Origin: a virus
Virus record (IMG/VR): IMGVR_UViG_3300034111_000335
Coordinates: 54,887-118,886 of that record
DNA: 64,000 nt
Strand: one strand, 5' to 3'
In this document: positions 1 through 64,000 of the stretch, piece after piece
How the letters are laid out: every line of letters begins with the position of its first letter
How positions within the stretch are numbered: position 1 is the stretch's first letter
The notes under the pieces: generated by a model
Database searches by the model: none
The model's input: only the letters and a program-made list of their open reading frames with translations
Told to the model about the DNA's origin: nothing
Made by a program: the position numbers and the translations under genes

Positions 1-2
1 TT

Positions 3-740
3 ATTCCTACTTTCATTGATCAGGCTTTACGCAAACTTCGTGTAATGGTATTGAAGCCTGAAGAAGCCGTACTTACTTTCTCTAATTATAAATCTGAATT
101 ACCCTGTGACTTTTCTTTGTTAGACTATGCTTTGATTTACGAAGCAGATGTACAATGGACTTCAGGTGTTAATTCTATGCAGGGATACTGGTGGCAGAAT
201 CTAGAATGTACTGGAGGTTGTGATGCAGGAGACTGTGTCAAGCAAGAAAACTATTACGAGACTATCAGTGTACCTACACCCGGTTTTAAGATTACTATGC
301 AACACCCTAAGATGCTTAGAGTGTATCATGGTTCTAAGACTATGTGTATTGAGGGTTGTGAAAACCTCAATGTGTCGTCAGCTGATGTATTACAAATTTA
401 TCCAAATAAAACAGTTAGTGCAACGTTTGAAACAGGTTGTGTTTTCCTTAGATATTACTCACGTCCAATGGACGATGATAACATACCTATGGTGCCAGAA
501 ATTCTTGAGGTTGAAGAGTATGTCAAGTCTTATCTTAAGTTTAAATTTTTTGAGCAGCTTTGGCATTCAGTAGTAGACGAAAGTCAACGTCAAGTAGAGT
601 CTAAGTTTCAGTACTACAGACAAGATCAATTAAATAAGTTACAGGCTGCTAATGGTTACTTGTTAACCTACACTAAACAGCAGATGGCTGATAACGTAGT
701 CCGTACTAAAAATCGCTTCACTAAGTTCCATATCTCTTAA
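3..740 (+). CDS. Putative tail tubular/ring protein (5' end outside the window)
   Basis: The frame is open from position 3 through the ATG at 45. It lies directly before the large tail-stabilization gene, as in crAss-like gene order. Function is inferred from position and size. Confidence 0.5.
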   Translation: MPTFIDQALRKLRVMVLKPEEAVLTFSNYKSELPCDFSLLDYALIYEADVQWTSGVNSMQGYWWQNLECTGGCDAGDCVKQENYYETISVPTPGFKITMQHPKMLRVYHGSKTMCIEGCENLNVSSADVLQIYPNKTVSATFETGCVFLRYYSRPMDDDNIPMVPEILEVEEYVKSYLKFKFFEQLWHSVVDESQRQVESKFQYYRQDQLNKLQAANGYLLTYTKQQMADNVVRTKNRFTKFHIS

Positions 741-745
741 GTTTA

Positions 746-3700
746 ATGGATAACAAGATCAATCAGAATGTAGCAGGTTTAAACCTTGATTCGGTTAATT
801 ACCAGATCAAGGAGAACATGATTACGTTTGCTCTAAACGCAAACATTCAGTCTCATGATGGTAACTCTACCACATACACTAATGAACCTTCTAACCAAAT
901 CTGTTATGACTTTACAACTAGTTATCCTGGCTATAGAATAGTAGGCACACTTAATATTACAGAACAATCTAAGTTAATTGTATTCCTGGCTCATCCTGAT
1001 GGACGTTCCTTAATAGGTGAGATAACTAACTTAAGTAAAGATTGTACTAGTCTTATAGAAACAGAAAAAGATTGTGGATGTATTTCTGGAACTGTTGTTA
1101 CAAACGTAGTTACAGAAGATAGTTCTTGTTGTTTGTTTACTCCTTTAGTAGTCGACAACTGTTGTGACTGTACAGACTGCTATAGATATGATGTACAGGC
1201 TACAGACAACCAACCTTTTACAGTTGTATTTGTAGACTGTAATGGAGTAGAGACAAGTGAGACGTTTCCTTCAGGAATAGGAACTTTTAAAGCAAAACGA
1301 AATAGGTTTATTTTACCTGTTAATGTAGAGATTTTATATTCAGTTTTAGACTCTCAAGGAATATGTATTCCTAAAAGTGCTCCTTGTTGTTTGGGTTTAT
1401 CTCCAGACTTTCCTGTATACTCAGAATACAGAATAGATAACTGTGAGACTAAGGTTTACTTTATTGCTCGTAATATACAACCTCGTTATTTCTCATTAGA
1501 AGAACCTTATGGCAGAGATCAATGTGGAGATGCCATTGACTGTATTACAGACTCTTGTGAACGCTTAAAACTATTTCCAGACTTCTGCCAACCTGATATC
1601 TATCCTACTGCGGTAGACTCAGGAGGAACTTTAAAAGGTGGAGTATATTCTTTCTCTCTTGCTTACGCAGATGAGAATGGTAAAGAACTTACAGACTACG
1701 TAGATTTCTCTAACCCGATTCCAATCTTTGAGAGGGCTATTACTGAACAGACTGAATACGAAACCTCTCAGTCTATTAGAGTTTCTATAGATCACAGTAC
1801 AGCAATCTTTGATTACTTTAACTTAGTTGTAGCTGAGAACATTAACGAAGTAACTACATACCAGTTGGTAGGTACTTATAGAGTCAACCAATCTACCTAC
1901 AGAGATTCTTTGGTTTATACAGGAGATTACTCTTCTACTTTCTCTTCTATTGTTCCTTTGATTCGTAGTCCTCACTACGAGACTGCTGAGATTATTGAAA
2001 AGCAGAATGACATTCTGATGTTAGCTGACTTAGTAGAAACTCCTAAATACAACTTCCAACTATTAGCAAACCAGATTAAACTTCGTTGGGAAACAGTTAA
2101 GATGCCTGTAGATAATAAGTTTGACTTCTCTAATCCAGAGATTGCTTATTTCTTCCGCACTTATCAAAGAGATGAAGTTTATCCTTTTGGTATTAAGTTT
2201 AAACTAAAGAACGGAAAGTATACAGATGTATTCCACATTCCTGGTAGAGAAGTATTTGTAAACTCTAACGAAGAAGAATTACTTTACTCTTCTAGTAATC
2301 CTGATGCTTTTGGTACATCTAATGATTGCATTGTAACTACAGCACAACCTAGATGGAAAGTTTACAACACAGCTACTACAGGACTTACTCCTCCAAACAA
2401 TACTCCTTCTTTGCAGGAAGTTCAATACTCTTGTAAGATTACTGTTGAAACATCTGGAGAGTTTGCTTACTGGGAGTCCACTGAAACTTACCCTTGTTAT
2501 GAGGATGTTTGGGGAACCTTAGCAGGTAAAGCTATACGTCACCACAAGTTTCCTGAGAATGCTAAGTCTCACATCCACGCAGATGGAGATGACTTTATTT
2601 ATCCTATTGGAGTACGTATTTGGAATGAGTCTTTATTCGAAGGCATACTAGACCAAGAAACTGTATACGATCCCTTAAACACTTACGGTAATCACCAGAT
2701 TCCTGTGAAGGAACTTATCTGTGGTTACGAATTGGTAAGAGGTAATCGTGTAAATAACAAATCAGTTGTTGCTAAGGGACTTATCTATGACGTAGGAACT
2801 TTTATAAATGCTAAAACTCAAAAGTCTTACTACTATCCTAACTACCCCTATAACTCTTTAGAGGATGATCCATACATTAAATCTACTCCTGATTGGTATA
2901 ATAAAGCAGATAGAGGCATTGAGGAGGATCAGTACGGAATGGAATTGCATAAAGGATTCGATACAATTGGGTCTCGTTATACATTCCACTCCCCTGACAC
3001 ACACTTCCAGTATCCTAAGATTGGTACAGAACTTAAACTAGAAACTGTAGAATACGGTAAAGTACAAGGACACTTTGTTCCTGTATTAGATCACCCTAAA
3101 CATAAGTTTTTAACCTTAGCTGATTATAGTACTGCTGCAACACTCGCTAATGCATTAGCTCTGGCATTTGAAAGTGATACAGCCGTAGATACTACCGTTC
3201 CACCTCCTCCTGGAGTAAGTACAACTGTTAGTAATAAATCTAAAACAGATGCACTTTCTATTATAACTAACAACCAAGCGTTTATAGACTTAATAGAAAA
3301 GTTAATTCCTTTAGCAAACTTTGCTTATCAGTTTAACTCTGTTGGGGAATATAAAAGATTCTTACCGATTACTACAGTAGGTAATAGAAGAAGATTCTTA
3401 GACATTGGACTTTACGCTAATGATAAGATTGTAGAACTGAATGATGACAAACCTATTCATAACAGATTAAGAGAGACTTCTGTTTATCTTAAGACAAACG
3501 GATCTTTCTCTACAGAATATGCAAGTATCATAGATAATAGTCGCTATACTATTGGACAAAAAAACTTAGCAAAGGATCCAGAGCAGATAGTAGAATCTGA
3601 TACTAGAGCTTACTATGCTTCTATCAAGAGAGATTTTCCAAATCAGTATGGACAGATAGAAAACATTAGATACGTTTCTACTGGATATTCTTGTTCTGTA

Positions 3701-5827
3701 TACACAGATATCTCAGGAACACTTAAGATTAAAACTAAGTACTATCCTGCATTCGGTGGAGACACTTACATTAATAAGTTTGCACTTAAGCGTAAGCACT
3801 CTTTCTTTACTCGTAACTTAGCTAACTTACCAGCTAAAGTAGATAATGTTCCTTTTGATTATTGGCTGTATCCTAACTTAGGATATCCTACTTACTACAT
3901 TGGAGAGTCTCCTGAAGATTTAAGTTCAGCAGCAACCGAAGCTTTAATAGCTGGGGTTGCAGCAGCTGCGGCTGCGGCATTAGCTGCAGGAGTTGTTACA
4001 GGAGCTTTAGTAGCAGGCGGTGTTTTAAATGCTGCTCTTACAGGAGTATTAGCTTCAATCTACAGTTTGTTTGTAAAGAAGAATAACTTAGATGCAGATC
4101 CTCAACCTTTCTTCTATCAGAAAGGATTTTTCTACACAGCTTCTTATGGTATTCCAGTATTCTATGTAGAGTCTGACATTAACGTAGACTTACGTCATGG
4201 AAGAAATGAATTAGAAGAAAACTTCTATCCTAACGTAGGAGATGGTATTCCTGATGACTGGTTGCATGAAGTAAACGTACCTATCAAGTTTGATAATTTT
4301 TATAGTTACAATGCTACTTACTCTGCACAGAACTTAAGTCCTAACTTTCCATATAGATTAAAGTACCCTAAATTAGAGTGTTTGTCTATTCACCATAATC
4401 GTGTAATTTACTCTGATCCTGCAAACTCCTCTAACTATCTTTCAGATGCTTGGAGAGTATTCCGTCCAGGTAATTTCTATGACTTCCCTAAGCAAGGAGG
4501 ACGCTTAATAGATCTAAATGCAGGAGAGAACGAAAGAGTATATGCTAGGTTTGAAAATACTACTAAGGTTTACAACTCTCGTATTACTTTAAGTACTACT
4601 TCTCCTTATCAGTTGGAGATTGGTAATGCAGAGATGTTCAAACAAAAACCTGTAGAACTTTCTAAAACAGATCTAGGTTACATAGGAACTCAACACAAAG
4701 CTTACGTTAAGTGTGAGTATGGAACATTCTGGGTAGATGCTAAACGTGGGCATATTTATCAGTTAACAAGTGAAGGCTTTAACGAGATTAAGACTGAAAA
4801 TAACTTTAACTGGTTTAAGCAAAACCTACCCTTCCAGATTCTTAAAGACATTCCTAATGCAGACATTGACAATCCTCCTATTGGATTAGGTATTGTAATG
4901 GGATGGGATGAAAGATACGAGAGAGTATTTATTACTAAGTTAGACTATAGAGTTAAGCCTGAGTACAGACCTGGTAACTCATCATTTATCAAATACATTA
5001 CAGACACATCTGATAGCAACTATCGTAAGTATGTTTTGGATAGTGGAAGTATTGAAGTAGAGATTACTTTTGGTGATCCAGCATTCTTCGAGAATAAGTC
5101 TTGGACAGTAGCTTACTCACCTAAGTTGAAAAACTTTATTTCTTTCTATTCTTTCCTTCCTAACTTCTTTGTTCCCCAATTAGGGCACTTCCAAACTATA
5201 ATCAATACTTCTACAGGAGCATCTACTTGGAATCATAACTTATCTCTTTACAGTTATCAGACTTATTACAATATACTCTATCCTTATATAATCGAGTATA
5301 ATGTAAACTCTTTCCCACAAGTATCTACAATCAACTCTGTTACTTTGATGCAGGACATTCAAGAGTACTATTCTGATTACGAGTACTATTCTTTGTCTAC
5401 TGCTAACAAGAAGAACTTAGCAAACTTTACTAAGGCTATCATCTACAACAAAGAACAGTCTTCTGGTATCATTAAGTTGATTCCTGAAGAGTTTGGTAAC
5501 ACAAGACAGAAGATTACCTATCCTAGAATGACAGCAACAGGCATAGAAGCTCTTATCTCTCGTAGAGAACACTTGTATACCTTTAATGGATTTTGGAACG
5601 TTGCAGCTCAAGGAAATGGTCAACCTCTATGGTCGACTCAGTGGAGTGACTTAGTTACTCAGTACCCTATAGACAAAGTACCTAATACTAAGAGTGTAAG
5701 ACCTGTGTCTGTATCTTATCAGAAGTCTAAGATTAAGTCTGACTTTGCTAAAGTCAGACTGATTCAGGATCAATACTCTAGATTTAAGTTTATTAACACC
5801 ATTCAAATAACCCAAACCAACCCATAA
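746..5827 (+). CDS. Tail stabilization / muzzle protein (P22 gp10-like, crAss-type)
   Basis: 1693 aa. N-terminal GLNLD..ITFALNAN, YQRDEVYPFGI, IRHHKFP, RGNRVNNKSVVAKG, FHSPDT and C-terminal SWTVAYS..FISFYSF motifs resemble crAss-like stabilization proteins. Confidence 0.7.
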   Translation: MDNKINQNVAGLNLDSVNYQIKENMITFALNANIQSHDGNSTTYTNEPSNQICYDFTTSYPGYRIVGTLNITEQSKLIVFLAHPDGRSLIGEITNLSKDCTSLIETEKDCGCISGTVVTNVVTEDSSCCLFTPLVVDNCCDCTDCYRYDVQATDNQPFTVVFVDCNGVETSETFPSGIGTFKAKRNRFILPVNVEILYSVLDSQGICIPKSAPCCLGLSPDFPVYSEYRIDNCETKVYFIARNIQPRYFSLEEPYGRDQCGDAIDCITDSCERLKLFPDFCQPDIYPTAVDSGGTLKGGVYSFSLAYADENGKELTDYVDFSNPIPIFERAITEQTEYETSQSIRVSIDHSTAIFDYFNLVVAENINEVTTYQLVGTYRVNQSTYRDSLVYTGDYSSTFSSIVPLIRSPHYETAEIIEKQNDILMLADLVETPKYNFQLLANQIKLRWETVKMPVDNKFDFSNPEIAYFFRTYQRDEVYPFGIKFKLKNGKYTDVFHIPGREVFVNSNEEELLYSSSNPDAFGTSNDCIVTTAQPRWKVYNTATTGLTPPNNTPSLQEVQYSCKITVETSGEFAYWESTETYPCYEDVWGTLAGKAIRHHKFPENAKSHIHADGDDFIYPIGVRIWNESLFEGILDQETVYDPLNTYGNHQIPVKELICGYELVRGNRVNNKSVVAKGLIYDVGTFINAKTQKSYYYPNYPYNSLEDDPYIKSTPDWYNKADRGIEEDQYGMELHKGFDTIGSRYTFHSPDTHFQYPKIGTELKLETVEYGKVQGHFVPVLDHPKHKFLTLADYSTAATLANALALAFESDTAVDTTVPPPPGVSTTVSNKSKTDALSIITNNQAFIDLIEKLIPLANFAYQFNSVGEYKRFLPITTVGNRRRFLDIGLYANDKIVELNDDKPIHNRLRETSVYLKTNGSFSTEYASIIDNSRYTIGQKNLAKDPEQIVESDTRAYYASIKRDFPNQYGQIENIRYVSTGYSCSVYTDISGTLKIKTKYYPAFGGDTYINKFALKRKHSFFTRNLANLPAKVDNVPFDYWLYPNLGYPTYYIGESPEDLSSAATEALIAGVAAAAAAALAAGVVTGALVAGGVLNAALTGVLASIYSLFVKKNNLDADPQPFFYQKGFFYTASYGIPVFYVESDINVDLRHGRNELEENFYPNVGDGIPDDWLHEVNVPIKFDNFYSYNATYSAQNLSPNFPYRLKYPKLECLSIHHNRVIYSDPANSSNYLSDAWRVFRPGNFYDFPKQGGRLIDLNAGENERVYARFENTTKVYNSRITLSTTSPYQLEIGNAEMFKQKPVELSKTDLGYIGTQHKAYVKCEYGTFWVDAKRGHIYQLTSEGFNEIKTENNFNWFKQNLPFQILKDIPNADIDNPPIGLGIVMGWDERYERVFITKLDYRVKPEYRPGNSSFIKYITDTSDSNYRKYVLDSGSIEVEITFGDPAFFENKSWTVAYSPKLKNFISFYSFLPNFFVPQLGHFQTIINTSTGASTWNHNLSLYSYQTYYNILYPYIIEYNVNSFPQVSTINSVTLMQDIQEYYSDYEYYSLSTANKKNLANFTKAIIYNKEQSSGIIKLIPEEFGNTRQKITYPRMTATGIEALISRREHLYTFNGFWNVAAQGNGQPLWSTQWSDLVTQYPIDKVPNTKSVRPVSVSYQKSKIKSDFAKVRLIQDQYSRFKFINTIQITQTNP

Positions 5828-5831
5828 TATC

Positions 5832-6212
5832 ATGAAAGAAAAAGAACTCTTTACAACAGTTAAACCCGAAATAGTACTGGGACAGTTATTTCAGTCTAGG
5901 GACATCATTCACTTAGCTCACTTACAAACAACTTCGTTTAGTGAGCACAAAGCTTTAGACGGTTACTACTCAGAAGTAATTGGTCTATTAGATGATTTAG
6001 TAGAAGCATACTTCGGAACTATTGGAAAACGCTTAAACTTTAAAATTCCTGGATCAGAGTATATGAATGCTAAAGCTCATCTTACTTACATGAAAGATTA
6101 TGTAATGAAGCATCGTAACGTATTTGGAAACGAAAACACCCACCTACAAAACATCGTAGATGAGATCATTGCTTTGATTACTTCTACCTTATATCAATTG
6201 ACACTAAACTAA
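5832..6212 (+). CDS. Ferritin/Dps-like four-helix protein (DUF5856-like)
   Basis: HLAHLQTTSFSEHKALDGYY..DDLVEAYFG and LQNIVDEI..LYQLTL match the phage ferritin-like family pattern. Confidence 0.7.
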   Translation: MKEKELFTTVKPEIVLGQLFQSRDIIHLAHLQTTSFSEHKALDGYYSEVIGLLDDLVEAYFGTIGKRLNFKIPGSEYMNAKAHLTYMKDYVMKHRNVFGNENTHLQNIVDEIIALITSTLYQLTLN

Positions 6213-6220
6213 ATAACTAT

Positions 6221-7114
6221 ATGAACCGTTTAAAGAAATCTTACTCTACTTGCATGAGTTGCGGAGGTAAGAAAATGAAATCAGGAGGTAACTGGATCAA
6301 GAGTGCTATTAAAAAGCCAGGATCTTTTACTGCACAAGCTAAGAATGCTGGTATGTCTGTACCTGCATTCCGTAATAAAGTACTTAGCAATAAGAACGCT
6401 TACTCTGCTACTACTGTAAAGAGAGCGAACCTAGCTAAGACTCTTGCAGGAATGCGTAAAGGAGAAGATGGTATGATTACACGTAAAGGAACAAAGGATG
6501 TAATAAAGTATGCTTCACGTGTAGAGCCTAGAGGTATTACTACTGAGTCTTCTATGGGTATGCCTGTTGCTCCTACTCCAATTGAAAGTCCAGCAAACTG
6601 GTATAACGAAAGTACTTGGGATAAAGCACAAGCTGAAAATGCAGCTCGTCCTGTAGCTAATACTCCAGTATCTTCAGATAATCCTTCTCCGTTAGTTAAA
6701 GGAGGAACAGAAAAAGTTAGAGCATACCAAGAAATGCTTCGTAGTTATGGCTACGATATTAAAGCAGATGGTGCTTGGGGTCCTAAAACACAAGCCGCAT
6801 ACGAATCTTATATTAAAGCAAAGGCTTCAGGTACAGCTAAACCTGCAGCTGTGACTCCTGCTAAAACAACTAGTAAAGCTTCTTCTGAGACTTGGAACTA
6901 TACTCCAGAACAGTGGGATAAATCTATGGCAGAAAACAAAGCAAGAGAAGCAGCACAGAGTATGAAGTCGTTTAACACAACTGTAAATACTGTTGTTGAG
7001 CCTGCATACGTTAATAAAGCAATTAGTAACTCAGGTAAGTATAAGGCATCTAAAGCAGCTAATGCTAAAAAGTACGTAATGAATAAACTTGACAAGTTTA
7101 ATAAAAAGCCATAA
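6221..7114 (+). CDS. Basic virion protein with peptidoglycan-binding (PG_binding_1-like) domain
   Basis: Basic N-terminal NWIKSAIKKPGSF..RANLAKTL module. VRAYQEMLRSYGYDIKADGAWGPKTQAA matches the PG-binding consensus DG.(F/W)G..T..A. Confidence 0.6.
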   Translation: MNRLKKSYSTCMSCGGKKMKSGGNWIKSAIKKPGSFTAQAKNAGMSVPAFRNKVLSNKNAYSATTVKRANLAKTLAGMRKGEDGMITRKGTKDVIKYASRVEPRGITTESSMGMPVAPTPIESPANWYNESTWDKAQAENAARPVANTPVSSDNPSPLVKGGTEKVRAYQEMLRSYGYDIKADGAWGPKTQAAYESYIKAKASGTAKPAAVTPAKTTSKASSETWNYTPEQWDKSMAENKAREAAQSMKSFNTTVNTVVEPAYVNKAISNSGKYKASKAANAKKYVMNKLDKFNKKP

Positions 7115-8544
7115 TGTTTGTCCCAGGAGTAAATGGTTCTGTAATTCCTAGTGTGTCCTCAGGCTCTAAGCTTAAGAGTGCATATAAGAATTCCAAAAAA
7201 CGTAAGATGCCTAATGGGGGATGGGCTAACTGGACTCCTAATACAGGAAAGCCTTACTTAAGAACTAGTCCTGCAGGTAATGCTGGTTACTCTGATAATA
7301 CTAAAGTAATTACTCAAAATACAAACGTTACTGCAGCTAATAGAAAAGCAGCAGAAGCTGCAGAGTACGCTAAACGTGTGGGTAGTATTAGTCAGGGTAA
7401 AGTTAAATCAAATTATGAGAAAGCGAAGGAAGCTACTTCTTTTGTAGCTCAAGCAGAGCAACGTAATGGTTCTGCATCCCCATTAGACTATGTATTAGAT
7501 GTTGTAAATCCTGTCAATTATGTTACTAATGCTATTGATTTAGTCGGTAATACAGGATCTGCGGTTGTTAATGCTTCTCAAGGCAATTTTGCACAAGCAG
7601 GTAGTGATTTATTAGGTGCAGGATTAAATGCACTTGACGTTGTGCCTTTAACCAGAGGATTAGGAAAAGTAGCAAAGCCTGCAATTAAGAATGCTGCAAG
7701 GCCTTTTTTAAACTATGCAGACGATATAGTACAAACCTCTAAAATTGCAGGTAAACCTGCACTACCTACTTATAAGAACGTATACAGAGCAGAGCATGCA
7801 AACTTTAATACTATGGCAAAACCTGACGATCTTACGGGTAGGTGGGCACTAGATAATCCTAAAGACGCAGAGTTTTATGTGAGAAACTTAAAAACTCCTA
7901 GAGGAGATTCTTATACTACAAGTAATTATTTTAAAGGAGAAGTAGAGCCTGTAAGAATAATGAGGGATAGACTTCCTGAGTATAAAATGAAACAACAATT
8001 TGCGGAAGGTATGCCAGAGGAAGCACGAATTATGAGTATGGGTAGAGGTAAGTTGACTGATAAAGAACTTGCTAGTGTTTTAGGTGACGATGCTGCTGAT
8101 AGAATGCGGAAGGGTATCCTAACAGAAATGGATTACAACACTATGTCTACTGCTCCTTTTATGTACAATACAACAGAGGGTATACTTGATGCAAACAGAA
8201 TGAATCAACTACGTAAGGGTGAAAATACTTTTTTAGGTCGGGGAAAAACTAACTTGTTTCCAGATCAAAAGCAAGCTATTGACTATATAAGTAATCAGTC
8301 AAAAGGACAAAAAAATAGTTCTTTAATTAGTAAATACCTACCTTTTAGTACTTATAAAAACGGAGGAGAAGTAGAAGATGATGATGATAAGGAAATGGTT
8401 GATGGAGTAGCAAGTATTCTTCGGAGAGTTAAGGACCCTAAGAACAGATTACAACTAGCTAATCAATTATCTAAACAGTTTAACAGAGAAAATGTAAAGT
8501 ATAATTTACCTTCCTTTTTAAATAAATCAAAAGTAAAGAAATGA
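7114..8544 (+). CDS. Putative internal virion protein with pre-toxin-like segment and possible ART-like domain
   Basis: GSDLLGAGLNALDVVPLTRGLGK is followed by VYRAE..TGRW..AEFY. The region is flanked by MPNGG and YKNGG motifs. Confidence 0.4.
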   Translation: MFVPGVNGSVIPSVSSGSKLKSAYKNSKKRKMPNGGWANWTPNTGKPYLRTSPAGNAGYSDNTKVITQNTNVTAANRKAAEAAEYAKRVGSISQGKVKSNYEKAKEATSFVAQAEQRNGSASPLDYVLDVVNPVNYVTNAIDLVGNTGSAVVNASQGNFAQAGSDLLGAGLNALDVVPLTRGLGKVAKPAIKNAARPFLNYADDIVQTSKIAGKPALPTYKNVYRAEHANFNTMAKPDDLTGRWALDNPKDAEFYVRNLKTPRGDSYTTSNYFKGEVEPVRIMRDRLPEYKMKQQFAEGMPEEARIMSMGRGKLTDKELASVLGDDAADRMRKGILTEMDYNTMSTAPFMYNTTEGILDANRMNQLRKGENTFLGRGKTNLFPDQKQAIDYISNQSKGQKNSSLISKYLPFSTYKNGGEVEDDDDKEMVDGVASILRRVKDPKNRLQLANQLSKQFNRENVKYNLPSFLNKSKVKK

Positions 8545-8990
8545 AACAGATGATAAAACGCAAAGATGGATCTTACTCACAACGTGGTTTGTGGGATAAC
8601 ATCCGTGCTAACAAAGGATCTGGTAAGAAGCCTACAAAAGAAATGCTTAAGCAAGAGACTAAGATTAAAAAAGAAAGTCGCTTAAAGAAAGCATACATGG
8701 CTAAGGGAGGAAACATTGCTAAGACTACTAAAGGTCCAGGAGCAAACTATCGTCCTACTAAATCAGGAGCAGGTATGACTCAGAAAGGTGTAATGGCTTA
8801 TCGTAGAGCAAACCCTGGATCTAAACTAAGCACTGCTGTTACAGGTAATGTAAAGGCTGGTAGCAAAGCAGCCAATCGTAGAAAGTCTTATTGTGCTAGA
8901 TCATTAGGTCAGTTACGTAGATCTAAACAGTCTACACAGAATGATCCTAATAGCAGAATCAGACAAGCACGTAGACGTTGGAAGTGCTAA
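8541..8990 (+). CDS. Small basic phage protein (RRKSYCARS..RRRWKC family)
   Basis: 149 aa, very K/R-rich. Contains GLWDNIRA and GMTQKGVMAYRRANPGSKL..RRKSYCARS..ARRRWKC, motifs seen in widespread small basic phage proteins. Confidence 0.6.
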   Translation: MKQMIKRKDGSYSQRGLWDNIRANKGSGKKPTKEMLKQETKIKKESRLKKAYMAKGGNIAKTTKGPGANYRPTKSGAGMTQKGVMAYRRANPGSKLSTAVTGNVKAGSKAANRRKSYCARSLGQLRRSKQSTQNDPNSRIRQARRRWKC

Positions 8991-8991
8991 G

Positions 8992-9025
8992 AACTAAATA
9001 AACTAAATAAACTAAAACTAAATAT
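8992..9025 (+). repeat. AACTAAA(T) tandem repeat forming an A-rich leader
   Basis: aactaaataaactaaataaactaaaactaaatat lies immediately before the ATG at 9026. Confidence 0.7.
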
Positions 9026-9181
9026 ATGGCCGCTAAAGCATCTAAATCAAAATCAACTTCTACTGCTTCTAAGTTTAAAGTTAAACCGAAAGTAAGAAGG
9101 AAGGGAGTAGTAGCAAAAACTAAAGCTTCAAAGTTAAAGTCTAGTAAGAACTACTTAAAGAAATCAAGAGGTCAGGGGTAA
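9026..9181 (+). CDS. 51-aa highly basic protein ending KKSRGQG (not in ORF track)
   Basis: Manual translation: MAAKASKSKSTSTASKFKVKPKVRRKGVVAKTKASKLKSSKNYLKKSRGQG*. Preceded by an A-rich leader and followed by a terminator. Confidence 0.75.
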   Translation: MAAKASKSKSTSTASKFKVKPKVRRKGVVAKTKASKLKSSKNYLKKSRGQG

Positions 9182-9204
9182 GCAATTACCCCTTGCTTTT
9201 TTTT
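9174..9204 (+). terminator. Rho-independent terminator
   Basis: AGGGGTAA-GCAA-TTACCCCT stem-loop followed by a T8 tract. Confidence 0.8.
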
Positions 9205-9222
9205 ATTAATCTTGTATATTTG
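9193..9222 (+). promoter_or_regulatory. Bacteroidota-type promoter (TTG..19 nt..TATATTTG)
   Basis: TATATTTG at 9215-9222 matches the -7 consensus TAnnTTTG. TTG at 9193-9195. Upstream of the cargo gene block. Confidence 0.6.
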
Positions 9223-9285
9223 TATAACTAGCTTATTCTCAAGCACTTATTAACATACTAAGTTAATAACATTAATCATTAAAAC

Positions 9286-11760
9286 ATGTTAAGATACTCT
9301 CTTTATAAAAAGTTTGTTAGTGGAGGAGGGGTAGATCCTGAGGTTGAAAAAATTAAACCAAAAGGAATTGCTTATCCTGTTGAAGGCACAACTAACGATC
9401 AGCCAAATACAACTACTGTAAATAATTCAGAGTCGTATCAAGATGCTTTTCAAATTCCTAACTTATCTTTAGCAGGATTCAAAACTACTGATTCTCCTGA
9501 GGGTACTGTAACAGACACTAAAAAGTCTTACGCTCCTGGAACTTTCAGTAATCAAGATTCTCTTCCTACGTTTGGTTCTATGTTAAGTCCTTTAAATCCT
9601 TTTGATGTAGATCAAACAACTCCTGGAGTAGAACAAGGTCCCTTAAGTGAAGAAGAGAGTACAGCTAGAGGTATTACTGTCGCACCTGTAACTAAACCTA
9701 CGTCCGAGGAACCTTCTTTTTGGCAACAAAATAAAGGGGCAATAGCTACACTAGGTTTACTAGGAACAAAAGCTTTACTATCTAAAAACGAAGATTTAAA
9801 AAATCAACAAGACTTAACGGAGTCAATTCAAGAAAGAAACTCTAAGCCTTTATATGACTATAACTATATGTATGGTCGCACAAGTAGTGGAGGCACAAAT
9901 AGAAAAAATGTAATCTCAGTCGAAATGGGTGGAAAAATAAATAAACGTTATGCTAGTGAAGGCATAAACGATGTAGAAATTGAGGGAGGAGAATTCATTC
10001 AACTTCCTAACTTTGATACTGAAATGGCTGAAGGACCATCTCATGCAAATGGAGGTATTCCTACAAACCTGCCTGATCAAACTCGTGTATATTCTAACAA
10101 TCTGAAACCAGAAGGTTCTAAGAAAACTTTTGCTCAACTTGCTAAGAACTACGATACTACTTCATATAAGAAAACTTTAGAGAATCCTTTTGCTAAACAA
10201 GTAGATAAAGAGACTGCTTCTATTATGATGAAACGTAATCAGAAGATTTTAGATCAATTGTTTGATGATCAACAAGCAATGAATGGAAACTCTAACGGAG
10301 AACTAGAAGCTAGAAATGGAGCAGGTATCAATAACCCAGGATTTAAATCATTGCCTGGTTATGTACAAGCTAAAATTACTGCTAATATGGCTGATGGAGG
10401 AACTAAGTATAAAGTTCCTGAAGGAGTAACTATTAAGCAAAAAGGAGATCCTTCTATTCAAGTAGGAGATTACGTAATGGGTGAGAATAACAGGCCCATG
10501 AAAGTAACTGCTGCTAACAAGAAAACCAGTTTAGGAGAATACAATAAAACTTATGACGAGTTAACAAAGACGTTTAATCGTCCTGAGTTTGATAAGGTTA
10601 AAGATGCAATGTATTCTAAATACATGCAAAAGAATCCTAATGCTAACATTAGCAAAGAGCAGTTTATGAACAACTTTATGGAAGCTCAAAAACAAGTCTA
10701 TGCTATACAAGATGCTGCTAAAAACAATCCTAATCTAGATATTAAAACAGAAGATTTAGATAGAACAGCTGGTGGGATGAAGAATAAAGTATACAACCAG
10801 ATAGCAAAACAGTTAGGAATGACTCCTTTAACAGAAGATCAAACTTCAATGTTTCAGCAATCTTACTTAGACTTAGCAGACTTGCAGAACACTCCAGAGT
10901 TTAAAGAAACCTTGTCTGATTTTGATCTTACTCCTAAAGGAGTTTATGATGATGTTTACTTAGGTAAACCTATATCAAAAGCAGATGCTATTTTTGGTAA
11001 TACAACTATTGGTCAAGCTGTAAGAGCTAAGAGTAGAAATGACGGGATGGACTATCAATACGAAAATGCACCTATTGATCCAGGAGAAGTTCAATTTAAT
11101 CAACCTGGTAATCCTCCGAGAGGAAAGTACATTGAAGGTAAGTTTCCTATGTATCAAGCTATTCCTGAAGCTATGGGTTTAGCCCAAGCACAAGAAATAT
11201 ATCCTTACGCTATTCCTGAAGTAGACGCTCCCTATCTAAAAAACCAGACTTATAATACTAGAAGTCAAATGCAGTCTGTAGATAACTCAGGTACTGCAGC
11301 AGTAAGAGCAGGAGCAGATCCTTTAGATGTTTATATTGCAGGATTAGATGCTAAGCAAAAAATCTCTGAGACTGCAGAAAACTATGACATGCAGAGTAGA
11401 GCCAATACAGATCAAGCAAATGCTCAAATGAGAATGAATGCCAACCAACTTAATATGGCTGCATTTGATAAAGTTTATAATAATCAAATAGCTCAAGCAA
11501 GAGATGCTCAGTCTGCAGAAAAACAAGCAGCTATTGCAAATCTAACTACTAAGAAAGCCATGTTTGATCAAAGTGAATCTAGAAAAGCTGCATTTATTAA
11601 TAATTTAGTACCTTCGTTTAATACAACCTCAAAAGGACAAATGGACGTAGTAGATGGTCAATTACCCTTTTACTTTAATCAGTTTAATGATTATGTAGAT
11701 AATACCTCTACTCAGAAAAAGACTGCTAAGAAGGGAATGTATAAAAAATCTAAAAAATAA
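9286..11760 (+). CDS. Internal virion/cargo protein
   Basis: 824 aa, no Cys seen. EIEGGE..GPSHANGGIP motif, Q/A/N-rich helical C-terminus, short hydrophobic AIATLGLLG segment. First gene of the cargo block. Confidence 0.55.
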   Translation: MLRYSLYKKFVSGGGVDPEVEKIKPKGIAYPVEGTTNDQPNTTTVNNSESYQDAFQIPNLSLAGFKTTDSPEGTVTDTKKSYAPGTFSNQDSLPTFGSMLSPLNPFDVDQTTPGVEQGPLSEEESTARGITVAPVTKPTSEEPSFWQQNKGAIATLGLLGTKALLSKNEDLKNQQDLTESIQERNSKPLYDYNYMYGRTSSGGTNRKNVISVEMGGKINKRYASEGINDVEIEGGEFIQLPNFDTEMAEGPSHANGGIPTNLPDQTRVYSNNLKPEGSKKTFAQLAKNYDTTSYKKTLENPFAKQVDKETASIMMKRNQKILDQLFDDQQAMNGNSNGELEARNGAGINNPGFKSLPGYVQAKITANMADGGTKYKVPEGVTIKQKGDPSIQVGDYVMGENNRPMKVTAANKKTSLGEYNKTYDELTKTFNRPEFDKVKDAMYSKYMQKNPNANISKEQFMNNFMEAQKQVYAIQDAAKNNPNLDIKTEDLDRTAGGMKNKVYNQIAKQLGMTPLTEDQTSMFQQSYLDLADLQNTPEFKETLSDFDLTPKGVYDDVYLGKPISKADAIFGNTTIGQAVRAKSRNDGMDYQYENAPIDPGEVQFNQPGNPPRGKYIEGKFPMYQAIPEAMGLAQAQEIYPYAIPEVDAPYLKNQTYNTRSQMQSVDNSGTAAVRAGADPLDVYIAGLDAKQKISETAENYDMQSRANTDQANAQMRMNANQLNMAAFDKVYNNQIAQARDAQSAEKQAAIANLTTKKAMFDQSESRKAAFINNLVPSFNTTSKGQMDVVDGQLPFYFNQFNDYVDNTSTQKKTAKKGMYKKSKK

Positions 11761-11763
11761 ACC

Positions 11764-13485
11764 ATGCCAATTTCAGCACAACATACCAAATTTGTCTACC
11801 CTGACTACATTGAGTCGCTTCCTGCAGATGACTTAATTAAACTTGCTGTGAAGAAGCAGGAAATGTTTGATGAGGGTAGATCTAAAGTACAACAGAGTAT
11901 AGACGCTTATGGTAAGATTCGTAATAGTCTTGTACGAGATGTAGACAAAGAGTACTTTGACAAGAACATGAATAACTTGGTTAAGGCTATTAACCAGAAT
12001 GCAGGCTTGGACTTTTCTGTTAAAGGAAATGTAGACTCTGTTCTTAACATAGGAAGACCATTAGAAAATGATGCTACTTTATTAGGTGCAGTAGATTCTG
12101 CTAAGACGTACAACTCTATGATGGAAGAGTATAAAAAACTTGATCCAAAACTTAAGAGTCCTGTAAACGATTACTTTTATTTTAAAGATATCGCAGCTTG
12201 GAAAAACAATGGGGACGTAGGTACTAAGTTAAATTACCAAAGTTACAAACCCTATCAAGAAGGAACAGGTAAGAAATGGGGAGAAGCTTTCTCTAAAATT
12301 AAGCCTAACATTGAAACACAATTTGAATTTACCCCTGACGGAAGACGTATTCAAAAAACAGTAGTAAGTAGTGTAGATCAAGGACGTGTTAGAGATGCAT
12401 ATATGTCTATGCTTACTCCTGCTGAAATGGAACAGTTGCAAATGGATGCTCAGTATAAGTATCTGAATTCTAATCAAGATGCAATTAAAGGTCAGTATCA
12501 AGGACACATGAATGAAACTCTTCAGTTAAGTAACGCTCAAATTGAAGACCTAGAGAATAGAAAAGTAATTGCTAAACAAAAGAATATTCCTATGGACGAT
12601 CCAAGAATTCTTGAGATTGACCGTAACTTGAGTAAAGCTTACATGCAAAGAGATATCTTAGAAGGAAGAGCTTCTAGAGGACTAGCAGATATTCCAGACA
12701 ATGAAGTAATAAACTTCTTACAAGATCAAACTATATTTGATGCAAGTAACGCTTACGCTTATACTCAGGTAGAAAAAGATCTAGATGAGGATCAATATGC
12801 TTTGAAAGCTTATGAGTCTCAATTAGCTATTCAAAAAGAAGTTACACTAGACAGATTAGGACTTAGTGCAAGAAAGAAAGACGAAAAGGTTCCTTTACCT
12901 CCAGGAAGTTTTGAAGTAGATGGTGGATTTATAAAAGACACTGAAAGTGTTTCAGGTAAACCTACAGGTTTGACTCTTAAGAATGACTTGTTGTCTGGAG
13001 TTGGTACTAACGATTTACAGAAACAACAACAGTTAATGGTTGCTCTTAAGAAAGTTCTTTCTAAGGGAGTAGATGATAAAGGACAAGATATACCTGTAAA
13101 TGTAAAAGATGCTTTACTTCGTGCAGTACTTAGTGGAACTTGGGACCCACAAGATGCTAAGGTAATCAAGGCAACTTTTGGAGACGACAATAAGTACAGG
13201 AAGACTATGGAAAATCTTAAGAGTCTTGCTACTGGCTTATACGATATTCAAGATAGAAATGGTGACATTGTAGATATCAGTCAAGTAAACGCAAGAGACG
13301 CAAACATGGGTTCAGGCTATACCTTAGTTCCCAAGAAAGATAAAGCAGCTGAAGAGTACTACTTAACTGATGCAGGTGGATTTGGTTTTAAATTTGACTT
13401 AGAGGAATTAGGAAGTATGGATGCAATGGCTTTATTTAATGCTCAAGATATTAGAAAAGTTAAACCAGAAACAAATCCAAACTAA
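11764..13485 (+). CDS. Internal virion/cargo protein
   Basis: 573 aa, helical, no Cys seen. Lies between cargo genes upstream of the virion RNAP. Confidence 0.5.
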   Translation: MPISAQHTKFVYPDYIESLPADDLIKLAVKKQEMFDEGRSKVQQSIDAYGKIRNSLVRDVDKEYFDKNMNNLVKAINQNAGLDFSVKGNVDSVLNIGRPLENDATLLGAVDSAKTYNSMMEEYKKLDPKLKSPVNDYFYFKDIAAWKNNGDVGTKLNYQSYKPYQEGTGKKWGEAFSKIKPNIETQFEFTPDGRRIQKTVVSSVDQGRVRDAYMSMLTPAEMEQLQMDAQYKYLNSNQDAIKGQYQGHMNETLQLSNAQIEDLENRKVIAKQKNIPMDDPRILEIDRNLSKAYMQRDILEGRASRGLADIPDNEVINFLQDQTIFDASNAYAYTQVEKDLDEDQYALKAYESQLAIQKEVTLDRLGLSARKKDEKVPLPPGSFEVDGGFIKDTESVSGKPTGLTLKNDLLSGVGTNDLQKQQQLMVALKKVLSKGVDDKGQDIPVNVKDALLRAVLSGTWDPQDAKVIKATFGDDNKYRKTMENLKSLATGLYDIQDRNGDIVDISQVNARDANMGSGYTLVPKKDKAAEEYYLTDAGGFGFKFDLEELGSMDAMALFNAQDIRKVKPETNPN

Positions 13486-16400
13486 TGCCAGACAAGTTTA
13501 CAGGTAATGTAGGTCCCTATGCTAAACCTCTAGCAGGAGCAGCCCCTGGGGATATGAGGAGCAGGTTTAACGAACTTGTTCCTATGGAGGTTCAAAACGC
13601 TTACCAGCAGAAAGCGGAGATAGATGTATTAGAGGCAGATAGACTAGAGAACCAGAAACTTCTACAAGAACAAAGAAACGTTAAGTTAAACTCTCTTAAG
13701 AGTTTATACAGGCAAGCTATGCCTAATCCTCAGTTTGCAGATAGAGCTGCTTCTTCTGTCTTTGATAGAATAGAAAATGCTGGATCTAAACAGGAACTTA
13801 ATGACATCTATTCAGAGATAGAAGGTATTAGGGAGAAAGCACAAGATAGTTTATTCTTGTTTGATGGTATGGAAACTTTTTCTGGTATAGCCCAGAGTTT
13901 AGCTTCTACTGCTGAAGGATTCTTTTTCGGTAAAGAAACTGAAGTAAATAAGAAAAAGAAACTTTTGAAGCAAGCAAATCCTGACTTAAATGATGTAGCA
14001 GGATCTGTTCTTCCTAGAGATTTATTTTCTGAAGGAGTTAATGCAATTAAAGAAGCTGAGTTTAAATCTTACGGCCAAAAAATATTAACACAGTACGAAA
14101 GTCCTTTAGCTTTAAATCAAGCTTTAGAGAAGGCAAGACATGGATCATCAGGAGCATATAAAGACTTTGATGCGTTTGTTGCTCCAAGATTAGATGATGC
14201 TTTTGCTACAAAAGGCCACTATCTATATAGGGAAGGGGAAGAAGCTGCACAGTTTCAAAAAGATGCAAGAAATGCCTTTGCTAATCCTACATATAATCAA
14301 GTAAGTGCAAACTTTAAACACGACCTAGAGAAAGAATCTTTGTCTTCTTTAAAGGGTGCTGTTATGCAAAAACTTCAAGGAGAGTTATTAAAGCCTAGAG
14401 ATGCAGTAGACTACAATGCAGATAACATTAAGTACTACAGAAACTCTTTAAACATAATAGACCAAAGATTAAACTCTCTTGCAGGTGTCTACAAAGTAGA
14501 CAAGTATGCTCCAGATATAACTTTATTTGGAGAAAAGAGTTCTGCACGTAGAAGTACTTTTAAAGCTTTGGGAGACACTCTTCCAGGACAATGGGTACTA
14601 GATTTAATTGGGGGAAGTGATTTTGATAAAGCAGTATTCAGTGAGTCTTTCTATAAGCCTGAAGTAATAACTTACGATGCAGAGAATAGACCTGTAATGT
14701 CTAATCAGTTTATGTACACTAAAGCTGATGGATCTAAAGGTTTTAACTATGGTGCAATTCCTGAAGCAGGTGGAGCTATGGTTGCTCAGATGCTTCCAAT
14801 TATTGCAACTGGGGGTCTTGTTGGTGGAGCAGTAAAAGGATTAGCAGGAGCAGAATTAGGTTGGGCATCTAGTGCAGCTGCAGGAATAGCTAGAGGATAT
14901 GATGCTTTAAACAAAGTTTCTGCTTTTGGAAAAGAACTTCAGTTAGCAGACAGGGCAGCAACCTTTGCTTCTGTTGCTGCTAACACTATTCCCCACTTTG
15001 TAGAACAAGAAAAACGTTGGGGAGGTAATTATGTAAAAAGAGGTTTTGCAGGAGGTATCGTAGAAGCATCTGCAGAAGCAATAGGATTTCCTGATGTAGG
15101 AGCACTTAAGATGCGTCCTATGACTACTACTCTAGCATCTTCTGCTATGAGGTCCGCAGGTCTAGAATTAAACTTTGGACAGAGATTAGGTGCGTACCTA
15201 AATAACTCTTACGAGTTTGCTAAGATGGCTACAAAGCAAAACGCAGTAGAGGCACTAGAAGAAGAACTTTCTTTAATAGGTAACTCTATTGTTCAAAATA
15301 CTTTGATGCCTGAGGAGTATGCTTTGAGGGACCGTGAACAAGTTACTGCAAAAACACTAACAGATACATTAGTAGAATCATTTGCTGCAGGTTTAATTTA
15401 TAGTTTTGGTACTACAGGTGCAGGAGCTTACTCTTATACTAGACCAGAAAACTTAAAGAACATGGCTAACTGGGAAGCAGCGAATAACGCTGACTTATTT
15501 GTAGCTAAGTTAAGTGACCTAAAAGACAAAGGAAAGATTACAGATCAAGACTTTGTTCAAGGTATGGCTAAGGTACGTAACCTTCAAGGCACACTTAAGT
15601 CTATGGTAGGCTTTGATAGTATTAGAGACTTAAAGACTTTAAACGTAGACAAAGACGAACAATACAATCTGTTTACAAATCTTCTTAGAAAGAATGAGTT
15701 ACTTACAATAGACTACGATAGTTTATCAGAGGATGAAAAAAACACTCTTGCTAAGTACAAAATAGCAAACAAGATTTCTCAAAAAGAAGCAGGCAAGATA
15801 GAAGAGATCAAAAAACAATTAGCAGAGATATCTACTAAAGAAAATCCTACTCCTGCAGAAATAGAGAAAAGTGTAGAACTTACTTTACTTTATCAAAGAA
15901 TCAAAAGAGCTAATATCCAATCTGTAAAGAAAGGAGAAATTAGCGAAGAAGATAAGAAATTCTTCTACGAGAAAGGATTACTTCAAGATGCTGATCTTCA
16001 ATTTACTAGAGAAGACATAGATAAAGAAATAGCCTCTATAGATAAATCTATTCTTAAGACACAGAAGAGAATAGATCGTTATGCTAACTTGACTGACTCA
16101 GAAAAACGTGATGTTATTAGACAGGTTTATGACGAAAAGATAGATGCTGTAATGAACATAGATGGTACAGCTGAGTTGGTATCTTCAATGTCTGCACTGA
16201 AAAAAGATTTAGACTATCTTAAGTTAAAAGGAGAAGAAGAAGTACCTGGACAAATCGAACATAAAGAAAGACTTCTTGATGCTTACGGAAAGAAGATGTA
16301 TGATCTTACTAACGAAAGAGACGAGTTTGGTCAAAACAAAATAGAGCAAAAGGTTAGTACATTTGATGCTGTTGCTTTAGAACAAGAAGGAGACTTCTAT

Positions 16401-19400
16401 TCTATGTTAGAAGCACAAGAGTACTTATCAGCAAACAAAGATCACGTTAATCAAGAGTTGTATGATACTGTTCAAGAAAACTTAAACGATAGTTTTGAAA
16501 GAGCACAAGCTGCTTTAGCAGAAGCAACTCCTGAGGTTAGATCTAAGATACTTACAGACTTCTTAGATAAAGTAACTTTAAAGAATACTAAGTACGCTTA
16601 CAATGTAAACTTAGTAAACAGTTTGTTTCCTAGTGCAGAATATACCCAAGAAGAACTAGACAACTCTAGAGAGGAATTAATTCAAAGAAGAGCACAACGT
16701 AGATCTGCACAGGTTCTTGGTACTGAAACTTTATCAGAAGACGAAGAAGAACAAAAAGACCAAAAAGAATTTAACGAAGTAGCAACACAGGCAGCTCAAA
16801 CTCCTGAAGTAGTTGATGAATCAGGAAACTCTAATAGGGATGAGATTTATCTTGCTGGATATAATAGGATGCTTGAGAAAGCAAAAAATAATCCAATGGG
16901 ATTTGATAAAGCATTTGAGTCAGCTGTTAAGAGTAGATTAAGTAGAGTATTTACTCGTGGTACAAAAGACTACAACACTTTAACAAATGCGTTTGATAAC
17001 TTACTAGATAAGAAGATTACTCCTGAAGAGTTTAGAAATATATTTTTATCTGTATGGAGGGACAACAAAGCAGACGAGAAAAAAGCTAATGCTGTCATCT
17101 TTCTTAAGTTTATTGCAGACAGGTATTTTGCAAATGATATGCCTGCAGACAGAGTAGCTTCTACTACTCCTGCAGCTAAGACTACTCCTGTTACCCCCGC
17201 TGCTACTGGTACTACTACTACTACTCCCCCTAAAACGGTTGCTAAGAATGCACCTACTCCTAAACAAGGAGGTAAAGTAGATAGATTAAATGAAGTAGTT
17301 ACACAAGAAGTAAAGGCTAGGATGACTCAGTTAGAGTACTTAGCTTCTCCTCTTAGAAGTATTGCTTTTGAATACAATAGACAGAATGAAAAAAATCAAG
17401 ATCCTGCAGTTCTTAGAAACATCGCTTTACTAGAGAAACTTTCTAGTATTCCAGGTTCTCGCATTAGGGTTATGAATAGAAAACTATTCTTAACCTATCA
17501 TATAATGCAGAGGAATGCTGAAGTAGATCCAACAGAAGAGTTTGAGAAGATTGCAACTTATATCTCTGAAAACCAAATGTCTGTAGATACTTGGAATGCT
17601 TTGAGCGAGGAAGAGAAAGAAAGTTTAATGTCCCCCATAGATGCAATCTTAGGAAAGAACTTCTACGATGAAGGTATGGTTAGATTCTTCTTTACTTCTA
17701 CTGATTCTAAGGGTAAGTTGTATCCTGTAGGTTCTGGTTTGTTTACAAATGCTGAACCTATCATCACTGCTGTAGACGGAGAAGAAAATTTAATAACCAT
17801 AGACGGTCTTCCTATGGAGTTAAATATGCCTACTGTCTCTAAGGGAGAGTATCCTATTAGTGATAGAATTATTGAGGAATACTCTAAGTTAGGAGGATCA
17901 GAACAAGAACTTAGAAATAAAAATGCAGACACATTTGAACGCTTAAAGGCTTTAAAGAAATCTATATCTGCTGCAAACTCTTTTAATGACTCTTTACCTT
18001 ATATGGACTTTGACTTCAATGTTTCATCTGGGGTAATGCTTCCTACACCTATTAACACTTTTGAGAAAGGAAATACTACAGAAGTAGAGAATGTAAAGAA
18101 AGCTAGAATCAGTGACTTCAAGATTATAGAAGATCCTAGAGAGTCTGTCTTTGGTAAAAGTTTTGCTTTTGAAAAAGGTCGTGTATACTTTAATAACAAT
18201 GGTAACCCTACTTTATTAACTAACAACAAGATTGACCCAGCAGAAGCAGATGCATTAGCAGAAGTATATTTCTCTGAAGAGAATCCTTACTTTGCTAGTC
18301 CTAAAGAGGCAGAAGCTTATTTGTTTAACTTAATTAACCAAGTAGACAAGAAAACTCGCTTACATTTCTTTGTAAACGAAGAGTATCCAGGACCAGGTCA
18401 GTTTCCTGTAATCATTGTTAAGTCCGTAGAAACAGGTACAGGATTTCAAAATACTGTTTTAACTAAGGAAGAGTTTGCAAGTACTCTTAAGAACCATTAT
18501 TACAAAGCAAGTCTTGCTTTAATGAAGAGTGGTGAACCTGTCCTAAGATTTAAACCTGAAGGAGCAGTAACTCAGAACTATGCAGAGTATTTAAAAGATA
18601 CTCATAACTTTCCTATCAAAGACGGAGAGGTTGCTAAGCCTGTAAACAAGATAGTATATCTATCTACTGAGTCTTTAGCAGAACAGTTTCCAGAAATAAC
18701 GGGTATTGTACCTAAAGTAGAAACTCCTAAGCAAGTACCAACTACTCCAGTTGTTCCTGCTCAACCTGTTTCAGTTGCCGATACTACTTTACCTGCATTA
18801 CAGACCCTATCTATTCTTTTGTTTCCTAGAGCTTTGGATGCTATAAGTCAGAGTGCTGTAGCAGACGCTCCTCAACTATCAGCAGTTAAGACTGTAGGAG
18901 AGGAATTCTATCAGATGGCAATTAATACAGTTCTTGCAGATCCTAGCAAACTTTCTACTGTGTACTATCCTAAATTAATAAAGAATAATACTGGAGGTAC
19001 TGGAGCTAGTGTGTATTTTGAACTGACTCCGTATGATCCAACAGATCCAGGTGCTTTGGGTTCTCCTTTCTATATTGCTCGAGTACAAATAGCAGAAAGA
19101 GAAAAACCTGTAACTCTTGTTTTAGTAAAACCTAAGTCTCCTTTTGGAGGTAAATTTGGTACTCCTAGATTCCTCGCAGAAATAGACTTAGCAAATCCTT
19201 CTGAAGGTAAGATGTCTTCTACTATACCAAGTGCACCTGTAGCTCCTGTAGTTCCTATAGCTCCCGTAGAACCCCCAGCCACTAAGAAAGCTAGACCTGT
19301 TCTTACAGCAAACACATTTGAAGAACCTCAAGCAGAGGTAACAAGTGAGTCTCCTTTCTTAGATTCTTTACAAGATGAAGAAGAACTTAGAGCAGCAGCT

Positions 19401-19448
19401 AAAGAAGTCAAAGACGCTTGTAAAGGTGACTTAGACGATATTGCTTAA
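13485..19448 (+). CDS. Giant cargo/ejection protein with Gly/Ala-rich membrane-type segments
   Basis: 1987 aa. AGGAMVAQMLPIIATGGLVGGAVKGLAG hydrophobic region, long charged helical region, P/T-rich linkers. The single Cys is residue 1979. Confidence 0.6.
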   Translation: MPDKFTGNVGPYAKPLAGAAPGDMRSRFNELVPMEVQNAYQQKAEIDVLEADRLENQKLLQEQRNVKLNSLKSLYRQAMPNPQFADRAASSVFDRIENAGSKQELNDIYSEIEGIREKAQDSLFLFDGMETFSGIAQSLASTAEGFFFGKETEVNKKKKLLKQANPDLNDVAGSVLPRDLFSEGVNAIKEAEFKSYGQKILTQYESPLALNQALEKARHGSSGAYKDFDAFVAPRLDDAFATKGHYLYREGEEAAQFQKDARNAFANPTYNQVSANFKHDLEKESLSSLKGAVMQKLQGELLKPRDAVDYNADNIKYYRNSLNIIDQRLNSLAGVYKVDKYAPDITLFGEKSSARRSTFKALGDTLPGQWVLDLIGGSDFDKAVFSESFYKPEVITYDAENRPVMSNQFMYTKADGSKGFNYGAIPEAGGAMVAQMLPIIATGGLVGGAVKGLAGAELGWASSAAAGIARGYDALNKVSAFGKELQLADRAATFASVAANTIPHFVEQEKRWGGNYVKRGFAGGIVEASAEAIGFPDVGALKMRPMTTTLASSAMRSAGLELNFGQRLGAYLNNSYEFAKMATKQNAVEALEEELSLIGNSIVQNTLMPEEYALRDREQVTAKTLTDTLVESFAAGLIYSFGTTGAGAYSYTRPENLKNMANWEAANNADLFVAKLSDLKDKGKITDQDFVQGMAKVRNLQGTLKSMVGFDSIRDLKTLNVDKDEQYNLFTNLLRKNELLTIDYDSLSEDEKNTLAKYKIANKISQKEAGKIEEIKKQLAEISTKENPTPAEIEKSVELTLLYQRIKRANIQSVKKGEISEEDKKFFYEKGLLQDADLQFTREDIDKEIASIDKSILKTQKRIDRYANLTDSEKRDVIRQVYDEKIDAVMNIDGTAELVSSMSALKKDLDYLKLKGEEEVPGQIEHKERLLDAYGKKMYDLTNERDEFGQNKIEQKVSTFDAVALEQEGDFYSMLEAQEYLSANKDHVNQELYDTVQENLNDSFERAQAALAEATPEVRSKILTDFLDKVTLKNTKYAYNVNLVNSLFPSAEYTQEELDNSREELIQRRAQRRSAQVLGTETLSEDEEEQKDQKEFNEVATQAAQTPEVVDESGNSNRDEIYLAGYNRMLEKAKNNPMGFDKAFESAVKSRLSRVFTRGTKDYNTLTNAFDNLLDKKITPEEFRNIFLSVWRDNKADEKKANAVIFLKFIADRYFANDMPADRVASTTPAAKTTPVTPAATGTTTTTPPKTVAKNAPTPKQGGKVDRLNEVVTQEVKARMTQLEYLASPLRSIAFEYNRQNEKNQDPAVLRNIALLEKLSSIPGSRIRVMNRKLFLTYHIMQRNAEVDPTEEFEKIATYISENQMSVDTWNALSEEEKESLMSPIDAILGKNFYDEGMVRFFFTSTDSKGKLYPVGSGLFTNAEPIITAVDGEENLITIDGLPMELNMPTVSKGEYPISDRIIEEYSKLGGSEQELRNKNADTFERLKALKKSISAANSFNDSLPYMDFDFNVSSGVMLPTPINTFEKGNTTEVENVKKARISDFKIIEDPRESVFGKSFAFEKGRVYFNNNGNPTLLTNNKIDPAEADALAEVYFSEENPYFASPKEAEAYLFNLINQVDKKTRLHFFVNEEYPGPGQFPVIIVKSVETGTGFQNTVLTKEEFASTLKNHYYKASLALMKSGEPVLRFKPEGAVTQNYAEYLKDTHNFPIKDGEVAKPVNKIVYLSTESLAEQFPEITGIVPKVETPKQVPTTPVVPAQPVSVADTTLPALQTLSILLFPRALDAISQSAVADAPQLSAVKTVGEEFYQMAINTVLADPSKLSTVYYPKLIKNNTGGTGASVYFELTPYDPTDPGALGSPFYIARVQIAEREKPVTLVLVKPKSPFGGKFGTPRFLAEIDLANPSEGKMSSTIPSAPVAPVVPIAPVEPPATKKARPVLTANTFEEPQAEVTSESPFLDSLQDEEELRAAAKEVKDACKGDLDDIA

Positions 19449-19486
19449 CTATCATAGATAATTAAAGCAAAACTAGATTAACAACT

Positions 19487-19494
19487 TATATTTG
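19487..19494 (+). promoter_or_regulatory. TAnnTTTG -7 box upstream of virion RNAP gene
   Basis: TATATTTG in the intergenic space, 22 nt before the ATG at 19517. Confidence 0.55.
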
Positions 19495-19516
19495 TAATAA
19501 TAGCAACTAAAATAAA

Positions 19517-22500
19517 ATGATTTGTCCTAACTTAAGTGATAGTAAGATACGTGCTGAGTTTACTCACCTTAGTAACCTAGTAGGAGAAGACTTTGCTTAT
19601 TTCGTATGGAATAGGAATGGTGGATACCCTCTAGATAAAACTGTGATAAAAATAAAAGGAAAAGAAACAGTAGTTGACAATCCTTTATATGCTCATTTTT
19701 TAGACTCTTACAAAAATGTAAAGCAAGCTACTTTAGCTACTTCTATTTTTTACAGTAAGAAGTTACATAAGAATAATCCTAACTTCAAAGATCTTCCAGT
19801 CCAAGAGCAGGCAAACATTATACACAACTTTGTACAGGAGAATGAAACTCTAGAGAAAGCTTCTGAAAGAGTAATGAAGTTTATTGCTCAGGGTTTTAAG
19901 GCAGAAAGAATCATAAGCGAAAATCTACAAAAGGTTGCTTTTGATGAAGCACGTAAGATTGCTAACGGTAGACAGTTGTTAGATTCTTATATGTGGTTTA
20001 AGAGTTCTCCTTTATCTCAGCACTTAGACTTTGTGAACATGCAGAACAAAGAAGAAAGTTCTTTTGCTACATGGACTAAGTCTGCAATTACTTTATACAA
20101 AGGATCTGATTACTCTGATCTATACCATGAAGGATGGCATGAATTCACACAACGATTCATGACTAAGGAACAAAGGACTGCTTTATACCAAACGGTTAAA
20201 TCAAGACCTTCTACCGCTACTATTAATGGAGTTCAAGTACCTTACTATGCTTTGACTAATCGTCAGATAGAAGAAGTACTTGCAGAAGAATTTAGAAGGT
20301 TTGCTTTAAATAAGTCTAACCCTGAGGTTATCCCTCCAGTAGTAGAGACTCCTGTAAGAAATGTTTTCCAAAGAATTTGGGACTTCCTTACAAGTTTGTT
20401 TATAGTAAGCCCACAAGAAGTTGCTCAGCAAGATCAAGACGCATTAGTAGAGGGTGTTGTAGGTTTATTTGAGAAACTATATGCTAACCAACTATCTGAG
20501 TATAGACCTAATGCAAGTAACATCTCTGAGAAAGTATTAAATAGAAATAAAGAATTCCAAATTAACTACAAAGCAAAGGACGGAAGAATAATTCCTTTTG
20601 GTTACAATGCTTTAGAGGCTGCTGAAATCTTTAGTGCTATTGACTACTTCTTAGCAGACGCAATGGATAACTTTACAGATGCAGAAGGTAATCCAACTAA
20701 GCTAGAGATGTCTTTCTTAATGGATCCTAAACTTAAGTCTATATATCTACCTAAGTTGTATGAGAGTGCCAGGGATTCTATGTTGCAGTATATCAATGCT
20801 TTACAAGGTGAAGTACCTACTGCTGATGAAGCTACTGCTGCTGTTTTAAACTCTAGAATCAAAAACTTAAAAGGACTTGTAGTACGTACTGCAGAGAATG
20901 ATGGTTGGGCAGAGGTAGTTAAGAATCACCAAAAGAACTCTAAGGGTGGAGTATTCTACTCAGGTAATAACTTAAACACTGCTGACGTAGACAATCGCTT
21001 AGATGAAACTAACGAAGAAAACTTTACTAGGGATAGTAGAAGTTTTGCAAATGCAGAGGATGTAGATCCTATGAGCTTAGCTTCTCCTGAAATTCTACAA
21101 CTTATTAAGACTCTTCCTGGAATCTATTATAATAACAAAGGAGAACTTATTACAGCTACAGGTAACTCTTTTGGTTTACCACAAGCAGGAGACTTCCTTA
21201 GAAATAAAAACTTAGTTTTAAATAAGGTAAGTGGAGCCATTAATTATGAGGAAGCTATTCAGAGACTTAGAAACTCTCTAGATATTGCTCCACAATTGCA
21301 GAACTTAATCAACAGATTACCTAATACCTCTGACACACTTTCGTTGGCTCAGATGGCTTTAAAAGCACAATTTATGCAGTTTGCAGCTATGCCTACTGTG
21401 GCTCCTTACGAAGTTAAGTCTAGGATTAAGTCTACAGCTGCTAAAGTGTCTAAGAATAAGGACAGTGTAATGGAGCACGTAACTTTCTTGAACAATACAA
21501 TGTCTCAAGAAAAACTTATTGAACACTTTGATCAGAACTTTGTAACTAACAGACTTCGTAAGTATAGAATAACTGATCCTACAGAAAGTACATTAGCTGT
21601 ATTTGACTCTGCTGGAATACTTAGCGACTATGCTGCATACAAAGAAGTAGGCTTTACTTCTGATAAAGCAGTGTTTGAATTCTTAAACGATGCTTTTGGT
21701 ATCGACTTAGTTAATAATAAAAACCCTAACTTACTCTTTAATAAAAAAGGAGAAGTACAGCTTAGTGTAAATCCTATCTTTACTCCTACCAACATAAGAA
21801 ACATCAATAAGATTGCAAACAATGCTTTGTTTAAGTTAAATCTTATTTCTATGCTTCCATCAGAAGTAACTGTTCCTACTGTTGGGTCTAATCCTTTGTT
21901 GACTTTATCTTCAGACATATCTAAGCAACTTAAAGCTCAGATAGACGCACTGCCTAATAATCCAAAGAACAAAGAAATTAAAGAGTACTTAGCTAAACAC
22001 TTTAAGGCTGCAACACTAGACAACGAAAGAACTTCTGCTTTCTCTACGTTTGAAAAGATTTACAATATCTCTAACTCTGCTTCTTATATTAGTCCTGAGG
22101 GTAATTTAGAATATGCAATTAGAGAATGGAATCACTTACTAGATACAGTTTCTAAGATCAACAGTGTACAGACTAAGTTTGATCTTACAGGACATTTGAA
22201 TCCTGAAACAAATAATTTTATTGAACACAGTATCATTATGAAGCGGATGTTCCGTGCTGATAATGGTGAAAGGAGACTTACTAATTCAGGAGAGGACGTT
22301 GAACTAAGAGTTACTAATATGTCTGGTTACACTATAGGAACTACTATGGGAGACAAGACAACTAACCTTACTGGAGATGGAAAACTACTACAAGACTTTA
22401 TAGCTTTTAAGAAAGATGCTGTAGTAGAAAATATGAGAGTAGGAGCTAAGAGTAGTTCTTTTGCTACATTCCTAAATGGTAACAAGTTAGACAGAGAGTA

Positions 22501-25500
22501 CTTTCCTTTAGAAGAATATAATTTTAAAAACAAAGCAGTATTGTCTTCCTCTTTCATAGCTCAGATGCAACAGTATTTGTACTTTGAAGCTATGCGTATG
22601 TTTGATGATAAGGCTAAGTCCAACAAGAAAGAAATCTTAGGATCTGATTTTATCATATTCAAAGACATGATTCCTGACTCTATTCAAAGTAGAGTTAAGG
22701 AAGCTGTGGCTAATGCTGAAAGTAAAGCAGCTCTTAAAGGTGCTTTAACAGGAATGTTTGGCATGTCTAGTAACTCTCTTTACGGAGAATTCAAGAATGC
22801 TTTAACAGATTACTTTGCAAACTCTGTACAAACTCTTAGAACTTCTTTTAAAGAAATCTTAAGCAAAGGAGAAAACAAAGACTTAGCTCAACAATTTAAC
22901 CGACTCTATCCAAAAAATAGTGGATCAGCGTATACGGATGAAGAGATTGATTCTAATCTTATGCACTTTACAACTAACTATTATGTGCATCAGGTAGAAC
23001 TACTCCACTTAACTGTAGGAGATCCTTCTAACTTCCAAATTAAAAACTCAGATTGGAGAGGATTGTTTAAACGCTTAGGTGCTACTATCTCTCCAGGAAA
23101 ACAACCTAGACTTGACTCTCAAGATATAAACTCTTGGAACACTAGTTCTAATGGTAGCCTCTCTAGAGGACTTGAAGAAATTCAAAGAGGTACAGGAAAG
23201 TCCAGACAATACGATAATAACCTTAACTACGTACAGTACGAAGATGTAAAGACTTTTGACTACTTAGATGAAAGTACAAAAGAAAGCATCAGAGAAAGTA
23301 TGAGAGAAAACTACTTGAGTGCATTAGCTACTGTTAAGGGTGCTCTTACTCCTGAGGACATAAGCAGAGAAACTGCTAAGATTGACAAAAACCTTGATGC
23401 TGTATTCGAACAAGGAAAAGAATCAGATGCTCAGGCTTATGCAGGTTTAGATTTTATTCGTTTCTACCTTAACTCTGTTGGGGAATGGCCTAATGACTTA
23501 GAACAAGCATATAAACACGAGTTAGAAGTATTCAAGGCAATTAAAAAATATAGACAGTCAAACTCAGATCAAGACAAAGCTGAAGTCTATTCCTTGATTG
23601 CAAAAAGTAATCTAGGTATTTTGACATCTTTAAAGCTTGGATACTATGGTTCTCCTACAGACTTTACTAAATACAACGTATTAGGTAAGTACTCTGTGTT
23701 TCCATTAAGTCCTTCTATGGTTTTTGACACAGACTTAGAAGATGTTATGATGGACTACTTAGACAAAGGTGTAGACTTAGCGACTTTCTCTAGCGGTAAT
23801 AAAATGGCTCTTCCTACAAAAGAACTTCCCTACTATGAAAAGAAAGTAGTAAAGGGTAAATCGGAGTATGTAGAAGGAGACAACGGGCAGTTAAAGATTG
23901 GTAAAGTAGATCCTGAAGCCGTAATTAGACTTCCTATTGACGGTCTTCGTAGACAACAGTACATTGCTCCTAAAACAAAGAATGAAGCTACTTTATCTAC
24001 ACAGATGGTTAAACTTATCTTTAGTAACTTTTATGTTGGAGGAGATATTAATCCTGCTTATGCTCACCTAGAAGAAAAGATTAACAATCTTCAAGAAGCA
24101 TTTATTGATAATATTAAAGTTATCGTAGATGTAGAGAAAGCAAAAATCTACTCTAAGATTGGTGCTACAGTAGGTGCTGATGGTAACATAACAGGTATCA
24201 ATACTGCAGACTTTACTAGCTGGTTGCATAGTGAGTTTGATAAGAAAGACGTACCTACTTCTGTGTATTCTTTCTTAAGACCTACTGTTAATAATTCTTT
24301 TGTATTCTCTGTAGATGCAGGAGTACAACGTTCTTTGATAGATCAGATTATTTCTTCTGCTTTATCTAAGCGTGTATTGAGACCTAAGTTATTTGGTGAA
24401 GCTTACATACAGTTAGCTTCTACTGGTTTTAACAAATTAGGTACTCGTATGAAGAAGCCTACTACTTCTCAATTGAAATCTATAGCTAAGGGCTTCAATG
24501 TAAGCGGTCTAAGAGACTATCGTATTGAGAATGGAGTAGTACAGCCTGCGGATGTTTTAATTCCATTTAATCCAAAGAAACACACTCCCCTATTAAACTT
24601 AGAGTGGAATGGTGCACCTATCCAAACACTAGATAGATTAAACCAAGCCTTAGAGGATGATGCTTGGGTAGCAGAACACTCTGCTAAGATTAGTATAGTA
24701 GGGGTACGTATTCCTGTTCAGGGATTAAACTCTATGGAACACTTTAGAGTACGTAGGTTCTTATCTAATGTAGGAGGTCCTGTAATGGTTGTTCCTCCTT
24801 CTATTGTAACTAAGTCTGGATCGGATTTTGACATAGATAAATTGTTTATGTATGAGCCAGAGTTAGACGATAACGGAAACTTAGTATCTAATTCTAGACT
24901 AAGTGACCCTGAGTTTAGAACACAAGTCATAGATAATATCTTGGCAAAGAATGAATTCTTAGCTCTTAGAGCAGATAGTTTACAAACTTTGTTTGCCTCT
25001 GCTGACTTTAAAGAAGCGGGCTTAGTATCTAAAGAAATTGAAACTCTTAAGAAGTTTATAGACGATTTAAAAGAAGCTAAGAATTCTGGAGACCAAGATG
25101 CAATTACAGAATTTAAAGAAAACATTGGTCCGTTAAACATGAAGTTAGGTATTGCTATTGAGAGATTTAAAACTCTTCGTAGTCAAGACCCTAAAGTAGT
25201 AGAGATGTTACAGAATTTAGTTAGTGCTAATGAAATACTTGCTGATATGAAAGACATTTCAGAGAAAGCTCTTAAGGGTTCTGCTTCTAATAATATGATC
25301 TCTGTAATAGCTTCTGTGTTGTCTGAGCCAAGTATCTTTACAGAATTTACCAAGCCTAACACTAACGTTATTCTTCCTGCTATTGCAGAAGAATATCAAA
25401 AACTAAAAGGTAAAGAGAGTCGTATTTCTTCTAGTGCTATGTTCTTGATTGAAACTTCTGTTAGAATCTTTACAGAGAATAACTTAGGTAAGAAGTCTTT

Positions 25501-28054
25501 GGGTGTAGATGCTAAGACTAACGCTTTGCATAAACTATTCCAACAAACTGGACTTAGATTTAAAAGTAATCCAGAAGAAGTAGACATAAATAAGTTCTAC
25601 TTACTTAAGTCAAACAAGAATAAAAATACTAAAGAGATTGAGTTAGGTGGTTTGTATGACGCTGATGGAGTAAATCTTATATCTGACGTAATCAACGAGT
25701 TTATTAACGGTCACGTAGATATTGAAAACGAAGACTGGATTAACTTCTTTAACGCAGATAGAGAAAGAACACCTTTAATTCTTCAGATGGTTCTTAACGG
25801 TACTCCTGTAGATGAAGCTATTTTATTGGTTAACCAACCTATCATCCAACATTATATTAGATCTAGTAAGATTACTAAAGTAGGTAAAGCATTAGGACAG
25901 AAACCTGCTGACTTGTTTAAGGACTACATTATTCCTGCACTAAACTTTTTAGGAGAAAAACCAGTCTTTGTAGAAGGTCAGATAGACGAAGCTCTTACTG
26001 TAGAAAAGGTTCTTAGCACACCTAGTATTACAAGTGCTTTATCTGCAGAAAACTTTAACAAAGAAAACTATCCTCCTAACCCTAATGTAATTAGAAGTTC
26101 TTACGAAAAGATCAAAGCTAATAGAAATAGTAAAGAAGGAACTGAAGCACTAAGAGCACAGTTAGCATTTATAACTCAGTACTATGTTGTTAAGCAACAG
26201 AACCAAATTTTATTGTCGTTAACCAGTAACATAGATTTCAACACAGCTAACTATCGTATTAATACAGAATTCTATGCTACTTCTACAGGTATTAATGAAG
26301 CGAGAGAAAACTTTAACAGTGAGGCAATTGATAAAATTCTTACAAACAGTGTTGTTTCTCCATTTAACGTCCTTGAAGCCAATCAATCTGTAGTAGATCA
26401 AGTGTGGGACTTCTTTTCTCTTCCGCTAGTTAAGGATTATTTATATAAAGTTAAGCAAGAGTATGGTAAGTATTGGAGTAGAGACAAGACAGTTAGAAAC
26501 TTTAACCAACTTATGAACTCTATGATGCTGTCTTTCTTTCAGAATATTCCAGAACTTAAACCTTTGTATGCTAAGTATAGTGCTGAATCAGGTCTATTAG
26601 ATATTAAGTCTGGAAATAACTTACGTGCTAGGTTTGACAGAATATTTAACAACACAGAAGATCCAAAGATAAAAGCCTTTGCCTCTAATAATATTATCCT
26701 AAATAACTTTACTTCTATCATGGTAGAAGGAACTAGCATGTTCTATCCTGGTATGCTAACTAACGAGAAGGATGTAGACACAGTAAACGCAGGACAAAAA
26801 GACTTCTCTGATGGACTTAATCATCCTAATCCAGAAGTAAGAGGATTCTTTAGTGATCTAGCTAATGCTGTTTTATTAGGACAAGGATCTAACATTAGGT
26901 ATCGTTCTATCCATAACTTTATTCCTATGGAAGCTCAGACTGAAAGTATGATTGAATTGTCTATTGTTCTTAAAAAGATTAAAGAGTCTATAGATAACCT
27001 AGAGACTGCAGAATTCTTAAAGGATCTTTTAAATAAGACTACAAAGACTCATGCATCTATCTACTGGCCAAGTAAACAAAACAAAGTAGTAGTTACTAAT
27101 AAGATGAAAACTTTCCCTGACTTTAGACAAGTAATAGAAGAGAAGCCTCAGATTACTAGTAACGATGACTTAGATGAAGCTATGATCTATGCACAAGAAT
27201 CTTCTAGTGATGCTCCTGAACCTGACTTCAATAGTATGGATGAGGAGTTTATCATAGCTAAGAAGCTTGAGGAAAAGAAAGCAAAGGCAACTGTTCCTCC
27301 ACAGAAAATTACTACTCAATCATCTACTATTGTTAAAATAGATTTCCAGGAAGAACCTACATCAGGATATAAAAATAGAACTATTAAGAATGCAAGTGCT
27401 GATGCTACAATAGCAATAGCCGTTGACTTTAATACAGCTGGAGAGAAACTAACCAAGTCATCTGTAGAAAGCCAGGGTAAGAAATACATAGCCAGAAACC
27501 TTGACGAGATGTTTGTTCCTGTAGATCCGTTTAACGCAAGTAAAGGATATGAGCTCAATGACAAGGCAATATTTAATATGGCAGAAAGTATTGTAGCTGA
27601 TTTGAACAACGCAAATGCCAGGACGCTTAACATAGCCGGTAATGGTATCTACACAATGAAAGGAAAATATCCTCAAGCTTTGTTAGATGGTGCCATGGAA
27701 CGTTTGCTGGAATATGTCACTCTATCTGATAACTTGAAAAACAAGATTGTTTCAGTTAGAAGTGGTGGGCAAACTGGGATAGATGAAGCAGGAGCTAAAG
27801 CAGGTATCAAACTGGGTATTCCTACTACTGTTCTTGCTCCTAAAGGATGGAAATTTAGAAATGAATCTGGTACAGATATATCTAATGAACAAGCATTTAA
27901 AGCTAGATTTGTTTCTACTCAACCATCTACTCTACCTAAAAATCTAACACTTAAGAACGGAGTTTCCTACCCAATAACAGATATAGACATACCCTTACTA
28001 GAAAGCTTAGGGTATAGTGCAAAAGAAATGAACGAAGTATTTAATAACTGCTAA
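19517..28054 (+). CDS. Virion-packaged single-chain two-barrel RNA polymerase (crAss-like), with N-terminal zincin motif and C-terminal SLOG domain
   Basis: 2845 aa. RIPVQG..GSDFDIDKL catalytic DxDxD (about 24824), KRLGATISPG, DAQAY. HEGWH..EEVLAEEF near the N-terminus. SGGQTGIDEAG near the C-terminus. Confidence 0.9.
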   Translation: MICPNLSDSKIRAEFTHLSNLVGEDFAYFVWNRNGGYPLDKTVIKIKGKETVVDNPLYAHFLDSYKNVKQATLATSIFYSKKLHKNNPNFKDLPVQEQANIIHNFVQENETLEKASERVMKFIAQGFKAERIISENLQKVAFDEARKIANGRQLLDSYMWFKSSPLSQHLDFVNMQNKEESSFATWTKSAITLYKGSDYSDLYHEGWHEFTQRFMTKEQRTALYQTVKSRPSTATINGVQVPYYALTNRQIEEVLAEEFRRFALNKSNPEVIPPVVETPVRNVFQRIWDFLTSLFIVSPQEVAQQDQDALVEGVVGLFEKLYANQLSEYRPNASNISEKVLNRNKEFQINYKAKDGRIIPFGYNALEAAEIFSAIDYFLADAMDNFTDAEGNPTKLEMSFLMDPKLKSIYLPKLYESARDSMLQYINALQGEVPTADEATAAVLNSRIKNLKGLVVRTAENDGWAEVVKNHQKNSKGGVFYSGNNLNTADVDNRLDETNEENFTRDSRSFANAEDVDPMSLASPEILQLIKTLPGIYYNNKGELITATGNSFGLPQAGDFLRNKNLVLNKVSGAINYEEAIQRLRNSLDIAPQLQNLINRLPNTSDTLSLAQMALKAQFMQFAAMPTVAPYEVKSRIKSTAAKVSKNKDSVMEHVTFLNNTMSQEKLIEHFDQNFVTNRLRKYRITDPTESTLAVFDSAGILSDYAAYKEVGFTSDKAVFEFLNDAFGIDLVNNKNPNLLFNKKGEVQLSVNPIFTPTNIRNINKIANNALFKLNLISMLPSEVTVPTVGSNPLLTLSSDISKQLKAQIDALPNNPKNKEIKEYLAKHFKAATLDNERTSAFSTFEKIYNISNSASYISPEGNLEYAIREWNHLLDTVSKINSVQTKFDLTGHLNPETNNFIEHSIIMKRMFRADNGERRLTNSGEDVELRVTNMSGYTIGTTMGDKTTNLTGDGKLLQDFIAFKKDAVVENMRVGAKSSSFATFLNGNKLDREYFPLEEYNFKNKAVLSSSFIAQMQQYLYFEAMRMFDDKAKSNKKEILGSDFIIFKDMIPDSIQSRVKEAVANAESKAALKGALTGMFGMSSNSLYGEFKNALTDYFANSVQTLRTSFKEILSKGENKDLAQQFNRLYPKNSGSAYTDEEIDSNLMHFTTNYYVHQVELLHLTVGDPSNFQIKNSDWRGLFKRLGATISPGKQPRLDSQDINSWNTSSNGSLSRGLEEIQRGTGKSRQYDNNLNYVQYEDVKTFDYLDESTKESIRESMRENYLSALATVKGALTPEDISRETAKIDKNLDAVFEQGKESDAQAYAGLDFIRFYLNSVGEWPNDLEQAYKHELEVFKAIKKYRQSNSDQDKAEVYSLIAKSNLGILTSLKLGYYGSPTDFTKYNVLGKYSVFPLSPSMVFDTDLEDVMMDYLDKGVDLATFSSGNKMALPTKELPYYEKKVVKGKSEYVEGDNGQLKIGKVDPEAVIRLPIDGLRRQQYIAPKTKNEATLSTQMVKLIFSNFYVGGDINPAYAHLEEKINNLQEAFIDNIKVIVDVEKAKIYSKIGATVGADGNITGINTADFTSWLHSEFDKKDVPTSVYSFLRPTVNNSFVFSVDAGVQRSLIDQIISSALSKRVLRPKLFGEAYIQLASTGFNKLGTRMKKPTTSQLKSIAKGFNVSGLRDYRIENGVVQPADVLIPFNPKKHTPLLNLEWNGAPIQTLDRLNQALEDDAWVAEHSAKISIVGVRIPVQGLNSMEHFRVRRFLSNVGGPVMVVPPSIVTKSGSDFDIDKLFMYEPELDDNGNLVSNSRLSDPEFRTQVIDNILAKNEFLALRADSLQTLFASADFKEAGLVSKEIETLKKFIDDLKEAKNSGDQDAITEFKENIGPLNMKLGIAIERFKTLRSQDPKVVEMLQNLVSANEILADMKDISEKALKGSASNNMISVIASVLSEPSIFTEFTKPNTNVILPAIAEEYQKLKGKESRISSSAMFLIETSVRIFTENNLGKKSLGVDAKTNALHKLFQQTGLRFKSNPEEVDINKFYLLKSNKNKNTKEIELGGLYDADGVNLISDVINEFINGHVDIENEDWINFFNADRERTPLILQMVLNGTPVDEAILLVNQPIIQHYIRSSKITKVGKALGQKPADLFKDYIIPALNFLGEKPVFVEGQIDEALTVEKVLSTPSITSALSAENFNKENYPPNPNVIRSSYEKIKANRNSKEGTEALRAQLAFITQYYVVKQQNQILLSLTSNIDFNTANYRINTEFYATSTGINEARENFNSEAIDKILTNSVVSPFNVLEANQSVVDQVWDFFSLPLVKDYLYKVKQEYGKYWSRDKTVRNFNQLMNSMMLSFFQNIPELKPLYAKYSAESGLLDIKSGNNLRARFDRIFNNTEDPKIKAFASNNIILNNFTSIMVEGTSMFYPGMLTNEKDVDTVNAGQKDFSDGLNHPNPEVRGFFSDLANAVLLGQGSNIRYRSIHNFIPMEAQTESMIELSIVLKKIKESIDNLETAEFLKDLLNKTTKTHASIYWPSKQNKVVVTNKMKTFPDFRQVIEEKPQITSNDDLDEAMIYAQESSSDAPEPDFNSMDEEFIIAKKLEEKKAKATVPPQKITTQSSTIVKIDFQEEPTSGYKNRTIKNASADATIAIAVDFNTAGEKLTKSSVESQGKKYIARNLDEMFVPVDPFNASKGYELNDKAIFNMAESIVADLNNANARTLNIAGNGIYTMKGKYPQALLDGAMERLLEYVTLSDNLKNKIVSVRSGGQTGIDEAGAKAGIKLGIPTTVLAPKGWKFRNESGTDISNEQAFKARFVSTQPSTLPKNLTLKNGVSYPITDIDIPLLESLGYSAKEMNEVFNNC

Positions 28055-28056
28055 AA

Positions 28057-29043
28057 ATGATTTGCCCTAACAAAAATACACCTGAGTGGAAAGCTATATC
28101 AAATGCTCATCCTACACTAGCATATTACCTGTGGAATAAGTACGAGGGTAATATACCTTCGTACTATACACAATCCGTAGGTAAGGAAGGAGTAACAGAA
28201 CTGTTTGAATCTACTCCTGAGTTAGCTAATATAGGTACACCTCAACAATACTCTCAGTACTTAGATTCTATCTTTCCTGAAAGTAAAGTAAAAGATATTG
28301 TTTATCATGGTACTCATACTAGATTCAATAAGTTTGATAAAAGTTTATCTGGAAGTAAAACAAAAGCCTCTATTAACGGTAAAGGGTTTTTCTTTTCAAA
28401 CAGTTTAGGTATAGCACAAGGATATAGACAAAGTTTAGAGCAGTCCAATATTTATAACGATGTTATATTTTATTACTATTTTAAAAGAGATCTGGCTAAT
28501 AAAAATATTAAAGATGTAACTCAAGAAGAGTGGCAAGAAATAGTATTAAATTATTTTGGATCTGAAGACTTAAATGTTCAATATTTACAAAGACAGTCTT
28601 TAGATAAAACAAAAGAACTTTTTGAAAAATTTAAAAATGATAAACAATTTAATACTGTTCAATATGTAGATGAACTTGATTTTTCAGAATATTTAAAAGA
28701 TGATTCTATAGTTTATTCAGCATTATTAGAAGTAAATAATCCTTTGGTTGTTGAAGGAAATAATTACCAAATGCTATCTATTGTTAAAAAAGAAATAGAA
28801 AAATTAGAAGAAAATAATGATTCTATTATATTTAACAATGTAGAAGATGGAATGTCTGGTAGTTATAGAGGTGTTGCCAATACTTATACAGTATTTGAAC
28901 CAGAACAAATTCACATACTAGGAAACAAACAAGACATAGAAGGGTTTAAACAATTTGTAAGCAACTCTAACCCTATGACTTCACCAGATATGTCTAACCT
29001 AGAAAATACTGAGTTCGAAGTGATTAAGTGTAGGGAAGATTAA
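28057..29043 (+). CDS. ADP-ribosyltransferase-like (ART-PolyVal type) protein
   Basis: IVYHGT..FNKFDKS..GKGFFFS..AQGY, LEVNNPL, DSIIFNNVED, YTVFEPEQI follow the ART-PolyVal pattern. Confidence 0.7.
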   Translation: MICPNKNTPEWKAISNAHPTLAYYLWNKYEGNIPSYYTQSVGKEGVTELFESTPELANIGTPQQYSQYLDSIFPESKVKDIVYHGTHTRFNKFDKSLSGSKTKASINGKGFFFSNSLGIAQGYRQSLEQSNIYNDVIFYYYFKRDLANKNIKDVTQEEWQEIVLNYFGSEDLNVQYLQRQSLDKTKELFEKFKNDKQFNTVQYVDELDFSEYLKDDSIVYSALLEVNNPLVVEGNNYQMLSIVKKEIEKLEENNDSIIFNNVEDGMSGSYRGVANTYTVFEPEQIHILGNKQDIEGFKQFVSNSNPMTSPDMSNLENTEFEVIKCRED

Positions 29044-29051
29044 AAACCAAC

Positions 29052-29059
29052 TATATTTG
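29052..29059 (+). promoter_or_regulatory. TAnnTTTG -7 box
   Basis: TATATTTG in the intergenic region, followed by an A-rich leader to the ATG at 29100. Confidence 0.55.
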
Positions 29060-29099
29060 TAAGTAAACAAGTAAACAATTTAAATTTAAATAAAACAAG

Positions 29100-32000
29100 A
29101 TGTCTAAAGGCTGTGTTATAAAATATACTAATCCCGTAACAGGGATGAATCAAACTTCTGTACTTGCTTATACTCTATCACAAGTAGGATATAGTAACGA
29201 GCAAGCTATAGACTTAGTTAAGCAAGGAAGTCTATATTCTAAAAAAGATGGATACAATACCTGGCCTAAACCTCTTAACAAGGATAAGAGTAGGTTTGGA
29301 AATTTTGTAGAAATAGACTCAGACAACTTACTTAGAAACGTAGGTATTGATTCGTTAACCTCCGATCAAGTTAAGTATCTTAGAGCAGCTCAGGATTTAT
29401 TTGAAGATGTTCAAGTAAGAATAGATAATCCTATTAATCTTACTACTCTAGTAGAGATGGCAAACTACATTAAAAACAATGGACTTGCCTCTGTAAGTAT
29501 AGAGATTGTTAATCCAGAAGCACCAGTATTAGAAAGGATGTACAAAGTATATCCTATACCTTTTACTGAACTAAACATGGTATATCTTTCTAGTTTTATT
29601 GAAGGAGAAGTATTTAATAAACGTCTAGTAAATGGAGAAGAGTCACGTATAGAGTTCTTAAAGAAGTACGTAGACTTTCAAAATCCTGATGTCTATGATA
29701 CTTTAGTTAAGATTCTAAACGACCCAGAGACTCCTGACTACGAGAAGTTTGTGATTAAAAAACTTTTACCTATTATAGACTTGATCCCTACAATCGGTTT
29801 AGACTTTTTTACAGGTAAAGACTTACAAAACAGAGATGTAATTCCTATGGGAGAGTATGTTCCTGAACTACATAAAATTAAACTAAATGTATTTGGATTA
29901 AAGAATAGAGGACTAGATTATTCTAGACGTGTTATTCTCCACGAGATTCTACACTCTGTTCTATCATCTACGTTACAAAATCCTACAAGCGAGATAGACA
30001 AAGAACTTGTAAATAGTCTTAAGCCTATCCTTGCCTACTATCAACAGAAATATTCTACAAAAAAAAGAACAGACACTTACTATGGTTTTAAAGACATACA
30101 CGAGTTTGTATCAGAGTTTTTTACTAATCCTGATTTCCGCAACACTCTAGAGTCGGAAGAACCAAACTGGTTTATTAAAATTATAGATGCTATCTTTAAG
30201 TTCTTTGGTAAGAAGTTAAATCTAAATCAAAATCCTAATAGCCTAGAGAATATAGATCTATTGATGGAAAACTTCTTCAATGAGATACTCCTTGCTCAAG
30301 ATATTAATACTAGTATTATATATACTAAGTTTGATTCTATACCCTATACTATGAGTGTGCCTCAAATGCTTGAGATGGATACGTTTGTAGAGGAGAATTC
30401 AGACTTCCTTACTCGTTTAGATGAACTATTACAGGACGAAAATCTAATCAACTGGAGTAAGGTAAGAGATCAAGCAGAGATTCTAGGAGTAAACGTAGGC
30501 AGTGTATTAAGAACTAAGGACATGTTCGTAGAGATTTCTGCAGCTGAGGCTAAAGAGTCTTTTAAATCTTTAGTAAGTTTCTTCCATGATAGCTCTAAGT
30601 ACTTAGCAAGTGTTCGTACTTCTCTTAACAAGATGTCTTCTGATCCTACAATAACCAAAGATCAACTGTTTAGACAAGCTTACCATGCTAAAGAGTTAGG
30701 AGAGCAGTATACAAACCTAGCACAAAATTATCGTAGAGTTATGGGAGACCTAGGAGCAAACACTATTTTGGGTCAACAGTTGTTAAACTTAGAAGCTACT
30801 GCAGATTCTTTGTCTAAGGCTTATTTTAACAACGCTGTAGAGGCTTTAGCTATTAAGTTGGCAGATGAGTTCGCACCACAGACAAAAGACGCTCAGAAGC
30901 GAATCCAAGACAATATAGATAGGTTTAAAGTTTCATTAGCAAGTGCACAAAAACTAGGAAACACTAGACTTATAAAACTTACCGAAGATCGTATTAGGAA
31001 TGAAGAAGCAAGAATGTCTACCCTAGCTACTAAGACTAACTTACTAAAAGCACTTAGAGGTCAGATAAAAGACGTAGGAAACTTCTCTCTTTTCTTAGAG
31101 TCAGCAGGATTATCAGGAAACATTCTTACAGGTACTGTAGGAGGTATGATTGCTAATCAGTTTGATACAGCTAACGTAAAGGCTCAAGCAATGGAAGTTA
31201 AATTAAAGAAGATTGCAGATGAGTTACAAAACCACCTAAAGAGTAAAGGGATGGGAGTAAATACTGCATTCGACTTTGAAAATGTATTTGGACGTTTCAT
31301 TAAGAAAGTAGAGATTGTAGAAAACAAGAATGGAAAAATCTCTAAGAGAGAAACACTAGTTCTGTTGAGTGAGATGGATGAAGTTCGTTACAACAATCTT
31401 ATAACTAAACTTAAAGCAGAGTTAAGAGAATTAAAACAAACTAAGGTACAAGACTCTACAGTAAAAGATTTAATCAGAGCTAAAGAAGAAGAGATTCGTA
31501 GAACAAGATCTGAGTTTGAAGTACAGCCTTTTGAAGATATCTACTATCAAATTCAGAACATGCTTAGTGCAGAAGCTAAAGAAGCTAGAGACTTAATCTT
31601 TGAAGAGATGAATAAGATCCAAGTAGGAAGTCTTACAGAAGAAAACTCAGAAGAACAGTTAGATAAATTAGATGACTTAAAAGAAGAACTAGACTTACTA
31701 GAATCTGATTACGATAAAAACAAAAACTTAAAAGATGAAGCAGGACTTAGAATTGCTGCTAACATTAGAGAATGGAAGAAGAGTAGAGCTGCTGCAGAAC
31801 TTTATACTTACACTATCAGTAAAGAAAACCAAGCACTTTTTGACTCTCAACTAAATTCTAAAAAAACAGCTTACGATAAAGCAGCTGCTGACTATCAACA
31901 AGCAGTAGACGACAATGCTGATGCTGATACCTTAGACTACAAGAAACAAACAGTAGATTACTATAAGAAACAGTTTGAGTTGTGGAAAGCAAACAACTGC

Positions 32001-34886
32001 GTAAGAAAAATTGATCCTGAGTTCTATAAACAAAGAAAAAAAATAGTAGATGCAGTTGCTGCTATTCAGTCTAGGTATCCTGTTCCTTCAGGTGTTCGTA
32101 AAATGGATGAAGTATGGAATGATATATTCGGGGTATTGAAGGGATATAAGAACACAGATAACTTCTACGAAGGTTCTAAGATCGCTTCTCCTAATCCAGA
32201 TGGAACTCCTTCTAATCTCTCTACTCTTGTTAGAGCATTAGAAGAAGAAATAGAAGCAATTAAAACTGCTTACAAGACTGATGTAGATATGTCTAAAGAA
32301 GATTCTGACAATCTCAAGGATCTGTTTTCTTCTTTTGGAGACATCCAAGAAAAGGTCTACACTCCTGATTATGTAAGGGAATACACTAGTAAGTTAAATC
32401 TAATTAAAACTTCTTTAATTGCTCAAAACAATGTAAAGTACCAAGACCAAACTGATGACTCTCTATTAGAGTTAGATGCAACTAAAGAACTTAGAAAGAC
32501 TGATTGGTACAAACAAAACCACAAAAAAGTAAACGTATGGGATGAGAACAATCAGATATGGACTTTATCTGATGAACCTTTATATTTCTGGATGTCTACC
32601 GAACCTACAGATAAAACTTTGATTAGCGATACTTCTCCTTCTTTTAGATGGAATACTATTGCAGTGAACCCTAGATACATTAAACCAGAAGTAAAGAATG
32701 TAAAATACAGTAAGCGTGTTCCTTTACGTACAGACAGAACTGAATATAGAAACAAAGAGTACGATAAATTAGATGCTAAGGAAAAAGAAATTCTTCAGAA
32801 GATTACAGATCTTTATTTAGATCTTCAGAAAGGAACACCTATGAATCTTAAGAAAGGATTAGAGTTGCCTAGTGTTATGATGGACCCTGTAGAAAGGTCT
32901 CTGAAAGATACTAATATGGGTACACTTAAATCCAAAATAGGATCTACTTTTCAAGGTATTTGGGATAGAGCTACTTTTGAAGATGACGAAGAAACAGCAA
33001 GGACTGAAGAAGGGGGATCTGTTATACAAAAGGTAAGTAAGAAACTTTATTTAAAATATAATAGACCTATTCCTGCAGATAAAATGAGTCTAAACATTCT
33101 TAACAGTATTGGAATGTATGGTGCAGACTTAATCAGATTCAAAGAAGCTTATGAAGTAATGCCTTACATCTATGGTATGCAAGACGTATTAAAAGAGTCT
33201 TTGCCTGGTACTAAGATTGAGAAGATGATTAATAACTTGTTTGAACGTAAGTTACAAGGTAAGAATCGTAAGTTCTTAGTAAACAACAAAGCGGGTAGAA
33301 TGGTAGAGAAAGTACTTGATATGTCTTTATCTGTCAACTCTCCTATTGTACTTGCTTACCGTCTTCCTTCTAGTGTAAAAAACTTTATGGCAGGATCTGC
33401 TAACATCTTTATACAAGCTGGTATATATGGTTTAAGTCGTAAGGAAATTTTTAAGGCTATGGGTAGAAATGCTGTACATATAGCAGACTTGTTTCAGTCA
33501 GAAGTAGAAGATGGTAGAGATTCTGAATACATTGCTCGTATGAGATACTTTAATGTTATGCCAGAAGATCAACTAAGTGAAACAGGACGTAAGTTATTTA
33601 TTTCTAAGTTAGGCAAGTATCGTAAGTACAATCCATTTAACTTTCTAGGATTCTTTAGAACCTTTGGTGAATTTGAAATGAGAAGTGCAGTTGCAGAGGC
33701 TATGTCTCAGCAGTTTTTAGTTCCTTTGATAGATAAACCTGAAGGAGTTCCTTTGTTTGAAGCATACGACTTTAAAGACGGAATTCTTGTTCCTAAGGAT
33801 ACGATTGTAGACTTAGAAGGATTTTCAAAAATAGAACAATACTACAGAGGTAAACTTAACCACGTTAACGCTGCTATCCAAGGTGCTTATGGATCTATGG
33901 ACAAAGGAGAGTATAGTAGATACACTCTTGGTAGAATTATAGGAAACATGAAAGGATGGGTTGCTTATCAAGGTATGAGGAGATTTAAAGTAGGCAGAAC
34001 TATTAATCCTAGATCAGGAGAAGAGTTTCAAGGTTTCTACGTGACAGTAATTCAAGCGCTTAAATTACTTTATCAAACAAACTTCTCATTACCGGCAACT
34101 AGAAATCTTATGACTCCTGCAGAACGCAGAGAAACAGAAGGTGCAGCTATAGATATGCTTGCATTAGCTTTAATTATGGGAGTATCTGCCTTGCTTAATA
34201 GTTTAAGATATGATGATGAGGATGATGAAGATATGTATGTAGTGTATTTCTTGCTTTATAACTTGTTATTGATTGAAGACGAGTTAAACAGTTTGAACCC
34301 TGTATTTAGTCCTTTGTCTATTTACCATTCTAGGTTTGAAAACAACGTAGACGGACAAAACTTTGCTCAGTATTACTTGAATAGAAACGTATTACTTCCG
34401 TTTGCAGGTGCTACAGATGCTGTAAAACTAACTGTAGAAATGCTTAATCCTTTTGACGATGCAAGTCCCTTTGATGAGTATGTTCCTAGGAGTAGAAGTG
34501 GTAAGATCTCTAACCCTAAAAGATACCCACCAGATCCTACTCTTAAAGGAGATATAGAAATATCTGCTCGTATCCAAAAACTATTTGGATTAAACGCTTC
34601 TATAAACTACTTCTTAAACCCTGAGTATCTGTTTAGAAAGTACGAAAAGTATAACCCTAAGTGGTATGTAAGTAGTTTAGAAGCAGACTTAAGAGGAGAG
34701 AAACGTTCTGTAAACTCCATAGATAAACAAATAAAATCTATTGAAAGACAAATAGACTACGTAGACGATGTAGATACTAAGGAAAGTCTATTGAATAAAA
34801 TAGAATCCTTACAGATGGAAAGATCAGAGTCTAGAGATAGGACATCTTCTTTAACAGAAATATACTCAGAGACTGGGAGGAAATAA
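29100..34886 (+). CDS. Giant cargo protein with zincin-like metallopeptidase (MPTase-type) domain
   Basis: 1928 aa. ILHEILH..YGFKDIHEFVSEFFTNPDF (HExxH plus downstream E). Helical body and a hydrophobic C-terminal segment. Confidence 0.7.
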   Translation: MSKGCVIKYTNPVTGMNQTSVLAYTLSQVGYSNEQAIDLVKQGSLYSKKDGYNTWPKPLNKDKSRFGNFVEIDSDNLLRNVGIDSLTSDQVKYLRAAQDLFEDVQVRIDNPINLTTLVEMANYIKNNGLASVSIEIVNPEAPVLERMYKVYPIPFTELNMVYLSSFIEGEVFNKRLVNGEESRIEFLKKYVDFQNPDVYDTLVKILNDPETPDYEKFVIKKLLPIIDLIPTIGLDFFTGKDLQNRDVIPMGEYVPELHKIKLNVFGLKNRGLDYSRRVILHEILHSVLSSTLQNPTSEIDKELVNSLKPILAYYQQKYSTKKRTDTYYGFKDIHEFVSEFFTNPDFRNTLESEEPNWFIKIIDAIFKFFGKKLNLNQNPNSLENIDLLMENFFNEILLAQDINTSIIYTKFDSIPYTMSVPQMLEMDTFVEENSDFLTRLDELLQDENLINWSKVRDQAEILGVNVGSVLRTKDMFVEISAAEAKESFKSLVSFFHDSSKYLASVRTSLNKMSSDPTITKDQLFRQAYHAKELGEQYTNLAQNYRRVMGDLGANTILGQQLLNLEATADSLSKAYFNNAVEALAIKLADEFAPQTKDAQKRIQDNIDRFKVSLASAQKLGNTRLIKLTEDRIRNEEARMSTLATKTNLLKALRGQIKDVGNFSLFLESAGLSGNILTGTVGGMIANQFDTANVKAQAMEVKLKKIADELQNHLKSKGMGVNTAFDFENVFGRFIKKVEIVENKNGKISKRETLVLLSEMDEVRYNNLITKLKAELRELKQTKVQDSTVKDLIRAKEEEIRRTRSEFEVQPFEDIYYQIQNMLSAEAKEARDLIFEEMNKIQVGSLTEENSEEQLDKLDDLKEELDLLESDYDKNKNLKDEAGLRIAANIREWKKSRAAAELYTYTISKENQALFDSQLNSKKTAYDKAAADYQQAVDDNADADTLDYKKQTVDYYKKQFELWKANNCVRKIDPEFYKQRKKIVDAVAAIQSRYPVPSGVRKMDEVWNDIFGVLKGYKNTDNFYEGSKIASPNPDGTPSNLSTLVRALEEEIEAIKTAYKTDVDMSKEDSDNLKDLFSSFGDIQEKVYTPDYVREYTSKLNLIKTSLIAQNNVKYQDQTDDSLLELDATKELRKTDWYKQNHKKVNVWDENNQIWTLSDEPLYFWMSTEPTDKTLISDTSPSFRWNTIAVNPRYIKPEVKNVKYSKRVPLRTDRTEYRNKEYDKLDAKEKEILQKITDLYLDLQKGTPMNLKKGLELPSVMMDPVERSLKDTNMGTLKSKIGSTFQGIWDRATFEDDEETARTEEGGSVIQKVSKKLYLKYNRPIPADKMSLNILNSIGMYGADLIRFKEAYEVMPYIYGMQDVLKESLPGTKIEKMINNLFERKLQGKNRKFLVNNKAGRMVEKVLDMSLSVNSPIVLAYRLPSSVKNFMAGSANIFIQAGIYGLSRKEIFKAMGRNAVHIADLFQSEVEDGRDSEYIARMRYFNVMPEDQLSETGRKLFISKLGKYRKYNPFNFLGFFRTFGEFEMRSAVAEAMSQQFLVPLIDKPEGVPLFEAYDFKDGILVPKDTIVDLEGFSKIEQYYRGKLNHVNAAIQGAYGSMDKGEYSRYTLGRIIGNMKGWVAYQGMRRFKVGRTINPRSGEEFQGFYVTVIQALKLLYQTNFSLPATRNLMTPAERRETEGAAIDMLALALIMGVSALLNSLRYDDEDDEDMYVVYFLLYNLLLIEDELNSLNPVFSPLSIYHSRFENNVDGQNFAQYYLNRNVLLPFAGATDAVKLTVEMLNPFDDASPFDEYVPRSRSGKISNPKRYPPDPTLKGDIEISARIQKLFGLNASINYFLNPEYLFRKYEKYNPKWYVSSLEADLRGEKRSVNSIDKQIKSIERQIDYVDDVDTKESLLNKIESLQMERSESRDRTSSLTEIYSETGRK

Positions 34887-34900
34887 TCCTCCTAGTTTCT
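34876..34900 (+). terminator. Possible terminator
   Basis: GGAGGA-AATAA-TCCTCC hairpin over the stop codon with a weak T tract. Confidence 0.4.
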
Positions 34901-34929
34901 TGACTTTATTTTTAATTAAAGTATTTTTG
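34900..34929 (+). promoter_or_regulatory. Bacteroidota-type promoter (TTG..19 nt..TATTTTTG)
   Basis: TATTTTTG at 34922-34929 and TTG at 34900-34902. Upstream of the lysis block. Confidence 0.5.
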
Positions 34930-34975
34930 TTATACGGACTAAGGTCGGACTTAACAGTCGTAAAGATAAATATTT

Positions 34976-35314
34976 ATGGAAACACATGACATTCTCAGAG
35001 AGCAATCAAAGAAACTTCGTCACATCGAAGGTCAACTTTGTTGCATCAACGCTAGCGTAACTGCGGAAGCAGGTATGAACGGCAGTAAAGTAATCTCAGG
35101 CACATCACCAGTTACAGGTACTTTTCAGTACTTTGTTGTTAACGCATCAGCTGTAGTTAGTGCTATCTTAGATCAGAACGCAGCTAGTCTTATGACAAGC
35201 TTAGGTCTTTCAGGAGTTACTTTGGCACCAGGAATGAAGATTAGCGTAGCTAAAGGAACAACTATCTCTTCTATAACACTTGCTTCAGGATCTATTATTG
35301 CTTACAACGCTTAA
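34976..35314 (+). CDS. Hypothetical protein (beta-rich, possibly structural)
   Basis: 112 aa ORF ending SSITLASGSIIAY. Confidence 0.5.
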   Translation: METHDILREQSKKLRHIEGQLCCINASVTAEAGMNGSKVISGTSPVTGTFQYFVVNASAVVSAILDQNAASLMTSLGLSGVTLAPGMKISVAKGTTISSITLASGSIIAYNA

Positions 35315-35743
35315 TTGATGAAGACCCTTTTAGTAACTATCACCACAGTATGTGCCTTTTTGGGCACATATTTTTTAAATCTAACTGCAGATAACGCAGA
35401 ACAATACTTAGCGATTGTTGCTGTTGTATTTGTAGATGGATTTTTTGGTGTATGGGCAGGTACTAAGAAGATTGGTTTTCAAACAAGAAAAGCAGTTAAA
35501 GTACTTCAGACTTTGTTTGCTTGGGTAATGATTCTTTCTGCTATCTTAATGGTAGAGAAAGGATTTGATGGTACGTTCTGGCTTTCAGAAACTTTCTGTG
35601 CTCCTTTTATTGTCTTCCAACTTATTAGTGCTCTTAAGAATGCTAACACAGTAGGAGTAATAAACAACAGTGTACTATCTCAGATCTTAGCAAAGATAGA
35701 CCAGCATAAATTTAACCACGATAATGAAAAACCTCTCGATTAA
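35315..35743 (+). CDS. Holin (phage holin 4-like)
   Basis: Three to four hydrophobic helices. VDGFFGVWAG and QLISALKNA..GVI match the holin family pattern. True start is probably the ATG at 35318. Confidence 0.7.
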   Translation: MMKTLLVTITTVCAFLGTYFLNLTADNAEQYLAIVAVVFVDGFFGVWAGTKKIGFQTRKAVKVLQTLFAWVMILSAILMVEKGFDGTFWLSETFCAPFIVFQLISALKNANTVGVINNSVLSQILAKIDQHKFNHDNEKPLD

Positions 35744-36041
35744 ACTTAATATTATCTTTTTCTTCATCATTGCTTACTTACTTTTTAAGTATGAGTATGT
35801 ACAGGAACAAGATACTAATCAAGTAATATCTTTTATTGATTCTATAGATAAACAAAACGATACTTACTTTGAAAAGATTGACTCTCTAGAACATATAAAG
35901 CACGAAGAGTATTTCCGTTACGAACAAATCACCCTAAAGTATGACACAATTCAGATTGCTATTGACACTATGCCTGATATTGACGGCACAAAATTCTTAC
36001 TCACAATCAGTAGACAGCTTACCCTTAAAGGAGTTGAATAA
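35724..36041 (+). CDS. Putative spanin-like protein (N-terminal TM plus periplasmic helix)
   Basis: N-terminal TM IIFFFIIAYLLF. Overlaps both the holin and the next gene. Confidence 0.45.
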   Translation: MKNLSIKLNIIFFFIIAYLLFKYEYVQEQDTNQVISFIDSIDKQNDTYFEKIDSLEHIKHEEYFRYEQITLKYDTIQIAIDTMPDIDGTKFLLTISRQLTLKGVE

Positions 36042-36300
36042 TGAGTTCCTAAAAGGAATTCAAGCACGTGAGAGAGTAGTAAGTCTTAAGAAGATTATCA
36101 AGACAGATAGCGTTCAGTTATCCTTGTATAAAGATTCTATTATCCCTAACTATAAGAAGGCTTTAGATACCGCTAAAGTAGAGATAGTTCGCTTAGATAC
36201 TAAAGTTAGGTCTCAAGCAGAAACAATTAAAACTTTAAAGAACGTTTTGAAAGGCGGGTTATTTGCTATAGCTTTGTTAACCATAGGGTTAATACTTTAA
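35941..36300 (+). CDS. Putative spanin-like protein (signal peptide, coiled coil, C-terminal TM)
   Basis: MTQFRLLLTLCLILTAQNSYS|Q signal peptide, heptad region, C-terminal GGLFAIALLTIGLIL. Confidence 0.45.
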   Translation: MTQFRLLLTLCLILTAQNSYSQSVDSLPLKELNNEFLKGIQARERVVSLKKIIKTDSVQLSLYKDSIIPNYKKALDTAKVEIVRLDTKVRSQAETIKTLKNVLKGGLFAIALLTIGLIL

Positions 36301-36311
36301 CCTACCAGCCT

Positions 36312-37631
36312 ATGATGCCAATCTCAAAACAGATTATCCAACACTACATGGATAATCCAAATACGGATGAGTCAGCTTTAGAAGTTGCTATTCGTTTCAA
36401 CTACCAACCAGAAGTATATAATGAACTAAGAGCTAAGCGAGTTCGTGACTTAAAAAGAACTGCTATGTATAAGTTGGGTGCAGATAAACCTTTAACGCCT
36501 AACGATCAACCTACACAAATTACAGGAACTTATGATGAGAATCTAGATAAAGGTACACTTGAGGTATCTAAACTAGTTTCTACTCAGCCTAGATCTTCTG
36601 AAGAAATCATTGAAATTCACAAGATAGACAGAACTAAGTGGAGATTAGTACAGTATTGGAGTAAAGAAAAACAATCAGGTTGGCTAGTGTCAGCCTTATT
36701 TGCTTCTATAAAGCCTGAGGACACTTTTCCTCAAGACATAGAGAACGTTCTCAGAGAGGTTTTCCTAGAATCTAATATAACTCCGTACCCAACACCTAGA
36801 AAGTCTCCTATAGCGTCTAAGAAAGGCTTATTCGTCTACATGAGTGACAAACACGTAGGTGCTCTTACTCATCCTAACTCTATTTTCAACAATCAGTACA
36901 ACGAAGATGTCTTCGAAGTACGTATGATGAGAGTATTAGAAGAGATAGAGAAGCAAGTAAAGACCTATGGAAGGTTAGAAGATCTTTTTATTTGTGATTT
37001 AGGAGATTCATTAGATGGTTGGAGTGGTCAAACTACTAGAGGAGGACATGCACTTCCCCAGAACATGAACAATAAGGAGTCTTTTATGACGTATCTTTAT
37101 GCTCATAAGCGATTCTTTGACCTGTTAGTAGAAAAAAACTTAGCTAATAACATTCATGCTATTATGCAGACAGAAGATAACCACTCAGGTTCTTTTGGCT
37201 ACATAACTAACCAAGCACTAACTCTTTATTTAAATACGGCTTATCCTTTTATCAAAGTAACGATAATGGAGAAGTTCTTAGAACATTTTGACTATGGAAA
37301 ACATACATTTATTTTTACTCATGGAAAAGACTCTGAGGATCTTAAGCATGGTCTTCCCCTTTTCTTAACTGAGAAAGCAGAAAATTTCCTTAACAAGTAT
37401 ATAGATCACCACAATTTAGGAGAGAATAAAAACATCTCAATAGTAAAAGGTGACCTACATACAGAGAGCATGCAGCAAGTTTACAAGTTTAGATATAGGA
37501 ATGTATTGTCTATGTACGGCTCTTCTAAGTGGATAATGAATAACTTTGGTCCTGGTTATCCAGGAGTTTCGTTTGATTTAGTAGAAAAAGATACGGATTT
37601 AATATATTCGTTTTATATTCGCTTTAAATAA
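36312..37631 (+). CDS. Calcineurin-like metallophosphoesterase
   Basis: SDKHVG, GDSLDG, DNH, THG, GDLH metal-binding motifs in the expected order. Confidence 0.8.
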   Translation: MMPISKQIIQHYMDNPNTDESALEVAIRFNYQPEVYNELRAKRVRDLKRTAMYKLGADKPLTPNDQPTQITGTYDENLDKGTLEVSKLVSTQPRSSEEIIEIHKIDRTKWRLVQYWSKEKQSGWLVSALFASIKPEDTFPQDIENVLREVFLESNITPYPTPRKSPIASKKGLFVYMSDKHVGALTHPNSIFNNQYNEDVFEVRMMRVLEEIEKQVKTYGRLEDLFICDLGDSLDGWSGQTTRGGHALPQNMNNKESFMTYLYAHKRFFDLLVEKNLANNIHAIMQTEDNHSGSFGYITNQALTLYLNTAYPFIKVTIMEKFLEHFDYGKHTFIFTHGKDSEDLKHGLPLFLTEKAENFLNKYIDHHNLGENKNISIVKGDLHTESMQQVYKFRYRNVLSMYGSSKWIMNNFGPGYPGVSFDLVEKDTDLIYSFYIRFK

Positions 37632-37638
37632 AATTAAG

Positions 37639-37869
37639 ATGATTAAGATAGCAGATATAGATAAACTTATAAACCAGTTCTATTTAGACTCAGAGAAGGA
37701 TGGGTTAGCAGTAAGACCTAATGTGGTACTGCTTACAGAGGATCAGTTTGAGGATCTATTAAAAGAAATGGGAGTAGAGGAAGAAGACGATGTTGTGATA
37801 GAAAGTATACTAGGATTAGATGTCGTCATAGCAAACGGGATAGAACATCCAAGAGTAATAAGATTATAA
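37639..37869 (+). CDS. Hypothetical acidic protein
   Basis: 76 aa ORF, last + strand gene before the terminator. Confidence 0.55.
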   Translation: MIKIADIDKLINQFYLDSEKDGLAVRPNVVLLTEDQFEDLLKEMGVEEEDDVVIESILGLDVVIANGIEHPRVIRL

Positions 37870-37903
37870 AAAAAGGGGCCCTATTAAGAGCCCCTTTTCT
37901 TTT
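37868..37903. terminator. Bidirectional terminator at the convergence of the two gene blocks
   Basis: A-run GGGGC..GCCCC T-run, located between convergent operons. Confidence 0.8.
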
Positions 37904-37910
37904 GGTTGGT

Positions 37911-37951
37911 AAACTAAATAACTAAAAACTAAAACTAAATAAACTAAAACT
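37911..37951 (+). repeat. AACTAAA tandem repeat
   Basis: aaactaaataactaaaaactaaaactaaataaactaaaact, about five imperfect units. Confidence 0.7.
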
Positions 37952-37955
37952 ATGA

Positions 37956-38300
37956 TTACATCGCTTGTGGTCCTCCTGTAGCAGCTAAGAAAGCAAGAAC
38001 TTCTTCTTTTACTTTCAGCTCTACTACGATTGGCTCACTTGTGATTTCAAATTTAGTGATTTTTACTGGAACTTTTTGCTTAGTTGCAGGATCAATTTTG
38101 TATTGATAGTCTACAGGGTTAAGTTTATCAGCGTTACCTTCTAAGACAACGGCTAAACCATTCTCTGTAGGGTAAGTCATAAGAACCTTGTGGATGTTAA
38201 AAGAGAAACCTTTCTTGATGATCAATTCCATCTCTTCACCGTTCTCTACTTTTTCTTTTTCTGTGTAATAGAATAACATATTTGTCTTTTTAATTACCAA
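37956..38300 (-). CDS. Hypothetical protein
   Basis: 114 aa ORF. Likely start is MLFYYTE at about 38279. Confidence 0.55.
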   Translation of the reverse strand: MVIKKTNMLFYYTEKEKVENGEEMELIIKKGFSFNIHKVLMTYPTENGLAVVLEGNADKLNPVDYQYKIDPATKQKVPVKITKFEITSEPIVVELKVKEEVLAFLAATGGPQAM

Positions 38301-38575
38301 ACGATAGCAATGTCTCGATCACTTACCATGATCTTTTCTTCTCCTTCTACTTCAACTAACTCTGCTGATTGAAGGTACATGATGTTTACATAAACGAAGT
38401 CTCCTACTTTTACGTTGGTTACTTCTTCTCCGAGAGCGTATACTTCTAAACGCTTAAGGTTAGCCAACTCTTTCATGTTCAACTCTTCTTCCATCTCTGG
38501 TGTAAGTTGAATGAGTCTTTCTTCTCTCTTAGGACGGTTGAGTAATACTCGGTGTCCTTTTACTGTGATTGCCAT
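38294..38575 (-). CDS. groES: Co-chaperonin GroES-like
   Basis: VKGHRVLL..VYALGEEVTNVKVGDFV..VEGEEKIMVSDRDI follows the Cpn10 pattern. Confidence 0.8.
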   Translation of the reverse strand: MAITVKGHRVLLNRPKREERLIQLTPEMEEELNMKELANLKRLEVYALGEEVTNVKVGDFVYVNIMYLQSAELVEVEGEEKIMVSDRDIAIVW

Positions 38576-38581
38576 ATTGTT

Positions 38582-39022
38582 TTAATTTGTTTTTGCTTTG
38601 ATTACATCTAGACCTGCTGCTATTAATAGTTCTAATCCTGTTCTATCTCTATAATCTTCTAGATATACAAATGTAGTGATTCCACTTTGAATAATCAACT
38701 TAGCACAATGCACACAGCATGCATGAGTACAGTACATAACGGCTCCTTCTGTACTGATAGGACTCTTGCATGCTTTAGTAATTGCATTGGATTCTGAGTG
38801 GAGTACGTATTCAAAGGTTGTATCATTCTCTTCACATACATTTGGAAACCCTGAAGGAGTTCCATTATACCCAAAAGAGATAATGTTTCCGTTCTTTACG
38901 ATTAAAGATCCTACCTGGAGTCTCTTACAGTAAGATTCTTGAGCGATTCTTACAGCTAAATCTAAGTAAAGTTCAGACTTATCAGTCTTAGGCATGTTAT
39001 ATATGATAGGTATTTTATACAT
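38582..39022 (-). CDS. dCMP deaminase
   Basis: SYCKRLQVG, GYNGTP, HSESNA, CxxC (CVHC) zinc motifs. Confidence 0.9.
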   Translation of the reverse strand: MYKIPIIYNMPKTDKSELYLDLAVRIAQESYCKRLQVGSLIVKNGNIISFGYNGTPSGFPNVCEENDTTFEYVLHSESNAITKACKSPISTEGAVMYCTHACCVHCAKLIIQSGITTFVYLEDYRDRTGLELLIAAGLDVIKAKTN

Positions 39023-39473
39023 TATTGTTTATTAAAAATTGTTCAGGTGGTACAAATCTACAAAGTTCTCTTGGTATTCTGTAGAAATAATCTTCTCCAG
39101 ATCTTTCTCTCGTATTAATATATAACCTCTCTAAGTACTCTTTTTTAAAAATCTTATCAGATCTTACAATTAGAGCTGCATATGTTTTACTGCTTATAAT
39201 TATATAAAAGAACAAATGATCTTTACTAAATTTTTTCTTTCTATCTAAAAAAGAAACAGTAGAATATGGAAAACTATTCATATCAGTAAAAGCGGTATTT
39301 TTCATTTCTACTTCAAAGAAGTATCTTTTACCGTCTTTGTAGGCTACAATGTCTATGTTGTAATCTTCTTCCTCCTTTGGCTCAATTGTATAACCATGAC
39401 TTTCTAAGAAGGAACATGTAAGTTTCCTTCCTAGAGCGTCATATCGGTCATATTGATCTTTTACAAATTTCAA
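39015..39473 (-). CDS. PD-(D/E)xK endonuclease-like protein
   Basis: IDIVAYKDGKRYFFEVEMK (D..ExExK variant). AT-rich gene. Confidence 0.6.
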   Translation of the reverse strand: MKFVKDQYDRYDALGRKLTCSFLESHGYTIEPKEEEDYNIDIVAYKDGKRYFFEVEMKNTAFTDMNSFPYSTVSFLDRKKKFSKDHLFFYIIISSKTYAALIVRSDKIFKKEYLERLYINTRERSGEDYFYRIPRELCRFVPPEQFLINNNV

Positions 39474-39475
39474 AA

Positions 39476-39934
39476 CTATCTTAAACTGAGTTCAAATCTA
39501 AAGATTTCTTTTGGAATATCTACAACTACGTCTTTAAAATTTATATCACGATGTAAAAGAGATTTATAATCTTTGGACATGTCATTAAACCTACCTTGCT
39601 TAAACAATTCAATGTCTCTATGATATAAAGAACTAGGTCTAAAGACATACATAACCATGTTATCTACTTCATAATAGTCGTAGAAAGAGTCAAATCCTGT
39701 AATTTTAGTTTCAAACATCTCAAAAGCATCTTTGTCTGTAGGCTTAAACAAAAAGAACAAACAGTTAGTGTACTTACTTTTATACCCGTAATCATCTATG
39801 TAAACATTAACTAACCCAAAGTTAGCAAGTAAACGAGCAGCATTAGCCCCTGATGTAAATATCATGGGGCTAAGAAACTTGGTGGTATTGTTTGTAGTAT
39901 CTGAGTACACTTTACACAATTCTAAGTCCGTCAT
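39476..39934 (-). CDS. Hypothetical crAss-like protein
   Basis: 152 aa. FLSPMI..NVYI..LFKQGRFNDMSKDYK. Confidence 0.55.
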   Translation of the reverse strand: MTDLELCKVYSDTTNNTTKFLSPMIFTSGANAARLLANFGLVNVYIDDYGYKSKYTNCLFFLFKPTDKDAFEMFETKITGFDSFYDYYEVDNMVMYVFRPSSLYHRDIELFKQGRFNDMSKDYKSLLHRDINFKDVVVDIPKEIFRFELSLR

Positions 39935-40880
39935 TCCAGTAGTCCTCCATTGTATATGCCCACATATCGTTTTCTGAGTGCCATTTTAAGCGTTGAATTG
40001 CTTGGTGGAACCCTTCATACTCCTTACCTAAGTAAGTGCCTCCCATCTTTCCTAAATCCATTAGCTTGTCTGACATCTCATAGATCAAAGGACTACCTGG
40101 ATACTTCTGACTCTCTACGATAAATCTAAAGTTATGTATAGTCAAGTTCTCTCCGTAGATATTTAGGTCTGTCTGCTTAAGAGCTTCTGTGTAGAAAGCT
40201 GCTTGGAAATCATATCTGTGTTTAAGCAACATCTCTACCCAATAGTTTAAAGAAGTTGTGGTTGTTTTAAGGTCAATAGGATATAAGATGTTGTTCACTG
40301 TGTCAACTACCACTAAATCCAAAAGACCCTTACAAGCAATTCCTTCGTATTCAAACTGAAGAGACTGTTGGGTAAATACTTTAAACTGTGAATTCCCTAC
40401 TACGTACTTAGAAGTAAAGGGACTCATCTTAAGAGTGTTTGCTACGTTCTGAATGGTTGCATACTGAATAGGACTTACTACTTTCTTTCCTTCCCCAGCA
40501 ATCAAGTCATCATAATAGGCTTTACCCTCTTTCTCGAATCTTTCTCTTACCTTAGCGAGAGTATCACGCTTAAATCCTGCTAATTCGTAGGCTATGTTTT
40601 CTGCCATAGTATCATTACGATTAGCAAATAGATGCCATACAAAGTCTCCCATCTGTCCTGTAGGTCTTTCTACAGTACTGAAATAGAATTGCTCCATGAA
40701 TACATCTTCTCCTTGAGTTAATAATAAATCTACTCCATCACCTATAACTGTTACTTCTGCTGGTTCATCCATGTCAGAATTAGGATCGTAGTTAATATAA
40801 AGGTTAGGGTGTAAAAGTATTTTCTTTAGCCTACTCTGGCTTTGTGCTGTGTTGGATAAATAATCCTCGTCTAAAATCAT
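39912..40880 (-). CDS. PD-(D/E)xK exonuclease (RecE/DUF3799-like)
   Basis: SQSRLK, CKGLLDLVVVD..IDLKTT, YDFQAAFY motifs. Confidence 0.8.
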   Translation of the reverse strand: MILDEDYLSNTAQSQSRLKKILLHPNLYINYDPNSDMDEPAEVTVIGDGVDLLLTQGEDVFMEQFYFSTVERPTGQMGDFVWHLFANRNDTMAENIAYELAGFKRDTLAKVRERFEKEGKAYYDDLIAGEGKKVVSPIQYATIQNVANTLKMSPFTSKYVVGNSQFKVFTQQSLQFEYEGIACKGLLDLVVVDTVNNILYPIDLKTTTTSLNYWVEMLLKHRYDFQAAFYTEALKQTDLNIYGENLTIHNFRFIVESQKYPGSPLIYEMSDKLMDLGKMGGTYLGKEYEGFHQAIQRLKWHSENDMWAYTMEDYWNDGLRIV

Positions 40881-41053
40881 TGCTTCGTAAATTTAATAGT
40901 TAGTGTAAACCATAAGAACCCTAAATGAATACTAAACCTCTCTCTAGAGTTAGTGCGACTAAAAGTTAATATGGGTAAAGGATAGAAGAACCAATAAGGA
41001 TAATTCCTTTGGCCTTTGGTTAGTTTGGAAAAGTTACTTACTTGAATCTTCAT
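40877..41053 (-). CDS. 58-aa hypothetical protein (not in ORF track)
   Basis: Manual translation MKIQVSNFSK..FLWFTLTIKFTKQ*. Fills the gap, with an ATGA overlap to the exonuclease start. Confidence 0.6.
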   Translation of the reverse strand: MKIQVSNFSKLTKGQRNYPYWFFYPLPILTFSRTNSRERFSIHLGFLWFTLTIKFTKQ

Positions 41054-41393
41054 GGGTCAAATCATTAAACTCAGGCTTCTCTCTTAAGATATAGGCAATA
41101 AACATAGCATTACATTGTATGTGTCCTATATGGTGGATAAGAGATTCTTTGTCATGAGACTCTCCTGATAACAAACTAAAAGTATGTCTCAACATACTCT
41201 CTAATACTTCGCTAGCTGGCATTCCTTTCTTCCAATTATCTTTAGCGTATTTCTTAGCTCCGAACTCTAGTACTTCTACCATAGGTTCTAAAGACTTAAA
41301 ATCTACTAAAGACCACTGAGCCTTACCTTTGTTGTATCGTAGTGCTTGACTACCCTCATTATAGTCTTCCATAGCAGGAAAATCGTTAGCCAT
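41034..41393 (-). CDS. dATP/dGTP diphosphohydrolase domain protein (DUF5664-like)
   Basis: RYNKGKAQWSLV..VLEFGAKKYAKDNWKKG..MLRH..DKESLIHHIGHIQCNAMF. Confidence 0.8.
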   Translation of the reverse strand: MANDFPAMEDYNEGSQALRYNKGKAQWSLVDFKSLEPMVEVLEFGAKKYAKDNWKKGMPASEVLESMLRHTFSLLSGESHDKESLIHHIGHIQCNAMFIAYILREKPEFNDLTHEDSSK

Positions 41394-41395
41394 AG

Positions 41396-41668
41396 TTAAC
41401 GTTTTAAGGCACCTGTAGTAGTTTTAGAAATAGGATAAGCAGGAACTACTGTAAGAATAACTCTTCCAAATTTCATAGGAAGAACATTAGTTACAATAGA
41501 CATTACTTCATTACAGTTTACTATAGTTCCTAATTGGATAGTTTGACTGTATTCATCTCCATAATAGGTGACCATGTTTTCTCCATAAGCGTAGGAGTGT
41601 GCGACATCAGGGGAGCCAACAGCTTCCACTTTGTCTGATTCTGTGCGGGGTTCTATAATATATAACAT
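41396..41668 (-). CDS. Hypothetical protein
   Basis: 90 aa ORF in the operon. Confidence 0.5.
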   Translation of the reverse strand: MLYIIEPRTESDKVEAVGSPDVAHSYAYGENMVTYYGDEYSQTIQLGTIVNCNEVMSIVTNVLPMKFGRVILTVVPAYPISKTTTGALKR

Positions 41669-41673
41669 AATTT

Positions 41674-42111
41674 TTAGTCTAGTTCTGGTACTTCCACTCC
41701 CAGGATTTCTCTTGCAAATAAGATCACATCTTGTATAAACTTATGTACTTCGTCTTTCTTACCGTTAGATAAAGAGAGAGGAGTTTTAATAAACTGTCCT
41801 TGGAACATAGTCTCTTCGTAGAAGTACTTGTCTTTAAGGAATGTTACTACGTCCTCTTTGCTATATACTTCCCCTGTAAGCGACTCAAAGCCTGCTTTTA
41901 CTATAGGTACTAGGGTACTATAGAAATAAGCTAACTGAGGGTTTGTTTTCTTAGAATCTATTCTAGTAATACAAACTTCTACATCTATACTCGGATCTTG
42001 TTTCATAAGTTCTTTAAAGTATGATTGCATTAACTCTTTATCTCCCTTAAGATAAACGTTACCATCTATATTAAGGGAAAGAGTTGCAGGTATGTAAACT
42101 CTATTTATCAT
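41674..42111 (-). CDS. NinB/Orf-like recombination-associated protein
   Basis: KKTNPQLAYFYS..FLKDKY..SLS..EVHKFIQDV..FA..LGV resembles the NinB/DUF1367 pattern. Confidence 0.55.
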   Translation of the reverse strand: MINRVYIPATLSLNIDGNVYLKGDKELMQSYFKELMKQDPSIDVEVCITRIDSKKTNPQLAYFYSTLVPIVKAGFESLTGEVYSKEDVVTFLKDKYFYEETMFQGQFIKTPLSLSNGKKDEVHKFIQDVILFAREILGVEVPELD

Positions 42112-42361
42112 TAGTTCTCTTTTCTATTTCTTCCAAAAGCAAAAATGCCAACTCTTCGTCTTCTTCTATCTGGTTACTTACGTTTCTCTTCTGCAAATAT
42201 CCGTCTAAAATTTTAATAAAGTAAGCATTTTTTGCTTTTGCTTCGTTAATTGCTTTCCGTAAATCGTCATTAACAAACTCACGGATAAACTGATACTGTG
42301 TGTTAACTGCTCTAGCAAGGAGATAAGTTCTTCTTACCTCCTTTATCTGTTCATCTGTCAT
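42101..42361 (-). CDS. Hypothetical protein
   Basis: 86 aa helical ORF with overlapping start/stop junctions. Confidence 0.55.
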   Translation of the reverse strand: MTDEQIKEVRRTYLLARAVNTQYQFIREFVNDDLRKAINEAKAKNAYFIKILDGYLQKRNVSNQIEEDEELAFLLLEEIEKRTNDK

Positions 42362-42906
42362 TACTCTGCTGCGTAGCCAAAGAATACATATAGGCCATTA
42401 CACTCATCTTTGCTCTTCTTGTATTCAATCTTAGCAACCTGAGCGTTACCTTCAACCAATTGTTTAACAATATTTACCGTAGTACTAGTCTTAGTACGTT
42501 CTGAGTAAGCTCTAGCTATCTTAATTGCTTCTGCTTGTAAGATATGACTACCTATTACTCCGTCACGTGTTCTAACTTCATATTTGGTTTCCCAAACTCG
42601 CTTACCTACCTGTGGATTTAACTCTACTTGGGTTTTAATCTTGTTAGAGTTTGGTTTAGGATCTTTAGCACAGATTGCCCAACAGTCTCTTTTACCCATA
42701 GAATCATAAGAATCATCTACAAAGTCTCCTAAGGATTTTTTAGATGCTTGATACTTTTTAGTTACGTCTGTAAAACTGTAAGTTGTGCTTATTGTTCCGT
42801 TGTATGGATCATTCCCACAATCATCAATAGCTTGTTCTACTAATTCACGGTACCCTTCTGACATAGAAGGGGCTGATACTGTGTTATAAAATGTTGTTGC
42901 TCCCAT
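42361..42906 (-). CDS. Hypothetical conserved phage protein
   Basis: 181 aa. MGATTF..GNDPYNGTIST..YVFFGYAAE. A-rich leader. Confidence 0.6.
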   Translation of the reverse strand: MGATTFYNTVSAPSMSEGYRELVEQAIDDCGNDPYNGTISTTYSFTDVTKKYQASKKSLGDFVDDSYDSMGKRDCWAICAKDPKPNSNKIKTQVELNPQVGKRVWETKYEVRTRDGVIGSHILQAEAIKIARAYSERTKTSTTVNIVKQLVEGNAQVAKIEYKKSKDECNGLYVFFGYAAE

Positions 42907-42953
42907 GATTTTAATTTTAATTTTAATTTTAAGTTTAGTTTTTTAGTTTTAAT

Positions 42954-44924
42954 TTACTTCTTCCAATACGGTGCAATACAAGGATCTGCTTTAAGAGGAA
43001 CTCTTTTACAAAACTTAGCACCTGCATCTACCATTGATTTTTCTAATTGTGCAGCAGCCTGTTGCGCAATTTCCTCAGGCGTTTCTATTAATATCTCATC
43101 GTGTATTATATTGACTATCAATACTTTAAATAATAAATTATTAGGTACTAGATATTTAGTCCAAAAATACACACAAGCTAACTTAGTAATCTCTGCGGAT
43201 TCACCTTGAATAGGATAGTTCAAAGACATGCGTTCAATGTCTCCACGTTTTCTAAAGAATTGACTTACCTTCTCTTTCATCTTTCTAGCCGTAGGTGTGT
43301 TTGCATTCTTCATCTGCTTGTACCTGTCCCAGAAATCTTTGTTCATCTCGTTCTTAAGTTTAGAAAACTCATCGTAGTAATCTACGTAAGACTTCTTACC
43401 TGTTACGGGTGAGATAAGAACATAGCCATTCTCTACGCCAAACTTCTTTGCTTCATCAAAATAAGACTTAAGTCCTGGAAAAGCATTAAAGTAAGAATCA
43501 TAAATATGTTGACCTTGTTCTACACTAAGTCCTAGTTGATCTGCAATACCAATACCTGAGCCACCATAGTTAATAGCAAAGCCTGCAACCTTAGCTGATT
43601 GTCTCTTATCCTTGTGTTTCTTCTTGATGTCATTAAGATCCATACCATCTAGTTCGTTATACATTTTAGATGCTACGAATGAATGCATGTCTCCTAAGTC
43701 TTTGTCGTAGAATTCTAAAAGGTTTTTATCTAGACACTTGTTAACTAATACAATTTGCTCTTGGCCTGTATAGTCACAACCTACTAGAGTGTTTCCTTCT
43801 GATGCTACGAAACAAGATCTTGTTTCTTGGTCTGAGGGAATGTTCTGAAAGTTAAAGTTCTTTACGTCTCCTGATTTACCACCACTAGATAAGCGTCCTG
43901 TGTTCATCAACTGCTTAAACTGTGTGTGGATTCTTCCGCTTACTGGATTAATTTGATCTATCCAGTTCTGTCCGTAAGTCCCTATGTCTTTTTGAGCTCC
44001 TTTAAACTTTAAATAAGTCTCAATAATGGGGTATTTTGAGCTGTATTTTACTAGATGGTTAGCTTCAATGGTGTCTTTAGTCTTTCCTTTCTCTACTACT
44101 TTAGTGTTTACACCTAGTGCCTGAAAGAATTCTACTACCTGTGAAGGTGAGTTCCAATTCACATTAACCTTAGTCGAAGAAGAGAAGAGGTCAAGTTGAG
44201 AGTCGATAAACTTTTCCATCTTATTATCTAGGATGAATTGGTTTAACTGTGCTTCAGCTTCATCTGCTATGGCTTGTACTTTGTTTATCTTAGCTGTCCA
44301 TTGCTCTACGTCTAGTTTCATTCCTGAATACTCGATGTAGGCTAGTACTAATACAAACTTATTGTCCAAATCAATGGACACTGAGGTACCATCTGCTAGC
44401 TGTAAGAATTCTTGTTTGTCCTTTAATTCGTGTAGATACTTTACGTCATACGCAGAGTACTTTACGAAACCTTCAGTAAGTCTACCTGTAATATTTAGTC
44501 GCTCTTCTTTGCTTAGTATGATTCCACAATGACGTAGTACACAAGCAGCAAGTGAGCATCTATGGCTTTCTATACCTAGGCGAGATGTTTTTTCTCCTAA
44601 GAAGGTATCGTATACCTTTGTTGGAATTACCCTATAATGATAAAGGAATCTTAGGTCAAACTTTAAGTTATGACCAATAAGACCCTTAGTCTCTAATAAC
44701 TCTTTGTATTCGTTGATGTCAATCGTAGTTAAGTCTATTACGTATTGAACATCGTTATCTCCTAACTGAAGAGTATACAGTTTAGTAGTGTAAGGATCGA
44801 AACCTGAGGTCTCTGTGTCCAAACCTATCCACTCTAACTTGTTTAAGTATTCGAGGGACTCTTGTACTGTAGTAAGGGTAATGTCGGGTAAGGAGATATC
44901 TTGTTTGGTAACTAGATATATCAT
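42954..44924 (-). CDS. polA: DNA polymerase family A with 3'-5' exonuclease
   Basis: DTETSG and GHNLKFD (exonuclease), TGRLSS, NFQNIP, DYTGQE (motif A), RQSAKVAGFAINYG (motif B), NYPIQG, IHDE (motif C). Confidence 0.95.
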   Translation of the reverse strand: MIYLVTKQDISLPDITLTTVQESLEYLNKLEWIGLDTETSGFDPYTTKLYTLQLGDNDVQYVIDLTTIDINEYKELLETKGLIGHNLKFDLRFLYHYRVIPTKVYDTFLGEKTSRLGIESHRCSLAACVLRHCGIILSKEERLNITGRLTEGFVKYSAYDVKYLHELKDKQEFLQLADGTSVSIDLDNKFVLVLAYIEYSGMKLDVEQWTAKINKVQAIADEAEAQLNQFILDNKMEKFIDSQLDLFSSSTKVNVNWNSPSQVVEFFQALGVNTKVVEKGKTKDTIEANHLVKYSSKYPIIETYLKFKGAQKDIGTYGQNWIDQINPVSGRIHTQFKQLMNTGRLSSGGKSGDVKNFNFQNIPSDQETRSCFVASEGNTLVGCDYTGQEQIVLVNKCLDKNLLEFYDKDLGDMHSFVASKMYNELDGMDLNDIKKKHKDKRQSAKVAGFAINYGGSGIGIADQLGLSVEQGQHIYDSYFNAFPGLKSYFDEAKKFGVENGYVLISPVTGKKSYVDYYDEFSKLKNEMNKDFWDRYKQMKNANTPTARKMKEKVSQFFRKRGDIERMSLNYPIQGESAEITKLACVYFWTKYLVPNNLLFKVLIVNIIHDEILIETPEEIAQQAAAQLEKSMVDAGAKFCKRVPLKADPCIAPYWKK

Positions 44925-45565
44925 TTTAAAATGGGTCCTACTATCTTGTTATAATCATTTAAAGCCTGTTTAAGCTTTTCATACTTCTGCTCTTGTGAGT
45001 AGTTGCCTTGTTCAATATCGGTAAGGCAGGTTCTGTACACATCGTAGATAAGCTTTCTATCGTGGTTACTTAACTTAAGAATCTTATTCGAAAGTTGTAG
45101 CATGTCTTCTGTGGTATCTTCTCCCCATATCTTGTTTAAAGATTTACCTAAGTTCCATACGTGATGAGGGGTATAAAGATTGCACTTAGGACAAGCTGGT
45201 AATAAGTTAGTTAAGTGATAACGAGTAGATACTTTAGTTCTACCTACAAAGTGAGCACATTGAAGTCCTTTAGGATCTAGAGTAATCTCACAAGCATGGC
45301 ACTTATTAATGTGTGCACCTCTTACTAACCATGATGTTATTTGATCTAACTTGGTTTGAGTAATAGTTTCTTGTTTGATCTTACGTTTAATTTCTTTGCG
45401 GACTTTTTGCTTAGCTTTCTTTTCTTTTACTACACATCCTGCACAAAGTCTTTTAGTCTTGTTGGCGATAGCTTTTACTTTACCGCACTCAGAGCAAGGC
45501 TTCTGCAAGTCTCTTTCTTCGGGATTTCCTTTTACAGGAACTTTCTTGATTGTTCTCTTTAACAT
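44921..45565 (-). CDS. NinG/Rap-like HNH nuclease with N-terminal zinc finger
   Basis: CSEC..CAGC, then CHAC..QCAHF..TRYHLTNLLPACPKCN. Start is taken at the ATG at 45565, downstream of a promoter box. Confidence 0.7.
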   Translation of the reverse strand: MLKRTIKKVPVKGNPEERDLQKPCSECGKVKAIANKTKRLCAGCVVKEKKAKQKVRKEIKRKIKQETITQTKLDQITSWLVRGAHINKCHACEITLDPKGLQCAHFVGRTKVSTRYHLTNLLPACPKCNLYTPHHVWNLGKSLNKIWGEDTTEDMLQLSNKILKLSNHDRKLIYDVYRTCLTDIEQGNYSQEQKYEKLKQALNDYNKIVGPILK

Positions 45566-45571
45566 GGTGTA

Positions 45572-45579
45572 CAAATATA
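45572..45579 (-). promoter_or_regulatory. TAnnTTTG -7 box
   Basis: TATATTTG on the - strand, 6 nt before the ATG at 45565 and just after a terminator. Confidence 0.55.
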
Positions 45580-45582
45580 ACT

Positions 45583-45620
45583 AAAAGAAAAGGGGATCTG
45601 TTGACCCCCTAATCTTTTTT
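45583..45620 (-). terminator. Probable terminator after DUF932 gene
   Basis: AGGGG..CCCCT hairpin with a T-rich tail on the - strand. Confidence 0.55.
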
Positions 45621-45634
45621 GGCATGCAAGAGAA

Positions 45635-46483
45635 TTACAAAGTTAACCTAGCTTCGTGTATAGGAGTGTAGGTTTCAGAAATTAATTCTAAGCCTCTGTT
45701 GTTGATGTTGTAAGCTGTTCCGTGGATCAAAGACTCACGCTTATGCTCTATACTCTTGTGTCCCATCATATAGTTAGTGAAACGAGTAGTAGCATTAAAC
45801 AAAGCATAAGCTGTATTACCATGAGTGTTATACTCAGTAGCAATAGCTTGTTTGAAATCTAAGATACGATTCTTAGTACGTCCTGCTTCTCCATCACCTC
45901 CGATAATACCTAAGATAAAATCCTCTGTAACTACTTCAGGAATGTTAATTTTACTCAATTCGATTAACTTCTCAACAAATTGCTCCTCTTGAGTAAGAGA
46001 GTTTTGTAGTTGAGAGATGATAATAGCTAATCTTCCGTGAGAGTTCTTAGTGTGTCTTACCCTCTGAGACTCTCTTAGAGCCATGTAAAACGTGTTAGCA
46101 CATACAACTGTCACATTGGTTGCTCCGAAGCCAATAGGAGCACTACCATCGTGTGAAGTAAGGGCTGTAAGAAACCTCTTATTGTCAGATCCACCGATAG
46201 TAACATCAGTTAGAGGGAATTGATAGTATACTTTCTGGCCGTCTCCTAAGAAACCACCTCTTTCTCCTGAGATATTAACCCTAGCAGCAGCTTCTAAAAG
46301 CATGTCTAAGATTTCTTCATTCTGTGTAGGAACATATTTAGATCCTACAATACCTAAACACTTGTTAGTATCTCCTCTGAAGATACCAAAAGCAGGAGTA
46401 GGTTCTCCGTTAGGACCTACTAGTTCACGTTTGTCTACTGTCCAGTTAGTCCTGGAGGTTTCTAATAATTGTTGTTTGTTCAT
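45635..46483 (-). CDS. DUF932 family protein
   Basis: WTVDKR..RGDTNKCLGIVGSKYVPTQNEE, TSHDGS, VVCANT, RHT, TAYALFNATT. Confidence 0.85.
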   Translation of the reverse strand: MNKQQLLETSRTNWTVDKRELVGPNGEPTPAFGIFRGDTNKCLGIVGSKYVPTQNEEILDMLLEAAARVNISGERGGFLGDGQKVYYQFPLTDVTIGGSDNKRFLTALTSHDGSAPIGFGATNVTVVCANTFYMALRESQRVRHTKNSHGRLAIIISQLQNSLTQEEQFVEKLIELSKINIPEVVTEDFILGIIGGDGEAGRTKNRILDFKQAIATEYNTHGNTAYALFNATTRFTNYMMGHKSIEHKRESLIHGTAYNINNRGLELISETYTPIHEARLTL

Positions 46484-46677
46484 AAGGCTGGTCTTTTAAA
46501 TGTTTCAATAAAGTTTTGTAGTTCTTCTAGTTCTTTAATTCTACCTTGTACTTCACAATAGTCGTACTCGGTACTTTGTTCCATTAGTTTGGTTTGTTTT
46601 ACTCTTTCAGTAAAGTGTTCTATTAATTTAGATTTAAATTCTAAATGACTTAATGTCTCGAAATCTTGCCAATTCAT
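46480..46677 (-). CDS. Hypothetical protein
   Basis: 65 aa ORF with ATGA overlap. Confidence 0.55.
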   Translation of the reverse strand: MNWQDFETLSHLEFKSKLIEHFTERVKQTKLMEQSTEYDYCEVQGRIKELEELQNFIETFKRPAL

Positions 46678-46682
46678 ATTTT

Positions 46683-47384
46683 TTATTTTAAGTTTTGTAG
46701 CCAGTCTATATCATCACGATTACTGGCCATTAATATTTCGTTTATTCTTTTAAAGTGGTTACATTCCCACTTACCTCCAGCGTATAGAGCGGCTGCAGGA
46801 TGAGATGCTACTAATACGTGATGAAATTTATCATCAATCAGGTGAGCAAACTTTAAAGCGTCTTTACCCCAGAAACAAAAAATAAGTCCTGTGGTGCTTT
46901 CGTTTAAAGTTTTGAATACAGCTTCTGTAAATTGAGTCCAATGAGCTAGATGAGAACCTGACTTACCTTCTTCGATAGTTAAAGCTGCGTTAATTAAAAG
47001 AACTCCTTGCTTAGCCCATGCTTCTAGGTCCATGTCAATAGGAAATGATAGTTCGTCTGGATAAATATCTTCTTTAATCTTGTTATACATAACCCTTAAA
47101 GAAGGAGGAACTTGATCTTTATTTCTAGGACTGAAAGCTAAGCCATGTGCTGTAGGTTCTCCTTTGTATCTACCTGGATACGGATCCATACCTAAGATAA
47201 CCACTCTTACTTTCTGAAAAGGGGTTAAATTAAAAGCCTTGAAGACTTCATCTTTGTAAGGAAGAATAGACTTAGTTTGTCTTTCCTTAGCAATGAAACC
47301 CCCAAGGCTCTTAAAATATGGACTCTCTATTGTATCTCTTAGGTGTAAATACCAATCATCTGGAATATTTACTAATTTTTTCAT
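46683..47384 (-). CDS. ung: Uracil-DNA glycosylase family 1
   Basis: VVILGMDPYP, AHGLAFS, PPSL, WAKQGVLLIN, WG, SHP motifs. Confidence 0.92.
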   Translation of the reverse strand: MKKLVNIPDDWYLHLRDTIESPYFKSLGGFIAKERQTKSILPYKDEVFKAFNLTPFQKVRVVILGMDPYPGRYKGEPTAHGLAFSPRNKDQVPPSLRVMYNKIKEDIYPDELSFPIDMDLEAWAKQGVLLINAALTIEEGKSGSHLAHWTQFTEAVFKTLNESTTGLIFCFWGKDALKFAHLIDDKFHHVLVASHPAAALYAGGKWECNHFKRINEILMASNRDDIDWLQNLK

Positions 47385-47988
47385 TAATCTCTTTTCTACG
47401 TTTACGTCTTCTGCTACTATCTAAAGTTTCTACAATAACATTAGCTCTAATCTCTGTATTCATCATACCAGGAAAAACATCATCTACCATGTTAAGGATT
47501 TGATTATATCTTACCTTATAGCTGTTCATTACATCGTAGAAGTCAGTATGCTGTCTAATCGAATGAATGATTGTAGAGTGATCTTTGCCTAGTAAGTTAC
47601 CTACTTTGGTATATGTGTAGTGAAATTGAATAAGTAAAACAGCAGCAAACTGAAATCTAGCTTCTACATACTCTCTCTTTCTGCTTAGTTTAACAAACTC
47701 TTCTACACTGATTCTATTGACGTTACAAACTATCTTTATAATAGTCTGCTCAAAGTCTGTAAACTTAGCTAGATTTACTTTAACCATCTGAGCTTTTTCT
47801 TGTGCTAGTTTTTTCTTTCTTGCATACTCTTCAGGATCGATTATATTAATCCTTCTTTGATAGAACTCTTTGTTTTTAGATTTTAAATTTACTGTATTCA
47901 ATAGACTCTCTTGCATAAGAGGTTCTATTTTGAGTTTTACGAACACAATTTCTAAAGCTTCTTTTACAATATCTTTAACTCTTGGCAT
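47356..47988 (-). CDS. Protein with DnaA C-terminal (domain IV-like) HTH
   Basis: SRKREYVEAR..YTKVGNLLGKDHSTIIHS matches the DnaA_C signature RDHTTV.H. No AAA+ domain. Confidence 0.75.
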   Translation of the reverse strand: MPRVKDIVKEALEIVFVKLKIEPLMQESLLNTVNLKSKNKEFYQRRINIIDPEEYARKKKLAQEKAQMVKVNLAKFTDFEQTIIKIVCNVNRISVEEFVKLSRKREYVEARFQFAAVLLIQFHYTYTKVGNLLGKDHSTIIHSIRQHTDFYDVMNSYKVRYNQILNMVDDVFPGMMNTEIRANVIVETLDSSRRRKRRKEINEKISKYSR

Positions 47989-48953
47989 AATTTTATTAAT
48001 TTATCTTTTCCGTGTTCTTTATAAATGTCACTAATGTCCTTACCTAGACTTGCATGATGGTATAGTACAGGTATGTCGTACATCTCAGATATCTTCTGTG
48101 AGCCTTCTATACCTGCTCTATCTGCATCAAACCACACATATATGTTATCGAATCTTGCTCTAAGCAATTCATAGGCATTTTCCGATATAGGTGTAGTTTC
48201 GCTTCTTACTGCAACTGCATTAACTCCAATAGAGTGTAAGGTCATAACATCTTTAGTACCTTTAGTGATGACTAGAATACTTCCTTTGTGAGGGAGTTGT
48301 GTGTATCCTTCTAGCATGCCTCCGAAGAAATTAGTTCTAAACTTTACTCTCTTTTCTGCAAAAGGACGGTATAATTTAAATTTATCTTTTTCTTTGTAGC
48401 GATAGCAAGGATCAAAGTCATTGTTAATGTACCAGATGTTGTCAGCTATCCAAGCTTTGTCTACTCTTCTTATGTCAAAAAACTTAAGGATACTCGGAGT
48501 TACTCCGAACTGTGCCCAATATTCTAAGTCTTTCTGTGTAAAACGAGTAAGTTTAACTTTAATAGATGCTGGCTTTACCTCTGCTGGTTTAACTGTTTTA
48601 AGACTGTCGACTTCTATTTTAAGACCTAACCTATCTTCTAGGCTAAAGTTCTTAAGTTGGAAGTCAGACTCAATCTTATAGAGAATGTCTGGATACTCGT
48701 AACCAGTTCTCATTTGAGCTATGTCTATACAGTTGTAGTGGATTTTCTCAGTAGCGTAATCTATAAAATAAAGATTACCACCTTGACTCCACTTAAAGAA
48801 GCATGTTGCATGCTTATCAGATCTGAAAGGATTCTTGTACTTGTTTCTAAAATTAATCTTTTCTCCGAAGTAGAACTCCATGAGTTGTTCTTGACCTAAT
48901 AACTTGTACAAAGTTTGTACGTTAGGTCTAATTTCTATACTTGTCAGATCCAT
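47964..48953 (-). CDS. DNA primase (DnaG-like TOPRIM, crAss-type)
   Basis: NPFRSDKHAT N-terminal motif. ITKGTKDVM and WFDADRAG TOPRIM motifs, KDISD. Confidence 0.8.
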   Translation of the reverse strand: MDLTSIEIRPNVQTLYKLLGQEQLMEFYFGEKINFRNKYKNPFRSDKHATCFFKWSQGGNLYFIDYATEKIHYNCIDIAQMRTGYEYPDILYKIESDFQLKNFSLEDRLGLKIEVDSLKTVKPAEVKPASIKVKLTRFTQKDLEYWAQFGVTPSILKFFDIRRVDKAWIADNIWYINNDFDPCYRYKEKDKFKLYRPFAEKRVKFRTNFFGGMLEGYTQLPHKGSILVITKGTKDVMTLHSIGVNAVAVRSETTPISENAYELLRARFDNIYVWFDADRAGIEGSQKISEMYDIPVLYHHASLGKDISDIYKEHGKDKLIKLCQELKIL

Positions 48954-48970
48954 AAGAAAGGTTTTTAAAA

Positions 48971-49003
48971 GAAAAAGGGGCTACAAATGTAACCCCTTTT
49001 CTT
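48971..49003. terminator. Terminator hairpin with a TACATTTG box in its loop region
   Basis: AAAAGGGG..CCCCTTTT inverted repeat. The - strand reads TACATTTG at 48984-48991. Confidence 0.65.
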
Positions 49004-49026
49004 AAAAATGAAACAGTTAGTTAAAA

Positions 49027-49866
49027 TTAAAACAAGCTATCTACGTCATCACTAACAGGAGCAGTAGCTACATCGCTTTTTTCCCATGACATCATATCAC
49101 TAGCAAAAGGACTTTCTACTTCGTTAGCAGCAGGTGCATTGTTTTCGGTGTATTCTTTGAAGTCAAAGTTTCCGTAGAAACTCTTAAATCCATACTCACC
49201 AGTAACTTGTTTAGCTACGTAATCAGTGATTTTACTGTTTACGTTTACAAATACTTTAGTACATACATCTTGGTACTTGTCGTCTTTGATTCCTAAGAGA
49301 ACTTTAACACCCATGTTGGCTTTGTTAAAGTGTGCAAAGAAATCTACCAACTCATTACCTTTACCTTTTGCAATAGAATTCCAAGAATCCAATACAAATG
49401 GCTTCTCTTTAGGAGAGATATTACCATAAGCCTTCAATAAAGAGTATACAGTTTCTTCACCACCTTTAGCTTCACGAACACTCTTAAGGTCCATTCTACG
49501 AGAAGGATCCAAAGATGCTTGTGCTTCACTCAAAGCAGCCAAGTTCTCAGCCCAAGAAGTTCTAGTAAAGTTGTCAATGAATTGTTTCTTACCTGCTTGA
49601 GAGGTACGAGTATCATTGTTTACCCACAAAGAAAACTTACCACGTAAGTCTGTTTTAAAATCAGGATGGTTTACATACCAGAAGTCTAAACGCATTCCGT
49701 TTTCACCGTCATAGTTAGGCTCTTTTACTTTGTCTTCGTCAATACCTAGTAAAGCAGCAAGTGCTTTACTGTTAGGGTTAACAGCTACAATTTGAATAGG
49801 AGCAAATCCTGTGTACATCTTTTTGCCTGATGAAGGCTCTCTGGTTTCTAATTCGTCAAATTTCAT
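49027..49866 (-). CDS. Putative single-stranded DNA-binding protein (crAss-type)
   Basis: IVAVNP..RLDFW motif and an acidic tail ending DDVDSLF. Adjacent to the AAA ATPase. Confidence 0.6.
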   Translation of the reverse strand: MKFDELETREPSSGKKMYTGFAPIQIVAVNPNSKALAALLGIDEDKVKEPNYDGENGMRLDFWYVNHPDFKTDLRGKFSLWVNNDTRTSQAGKKQFIDNFTRTSWAENLAALSEAQASLDPSRRMDLKSVREAKGGEETVYSLLKAYGNISPKEKPFVLDSWNSIAKGKGNELVDFFAHFNKANMGVKVLLGIKDDKYQDVCTKVFVNVNSKITDYVAKQVTGEYGFKSFYGNFDFKEYTENNAPAANEVESPFASDMMSWEKSDVATAPVSDDVDSLF

Positions 49867-49885
49867 AATAATTTTTTTTTGTTTT

Positions 49886-50578
49886 TTATTTTGTTTTGGT
49901 TACTTCTTCTGTGTAATAGGAGTCAATAGACTGACATACTAAGTTAAGGTCATTAGGGATTAAAGTTTCTGAGAACATATCCATTGGGCTCTTAGCAGGA
50001 TAGTTGCGGAAACGGTTAGTCACAAAATGATAAGTTGCATTCTCGTCTTTATCTTCACCTACGTGAGTATAAAGTGCGATTGTAAACAATCCTTCGAGAA
50101 CAATCTGGTTGTCTAACGCTTTACCGATAGTCTTAATCTTCTGACCTACGATATGTCCATCATCCTCAATTGTTTCGCTGTGAGTGATGTAGAATACTTT
50201 AAGGTCATTACGAAGCTTACGAGCAGTAGTAAGCATGTTAGTTACGTCTTTAGCCAAGTTAACAAACTTACCAAAGCCTACTTCGTTAGCTTTCTTCATC
50301 ATAAGAAATGACATAGAGTAGATAGCATCATCCATTACGATAGTCTTAATGTGTAATGCTTTCTCGCTAATTTGTTGTAACAAGGTAGTGATTTGGTTGA
50401 TGTCGTCTACTTCCATGTAATTCTTAGATTCTAGATTGTAGAGTTTCTCAGCTCCTTTGAAAGGCAATTCTTTCCGTGCTACGTTAATAATAAAGGTTTC
50501 TTTTGGGTCTAGAGTCCTGATAGAGGTAGATTTACCTGTACCTGAAGGACCTACAATTGCGATTAGTTTTGATGACAT
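49886..50578 (-). CDS. AAA_24 / Sak4-like P-loop ATPase
   Basis: GPSGTGKS Walker A, IVMDD Walker B, KIKTIGK, AKSPMDMF. Confidence 0.8.
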   Translation of the reverse strand: MSSKLIAIVGPSGTGKSTSIRTLDPKETFIINVARKELPFKGAEKLYNLESKNYMEVDDINQITTLLQQISEKALHIKTIVMDDAIYSMSFLMMKKANEVGFGKFVNLAKDVTNMLTTARKLRNDLKVFYITHSETIEDDGHIVGQKIKTIGKALDNQIVLEGLFTIALYTHVGEDKDENATYHFVTNRFRNYPAKSPMDMFSETLIPNDLNLVCQSIDSYYTEEVTKTK

Positions 50579-50583
50579 ATTTT

Positions 50584-50907
50584 TTATTTTACTTTGTTTT
50601 CTTCTATGTTGTCTACAATATCACCTAGTGTATCCCAACCAAAGTTGGCTACAAAGTGTACTGCTGCGTGGAAACAATTCATAATACTTTTCTCAGGGTT
50701 TTCTAACAGTTCTTCTCTCATAGCTTCGTTGTTAAAAAGCTCTTCTGACATCCATACAATGTATTCGTTTTCTTGTTCTTCTGTCCAGGTATGTTTATCA
50801 TACCATTCATCTTCTTGAAAGTCTATAGTGTTGTAATCTACGTTGATTACTTCACACATCTTCCGTATGAGTTGTACTAAATAAGGGTTCTTTTCTTCTT
50901 CGATCAT
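50584..50907 (-). CDS. Hypothetical acidic protein
   Basis: 107 aa. WYDKHTWTEEQE..NFGW. Confidence 0.55.
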   Translation of the reverse strand: MIEEEKNPYLVQLIRKMCEVINVDYNTIDFQEDEWYDKHTWTEEQENEYIVWMSEELFNNEAMREELLENPEKSIMNCFHAAVHFVANFGWDTLGDIVDNIEENKVK

Positions 50908-50909
50908 TT

Positions 50910-52025
50910 TTAATGTTTTGCTTTTCTTAAAAAATTCTCATAGTGATTAGCTGTAGGGCTATTCATCTCTTGGGGTCTAGGTAACTCTTCAAATTCTCCG
51001 TTAGCTCCATTAAAGTATAGACCGATGCTTGAGTTTTCTAAGCCAAAGTATCTATCTTTTAGAAATTTAAGGGACCTGTAATGGTTACCGAGTAATGATA
51101 CATCATAGCCATTGTGTGTGCCTATATTGTATCTAGCAGGACTAAACAAACCTATTACTACTTCGTAGTCTTGGTGTACACCCTTATTGATGTGAAGCTC
51201 CTCCATTGAGGGTTCTAGCTTCTCTTCCATAAGTTGACCTTTGTAAGTGTAAGTTTGCTTTTCTGAAGCTGGTGTTTGTTGGTGGACGATTACATTAACC
51301 ATCTTAAAACGCTTAGAAAATATATCAAGAACATAATCCTTAATCATAAAGTCAAACGTTTGATAAGACGATAACTTCATCTTAGTGTCAGGAGCTAGCT
51401 CATTAGATAAAAGACTAATATGATCTAATACAAAGAACACCCACAAGTCATCTGACTTATAAGTATAACCTGTTATTATACGCTTACCTTCTTCTATTTC
51501 TTTGTAGGTGTATTCTCCTATCTCAGGATTTTCGAAGTACGCTTTTACGTACTTAGCCATACCTGTGGGATTTCTGATATAGTCAACTACCTCTACTGAT
51601 CTTTCTAGTGTGTTAATGAACTTCTCTCCTTGCTTTACCTTTTCTAATAGTTCGCTACTTAAAGTATAATTACCTACTGATTTAAGTTGAGATACACTGA
51701 TTGTAATACGGTGTTTCTCATACATATACATAGATAGGAATGATAGCCAAAAGTCTGTAGCACTTTCCTCTAAGGCAAAATAGAAGATTTTAGGAACTAT
51801 GTTTGTGTTCTGTGTCTTCTTCATGATGTTAAGAATAGTCATGTATTTAGCAAACTTTGACTTACCTACACCTGAAGCAGCAGTTAAACAAGTAATAGAA
51901 CCTTTAGTAAATCCTCCATAATGTTCTGATAAACGAGGAAATGGAGGAGGGATAGCTGTTAAGCCACCTGTCTCTTTAATAATCTTGTTACCCTCAATCT
52001 GACTTATTAACTTTTCAAAGTTCAT
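50910..52025 (-). CDS. DnaB-like (SF4) replicative helicase, ATPase domain
   Basis: AASGVGKSK Walker A, FALEE, VLDHISLL, HQQ, KDRYFG. Lacks the DnaB N-terminal domain. Confidence 0.85.
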   Translation of the reverse strand: MNFEKLISQIEGNKIIKETGGLTAIPPPFPRLSEHYGGFTKGSITCLTAASGVGKSKFAKYMTILNIMKKTQNTNIVPKIFYFALEESATDFWLSFLSMYMYEKHRITISVSQLKSVGNYTLSSELLEKVKQGEKFINTLERSVEVVDYIRNPTGMAKYVKAYFENPEIGEYTYKEIEEGKRIITGYTYKSDDLWVFFVLDHISLLSNELAPDTKMKLSSYQTFDFMIKDYVLDIFSKRFKMVNVIVHQQTPASEKQTYTYKGQLMEEKLEPSMEELHINKGVHQDYEVVIGLFSPARYNIGTHNGYDVSLLGNHYRSLKFLKDRYFGLENSSIGLYFNGANGEFEELPRPQEMNSPTANHYENFLRKAKH

Positions 52026-52027
52026 AA

Positions 52028-52576
52028 TTAGAGGATTTGATGACTATTGTAAGCAGGTCCTGTACCATTTTTGAGTTCTTCACACCACTTAGCTAAGTCG
52101 CTTTGATCTACTCCGTCTACTTTCTTAAAGATAAAGTAACCACATTCTCTGATGAATTTAATACTTCCTTGCTGCTTAAGCGTACTAATATACAGATCGG
52201 TGGCTTGTGAGATCTCTTCGAGAGTGTAATCATACTCAGATAAAAACTTAATCAATCTTTTAACTACACTAGACTTATCAGTTGTTTTACCTGATACTCC
52301 TAGATTCTTAGCACTGAACTTAGAAATAAAGTCAGCTAACCATGTAGGAGGAATACTTAAGTCTCTATTAGGAGCAGTGTTTATGTGTGTAGTCTTTAAT
52401 TTCTCAAGAGCAGATAACTCACCAACAGACTCAGTTACATCAAGATCTTGTAGTGCTTTAGGAGTCCAACTGTAAGTTGTTCCATTAAACAGAAGTTTCT
52501 CTTCGTAAATCCATCTGTCTATCATCTTCTCCTGTTTGGCTAGTGCCCATAGTACTTCGTAGAATGTCTTTTTCAT
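52028..52576 (-). CDS. Hypothetical replication-associated protein
   Basis: 182 aa directly upstream of the helicase. EEISQATDLYI..YFIFK resembles phage replisome organiser C-termini. Confidence 0.5.
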   Translation of the reverse strand: MKKTFYEVLWALAKQEKMIDRWIYEEKLLFNGTTYSWTPKALQDLDVTESVGELSALEKLKTTHINTAPNRDLSIPPTWLADFISKFSAKNLGVSGKTTDKSSVVKRLIKFLSEYDYTLEEISQATDLYISTLKQQGSIKFIRECGYFIFKKVDGVDQSDLAKWCEELKNGTGPAYNSHQIL

Positions 52577-52766
52577 CTGTTTCTTTTATTAAATTAAAGT
52601 TTACACCTGCAAATATTTCCTTCGAATTAATCTTAGGCGGGTCTACAAAGATAAGCGAATCTTCTTCTTTTTCCAAGTCAATTTGGTCTTCCAACCACAT
52701 TTTTTTCATAAAAAGAAAGCCTGGATGTGACTCCAGGCTATCTCCATAGTGTTCTATTTCTGTCAT
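52485..52766 (-). CDS. Hypothetical protein
   Basis: 93 aa ORF overlapping the downstream gene by about 90 nt. Confidence 0.4.
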   Translation of the reverse strand: MTEIEHYGDSLESHPGFLFMKKMWLEDQIDLEKEEDSLIFVDPPKINSKEIFAGVNFNLIKETDEKDILRSTMGTSQTGEDDRQMDLRRETSV

Positions 52767-54215
52767 TTACATGTCTGCTATTTCTTGGAAATCAATTTTT
52801 CTTTCCACACACTCTTTAATCTTAGATTCTACGTAATCTTGGTCTTCTGCAACTACGTTAAATACGCTTTCACAAGCATGACAACAAGTGTGTAGTAAAA
52901 GATCGTTAGTAATTACTAAGCCACTTTCATCATAACAATGAGGGCAGATGTCATCCATAATCATTTCATCCAGCAGATCCTGACTTATTTCTTTAATTGT
53001 AGGGAAGAAAACAGAATAAGACTTAAGTTCCTCTCTGATTTTTGGATCTGTGTATTCAGGATAGCATTCCATAATCCACTCATTGTAGGTTTCATATTCT
53101 TTGTCTTTTTCTAGTTCTGCTTCATCTATCATTTCAGAAGGCATTTCTCTGCTCCAATAAGTGGATTGTTTACCTACTTTAGATCCAGTAGAAGCTGATG
53201 GCTCAAAAGGATCTATAATTTTAGGTTTAGATTCTACCCAATCTCCAGCTACTGCATCATAGTACCAATCATTGTCATCAGCATCAAACATATGAATTTG
53301 ACGACCACCATAACCAAGAGGAATAGATGTAGATTTAACTTTAGATCCTCCGTATGGAAGTTCTGACCTAGAGTATATAGGAAATGTAAGAGGAATGTTC
53401 CTTTCAGCAAGCATAGTAAGCATTTCATAAGCAAAGCTAAAAGCGTTGATAAGAAGACCTACACTAGCTATCTCGGTATCTGAGTGCTCGTTAAAGTAAC
53501 CACATGATAAGTTATGTGAAGAAACTTTAAGACCTCTTTTACGTAGACCACCGACATCAGTTGCTGTACCTGAGTTAAGAGTGTAACCATACTTCTCCAT
53601 CAAAGGTTGGATTAGTTCATAATGATCGTGACTAAAAGTCTGAACTCCATTAGTAAACTTAATAAAGTCATTAGTGTAAGACCTACGATCCAGCTGAGTA
53701 ACTACTAGTGAGTTGTCAAAGAAAGACATATCACAGCAATTAGTACCTACAATTCCTCGTTCCTCGCCATAAGGTAAGAAAACCTTACATACAGGCATCA
53801 TCTTAAGCATTTGGATAGCAAAGCATACACCTACTGAATCATCGAGACCTAAGCCACATTGTTCACCTGTTGCATCATCAAAGCCAAAAATCCACTGATC
53901 TGTTTTAAAGATACGCATACCTACATGGTAATCTTGAGCTGTGTCATAATGACCTACAATAGTAGGGTAGAACTCAGCTTCTCCTTTAGTGCAATAGATA
54001 TTCCCTCCCTTTTCTACTACTGTTACACCTTCTATCTTAGAAATCAATTCTACAAGCCAATCTTTCTTTAGTCTTTCCATTTCTGGTTGATAAGTAGGGC
54101 TTTGTTGATACATGATATCAAACAATAGATCAAAATCTACGGGGAAATCTCCTTTAATAGTGTGGTCTATACTTTCTAGTCGGTTAACGTAACTGCTAAC
54201 ATAAGATTTTGTCAT
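52767..54215 (-). CDS. M20/M28-like zinc peptidase with acidic C-terminal region and zinc ribbon
   Basis: GHYDT, GLDDSVG, EERG, QLDRR, TD, NLSCGYFNEHSDTE. C-terminal CPHC..CHAC. Confidence 0.8.
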   Translation of the reverse strand: MTKSYVSSYVNRLESIDHTIKGDFPVDFDLLFDIMYQQSPTYQPEMERLKKDWLVELISKIEGVTVVEKGGNIYCTKGEAEFYPTIVGHYDTAQDYHVGMRIFKTDQWIFGFDDATGEQCGLGLDDSVGVCFAIQMLKMMPVCKVFLPYGEERGIVGTNCCDMSFFDNSLVVTQLDRRSYTNDFIKFTNGVQTFSHDHYELIQPLMEKYGYTLNSGTATDVGGLRKRGLKVSSHNLSCGYFNEHSDTEIASVGLLINAFSFAYEMLTMLAERNIPLTFPIYSRSELPYGGSKVKSTSIPLGYGGRQIHMFDADDNDWYYDAVAGDWVESKPKIIDPFEPSASTGSKVGKQSTYWSREMPSEMIDEAELEKDKEYETYNEWIMECYPEYTDPKIREELKSYSVFFPTIKEISQDLLDEMIMDDICPHCYDESGLVITNDLLLHTCCHACESVFNVVAEDQDYVESKIKECVERKIDFQEIADM

Positions 54216-54239
54216 TTTTGTTTTGTTTTAGTTTGTTTT

Positions 54240-56345
54240 TTAAATAAGGAATTGTTGTTCATCTTGTAGATCTTCCTCCATTTCTTCTGGTTCTAATTCT
54301 ACTTCTTCTTCGACTGTTTCGTTAATCTGTGCTAGTGATGAAGATACTGAAGATACTGAAGATAATGAAGATCCATGTATATTTATACCTGAACCAGTAG
54401 AATTAAGATAAGTTAAAACTGGAATATGATTATATGTACCAGTTGTTCCAGAACTACTTGTAATGAATGTATAACTAGTTTCTGTTTGAGCAATTGTTTC
54501 TCCTAGAGCACGTGCTTGTGCTATCATTCTTATAGTTTCTTCTTGTGCTCTTCTGTCAGCTTCCTGAGAGTCATAAGCGTCTTCAGGGATATTTGGATCG
54601 TTCTTGTGATAGAAACCACTTCCGTCAGTAAAGTAAAAGTCTTCATCTAGAATAAAGTATCCGAAACCATTTTCATACTCTCTGAGTTGTTCGTCATTTA
54701 TATGAGCATACTCTCCATTATTTAGTCTAAGAGATCTACATGTAAGAATCGTTTCTACATTATAGGTTTCTACTGTGTCATCTTCTATAGTAACATAAGA
54801 ATCGTCTGCTTCACAATAAATATAACAACTACTGCAAGCATAAGAATCTGAATGATCACCTGCAGTAATATAAGTTGAGTCGTCTTCGTTTATCTCATCT
54901 CCACAGATGCAACATTCTAGTCTTTCACTAGAGTTGTAGCGACTAAAACAACCTCCAGTAGATCTAAACTGCCAATATTCATCCCTAAGATGTTGGTTTG
55001 TCAGAAGCATTCTATGAGGGTCGTAGTTACAAAGAGTGTCTACATAAGGAAACTGATTAATACCTGTTAAGTCAATGTTTAAGGAGAAATTCCTATTTGA
55101 TTGAAATAAAGTTTCATAACCAGCTCCTATTAGTGTGTTCTTAAGCAAGTTATGAGTCTCGTCATTTGAATAATAGATACGGTCAAACATAAACTTACCT
55201 TCGATATTCCACATAATAGAACGAGCAGCAATCTTATTTGATCTTTTAAGTACAGCCATCTTTACTTTCTCTGGGTACTTAGTGTAGATTTGAAAATAAT
55301 TCCTACAGTTTTGGTAACGCATACAAGAATTACCTAAGGTACCTGAGTGTTGATAGTAATTATTTTCGTGATAAGCGTCTTTAATATCTTCTCCCTCGAT
55401 AATCTGAAAGTCATACAAAGGATTGGAAACAGTAATCAAAGAGGCATATGCTTCTGCAAATGCAGTAACCTCTCTATCTGAATACTTGTCTGCAAATAAC
55501 CTACGTACAATCTTACCTATGGAAGTGTGATAACGCTTCTTAAAGTTCCATACTTCTTTAACAGTCATTGAAGTGTTCTCAAATTCTACTGCTAAGAGTC
55601 TTTCCCAGTTATTTGAATTTAAAATAACACCATTAGTAGTTAACGTAAACGCATCTGCTCCTCTAGTTCTTGAGTTTTGAATACGTAATGTTCCTGCTTC
55701 GTGTGAAAGATAAGTCTGTTTAAAACTAAAAGAATAAGTTTTAGTTGGAGAATCGTCCCAGAATTCTTGAATAAAGTATACGTCAGCGTCTTCTGTACGT
55801 TCAATAGGATAAAATCTATCGCCTAGATGTCTTGCAGTCAACTTTAAGGTAAATACCATCATCATATCTTGTGCTGTAGAATCATCTGGAGTCTGTTCTC
55901 TGCTTCTACGTCTACTTCTCTGTACATAGAATTTAGCAACAGTTCCAGGACGAATCATCTCCATTGTAGTTTCTTGTCCTGCAAGTCTTTCTTCACGGTC
56001 TTTATCTAGATAAGAAATCTTAGTATAGTCCGCTTGAGATAAACCTAGATAGTTACAATACTTACCTTCTAAAGGAACATACTTAAGGTTTAGAATGTCT
56101 TCAGCTACTGCTTTTGCTTGTTCGCTACAGTTACTAGCAATTAATCTAGTTAAGCGAGTCTTTAGGTCTTTGTGTAATACAAATTTGTCTCTTGCTATCC
56201 TTACTCGTCTTTTAGGTAAGCTACCAAGTGAGTGAGCAGATACTTGTAAGGTATTTGCTGTTTCCATAAACTCCATTGAAAATGGATCATCGGGGATTAG
56301 AGCTGCAATTAGCTCCTGTGGTTCTTGTGGTTGTGAATTAGGCAT
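54240..56345 (-). CDS. Large hypothetical protein with SCM..DRIY..PYxDT motifs and Cys-rich repeats
   Basis: GNSCMRY, ARSIMW, FDRIYY, FPYVDTL, followed by CCIC/CSSC segments and an acidic tail. Confidence 0.6.
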   Translation of the reverse strand: MPNSQPQEPQELIAALIPDDPFSMEFMETANTLQVSAHSLGSLPKRRVRIARDKFVLHKDLKTRLTRLIASNCSEQAKAVAEDILNLKYVPLEGKYCNYLGLSQADYTKISYLDKDREERLAGQETTMEMIRPGTVAKFYVQRSRRRSREQTPDDSTAQDMMMVFTLKLTARHLGDRFYPIERTEDADVYFIQEFWDDSPTKTYSFSFKQTYLSHEAGTLRIQNSRTRGADAFTLTTNGVILNSNNWERLLAVEFENTSMTVKEVWNFKKRYHTSIGKIVRRLFADKYSDREVTAFAEAYASLITVSNPLYDFQIIEGEDIKDAYHENNYYQHSGTLGNSCMRYQNCRNYFQIYTKYPEKVKMAVLKRSNKIAARSIMWNIEGKFMFDRIYYSNDETHNLLKNTLIGAGYETLFQSNRNFSLNIDLTGINQFPYVDTLCNYDPHRMLLTNQHLRDEYWQFRSTGGCFSRYNSSERLECCICGDEINEDDSTYITAGDHSDSYACSSCYIYCEADDSYVTIEDDTVETYNVETILTCRSLRLNNGEYAHINDEQLREYENGFGYFILDEDFYFTDGSGFYHKNDPNIPEDAYDSQEADRRAQEETIRMIAQARALGETIAQTETSYTFITSSSGTTGTYNHIPVLTYLNSTGSGINIHGSSLSSVSSVSSSLAQINETVEEEVELEPEEMEEDLQDEQQFLI

Positions 56346-56364
56346 ATTTTAGTTGGTTTAGTTT

Positions 56365-56394
56365 AAAACAAAAAAGCACCCCTAGAGGTGCTTT
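56365..56394 (-). terminator. Rho-independent terminator
   Basis: AAAGCACC-CCTAGA-GGTGCTTT hairpin with a T tract on the - strand. Confidence 0.7.
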
Positions 56395-56414
56395 CATTAA
56401 ATTTTCTTCTTAAT

Positions 56415-56612
56415 TTAAAGTTGTTCTGGTGTTTTTTCGCTGTCTTTTTTGTAACGATGAGCTAGCAGTAAGTTTTTTTCTCCTAAAGCTTTTTTAAATT
56501 CTCTGTCTCTTTCTTTCTCTGAGTAGAACTTGTAGTCTTCGTTCTTTTTCATTGTCTTTACAATCAGATGGAATTCTATGACTGTACCTTCTTCGCTTAA
56601 CGTATACTCCAT
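56415..56612 (-). CDS. Hypothetical protein
   Basis: 65 aa ORF. Confidence 0.5.
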   Translation of the reverse strand: MEYTLSEEGTVIEFHLIVKTMKKNEDYKFYSEKERDREFKKALGEKNLLLAHRYKKDSEKTPEQL

Positions 56613-56761
56613 TATTCAAAGATAGCACATAAATCTACTACAATCCCTATTAACAGGGAGAATACGGAGACAAAGAGAAGAGAGAATGCGAAGAACTCGT
56701 TACTACTCATACAGTTAGTGTTCTTAAGCTTTCTTCCAATATTTTTACATGCTTTTCTCAT
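56612..56761 (-). CDS. 49-aa membrane peptide (not in ORF track)
   Basis: Manual translation MRKACKNIGRKLKNTNCMSSNEFFAFSLLFVSVFSLLIGIVVDLCAIFE*. TAATG overlap with the next gene. Confidence 0.5.
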   Translation of the reverse strand: MRKACKNIGRKLKNTNCMSSNEFFAFSLLFVSVFSLLIGIVVDLCAIFE

Positions 56762-56966
56762 TGATGTGCTGTTTTACTTCTTTCCAAAATAAAACTGCAT
56801 TATGTACAGTTTTGTTGTTTAGATAATTATCCATATCTCTGTACTCAGCAATGATTTTATCTAGGGTATAATTAGCAATCTGCTTAAATCGGTAGTGGTC
56901 CATTTGAAAACCTAAAGTCTTCTTGATTTCCACTTCTATAGCTTCTGCTTGTTGTTTGGGACTCAT
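56745..56966 (-). CDS. Hypothetical protein (MSPK.KA..W.EVKQ.I family)
   Basis: 73 aa. Ends FWKEVKQHI, similar to YQEIKQEL in 59848..60114. Confidence 0.55.
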   Translation of the reverse strand: MSPKQQAEAIEVEIKKTLGFQMDHYRFKQIANYTLDKIIAEYRDMDNYLNNKTVHNAVLFWKEVKQHINEKSM

Positions 56967-56970
56967 GTTA

Positions 56971-56978
56971 CAAATATA
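56971..56978 (-). promoter_or_regulatory. TAnnTTTG -7 box 4 nt before ATG
   Basis: The - strand reads TATATTTG-TAAC-ATG within an 18-nt intergenic gap. Confidence 0.55.
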
Positions 56979-56984
56979 AGTTAG

Positions 56985-57386
56985 TTAAAGCTTTTCTGCC
57001 TTCTCTTCGAATCTATATTTTAACTCTTCTTTAAAAACCTCTTTGTAAAAATCAGAGAGTTGATATTGAGTCTTTAGTATAGCTTCTATGTGATCGAAGT
57101 CTAAGTCTTTAATAGGTTTGTAGACTAAGGGTTGTCTTCCGTCTATACCTCTAGTACCCCAATGAACAGCAGATCTTCTTGTTAAATGTGAGCCATCGTC
57201 ATAGACGCTTAACTCTTCGTAAGTTCCTACATGTCTTCTAAGATAATCTGTTCCTCCATCTACCATAAGAACTTCTTTAGTAATAGTATCCTTATAAGTG
57301 TTATAATCATGACGATTATAAGAAGTAAGGATAGTACCATCTGGTGTTTTAATCCTGTTTAAAAGGATTTTGTTTTCCGTAGTCAT
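56985..57386 (-). CDS. Conserved hypothetical phage protein
   Basis: NRIKTPDGTILTSYNRHDY..MVDGGTDYLRR..WGTRG motif set. Confidence 0.65.
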   Translation of the reverse strand: MTTENKILLNRIKTPDGTILTSYNRHDYNTYKDTITKEVLMVDGGTDYLRRHVGTYEELSVYDDGSHLTRRSAVHWGTRGIDGRQPLVYKPIKDLDFDHIEAILKTQYQLSDFYKEVFKEELKYRFEEKAEKL

Positions 57387-57888
57387 AAGTTAGTATATAA
57401 GCTGGTTTAATTGTTGTTGTGATGCTTCCGTTGATGTCAACTGTTTCACTCCTACACTCAAAGGTTTTAAACTTGTAACCTGCTTTAATAAAGAAGTTAA
57501 GCGAAGTTAAGTTATTCGCTTTAACTCTTGTAATTACAGTTACAAAATCTTTTGTCTCTTCATAGATAGATTTAATAACATAATCTATGAGAAAACTTGC
57601 ATAACCTTGTCTTTGATACTTCTCTGCTACATGAATAAAGTTAATACGATAGCATTCTTTTTTCTTTCTCATTAACATTACAGCTACTATATCTAGTCCG
57701 TCTTGGATAGCGTGTACTGTTAAATTAGGGTCGTTAAACGACTTGTCCGTAAATTGTACTCCAAAATGATCTGAAATAAACTGAAAATACTTAAGATCTT
57801 TTCTGTTGTAATAAGAAATTTGAGTTAGCATAAATAGTTTTAGTTTCGTGTTTATAGATAGCTCTTTTATAAAGCTCTCTGAAAGCAA
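57349..57888 (-). CDS. GNAT-family acetyltransferase
   Basis: IHVAEKYQRQGYASFL (acetyl-CoA motif A) and N..SLNFFIKAGY. The true start is probably downstream of 57888. Confidence 0.8.
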   Translation of the reverse strand: MLSESFIKELSINTKLKLFMLTQISYYNRKDLKYFQFISDHFGVQFTDKSFNDPNLTVHAIQDGLDIVAVMLMRKKKECYRINFIHVAEKYQRQGYASFLIDYVIKSIYEETKDFVTVITRVKANNLTSLNFFIKAGYKFKTFECRSETVDINGSITTTIKPAYILTYDYGKQNPFKQD

Positions 57889-58027
57889 ATCTATTAATAC
57901 CTAAGTGTCTTCCTGCTCTTTCATAGCTGTATCCTAAATCATCTCTTAAGATAAGGGCAGCATATTGTCTAGGAGTAAAACCTTTTAGGTCTAGTTTGAG
58001 AGGGGTGCTTTGATCGTTGGATGACAT
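57791..58027 (-). CDS. Small sigma70 region-4-like HTH protein
   Basis: FTPRQYAALILRDDLGYSYERAGRHLGI..RELYKRA. Start position uncertain. Confidence 0.6.
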   Translation of the reverse strand: MSSNDQSTPLKLDLKGFTPRQYAALILRDDLGYSYERAGRHLGINRFAFRELYKRAIYKHETKTIYANSNFLLQQKRS

Positions 58028-59025
58028 AAGTAGTTTTCTAAGATAATGTCGTTAACAGAACTGCAAAAGATTCCATCTCTAACCTGTACAGTAGGTAACG
58101 GATAAGGTGTTCTTGTAATCTGTTCTTGGGCTTGTTCAATATGATTGAGATAAAGATGAGTGTCGCCTAGGTTACCTATTAGTTGGTCAGGTATCATATT
58201 AACCTCATCAGCAATCATAGTTAATAATAAAGCATAAGAAGCGATATTAAAGGGAAGACCTAAGAATGCATCTACTGAACGCTGATTCCACATTAAAGAG
58301 ATTGCTCTGGTTGGTATGTTAGCTTGAGTTAAAGCTGTATCAATAGTATTTTCTATTGCGTCTTCTAAGTTCACTTTTATGAATGGTACGTCTATTTTAT
58401 TTTCAAACTTAGAGTTATAATTTTCTACTCTTTCTGCTCTACTCAACTCTCTTGTATAAACTTGAAATCCATAATGACAAGGAGGAAGTACCATATCTTC
58501 AAGAGCATCTACATTCCAAGCACTAACCATTAATCTTCTAGAGTCTGGATTGTGTTTAAGATTGTGGATTAGACTTTTAATCTGGTCAATTGAACCTCCT
58601 GCTAAGTCTGTTGAAGGCCATTTTCTCCACTGAGCACCATAAATAGGACCTAATTCACCGTATCTAGCAGCAAAGTTAGGGTTAGTCTTGATTTGTTCTG
58701 CAAACTCTTCTATGGTGTAAGCGTCTTTATTATTTGATCTTGCTTCACGATAAGATTTGTAAGCGTCTCCTGTCCAGATATTACATCCGTTATCTAAGAG
58801 ATACTTAATGTTTGTGTCACCTTTTAAAAACCACAGTAACTCAGTTACTATTGTCTTCCAGGGCATCTTCTTAGTAGTTAAGAGAGGAAATCCCTCACTC
58901 ATCCTGTGTCTGATGGTGTAACCAAAGATTGACTTAGTACCTGTTCCTGTTCTATCTGACTTCTCTATTCCGTAATCTAAGATAGATTGGAGTAGAATTT
59001 GGTATTGTGTGTCTATGCTGTTCAT
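57991..59025 (-). CDS. thyA: Thymidylate synthase
   Basis: DRTGTGT, FPLLTTKK, ELLWFL, GPIYGAQWR, SRR, LPPCH, QRSVD, GLPFNIASY, GDTHLY. Confidence 0.97.
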   Translation of the reverse strand: MNSIDTQYQILLQSILDYGIEKSDRTGTGTKSIFGYTIRHRMSEGFPLLTTKKMPWKTIVTELLWFLKGDTNIKYLLDNGCNIWTGDAYKSYREARSNNKDAYTIEEFAEQIKTNPNFAARYGELGPIYGAQWRKWPSTDLAGGSIDQIKSLIHNLKHNPDSRRLMVSAWNVDALEDMVLPPCHYGFQVYTRELSRAERVENYNSKFENKIDVPFIKVNLEDAIENTIDTALTQANIPTRAISLMWNQRSVDAFLGLPFNIASYALLLTMIADEVNMIPDQLIGNLGDTHLYLNHIEQAQEQITRTPYPLPTVQVRDGIFCSSVNDIILENYLCHPTIKAPLSN

Positions 59026-59309
59026 CCTTTAAAATCTGAGTACTTAAGTCCCCACTGTACGTTAACCCACATCATCTCTTTCTCTGCTAATCCCTTATTC
59101 ATTTTTAGTTTTTCTCTAAGATAAGCGACTCCCCACTTTCTCCACTCTTCTGCTTGTGCAGTAGTCATAGTCCAGTCAGTAAACCAATCGTCTTTACGGT
59201 CTTTAATGTCATCAAATGTAACATCATGACCTGCAATGATAAACATCTGATTGATGATGTCAATCAATGCTTGTTCTCGTTTTTGTTCTCTACTCATTCG
59301 TTTTGCCAT
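59022..59309 (-). CDS. Hypothetical protein
   Basis: 95 aa. DWFTDWTMT..QWGL, loosely similar to 50584..50907. Confidence 0.55.
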   Translation of the reverse strand: MAKRMSREQKREQALIDIINQMFIIAGHDVTFDDIKDRKDDWFTDWTMTTAQAEEWRKWGVAYLREKLKMNKGLAEKEMMWVNVQWGLKYSDFKG

Positions 59310-59599
59310 AATTCGTAAATGCTATTTGTTGTTGCAAACTTAATGTAGTTTTCTTTCTGTTCCAAGATCTCTGTAACAGTAGTGGTCATCCAGGTATAAG
59401 ATATTCTTTGAGGATCTAAGATAAGAGACCTACCTACTGCAGCTTCATCATGTAATTTTTTAAAAGTGCCATCTTCGTTCCATTCAATCCACCCAGCTTT
59501 GTGACCTACGTTAGATAAGCCATCTCTTTCTCTGACTAACTTGTATCTGAAGAGATCCTCTACGTTTAAGTTTATTTTAACTTGTTCTATTTTACTCAT
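59294..59599 (-). CDS. Hypothetical protein
   Basis: 101 aa. YTWMTTTVTEI..FATTNSIYEL. Confidence 0.6.
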   Translation of the reverse strand: MSKIEQVKINLNVEDLFRYKLVRERDGLSNVGHKAGWIEWNEDGTFKKLHDEAAVGRSLILDPQRISYTWMTTTVTEILEQKENYIKFATTNSIYELWQNE

Positions 59600-59600
59600 G

Positions 59601-59867
59601 TCATTTATATTTAAATAAGAACTTAAGACATCCTTTATATATTAGTAGTCTGCATATCCACTTAGGTAACCAACCAGCCATATACTCGTCTGTCTTAGTT
59701 AGTATGTATACTTTGTAGACTTCGTCTCTATCATGGTGATCTTCACTCTCACTGAATTCAATAGTAGCCCACTGACCTCTAGCCCTAAAGTAGAAATAGT
59801 GTTTTAAGAACCAGCCTTCTGCTTGTACTGGACAGTTACCTGCTGGTTTATATTTCCATTTGATCAT
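59601..59867 (-). CDS. Hypothetical protein
   Basis: 88 aa. GNCPVQAEG..FYFRARG. Confidence 0.6.
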   Translation of the reverse strand: MIKWKYKPAGNCPVQAEGWFLKHYFYFRARGQWATIEFSESEDHHDRDEVYKVYILTKTDEYMAGWLPKWICRLLIYKGCLKFLFKYK

Positions 59868-60114
59868 CTCTAATCTGTATTAGTTCTTGTTTTATCTCTT
59901 GGTACATTTCTATTACCTTTCTGTTTTGCCAAGCATGATGTTCTAATGCTTCTATAGTCTTGTCTACAGAAATTAGAGAGCAAGTAATCGCTTCATTATA
60001 CCTTTTCTCACAGCTTAGTAGTCCTTCTTTATGTGACCCATTGTTAGGCAACTGATAATAAAAGTCATTAATCAGCTGCCTAGCTGGTGTTGGGTTAATA
60101 ATATCCTCTATCAC
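59848..60114 (-). CDS. Hypothetical protein
   Basis: 88 aa, GTG start preceded by GGAGGAGGTGA. Confidence 0.55.
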   Translation of the reverse strand: MIEDIINPTPARQLINDFYYQLPNNGSHKEGLLSCEKRYNEAITCSLISVDKTIEALEHHAWQNRKVIEMYQEIKQELIQIRDDQMEI

Positions 60115-60485
60115 TACTCACCTCCTCCGTAGGTTTCGTTGTAGTATTGGTCTGCTACTTCTGCTAAAACATCACCATTTCTATACTTACCCATAACATT
60201 TAGTACAAACATCACCATTTCCTCTTTGTGCATTTCTTTGGCTTCTCTAATTTCTTCTTGATGGTCTATGTAAAAAGTAATTGCTTGTGGTATGCCTAAC
60301 TTCATTGCTAACTTGCCACATAGAATGTCCACTGCCGTGTGTTGTTTATTATTTAGCATCTCCGTAGGTTCTGCCAAAGTTCTTTTTCTATTTTGACATC
60401 CGTTTTCATCACAATAATTCATTGTACATTTTTGTTCTGGGGTTTCACAAAACCCGTGTGGTGTTTGTTGTTTATTGTTTGTCAT
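60114..60485 (-). CDS. KQQTA-family small protein
   Basis: MTNNKQQT start, internal MLNNKQHTAV, AKEMHKE, ends QYYNETYGGGE. Confidence 0.65.
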   Translation of the reverse strand: MTNNKQQTPHGFCETPEQKCTMNYCDENGCQNRKRTLAEPTEMLNNKQHTAVDILCGKLAMKLGIPQAITFYIDHQEEIREAKEMHKEEMVMFVLNVMGKYRNGDVLAEVADQYYNETYGGGE

Positions 60486-60901
60486 TGCTCACCTCCTCCG
60501 TGTTCTGTATGTTTAATTATGATTATTTCTTTACCTCTTAATTCTGCATCTTCTATTTGTTCCTTCTCCATTTCAAGCAAAGATTGCGCTAAGTCAATAG
60601 CACTTTCAAATGCCATAACACCACCTTCAAGCATATCATTAGGCATACTGTCTGCATTTTCAATTATGTTTTTCTTTCTATCAATAAGTCCATTGATTAA
60701 AGTTTGCACTGCCGTTTGTTGTTTATTGTTATTTGCCAAAAATTCGGATAATTCAATTTTGTCTTTAACTCTTTGATTCCAATCTACTACTTTGGCTTGG
60801 TACAATAAAGGTATAAATTCATTTATTTGCTCAACAGATAACTTTAATGCTATTTTATCCCAAAATCCTTGTAATGCCGTTTGTTGTTCTTTGTTTTTCA
60901 T
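60482..60901 (-). CDS. KQQTA-family small protein
   Basis: MKNKEQQTAL start, internal NNKQQTAV, EMEKEQIEDA, ends HGGGEQ. Confidence 0.65.
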   Translation of the reverse strand: MKNKEQQTALQGFWDKIALKLSVEQINEFIPLLYQAKVVDWNQRVKDKIELSEFLANNNKQQTAVQTLINGLIDRKKNIIENADSMPNDMLEGGVMAFESAIDLAQSLLEMEKEQIEDAELRGKEIIIIKHTEHGGGEQ

Positions 60902-61095
60902 AATTCATTTATTTTGGAATATCCTACACATAACATAGCAATTAAAGGTGCAAAAAATGCATATCCCATTCTTAATTCTTTGTCCCAATGAGATGCGTTC
61001 AAATCCCATACTCCAAATGATATAATGAGATATATGAATATCAATGATAAAAAGAATGTTAAGTATGCGTTGGTTTGTTGTTTATTGTTTGTCAT
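60898..61095 (-). CDS. Small membrane protein with MTNNKQQT leader
   Basis: 65 aa, two hydrophobic helices. Same first 23 nt as the gene starting at 60485. Confidence 0.6.
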   Translation of the reverse strand: MTNNKQQTNAYLTFFLSLIFIYLIISFGVWDLNASHWDKELRMGYAFFAPLIAMLCVGYSKINEL

Positions 61096-61306
61096 TGTTT
61101 GTCTCTTTAACCCAATAAAAGTCTAGTAAGGTTCTCATAAAGAATCTCTTAATAAAGTTAGGTTTACTATAGGTAGCAAATGAAACACAGTATGCTCGAC
61201 TTTTACTGCCTAAACAATACCATCCTACTGTTTTTTTTGGCTTGGGAAAGCTTGCAATTTTATCTTCTAATATCTCTCGTAATGAATCTTTGTTAATTGG
61301 TGTCAT
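61082..61306 (-). CDS. Hypothetical protein
   Basis: 74 aa. KPNFIKRFFMRTLLDFYWV. Confidence 0.55.
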   Translation of the reverse strand: MTPINKDSLREILEDKIASFPKPKKTVGWYCLGSKSRAYCVSFATYSKPNFIKRFFMRTLLDFYWVKETNNDKQ

Positions 61307-62042
61307 TGTTTTCTAAGTTTTCTAGTTGTTTTTTTAATCTTTCAATACTACCCCAGATAATACCTGCATTAGGATCTAGTTGCTTAATCTTAGCTACTAG
61401 CTCTTCTTGTGCACCTCTAGAGTAAAACCCTTGTTCTATGTCATCTGCTAAGTTTTGTAAGTGCATAGGAGCATATATAGAGATACGTAGGTCATAACTG
61501 TGCCACTTAGTCTTCCAATCTATAAAGGCAATACCTTTAGTTAGTTTTTTAAGTAAGTTATGCAAGGTCCAGTTACGAACTCTTACAATAGATTTATCAC
61601 AACCAAACACATGTAAGAATCTAAGAAACCACCTGGGGCAGAATTTAGGCTTAGCTTCATGATCCATAGCAAGTACTAAAGGATAAAGAGCATTAAAATA
61701 ATCACCTTCTTCATTCCATAGATGTGTTCCTAAGTAACCATACTTCTCAAATCCTTTGGGAAAGAAGATATAGCGGAAATCATCTAATTCAATGTTACGG
61801 GTGAATATCATACCCCTTTTTCTTCCTCTCCAGAAGAGAAAGAAATACTTAATATTCTCTAAGCGCTCTTCTAAGGTAGGAGGCTTATAAAATTTACTGT
61901 TTTTGTCTATTTTACCCATGTTTTCTTTTCTTTTTTTAAATTCTTTGCGTTGTTCAACTCTTTCTTTAAGTTTTGCAAGTGCATCAGACTGATAGATCTC
62001 TCCAAACTCGCCATTAAGAAATCTTTCTTTTATGTTAGTCAT
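61293..62042 (-). CDS. Hypothetical protein
   Basis: 249 aa, aromatic and basic. AKPKFCPRWFLRFLHVFG. Confidence 0.6.
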   Translation of the reverse strand: MTNIKERFLNGEFGEIYQSDALAKLKERVEQRKEFKKRKENMGKIDKNSKFYKPPTLEERLENIKYFFLFWRGRKRGMIFTRNIELDDFRYIFFPKGFEKYGYLGTHLWNEEGDYFNALYPLVLAMDHEAKPKFCPRWFLRFLHVFGCDKSIVRVRNWTLHNLLKKLTKGIAFIDWKTKWHSYDLRISIYAPMHLQNLADDIEQGFYSRGAQEELVAKIKQLDPNAGIIWGSIERLKKQLENLENNDTN

Positions 62043-62053
62043 AGTTTTAAGAT

Positions 62054-62078
62054 AAAAAAGCCCTCGATTAAGAGGGCT
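62054..62078 (-). terminator. Rho-independent terminator
   Basis: AGCCCT..AGGGCT hairpin followed by a T tract on the - strand, overlapping the stop codon at 62068. Confidence 0.65.
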
Positions 62079-62415
62079 CTTGAAATTTTAAGTAGTTGTC
62101 TAGATATCCTTGTATGTTATCTCTTCCTACAGGATTCTGAGAGTGTACAAAGTACTTTGGTAGCTTAACTGCATTATTCATGCAGTATTCTATAAGCCAT
62201 TTTGCACAATCTAACCCTGTTAACTCTGTGCCTAAGTCGTGATCAAGAGACATTCCATCAGGCATAGGATTTTCAGTTAGATAGTTTACAAATTCTCTGT
62301 AACCTTTTACCCAAGTAACTTTTACATTTTCACCAAAGATAACTGTAATCCAAACTCTGAATTGTGCTTGAGTAGGATTACGTAAGTCATCAAGCCAAAG
62401 AATTTCCTTTGTCAC
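62068..62415 (-). CDS. Stand-alone cyclic-phosphate-processing receiver-like domain
   Basis: ILWLDDLRNP..WVK..SLDHDLG..TGLDCAKWL..VHSQNPVG..NI. Confidence 0.75.
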   Translation of the reverse strand: MTKEILWLDDLRNPTQAQFRVWITVIFGENVKVTWVKGYREFVNYLTENPMPDGMSLDHDLGTELTGLDCAKWLIEYCMNNAVKLPKYFVHSQNPVGRDNIQGYLDNYLKFQEPS

Positions 62416-62641
62416 CGTTAGTAGTTCTTTTAGTGTTTGTTGACCTACGCTTAGCGTTGGCTGCCTTACGTTTTTTACGCTTAACGGCTTTTTGAATATC
62501 TTCCTCTACGTGGTCATAAGTAATATCACTATGTATAGGGTATCTTTCTTTTTTATCTGTACGATACAGTAAGTAAAGAATGATTATACCTATAGCCGAA
62601 GCTCCAAATAAGATTGCTAAGCCTGTGAATATGCTTTCCAT
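62390..62641 (-). CDS. Small membrane protein
   Basis: N-terminal TM and basic tail. Confidence 0.55.
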   Translation of the reverse strand: MESIFTGLAILFGASAIGIIILYLLYRTDKKERYPIHSDITYDHVEEDIQKAVKRKKRKAANAKRRSTNTKRTTNGDKGNSLA

Positions 62642-62871
62642 TATTTCTGACTTAAGTCTATGGAACCTGTAATGAAGTTAAGTTGTTCTGTGAGATGCAT
62701 CTCTCCATAAGCATTGTCTACTTCATACGTCTTAGCAATCTTTACTACCTTCTCTTCGATTTGTTTTTCTAGTGTTTCATCGTGAAGTTGAGACCAAGAG
62801 TCTCCGTTTTTAATACAAATCATTAAGATGTTAGCGTTGTGTTTGTCGATCTGATAGTTTACCCGATACAT
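62641..62871 (-). CDS. Hypothetical protein
   Basis: 76 aa ORF with TAATG overlap. Confidence 0.55.
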   Translation of the reverse strand: MYRVNYQIDKHNANILMICIKNGDSWSQLHDETLEKQIEEKVVKIAKTYEVDNAYGEMHLTEQLNFITGSIDLSQK

Positions 62872-62873
62872 AA

Positions 62874-63077
62874 TTAGTTTAGCTTTGTGTATTTTCTACT
62901 GATTTTTCTTTGTTCCCAAATTAGATGTAATTGCCACCTGTACCATTTGATTAAGTCTATACCTTTCTCGTTACAGTGGTCTATAAACTGAGGAGTCATC
63001 TTACCTTTAAGAGATACTACCTTTTCCATGGCTGTCGGACAATTGATCATCATCTGCAAATATACTACAAATAACAT
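62874..63077 (-). CDS. Hypothetical protein
   Basis: 67 aa ORF, start uncertain. Confidence 0.45.
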   Translation of the reverse strand: MLFVVYLQMMINCPTAMEKVVSLKGKMTPQFIDHCNEKGIDLIKWYRWQLHLIWEQRKISRKYTKLN

Positions 63078-63237
63078 CGTTTGTTACTTCTTGTTCATTG
63101 ATTTCGAACAAAGTAAATACACTTGGTTGATTTTTAAACTGTTCTAATTCAGCCTTAGCCGCAGCAAAGTCTGCTTCAATTAGAATGTCTAGCTCCCTAA
63201 TGAGCTGTTCTGCTGATTTTTGTTGGTTTGTTTTCAT
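63007..63237 (-). CDS. Hypothetical protein
   Basis: 76 aa. Starts MKTNQQKSA, similar to the KQQTA leader. Confidence 0.5.
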   Translation of the reverse strand: MKTNQQKSAEQLIRELDILIEADFAAAKAELEQFKNQPSVFTLFEINEQEVTNDVICSIFADDDQLSDSHGKGSIS

Positions 63238-63293
63238 TGTTTCTGTATTTTTAGTGTAGATGTGTGATTTTGTTTTGATCGTAATTCTTTAAG

Positions 63294-63587
63294 TTATCTG
63301 ATACCCACTCCGTTGTCCAATGGTACTTCGATTACTTGTACTCCGCAATGGTCTGCGTTATCCCATAAAGTTGAATCATCACAATTTAGAATCTCTAATA
63401 AATGCCTTGCTTCTTCTTCTGTTGTTTCTTTGGTGTTGTAGATGATGAGAGTTCTTTTTGTAGTAACGGGTGCCAAATTCATAAGATGTTTTTTTACCAT
63501 TTCTTGTGCGGTATCTGGGTTATTCTCATAGTAATTTTTGATTGCCTCGGCAGTGTTTAGCAATTGATGTTGTGTAAATAGTTTCAT
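63294..63587 (-). CDS. Hypothetical protein (MKLFT start)
   Basis: 97 aa. ATGA overlap preceded by GGAGGTAAGCA. Confidence 0.55.
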   Translation of the reverse strand: MKLFTQHQLLNTAEAIKNYYENNPDTAQEMVKKHLMNLAPVTTKRTLIIYNTKETTEEEARHLLEILNCDDSTLWDNADHCGVQVIEVPLDNGVGIR

Positions 63588-63820
63588 TGCTTACCTCCTT
63601 GTATTTTATTACGCATCCAAGTTGCACCACCTAAATAAGATACATCGTAAGGGTCAAATTCATCAAACTCCATACCATCCAACTCCATCATTTTTTTTAT
63701 CTCCTCATCACTTGGTAGTTGAACTGAAGGAGCTGCTAGTATTAAAAAGTCAGCAGTCAATCCTGTATATTGGCTTTTTTCAATCATTTTTTTTACTTGT
63801 TCTTCTGTGTATAGTTTCAT
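63584..63820 (-). CDS. Hypothetical protein (MKLYTEEQV..LPSDEEI..GATWMRNKI family)
   Basis: 78 aa, ends GGKQ, with ATGA overlaps at both ends. Confidence 0.6.
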   Translation of the reverse strand: MKLYTEEQVKKMIEKSQYTGLTADFLILAAPSVQLPSDEEIKKMMELDGMEFDEFDPYDVSYLGGATWMRNKIQGGKQ

Positions 63821-63999
63821 TTCTCACCTCCTCCGTAGGTTTGTTCGTAGTATTGTTCACCAGTTATTGGTAATGTACTTTCAGGATAATCAATTCCATG
63901 AACTGTTCCTTTGTTGTATGCAGTTTCAATTCTTTCCTTCTCCATTTCTTTGCATTGGTCTGCATAAGATTCTATCATTTCAAGATGTTCTTTACTCAG
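63817..63999 (-). CDS. KQQTA-family paralog, partial (start outside window)
   Basis: Manual translation ..DQCKEMEKERIETAY..EQYYEQTYGGGEK*. Shares its C-terminus with 60114..60485. Confidence 0.65.
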   Translation of the reverse strand: MSKEHLEMIESYADQCKEMEKERIETAYNKGTVHGIDYPESTLPITGEQYYEQTYGGGEK

Positions 64000-64000
64000 T

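Follow-up and report, generated by a model that had tools for sequence, protein, structure and literature searches.

Facing-end cysteines of crassvirus polymerase-module proteins are conserved, change in step with gene breaks, and may couple the proteins tail to head

Crassviruses are the most abundant human gut viruses, and the locus studied here raises the question of how ~0.7 MDa of polymerase-module proteins is packed and then delivered through a narrow tail. We analyzed a 64,000-nucleotide stretch of viral DNA (IMG/VR record IMGVR_UViG_3300034111_000335, positions 54,887 to 118,886; hereafter the window). Its plus strand carries a run of large genes that, judged by gene size and order, corresponds to a crassvirus cargo block, encoding proteins of 476, 824, and 573 amino acids (aa), followed by protein A (1987 aa), protein B (2845 aa), an ART-like link protein (328 aa), and protein D (1928 aa). 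An earlier note on this DNA had pointed out that the cysteines of the last four proteins are few and almost all terminal, and had proposed that each C-terminal cysteine (tail Cys) pairs with the N-terminal cysteine of the next protein (head Cys). The features on which the argument turns are these, in window positions:

9286..13485, plus strand, two Cys-free cargo-like proteins (824 and 573 aa), outside the Cys chain
13485..19448, plus strand, protein A, 1987 aa, first chain member, with a tail Cys only (Cys1979, codon 19419-19421)
19517..28054, plus strand, protein B, predicted virion RNA polymerase (RNAP), 2845 aa, with head Cys3 (19523-19525) and tail Cys2845 (28049-28051)
20126-20140, plus strand, HEGWH motif of protein B (residues 204-208)
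24824-24838, plus strand, DFDID motif of protein B (residues 1770-1774)
Protein B residues 2747-2785, plus strand, SLOG-like match
27956..28051, plus strand, window-specific 32-aa tail of the RNAP (residues 2814-2845, ...KEMNEVFNNC)
28057..29043, plus strand, ART-like link protein, 328 aa, with head Cys3 and tail Cys325
28057-28230, plus strand, N-connector of the link (residues 1-58)
Link residues 81-286, plus strand, ART-PolyVal core (Pfam profile)
28846-29040, plus strand, C-connector of the link (residues 264-328)
29100..34886, plus strand, protein D, 1928 aa, last chain member, with head Cys5 (29112-29114) and no tail Cys
29940-29954, plus strand, HEILH motif of protein D (residues 281-285; HExxH, zincin-like)

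The protein names are predictions from similarity and motifs. Protein B combines a DFDxD motif, beginning at residue 1770, with homology to phi14:2 g066 (BLASTP E 4e-8) and to a Kehishuvirus gp50-like protein (E 1e-13), and tblastn with it finds matches in records labelled 'putative RNA polymerase'; its assignment as a Crassvirales virion RNAP of the gp66/gp50 type, already made in the earlier note, holds at this predictive level. So does the ART-like label of the 328-aa protein, predicted from a Pfam score of 42.9 bits against ART-PolyVal (PF18760) over residues 81-286, above the gathering cut-off of 31.2. Protein D matches phi14:2 g065 (BLASTP E 9e-17) over a region spanning g065's HEIMH and is the predicted g065 homolog, that is, the downstream partner with a zincin-like HExxH. 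Protein A is the positional counterpart of phi14:2 g067 and crAss001 gp47, and the 824- and 573-aa proteins correspond, by position and size alone, to crAss001 gp45 and gp46. A PHROGs search gave a functional name to none of A, B, D, or the 476-, 824-, and 573-aa proteins; a phmmer comparison of the three giants with sequences from the PDB yielded nothing meaningful, its sole match being a designed protein (E 0.052), and megablast of positions 19000-29500 against a phage collection returned zero matches.

The 7,088 residues of A, B, the link, and D contain seven cysteines, six of which lie 0 to 8 residues from a terminus facing the next gene. In the ORF translations these are Cys1979 of A (8 residues before the C-terminus), Cys3 and Cys2845 of B (the latter its final residue), Cys3 and Cys325 of the link, and Cys5 and Cys967 of D, with codons starting at 19419, 19523, 28049, 28063, 29029, 29112, and 31998, so that every position and coordinate behind the initial observation of six terminal cysteines out of seven in ~7,100 aa is reproduced. 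The seventh, the internal Cys967 of protein D, is retained only among close relatives. Equally in line with that observation, the chain's outer ends, the N-terminus of A (MPDKF...) and the C-terminus of D (...ETGRK), are Cys-free, and the translations of the 824- and 573-aa upstream proteins, like that of the 476-aa protein, contain zero Cys. Cysteine is depleted ~17-fold in the cargo block relative to the rest of the window: the seven cargo ORFs have 7 Cys in 8,961 aa versus 141 in 10,732 aa for the remaining ORFs (Fisher p 8.8e-29). As a control, among the 34 window ORFs outside the block that reach 100 aa, 1 has a Cys in its first 10 residues, 11 have one in their last 30, and none has both. 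The three heads of the window resemble one another (C..NP..AY.[LV][WS]), as do its three tails (EV-x2-3-C); a constant sum of tail and head offsets was sought among the three junctions (8+2, 0+2, and 3+4) and none was found.

This arrangement extends well beyond the window, across the crassvirus order. Among 53 IMG/VR loci that we gathered by RNAP similarity (20-98% identity), the facing-end Cys rule is kept in all 53, wherever the cargo block is covered, and the covered cargo giants have one or two Cys, at their facing ends. The distance to the terminus varies somewhat, the tail Cys of protein A lying up to 26 residues from the end in some lineages. In 17-row alignments of the window and 16 relatives, hand-picked from the 53 loci with one per sequence group, Cys is the sole invariant column both in the last 120 aa of protein A and in the first 450 aa of the RNAP (Cys3).

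One could argue that such a pattern arises from chance and shared ancestry, Cys avoidance in ejected proteins having left tolerated cysteines at floppy ends. Cys suppression is indeed documented in N4-like ejection operons (PMC11445570), and relatives are non-independent samples. This explanation is nonetheless already disfavored, and we consider it extremely unlikely, for five reasons: (i) in the window alone, the binomial probability of at least 6 of 7 Cys falling within 9 residues of a terminus is 7.6e-12; (ii) the N4-like ejection proteins are wholly Cys-free (PMC11445570); (iii) the crassvirus end Cys are invariant while flanking residues vary; (iv) new gene breaks have gained a Cys pair in at least three independent lineages; and (v) even a Cys-rich protein with 23 Cys (locus L050) still has Cys5 and a Cys as its last residue.

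Counting cysteines across Crassvirales homologs, a check suggested in the earlier note, found the terminal Cys conserved and largely paired. We tabulated 156 junctions between plus-strand ORFs of at least 200 aa, excluding open-ended ORFs and gaps above 150 nt or below -60 nt; of the 110 distinct ones, 54 carry Cys on both sides (tail and head), 51 on neither side, 5 on the tail side only, and 0 on the head side only, raw counts that overstate independence because relatives share phylogeny, with a tree giving ~5 independent architecture changes. The 51 junctions with neither Cys belong to upstream cargo genes and unrelated genes. As for the five tail-only cases, two are Cys-rich fibre-like ORFs outside the cargo block, one is an ORF-start artefact (L048), and two stand ahead of an inserted ORF with a GIY-YIG-like start (L028 and L031); in L028 the cargo ORF beyond the insert again has a Cys (Cys4), and in L031 the contig ends.

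These counts bear on the possibility that the terminal Cys act independently of each other, as separate head and tail signals for capsid packaging, portal or capsid docking, or processing. The head does form a conserved ~35-58-aa module and the tail a conserved motif, and crAss001 is described as having disulfides to structural proteins elsewhere in the virion (PMC10172136). However, separate signals predict neither the both-or-neither rule, with its 0 of 110 head-only junctions, nor a Cys-free first head and last tail, nor the loss of both Cys upon gene fusion (see below), which makes this explanation quite unlikely in our judgment.

The rule is also kept in phi14:2, crAss001, another Kehishuvirus, and crAss002. 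In phi14:2, g067 (1797 aa) has a Cys only as its final residue, the RNAP g066 (2180 aa) only Cys3 and Cys2179, and g065 (1421 aa) only Cys3; in crAss001, the one Cys of gp47 (262.5 kDa) is at C-2, gp50 (276.9 kDa) contains Cys5, Cys1334, and one at C-8, and gp49 (154.5 kDa) has Cys5 only. The comparison with phi14:2 gp65-67 and the crAss001 cargo that the earlier note had named thus returns the same pattern. Its narrower statement, that Cys occur only at termini facing a neighboring gene, does not survive, because in crAss001 and the Kehishuvirus the tail-only gp47 is encoded on one strand and gp50 and gp49 on the other, and the Cys count is kept. This excludes an artefact of junctions at the DNA level and means that the rule follows the order of the protein chain and not gene adjacency. 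In crAss002, gp32 ends in ...VCS and the first Cys of annotated gp33 is at residue 35, just past an internal MSCTPSNP that is probably the true start of gp33. The polymerase-module proteins of phi14:2 and crAss001 are present in virions by mass spectrometry (preprint 10.1101/2020.03.07.982082; PMC10172136). The crAss001 cargo is described as gp45, gp46, gp47, gp49, and gp50, of which gp47, gp49, and gp50 were not resolved in the maps, and its order as probably set by packing and mutual interactions (PMC10172136, a study that includes MS data on reduced and non-reduced samples, R and NR).

The Cys pair appears and disappears in step with gene breaks. In every complete chain of n members (n = 2, 3, or 4), the number of facing Cys equals 2(n-1). 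Chains of two are found in L051-53 and in the L034 group, where a fused 4176-4348-aa protein with one Cys at C-1 or C-2 is followed by a ~1620-aa protein with Cys4 only; chains of three make up the majority of loci; and chains of four occur in the window, L028, and L049. On an RNAP-core tree with 39 rows (the window and 38 of 58 loci), made by a quick method with n assigned by hand and including five rows in which an end ORF runs off the locus (L001, L033, L035, L040, and L049), n changes at least five times and n = 4 arose three times. Wherever genes are fused, the junction Cys pair is absent, the fusion of A with B losing A's tail Cys and B's head Cys together, and two accidental breaks, L002 with its in-frame TAA and L021 with its frameshift, have no Cys pair. 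Fused proteins of L041 and L045 match the ART head region weakly (E 2e-7 to 5e-8) and have no Cys there, a result that is suggestive at most.

The window contains a natural experiment of this kind, in that both new ends at the break between the RNAP and the link carry Cys. The nearest relatives, L004 and L008, which are 98% identical to the window RNAP over residues 1-2813, have one undivided polymerase ORF (3124-3148 aa) that carries a different C-terminal module and two Cys only, Cys3 and one 3 residues from the end. The 32-aa RNAP tail (residues 2814-2845) is absent from both: ~150 aa of their ORF are replaced in the window by this tail, ending in Cys and a stop, then two bases, then the gene starting MICPN, and only the last 23 aa, including the tail Cys, are common to the end of their ORF and the window link. 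The two-gene layout of the window, set against the single ORF of L004 and L008, points to a recent module exchange that created the gene break.

In P0006, the 58-aa head and the 65-aa tail of the link are found again, at 95% and 80% identity, flanking a different core; in P0005, the first 88 aa of the link recur at 93%, next to a shorter core. Among the best 120 link homologs, which range from 180 to 574 aa, 80 are capped by a Cys at each end, and 77 of these contain no further Cys; others have one Cys, at the tail only (21) or the head only (12), and for many of them, found on short contigs, truncation may be the reason. At loci related to P0042 and P0046 the last giant protein includes the ART-like module by fusion, and a second standalone link was not seen there. 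One capped link homolog carries an RNase H domain, and another homolog, P0103, which is absent from the doubly capped rows listed, carries DUF7831. These modules would fit a plug-and-play cargo train, in which a ~35-58-aa head with a Cys at residue 3-5 and a Cys tail motif clip any effector into the ejected thread, an idea to which we give slightly less than an even chance. Effectors would then be clipped by disulfides between the polymerase and its partners, the payload would evolve by cassette exchange with the giant genes untouched, and the 328-aa gene of the window would be a cassette caught just after insertion. The link-type domains named for such a train are ART, RNase H, and DUF7831, the capping of P0103 being putative.

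Which end bonds to which is a separate matter. The two-Cys proteins (RNAP and ART link) could close on themselves N to C while A pairs with D, or heads and tails could homodimerize. Self-disulfides in the RNAP and the link plus an A-D pair fit the Cys counts equally well, exactly two Cys, one per end, is the state of the 77 link homologs just mentioned, and the window heads and tails look generic. Yet the two-member chains of the L034 group and L051-53 leave only the other protein as a partner, and the A-B fusion deletes precisely the two Cys that would face each other. Homodimers, for their part, do not account for a head Cys always missing from the first protein and a tail Cys always missing from the last. 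[quoted passage not shown] We therefore regard self-closure and its variants as unlikely.

The most economical reading puts a tail-to-head disulfide wherever a gene break separates two chain members, which would give a reducible counterpart of the fused polyprotein. From the combined analysis we think it probable that the terminal Cys are conserved couplers, each tail being bonded to the next head in the virion, most likely by a disulfide. The tail Cys of each RNAP-module cargo protein would bond to the head Cys (residue 3-5) of its successor, and A, RNAP, ART link, and D would be joined as one nearly linear thread of ~7,088 residues, with Cys bonds at the points where fused-gene lineages have a peptide bond between the same modules. 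Interior Cys would be selected against, as in other ejected phage proteins. Since the couplers lie so near the chain ends, only a few residues away, the thread could still pass the narrow tail unfolded once joined, and the reducing cytoplasm would then open the links, freeing polymerase, ART-like enzyme, and zincin-motif protein as individual proteins. We infer disulfide chemistry for the couplers, by analogy with phage A4, and release by reduction, as we do any role in ejection order or stoichiometry. Disulfides as such do occur in the crAss001 virion, in the gp57 dimer and in hub and ring proteins of the tail (PMC10172136).

Several points count against parts of this scheme. The pairing first proposed stands as far as conservation and covariation with gene breaks go and is weaker in its specificity for order, as the mutual likeness of the window's heads and tails counts against pairing by gene order rather than at random. 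Gut crassviruses live anoxically, which counts against the disulfide reading. Published disulfides come from aerobically purified virions, and this counts against it as well. A complex prediction that combined the N-terminal 450 aa of the RNAP and the C-terminal 120 aa of A (17-row alignments) gave a score of 0.01 and a mark of 0.32, and counts neither for nor against the scheme.

Neighbors might instead be joined through a shared metal ion, a variant that the earlier note had left open, or through other thiol chemistry such as a thioester or persulfide. The terminal-Cys tails are rich in Asp and Glu beside the Cys and B and D have HExxH motifs, as a metal site might suggest, but one Cys per partner makes a poor site, and a conserved His or second Cys is absent beside it, the Cys being the sole invariant column. 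With a disulfide as the A4 precedent (PMC12002296), we rate a metal or other thiol link as very unlikely.

If tail-to-head disulfides join these proteins, a covalent, reducible tether would explain (i) the equal loading of the partners, (ii) their joint exit from the capsid, and (iii) the release of the polymerase without a protease. The Cys rule is also of practical use: it corrects gene starts, as for crAss002 gp33, separates real gene breaks from sequencing breaks, and singles out small proteins with a Cys at either end, a large family, as candidates for injected effectors.

A close published parallel is found in another phage family. In the cryo-EM structure of the A4 virion (Anabaena phage A-4L), gp27 reaches into gp26 with its C-terminal helix, which a disulfide between gp27 Cys1715 and gp26 Cys5 holds in place (PNAS 2025, PMC12002296). 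As in the window, these are two giant ejection proteins encoded consecutively with Cys at facing ends, and in the A-4L record the only Cys of gp27 (1717 aa) and the only Cys of gp26 (1114 aa) are the disulfide residues, 2 residues from the upstream C-terminus and at residue 5 downstream (MSKHC; MSKGC in the window). The Cys placement is of the same type, and in A4 the bond was seen in the particle. Unlike the window, A4 has a single such pair, its chain includes no RNA polymerase, and as far as the text of that paper goes, the bond is not presented as a general rule or a chain (PMC12002296). Homology of A and D to the A-4L proteins was considered and rejected (best BLASTP E 0.33 for A-gp27 and 0.013 for D-gp26). 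We read the resemblance as one of predicted mechanism, not of family membership. The belief that such a mechanism was undescribed accordingly needs amending, since one pair has been published (PMC12002296), and holds for crassviruses, for which we found no description.

In the main texts of the crassvirus literature surveyed, we did not find the terminal Cys of cargo proteins described. The accessible text of the phi14:2 preprint (10.1101/2020.03.07.982082) has zero occurrences of 'cysteine', 'disulfide', or 'Cys', and the disulfide passages in that of the crAss001 structure paper concern only gp57, as a dimer, and tail proteins (hub and ring), with cargo Cys unmentioned there (PMC10172136; its Extended Data Table 2, on disulfides, was covered by caption only).

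Giants that include a virion RNAP and are almost Cys-free also make up the N4-like ejection operon (DEV gp71-73, N4 gp50), where Cys suppression is total and has been explained by passage through the oxidizing periplasm (PMC11445570). In contrast to these Schitoviridae-type Cys-free proteins, the window has seven Cys, six of them terminal and kept at facing termini. Also close to the window are phi14:2 gp67-gp66-gp65 and crAss001 gp47-gp50-gp49, which share the homology of the RNAP module, the DFDxD motif, and the terminal-Cys pattern; the window differs from them in its fourth member, the ART link. The phi14:2 authors left the activation of gp66 unresolved and noted that the same three proteins are fused as a 'polyprotein' in some phages, for which they assumed cleavage (10.1101/2020.03.07.982082). 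In these polyprotein forms the same modules are joined by peptide bonds, whereas the join in the window would be reversible by reduction.

The chain pattern, in which a cysteine near the C-terminus of one cargo protein (tail Cys) faces a cysteine at residues 3 to 5 of the next (head Cys), is also seen in a distant relative with a Cys-rich RNAP-like protein; other related loci have small ORFs at chain junctions or interrupted genes:

L050 4583-16999, region of the distant relative with the Cys-rich RNAP-like protein (23 Cys in 2832 aa)
L028 21521-22168, small ORF starting M(L/Q)(-/L)NSGVY...
L031 11243-11923, small ORF with the same type of start
L002 9015-9017, in-frame TAA within the RNAP ORF
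L021 about 19200-20140, frameshift in the homolog of D, the 1928-aa cargo protein

Despite its 23 cysteines, the RNAP-like protein of L050 retains both Cys5 and a Cys as its last residue, and the protein that comes after it again bears Cys5. The small ORFs of L028 and L031, which we take to be GIY-YIG-like, are placed precisely at junctions of the chain, where each separates a protein with a tail Cys from the cargo gene that follows. No Cys was found at the TAA break in L002 or at the frameshift break in L021, and both breaks are likely to be sequencing errors or recent damage.

Within the window, one upstream ORF also ends in Cys, and the virion RNAP (protein B) carries features near both of its ends:

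8541-8990, 149-aa ORF, Cys as last residue plus Cys118
20126-20140, HExxH motif HEGWH, B residues 204-208, RNAP N-terminal region
27755-27871, cpYpsA SLOG match, B residues 2747-2785 (Pfam, 31.1 bits against a cut-off of 26.2)
B residues 2607-2792, phrog_10774 match (PHROG), close to the RNAP C-terminus

The 149-aa ORF is outside the chain, because the next large ORF (824 aa) is without Cys; in its C-terminal part it matches the end regions of several uncharacterised PHROG families. The C-terminal SLOG/phrog_10774 region of B looks like an add-on domain of the polyvalent-protein type. Vibrio phages make up 72 of the 156 phage records matched by B, with none among the 40 matches listed, and the Vibrio phage matches probably fall in an accessory domain, not in the polymerase core.

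Toward the N-terminus of B, Glu252 is almost invariant (17 relatives), and the HEGWH region shows a weak match (E 0.005) to the Kehishuvirus gp47-like protein, the counterpart of the 1987-aa protein A; the match is to its C-terminal part, where HEAFH is present. This match suggests that the position of the break between A and B may differ from lineage to lineage.

For crAss002 gp33 (NC_055828.1, 10203-22940), the true start probably lies 32 codons downstream of the annotated one, at Met33, where an internal MSCTPSNP fits the head motif. In cr10_1 (NC_055875.1), a 4460-aa protein, whose last Cys lies 10 residues from the C-terminal end, is followed after 17247 by an unannotated ORF that starts MKIICPNL.

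What the first reader, a model, noticed from the sequence alone, without database searches (positions are those of the whole stretch)
19517..28150. Shared MICPN..AY..WN..G N-terminal module on two otherwise unrelated proteins
Seen: the RNAP begins MICPNLSDSKIRAEFTHLSNLVGEDFAYFVWNRNGGYP. The ART-like protein begins MICPNKNTPEWKAISNAHPTLAYYLWNKYEGNIP (DNA atgatttgtcctaac vs atgatttgccctaac). The rest of the two proteins is unrelated. The preceding proteins end in short helical tails that carry the Cys (EVKDAC, EMNEVFNNC). Inference: this ~35-aa module is a portable docking or coupling domain that captures the previous protein's C-terminal Cys helix and addresses cargo to the capsid.
Basis: partly seen in the sequence, partly recalled or inferred. 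Interest (0 to 1): 0.8.

Follow-up and report, generated by a model that had tools for sequence, protein, structure and literature searches.

The report
Cysteine head connector on phage cargo proteins
Two unrelated proteins that this crAss-like phage packs into its particle start with the same small cysteine-bearing module, which probably links each one to the cysteine-ended tail of the protein encoded just before it.

Summary
The 2845-aa virion RNA polymerase protein (19517-28054) and the 328-aa ART-PolyVal protein (28057-29043) share only a ~40-aa N-terminal module, M-x-C-P-N ... A-Y-x-x-W.

The module is a widespread family with no Pfam match. A profile search found 978 cluster representatives at E<=1e-3. 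In 146 of the best 150 it starts at residue 1-6, and the first Cys is at residue 3-7.

In 40 of 49 non-redundant cases the gene just upstream ends with a Cys in its last 10 residues.

The module is one head type within a broader rule. The giant cargo proteins are almost Cys-free except at the ends that face the next protein:
- Window: 1987 aa (Cys 1979); 2845 aa (Cys 3 and 2845); 328 aa (Cys 3 and 325); 1928 aa (Cys 5 and 967).
- The same rule holds in phi14:2, crAss001, crAss002 and cr118_1.

A solved virion gives a precedent. In cyanophage A4, gp27 Cys1715 is disulfide-bonded to gp26 Cys5 (PMC12002296).

Best reading, untested: the module is a portable head connector for head-to-tail disulfide links, and the ART protein is a plug-in link. 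Docking and capsid addressing are not shown.

This scan has noted the terminal-cysteine chain before on other crAss-like genomes. I found no paper describing it for crAss-like phages.

The parts
19517..19636 (+). Head module of the RNAP protein (residues 1-40, Cys3 at 19523-19525)
   Evidence: profile E 2.3e-15. Its closest heads are in gut Suoliviridae: cr118_1 is 42% identical over 81 aa.
28057..28161 (+). Head module of the ART protein (residues 1-35, Cys3 at 28063-28065)
   Evidence: profile E 9.8e-19. AlphaFold2 model of residues 1-55 with a 36-row alignment: pLDDT about 80-89 over residues 1-40, helices 9-17, 22-28 and 35-38.
13485..19448 (+). First link: 1987-aa protein with a single Cys, residue 1979 (19419-19421), and no N-terminal Cys
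19517..28054 (+). Second link: 2845-aa polyvalent virion RNAP protein (zincin HEGWH at aa 204, DFDID at aa 1770, cpYpsA at the C-terminus). Only two Cys: residue 3 and the last residue 2845 (28049-28051).
28057..29043 (+). Third link: 328-aa ART-PolyVal protein. Only two Cys: residues 3 and 325 (29029-29031).
29100..34886 (+). Last link: 1928-aa homologue of phi14:2 g065 and crAss001 gp49. It has a different head (MSKGC, Cys5 at 29112-29114), one internal Cys (967) and no C-terminal Cys.
   Evidence: g065 E 1e-16; gp49 E 5e-10.

Best explanation
The ~40-aa module is one family of N-terminal head connectors on the particle-packed cargo proteins of crAss-like phages. It is a small three-helix unit that presents a conserved Cys two to six residues from the N-terminus.

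That Cys most likely pairs with the Cys in the last few residues of the protein encoded just upstream. The link is most likely a disulfide formed in the virion, possibly after the upstream C-terminal helix has docked. The four proteins of 1987, 2845, 328 and 1928 aa would then be joined head-to-tail in gene order. The ART protein, which has a head connector and a Cys tail, would be a plug-in link.

Shown: the module family, its strict N-terminal position, the Cys-tail rule, the loss of internal Cys, and one solved disulfide of this geometry in another phage. Inferred: the disulfide in crAss-like phages, any docking, and any role in ordered ejection or co-packaging.
For: 1. Family and position. 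978 representatives at E<=1e-3. The module starts at residue 1-6 in 146 of the best 150, and the first Cys is at residue 3-7 in all 146.

2. Upstream Cys tails. 40 of 49 upstream ORFs have a Cys in the last 10 aa and 15 end in Cys. In the sample chosen by N-terminal pattern alone the count is 21 of 28. Of the 40 pairs, the tail Cys is followed by 0-2 residues in 36 and the head Cys is preceded by 2 residues in 33.

3. Junction table over all non-redundant gene breaks in the loci (upstream C-terminal Cys against downstream N-terminal Cys): [[103,25],[47,191]], odds ratio 16.7, Fisher p 4e-30.

4. Loss of internal Cys.
- The window chain has 7 Cys in 7088 aa, and 6 of them lie within 10 residues of an end (P about 8e-12; about 94 expected at the 1.33% of the window's minus-strand genes).
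- In the loci, 34 proteins with Cys at both ends have 28 internal Cys in 51,485 aa (0.054%), against 0.52% in proteins with no terminal Cys.
- Database-wide, 51 module proteins of >=800 aa have 20 internal Cys in 86,586 aa, and 37 have none.

5. Cultured and classified phages.
- phi14:2: g067 has one Cys, its last residue; g066 has Cys 3 and 2179 of 2180; g065 has Cys 3 only.
- crAss001: gp47 has Cys 2339 of 2341; gp50 has Cys 5, 1334 and 2404 of 2412; gp49 has Cys 5 only. gp47 lies on the opposite strand.
- crAss002, cr118_1, cr10_1 and cr108_1 follow the rule.

6. Where links are fused there is no Cys pair at the mapped fusion point. This holds for the cr118_1 4946-aa protein and for crAss002 gp33.

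7. Break points move relative to domains. The zincin region is at the C-terminus of crAss001 gp47 but at the N-terminus of the window RNAP protein. The Cys pair stays at the break.

8. Precedent. In cyanophage A4 the C-terminal helix of gp27 inserts into gp26 and is stabilised by a Cys1715-Cys5 disulfide (passages of PMC12002296). In the A-4L record gp27 (1717 aa) has only Cys 1715 and gp26 (1114 aa) has only Cys 5.

9. Disulfides exist in the crAss001 virion, between tail hub and ring proteins (passages of PMC10172136).
Against: - No direct evidence of a disulfide or of binding in any crAss-like phage.
- 9 of the 49 module ORFs lack a Cys in the last 10 residues of the ORF just upstream. In 3 of these (L016, L037, L097) a small inserted gene intervenes, and the ORF before it ends in a Cys tail. 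In L110 the Cys lies 24 residues from the end. L089, L108 and L090 are plain exceptions. L059 and L105 were not resolved.
- The tails share almost nothing except the Cys (alignment A2, mean column identity 13%), so a specific docking surface is not evident.
- 47 junctions have a downstream N-terminal Cys without an upstream tail Cys, and 25 the reverse.
- cr131_1 and cr108_1 carry more internal Cys.
- The window's 1928-aa protein has a spare Cys at 967, and the 149-aa protein at 8541-8990 ends in a Cys with no partner head.
- Assembly takes place in a reducing cytoplasm, so the time and place of oxidation are unknown.
- A4 proteins show no sequence similarity to the crAss proteins, so the precedent is an analogy only.
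Confidence: 0.6

Rival explanations
1. The module is a non-covalent docking or co-packaging domain only. The cysteines would be secondary, for example a shared metal site or a redox sensor, rather than a disulfide.
For: About 40 residues beyond the Cys are conserved, with a confident three-helix model. The upstream tails often look like amphipathic helices. Phage assembly occurs in a reducing cytoplasm.
Against: Only the Cys is shared across unrelated head and tail types. Two Cys alone do not make a usual metal site, and no conserved His or further Cys lies nearby. The removal of internal Cys is what is expected when thiol chemistry matters. The A4 structure shows a real disulfide in this geometry.
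Confidence: 0.15
2. The module is an N-terminal packaging or ejection signal, in the manner of the T4 capsid targeting sequence (recalled), and acts independently of the neighbouring protein.
For: It is strictly N-terminal and sits on varied cargo bodies.
Against: Other proteins found in virions lack it: crAss001 gp45, gp46 and gp47 (passages of PMC10172136; sequences) and the window's first link. Orthologous gp49/g065 bodies carry different heads. This reading does not explain the matched tail Cys.
Confidence: 0.1
3. The terminal cysteines form other disulfides, not an ordered chain. These could be homotypic (head-head or tail-tail) or bonds to portal or tail proteins.
For: Chemistry alone does not enforce tail-to-head pairing. 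The tails are too diverse to show a specific fit. The crAss001 tail proteins do use disulfides.
Against: Tail Cys and head Cys co-occur at the same gene break (odds ratio 16.7). The first links lack a head Cys and the last links lack a tail Cys, so the counts balance. A4 shows the tail-to-head pairing.
Confidence: 0.1
4. The pattern is a feature of nucleic acid or translation at gene junctions, such as peptidyl-tRNA hopping from one Cys codon to the next, or coupling signals.
For: The Cys codons flank very short intergenic gaps, mostly -4 to +24 nt. In the window TGC TAA is followed 11 nt later by TGC.
Against: crAss001 gp47 and gp50 lie on opposite strands yet keep the tail Cys and head Cys. 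The pair persists across inserted genes. An ATG stands a few codons (2-6) before the head Cys in the cases parsed. Tails run 0-8 residues past the Cys. The second residue of C-x-N varies among P, I, V, A and Y, so the conservation is at protein level.
Confidence: 0.02

Closest known systems
Cyanopodophage A4 / Anabaena phage A-4L ejection proteins gp27 and gp26 (PNAS 2025, PMC12002296; passages read)
   Same: Consecutive genes. The upstream giant protein has a single Cys three residues from its C-terminus, after a long helix, and the downstream protein has a single Cys at residue 5. The virion structure shows the helix docked in gp26 and a Cys1715-Cys5 disulfide.
   Different: There is one link, not a chain of three. 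The phage is of a different family with a pentameric pre-ejectosome. BLAST finds no similarity to the crAss proteins, and the module profile does not match gp26 (E 0.13, 0.6 bits).
RNA polymerase block of cultured crassviruses: phi14:2 g067-g066-g065 and crAss001 gp47-gp50-gp49
   Same: These are homologous bodies that were found in virions (passages of 10.1101/2020.03.07.982082, and of PMC10172136). They show the same terminal-only Cys pattern.
   Different: Their heads are of other types (MACKIEN.., MSCKLQT.., MSKRC.., MAKKC..). None carries the C-P-N...E-W-K module. The papers' text has no occurrence of 'cysteine'.
Cysteine suppression in the ejection operon of Schitoviridae: N4 gp50 and DEV gp71-73 (PMC11445570; passages read)
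   Same: Giant ejected proteins, including a virion RNA polymerase, are nearly free of Cys. The paper explains this by passage through the periplasm.
   Different: N4-like proteins have no Cys at all. Here single Cys are kept at facing termini.
Polyvalent proteins of phages and conjugative elements (Iyer et al. 2017, PMC5512222; passages read)
   Same: ART-PolyVal, zincin peptidase, N4-type RNAP and cpYpsA domains combined in large proteins that are delivered with the DNA.
   Different: The text has no occurrence of 'cysteine', and the passages I saw describe no N-terminal Cys module. The paper's domain inventory is in external files that I could not see.
Docking domains of modular polyketide and non-ribosomal peptide synthases (recalled, not tested)
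   Same: This is a resemblance in how it works: a C-terminal helix of one subunit pairs with an N-terminal module of the subunit encoded next, and this fixes their order.
   Different: Those are non-covalent, enzymatic assembly lines with no known homology to this module.

Membership tests
A4-type tail-to-head disulfide link between consecutive ejection proteins | The upstream protein has a Cys within a few residues of its C-terminus | tested here: met
   Window Cys 1979 of 1987, 2845 of 2845 and 325 of 328. A-4L gp27 has Cys 1715 of 1717.
A4-type tail-to-head disulfide link between consecutive ejection proteins | The downstream protein has a Cys within about 5 residues of its N-terminus | tested here: met
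   Window Cys 3, 3 and 5. A-4L gp26 has Cys 5.
A4-type tail-to-head disulfide link between consecutive ejection proteins | A disulfide is observed in the virion | not testable with these tools
   It has been seen only in A4 (PMC12002296). No structure or mass spectrometry data exist for the crAss termini.
A4-type tail-to-head disulfide link between consecutive ejection proteins | Sequence homology to A4 gp26 or gp27 | tested here: not met
   BLASTP found no hit at E<=0.01, and the module profile scored E 0.13 against gp26. The case is therefore analogous, not a family member.
Pfam ART-PolyVal (PF18760), for the 328-aa protein | The score exceeds the curated cut-off | tested here: met
   42.9 bits against a cut-off of 31.2, E 1.1e-10, residues 81-286. 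Catalytic residues were not examined.
crAss-like virion RNA polymerase (phi14:2 gp66 type), for the 2845-aa protein | DFDxD motif and similarity to gp66 and gp50 | tested here: met
   DFDID at residue 1770. BLASTP gives crAss001 gp50 E 2e-13 and phi14:2 g066 E 6e-8. The motif's role is taken from the abstract of 10.1101/2020.03.07.982082.
Any described domain family, for the head module | A match in Pfam, in PDB sequences or among PDB folds | tested here: not met
   Pfam on 23 module sequences at E<=10 gave only 3 stray single hits, the best at E 0.057. The PDB profile search gave a best E of 0.15. Foldseek gave a best E of 6.5.
T4-type capsid targeting sequence (recalled) | An N-terminal peptide sufficient for packaging and removed by the prohead protease | not tested
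   No tool bears on this.

The most novel reading that the evidence does not exclude
crAss-like phages string their ejected proteins into one covalent thread through terminal disulfides. In this phage the thread would be about 7,000 residues: first link, RNA polymerase, ADP-ribosyltransferase, last link.

The stubs beyond each Cys are only 0-2 and 2 residues long, so the thread could pass the tail as a near-linear polymer. It would then fall apart in the reducing cytoplasm. Portable head and tail connectors would let any effector be spliced into the train by gene insertion.
Probability: 0.4. Interest if true: 0.85.

Novelty: new variant of a known kind. Interest (0 to 1): 0.7.

Why it matters
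How podoviruses get megadalton protein cargo through a narrow tail, and in what order, is an open question for crassviruses, the most abundant phages of the human gut. The crAss001 structure paper says the order probably depends on how the proteins are packed and on their interactions with one another (passages of PMC10172136).

A terminal Cys rule gives a concrete hypothesis. It is kept from marine phi14:2 to gut crAss001 and has a solved one-link precedent in A4. It can be tested cheaply in two cultured phages.

The module itself is an undescribed domain family of about a thousand clusters. It marks chain members and plug-in effectors such as the ART protein in metagenomic contigs.

Tried and rejected
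Complex prediction. The last 45 aa of the RNAP protein against the first 55 aa of the ART protein, each with an alignment (A2, A3), scored 0.25 against a mark of 0.32. The result is no verdict and counts neither way.

Searches that gave nothing for the module:
- Pfam on the 23 module sequences.
- PDB sequence profile.
- Foldseek against PDB with the AlphaFold2 model.
- Pfam on 10 long module-bearing proteins, which gave only one cpYpsA hit.

GenBank phages. Megablast with 11 kb of the window and tblastn with the ART protein found nothing. tblastn with module peptides found only cr108_1.

Translational hopping or coupling was considered and rejected (see rivals).

Fossil Cys pairs inside fused giant proteins were looked for and not found. 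Internal Cys are scattered singles.

Co-variation of tail and head was not pursued. Tail type PEGLP..C goes with head MPC.IEIK in 4 of 4 cases seen, but shared descent explains that equally well.

Literature. Searches found no paper on terminal cysteines in crAss cargo proteins. The library lacks most subscription journals.

Supplements were not opened. The external domain files of Iyer 2017 and the extended mass spectrometry tables of the crAss001 paper might bear on whether the module or the termini were noted before.

Caveat on the background figure. Its 25% background for C-terminal Cys is inflated by other chain junctions in the same loci. I rely on the 2x2 table instead.
Full report
WHAT IS THERE

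The window is the second half of a complete 118,886-bp viral record with terminal repeats. Its plus strand carries a run of giant genes: 13485-19448 (1987 aa), 19517-28054 (2845 aa), 28057-29043 (328 aa) and 29100-34886 (1928 aa).

- The 2845-aa protein has a zincin HEGWH at residue 204, the DFDID motif of crAss-like virion RNA polymerases at residue 1770 and a cpYpsA domain at its C-terminus. It matches crAss001 gp50 and phi14:2 g066.
- The 328-aa protein is an ART-PolyVal domain protein.
- The 1928-aa protein is a homologue of phi14:2 g065 and crAss001 gp49.

Both proteins begin M-I-C-P-N and share A-Y-x-x-W-N about 25 residues later. The start 15-mer occurs twice in the window, against none in 100 shuffles. 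BLASTP aligns only the first 31-36 residues. The two upstream proteins end ...KDACKGDLDDIA and ...VFNNC. A profile finds only these two copies in the whole genome.

THE MODULE IS A LARGE, UNDESCRIBED, STRICTLY N-TERMINAL FAMILY

Loci fetched through the ART protein showed related starts on many giant ORFs. I aligned 23 of them (A1) and searched 1.84 billion representative proteins.

- 978 proteins match at E<=1e-3 and 31 at E<=1e-10. In 146 of the best 150 the module begins at residue 1-6.
- The four exceptions: three are repeat proteins without the Cys, and are partial spurious matches. The fourth (P0005) has two internal tandem copies behind a hydrophobic N-terminus.
- In all 146 the first Cys is at residue 3-7.
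- The consensus is M-x(1-4)-C-P-N-x-N-x-x-E-W-K-x-L-V-x-x-x-G-E-x-x-A-Y, followed by G-x-V-P.
- Pfam, PDB sequences and Foldseek give nothing.
- AlphaFold2 models three short helices with pLDDT about 80-89 over residues 1-40.

THE MODULE IS PORTABLE

I examined 55 module-bearing representatives of >=600 aa, with the head cut off. BLAST to reference bodies sorts them as follows:
- 28 are g065/gp49-like.
- 8 contain the RNAP body.
- 4 contain the ART domain.
- 15 match none of my references.

Close relatives of crAss001 gp49 that carry the module match GenBank gp49 homologues only from residue ~123 onward. The cultured phages' gp49 and g065 have other heads. So the same head sits on unrelated bodies, and orthologous bodies carry different heads.

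THE UPSTREAM CYS TAIL IS THE RULE

- In the ART-selected loci, 24 of 27 upstream ORFs have a Cys in the last 10 residues.
- In a sample chosen only by a DNA pattern for M-x-C-P-N-x-N-x-x-E-W-K (29 loci, 28 with an upstream ORF), the count is 21 of 28, and 10 end in Cys.
- Over all loci plus the window, made non-redundant, there are 50 module ORFs. One was mis-parsed, which leaves 49. Of these, 40 have the tail Cys and 15 end in Cys. Intergenic gaps are mostly -4 to +24 nt.
- Of the nine exceptions, three have one small gene inserted between, and the ORF before it ends in a Cys tail (L016, L037, L097). In one (L110) the Cys lies 24 residues from the end. Three are plain exceptions (L089, L108, L090). 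Two (L059, L105) I did not resolve.

THE MODULE IS ONE HEAD TYPE IN A BROADER RULE

Many junctions with quite different N-termini (MACQIKR.., MPCKIEIK.., MSCTIKL.., MGCTYEF..) also show ...C(x0-5)-stop followed by M-x(1-3)-C.

Over all non-redundant same-strand junctions, the table of upstream tail Cys against downstream head Cys is [[103,25],[47,191]], with odds ratio 16.7 and p 4e-30. Gene strings read, for example, ?[955|0]C C[2557|0]C C[203|0]C C[2146|1]-. Many breaks in such strings are inserted small genes. Two of these I checked are a GIY-YIG/NUMOD3 endonuclease and a ferritin-like protein.

THE BODIES ARE STRIPPED OF CYSTEINE

Cys positions in the window chain:
- 1987 aa: 1979 only.
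- 2845 aa: 3 and 2845.
- 328 aa: 3 and 325.
- 1928 aa: 5 and 967.

That is 7 Cys where about 94 would be expected at the 1.33% of the window's minus-strand genes. Six of the 7 lie within 10 residues of an end (P about 8e-12).

In the loci, proteins with Cys at both ends have 0.054% internal Cys and those with a head Cys only have 0.074%. Proteins with neither have 0.52%. Database-wide, 51 module proteins of >=800 aa hold 20 internal Cys in 86,586 aa, and 37 hold none.

THE RULE HOLDS IN NAMED CRASSVIRALES

- phi14:2: g067 has one Cys, its last residue. g066 has Cys 3 and 2179 of 2180. g065 has Cys 3 only.
- crAss001: gp47 has Cys 2339 of 2341. gp50 has Cys 5, 1334 and 2404 of 2412. gp49 has Cys 5 only. 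DNA polymerase and ribonucleotide reductase have 12 and 17 Cys.
- crAss001 gp47 is on the opposite strand from gp50-gp49, so the pattern belongs to the proteins and not to the junction DNA or its translation.
- crAss002 gp32 has one Cys, at 2019 of 2020. gp33 has M-S-C at residues 33-35 of its annotated start.
- In cr118_1 a 4946-aa protein ends ...HCKGE and is followed by a 1667-aa protein whose only Cys is residue 3 of a module of the window's RNAP subtype.
- cr10_1 and cr108_1 follow the rule too.
- cr131_1 keeps the junction pair but has more internal Cys. It also has in-frame stops under table 11.

FUSIONS AND MOVED BREAK POINTS

In cr118_1 the g067-like and g066-like parts are fused. In crAss002 the g066-like and g065-like parts are fused. 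No Cys pair lies at either mapped fusion point, and internal Cys in giant proteins are scattered singles.

The zincin region is C-terminal in crAss001 gp47 but N-terminal in the window's RNAP protein. So the break point moves relative to the domains while the Cys pair stays at the break.

WHAT IS KNOWN

- Cys suppression in ejected proteins is described for N4-like phages, with passage through the periplasm as the rationale (passages of PMC11445570).
- The crAss001 structure paper reports disulfides between tail hub and ring proteins. It says the cargo must partly unfold and that the order of ejection probably depends on packing and on interactions between the proteins. Its text has no occurrence of 'cysteine' (passages).
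- The phi14:2 preprint says the three proteins are fused in some phages. Its text has no occurrence of 'cysteine' or 'disulfide'.
- After I had reached the chain reading, a look-up showed that this scan had noted the same chain on other crAss-like genomes. It also pointed to the A4 paper.
- I checked that paper. The C-terminal helix of A4 gp27 inserts into gp26 and is stabilised by a Cys1715-Cys5 disulfide (passages). In the A-4L record gp27 (1717 aa) and gp26 (1114 aa) each have exactly that one Cys. There is no sequence similarity to the crAss proteins.

READING

The module is a portable N-terminal head connector. The conserved functional atom is the Cys. The most likely chemistry is a tail-to-head disulfide, as solved in A4, here repeated at three junctions.

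The stubs are very short: 2 residues before the head Cys in 33 of 40 pairs, and 0-2 after the tail Cys in 36 of 40. That fits a near-linear thread, but this is inference.

Whether the ~40 conserved residues dock the preceding helix is open. The tails share little beyond the Cys, and the complex prediction gave no verdict. Capsid addressing is untested, and other packaged proteins lack the module.

VERDICT

This is a new variant of a known kind: a one-link precedent exists in A4, and Cys-free ejection proteins are known in N4-likes. The module family, and the multi-link rule in Crassvirales, are not in print as far as could show.

Noticed in passing
L009:10715-11215; L069:9198-9863; also seen in L016, L022, L037, L049, L015, L066 and L070: Small genes sit between a Cys tail and the next Cys head in related cargo operons. 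One type is a ferritin-like protein of ~163-167 aa (Pfam Ferritin, E 2e-19). The other is a GIY-YIG/NUMOD3 homing endonuclease. A ferritin gene inside a cargo operon is unexplained.
   Followed up: partly
window 8541-8990: A 149-aa DUF6321 protein ends in Cys, its last residue. The next gene (824 aa, no Cys) has no head Cys, so this terminal Cys has no partner.
   Followed up: no
window 19517-20400, compared with L112 (crAss001 gp47): The zincin region at the N-terminus of the window's RNAP protein matches the C-terminal part of crAss001 gp47. The split between links therefore lies at a different domain boundary in the two phages.
   Followed up: partly
L117 (cr131_1, NC_055902): The cargo genes have many in-frame stops under table 11 (11 to 53 per gene), which suggests stop-codon reassignment. 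This phage also has more internal Cys in its chain proteins.
   Followed up: no
L119 (crAss002 gp33): The annotated start lies 32 codons before an M-S-C that fits the head rule, and 170 nt separate it from gp32. The true start may be the later Met.
   Followed up: no
P0005 (database protein, 282 aa): This is the only clear internal occurrence of the module. Two tandem copies, the first with C-P-N, lie at about residues 172-260 behind a hydrophobic N-terminal region.
   Followed up: no
L111 (cr108_1, MT774385), locus positions 3396-14986: The 2967-aa protein has no terminal Cys. A 290-nt gap precedes a 798-aa ORF annotated with a non-ATG start. This may be a broken or mis-called junction.
   Followed up: no
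window 19640-19720; L120 from about 17250; heads listed: A second motif, roughly A-P-N-G-x-x-S-x-L-[FY]-x-x-L, follows several unrelated head types 10-50 residues after the Cys. It may be part of a larger shared N-terminal region.
   Followed up: no
window 5832-6212: A 126-aa DUF5856 protein (E 3e-21) lies among the cargo genes. Similar small genes recur after chain links in L025 and L059.
   Followed up: no
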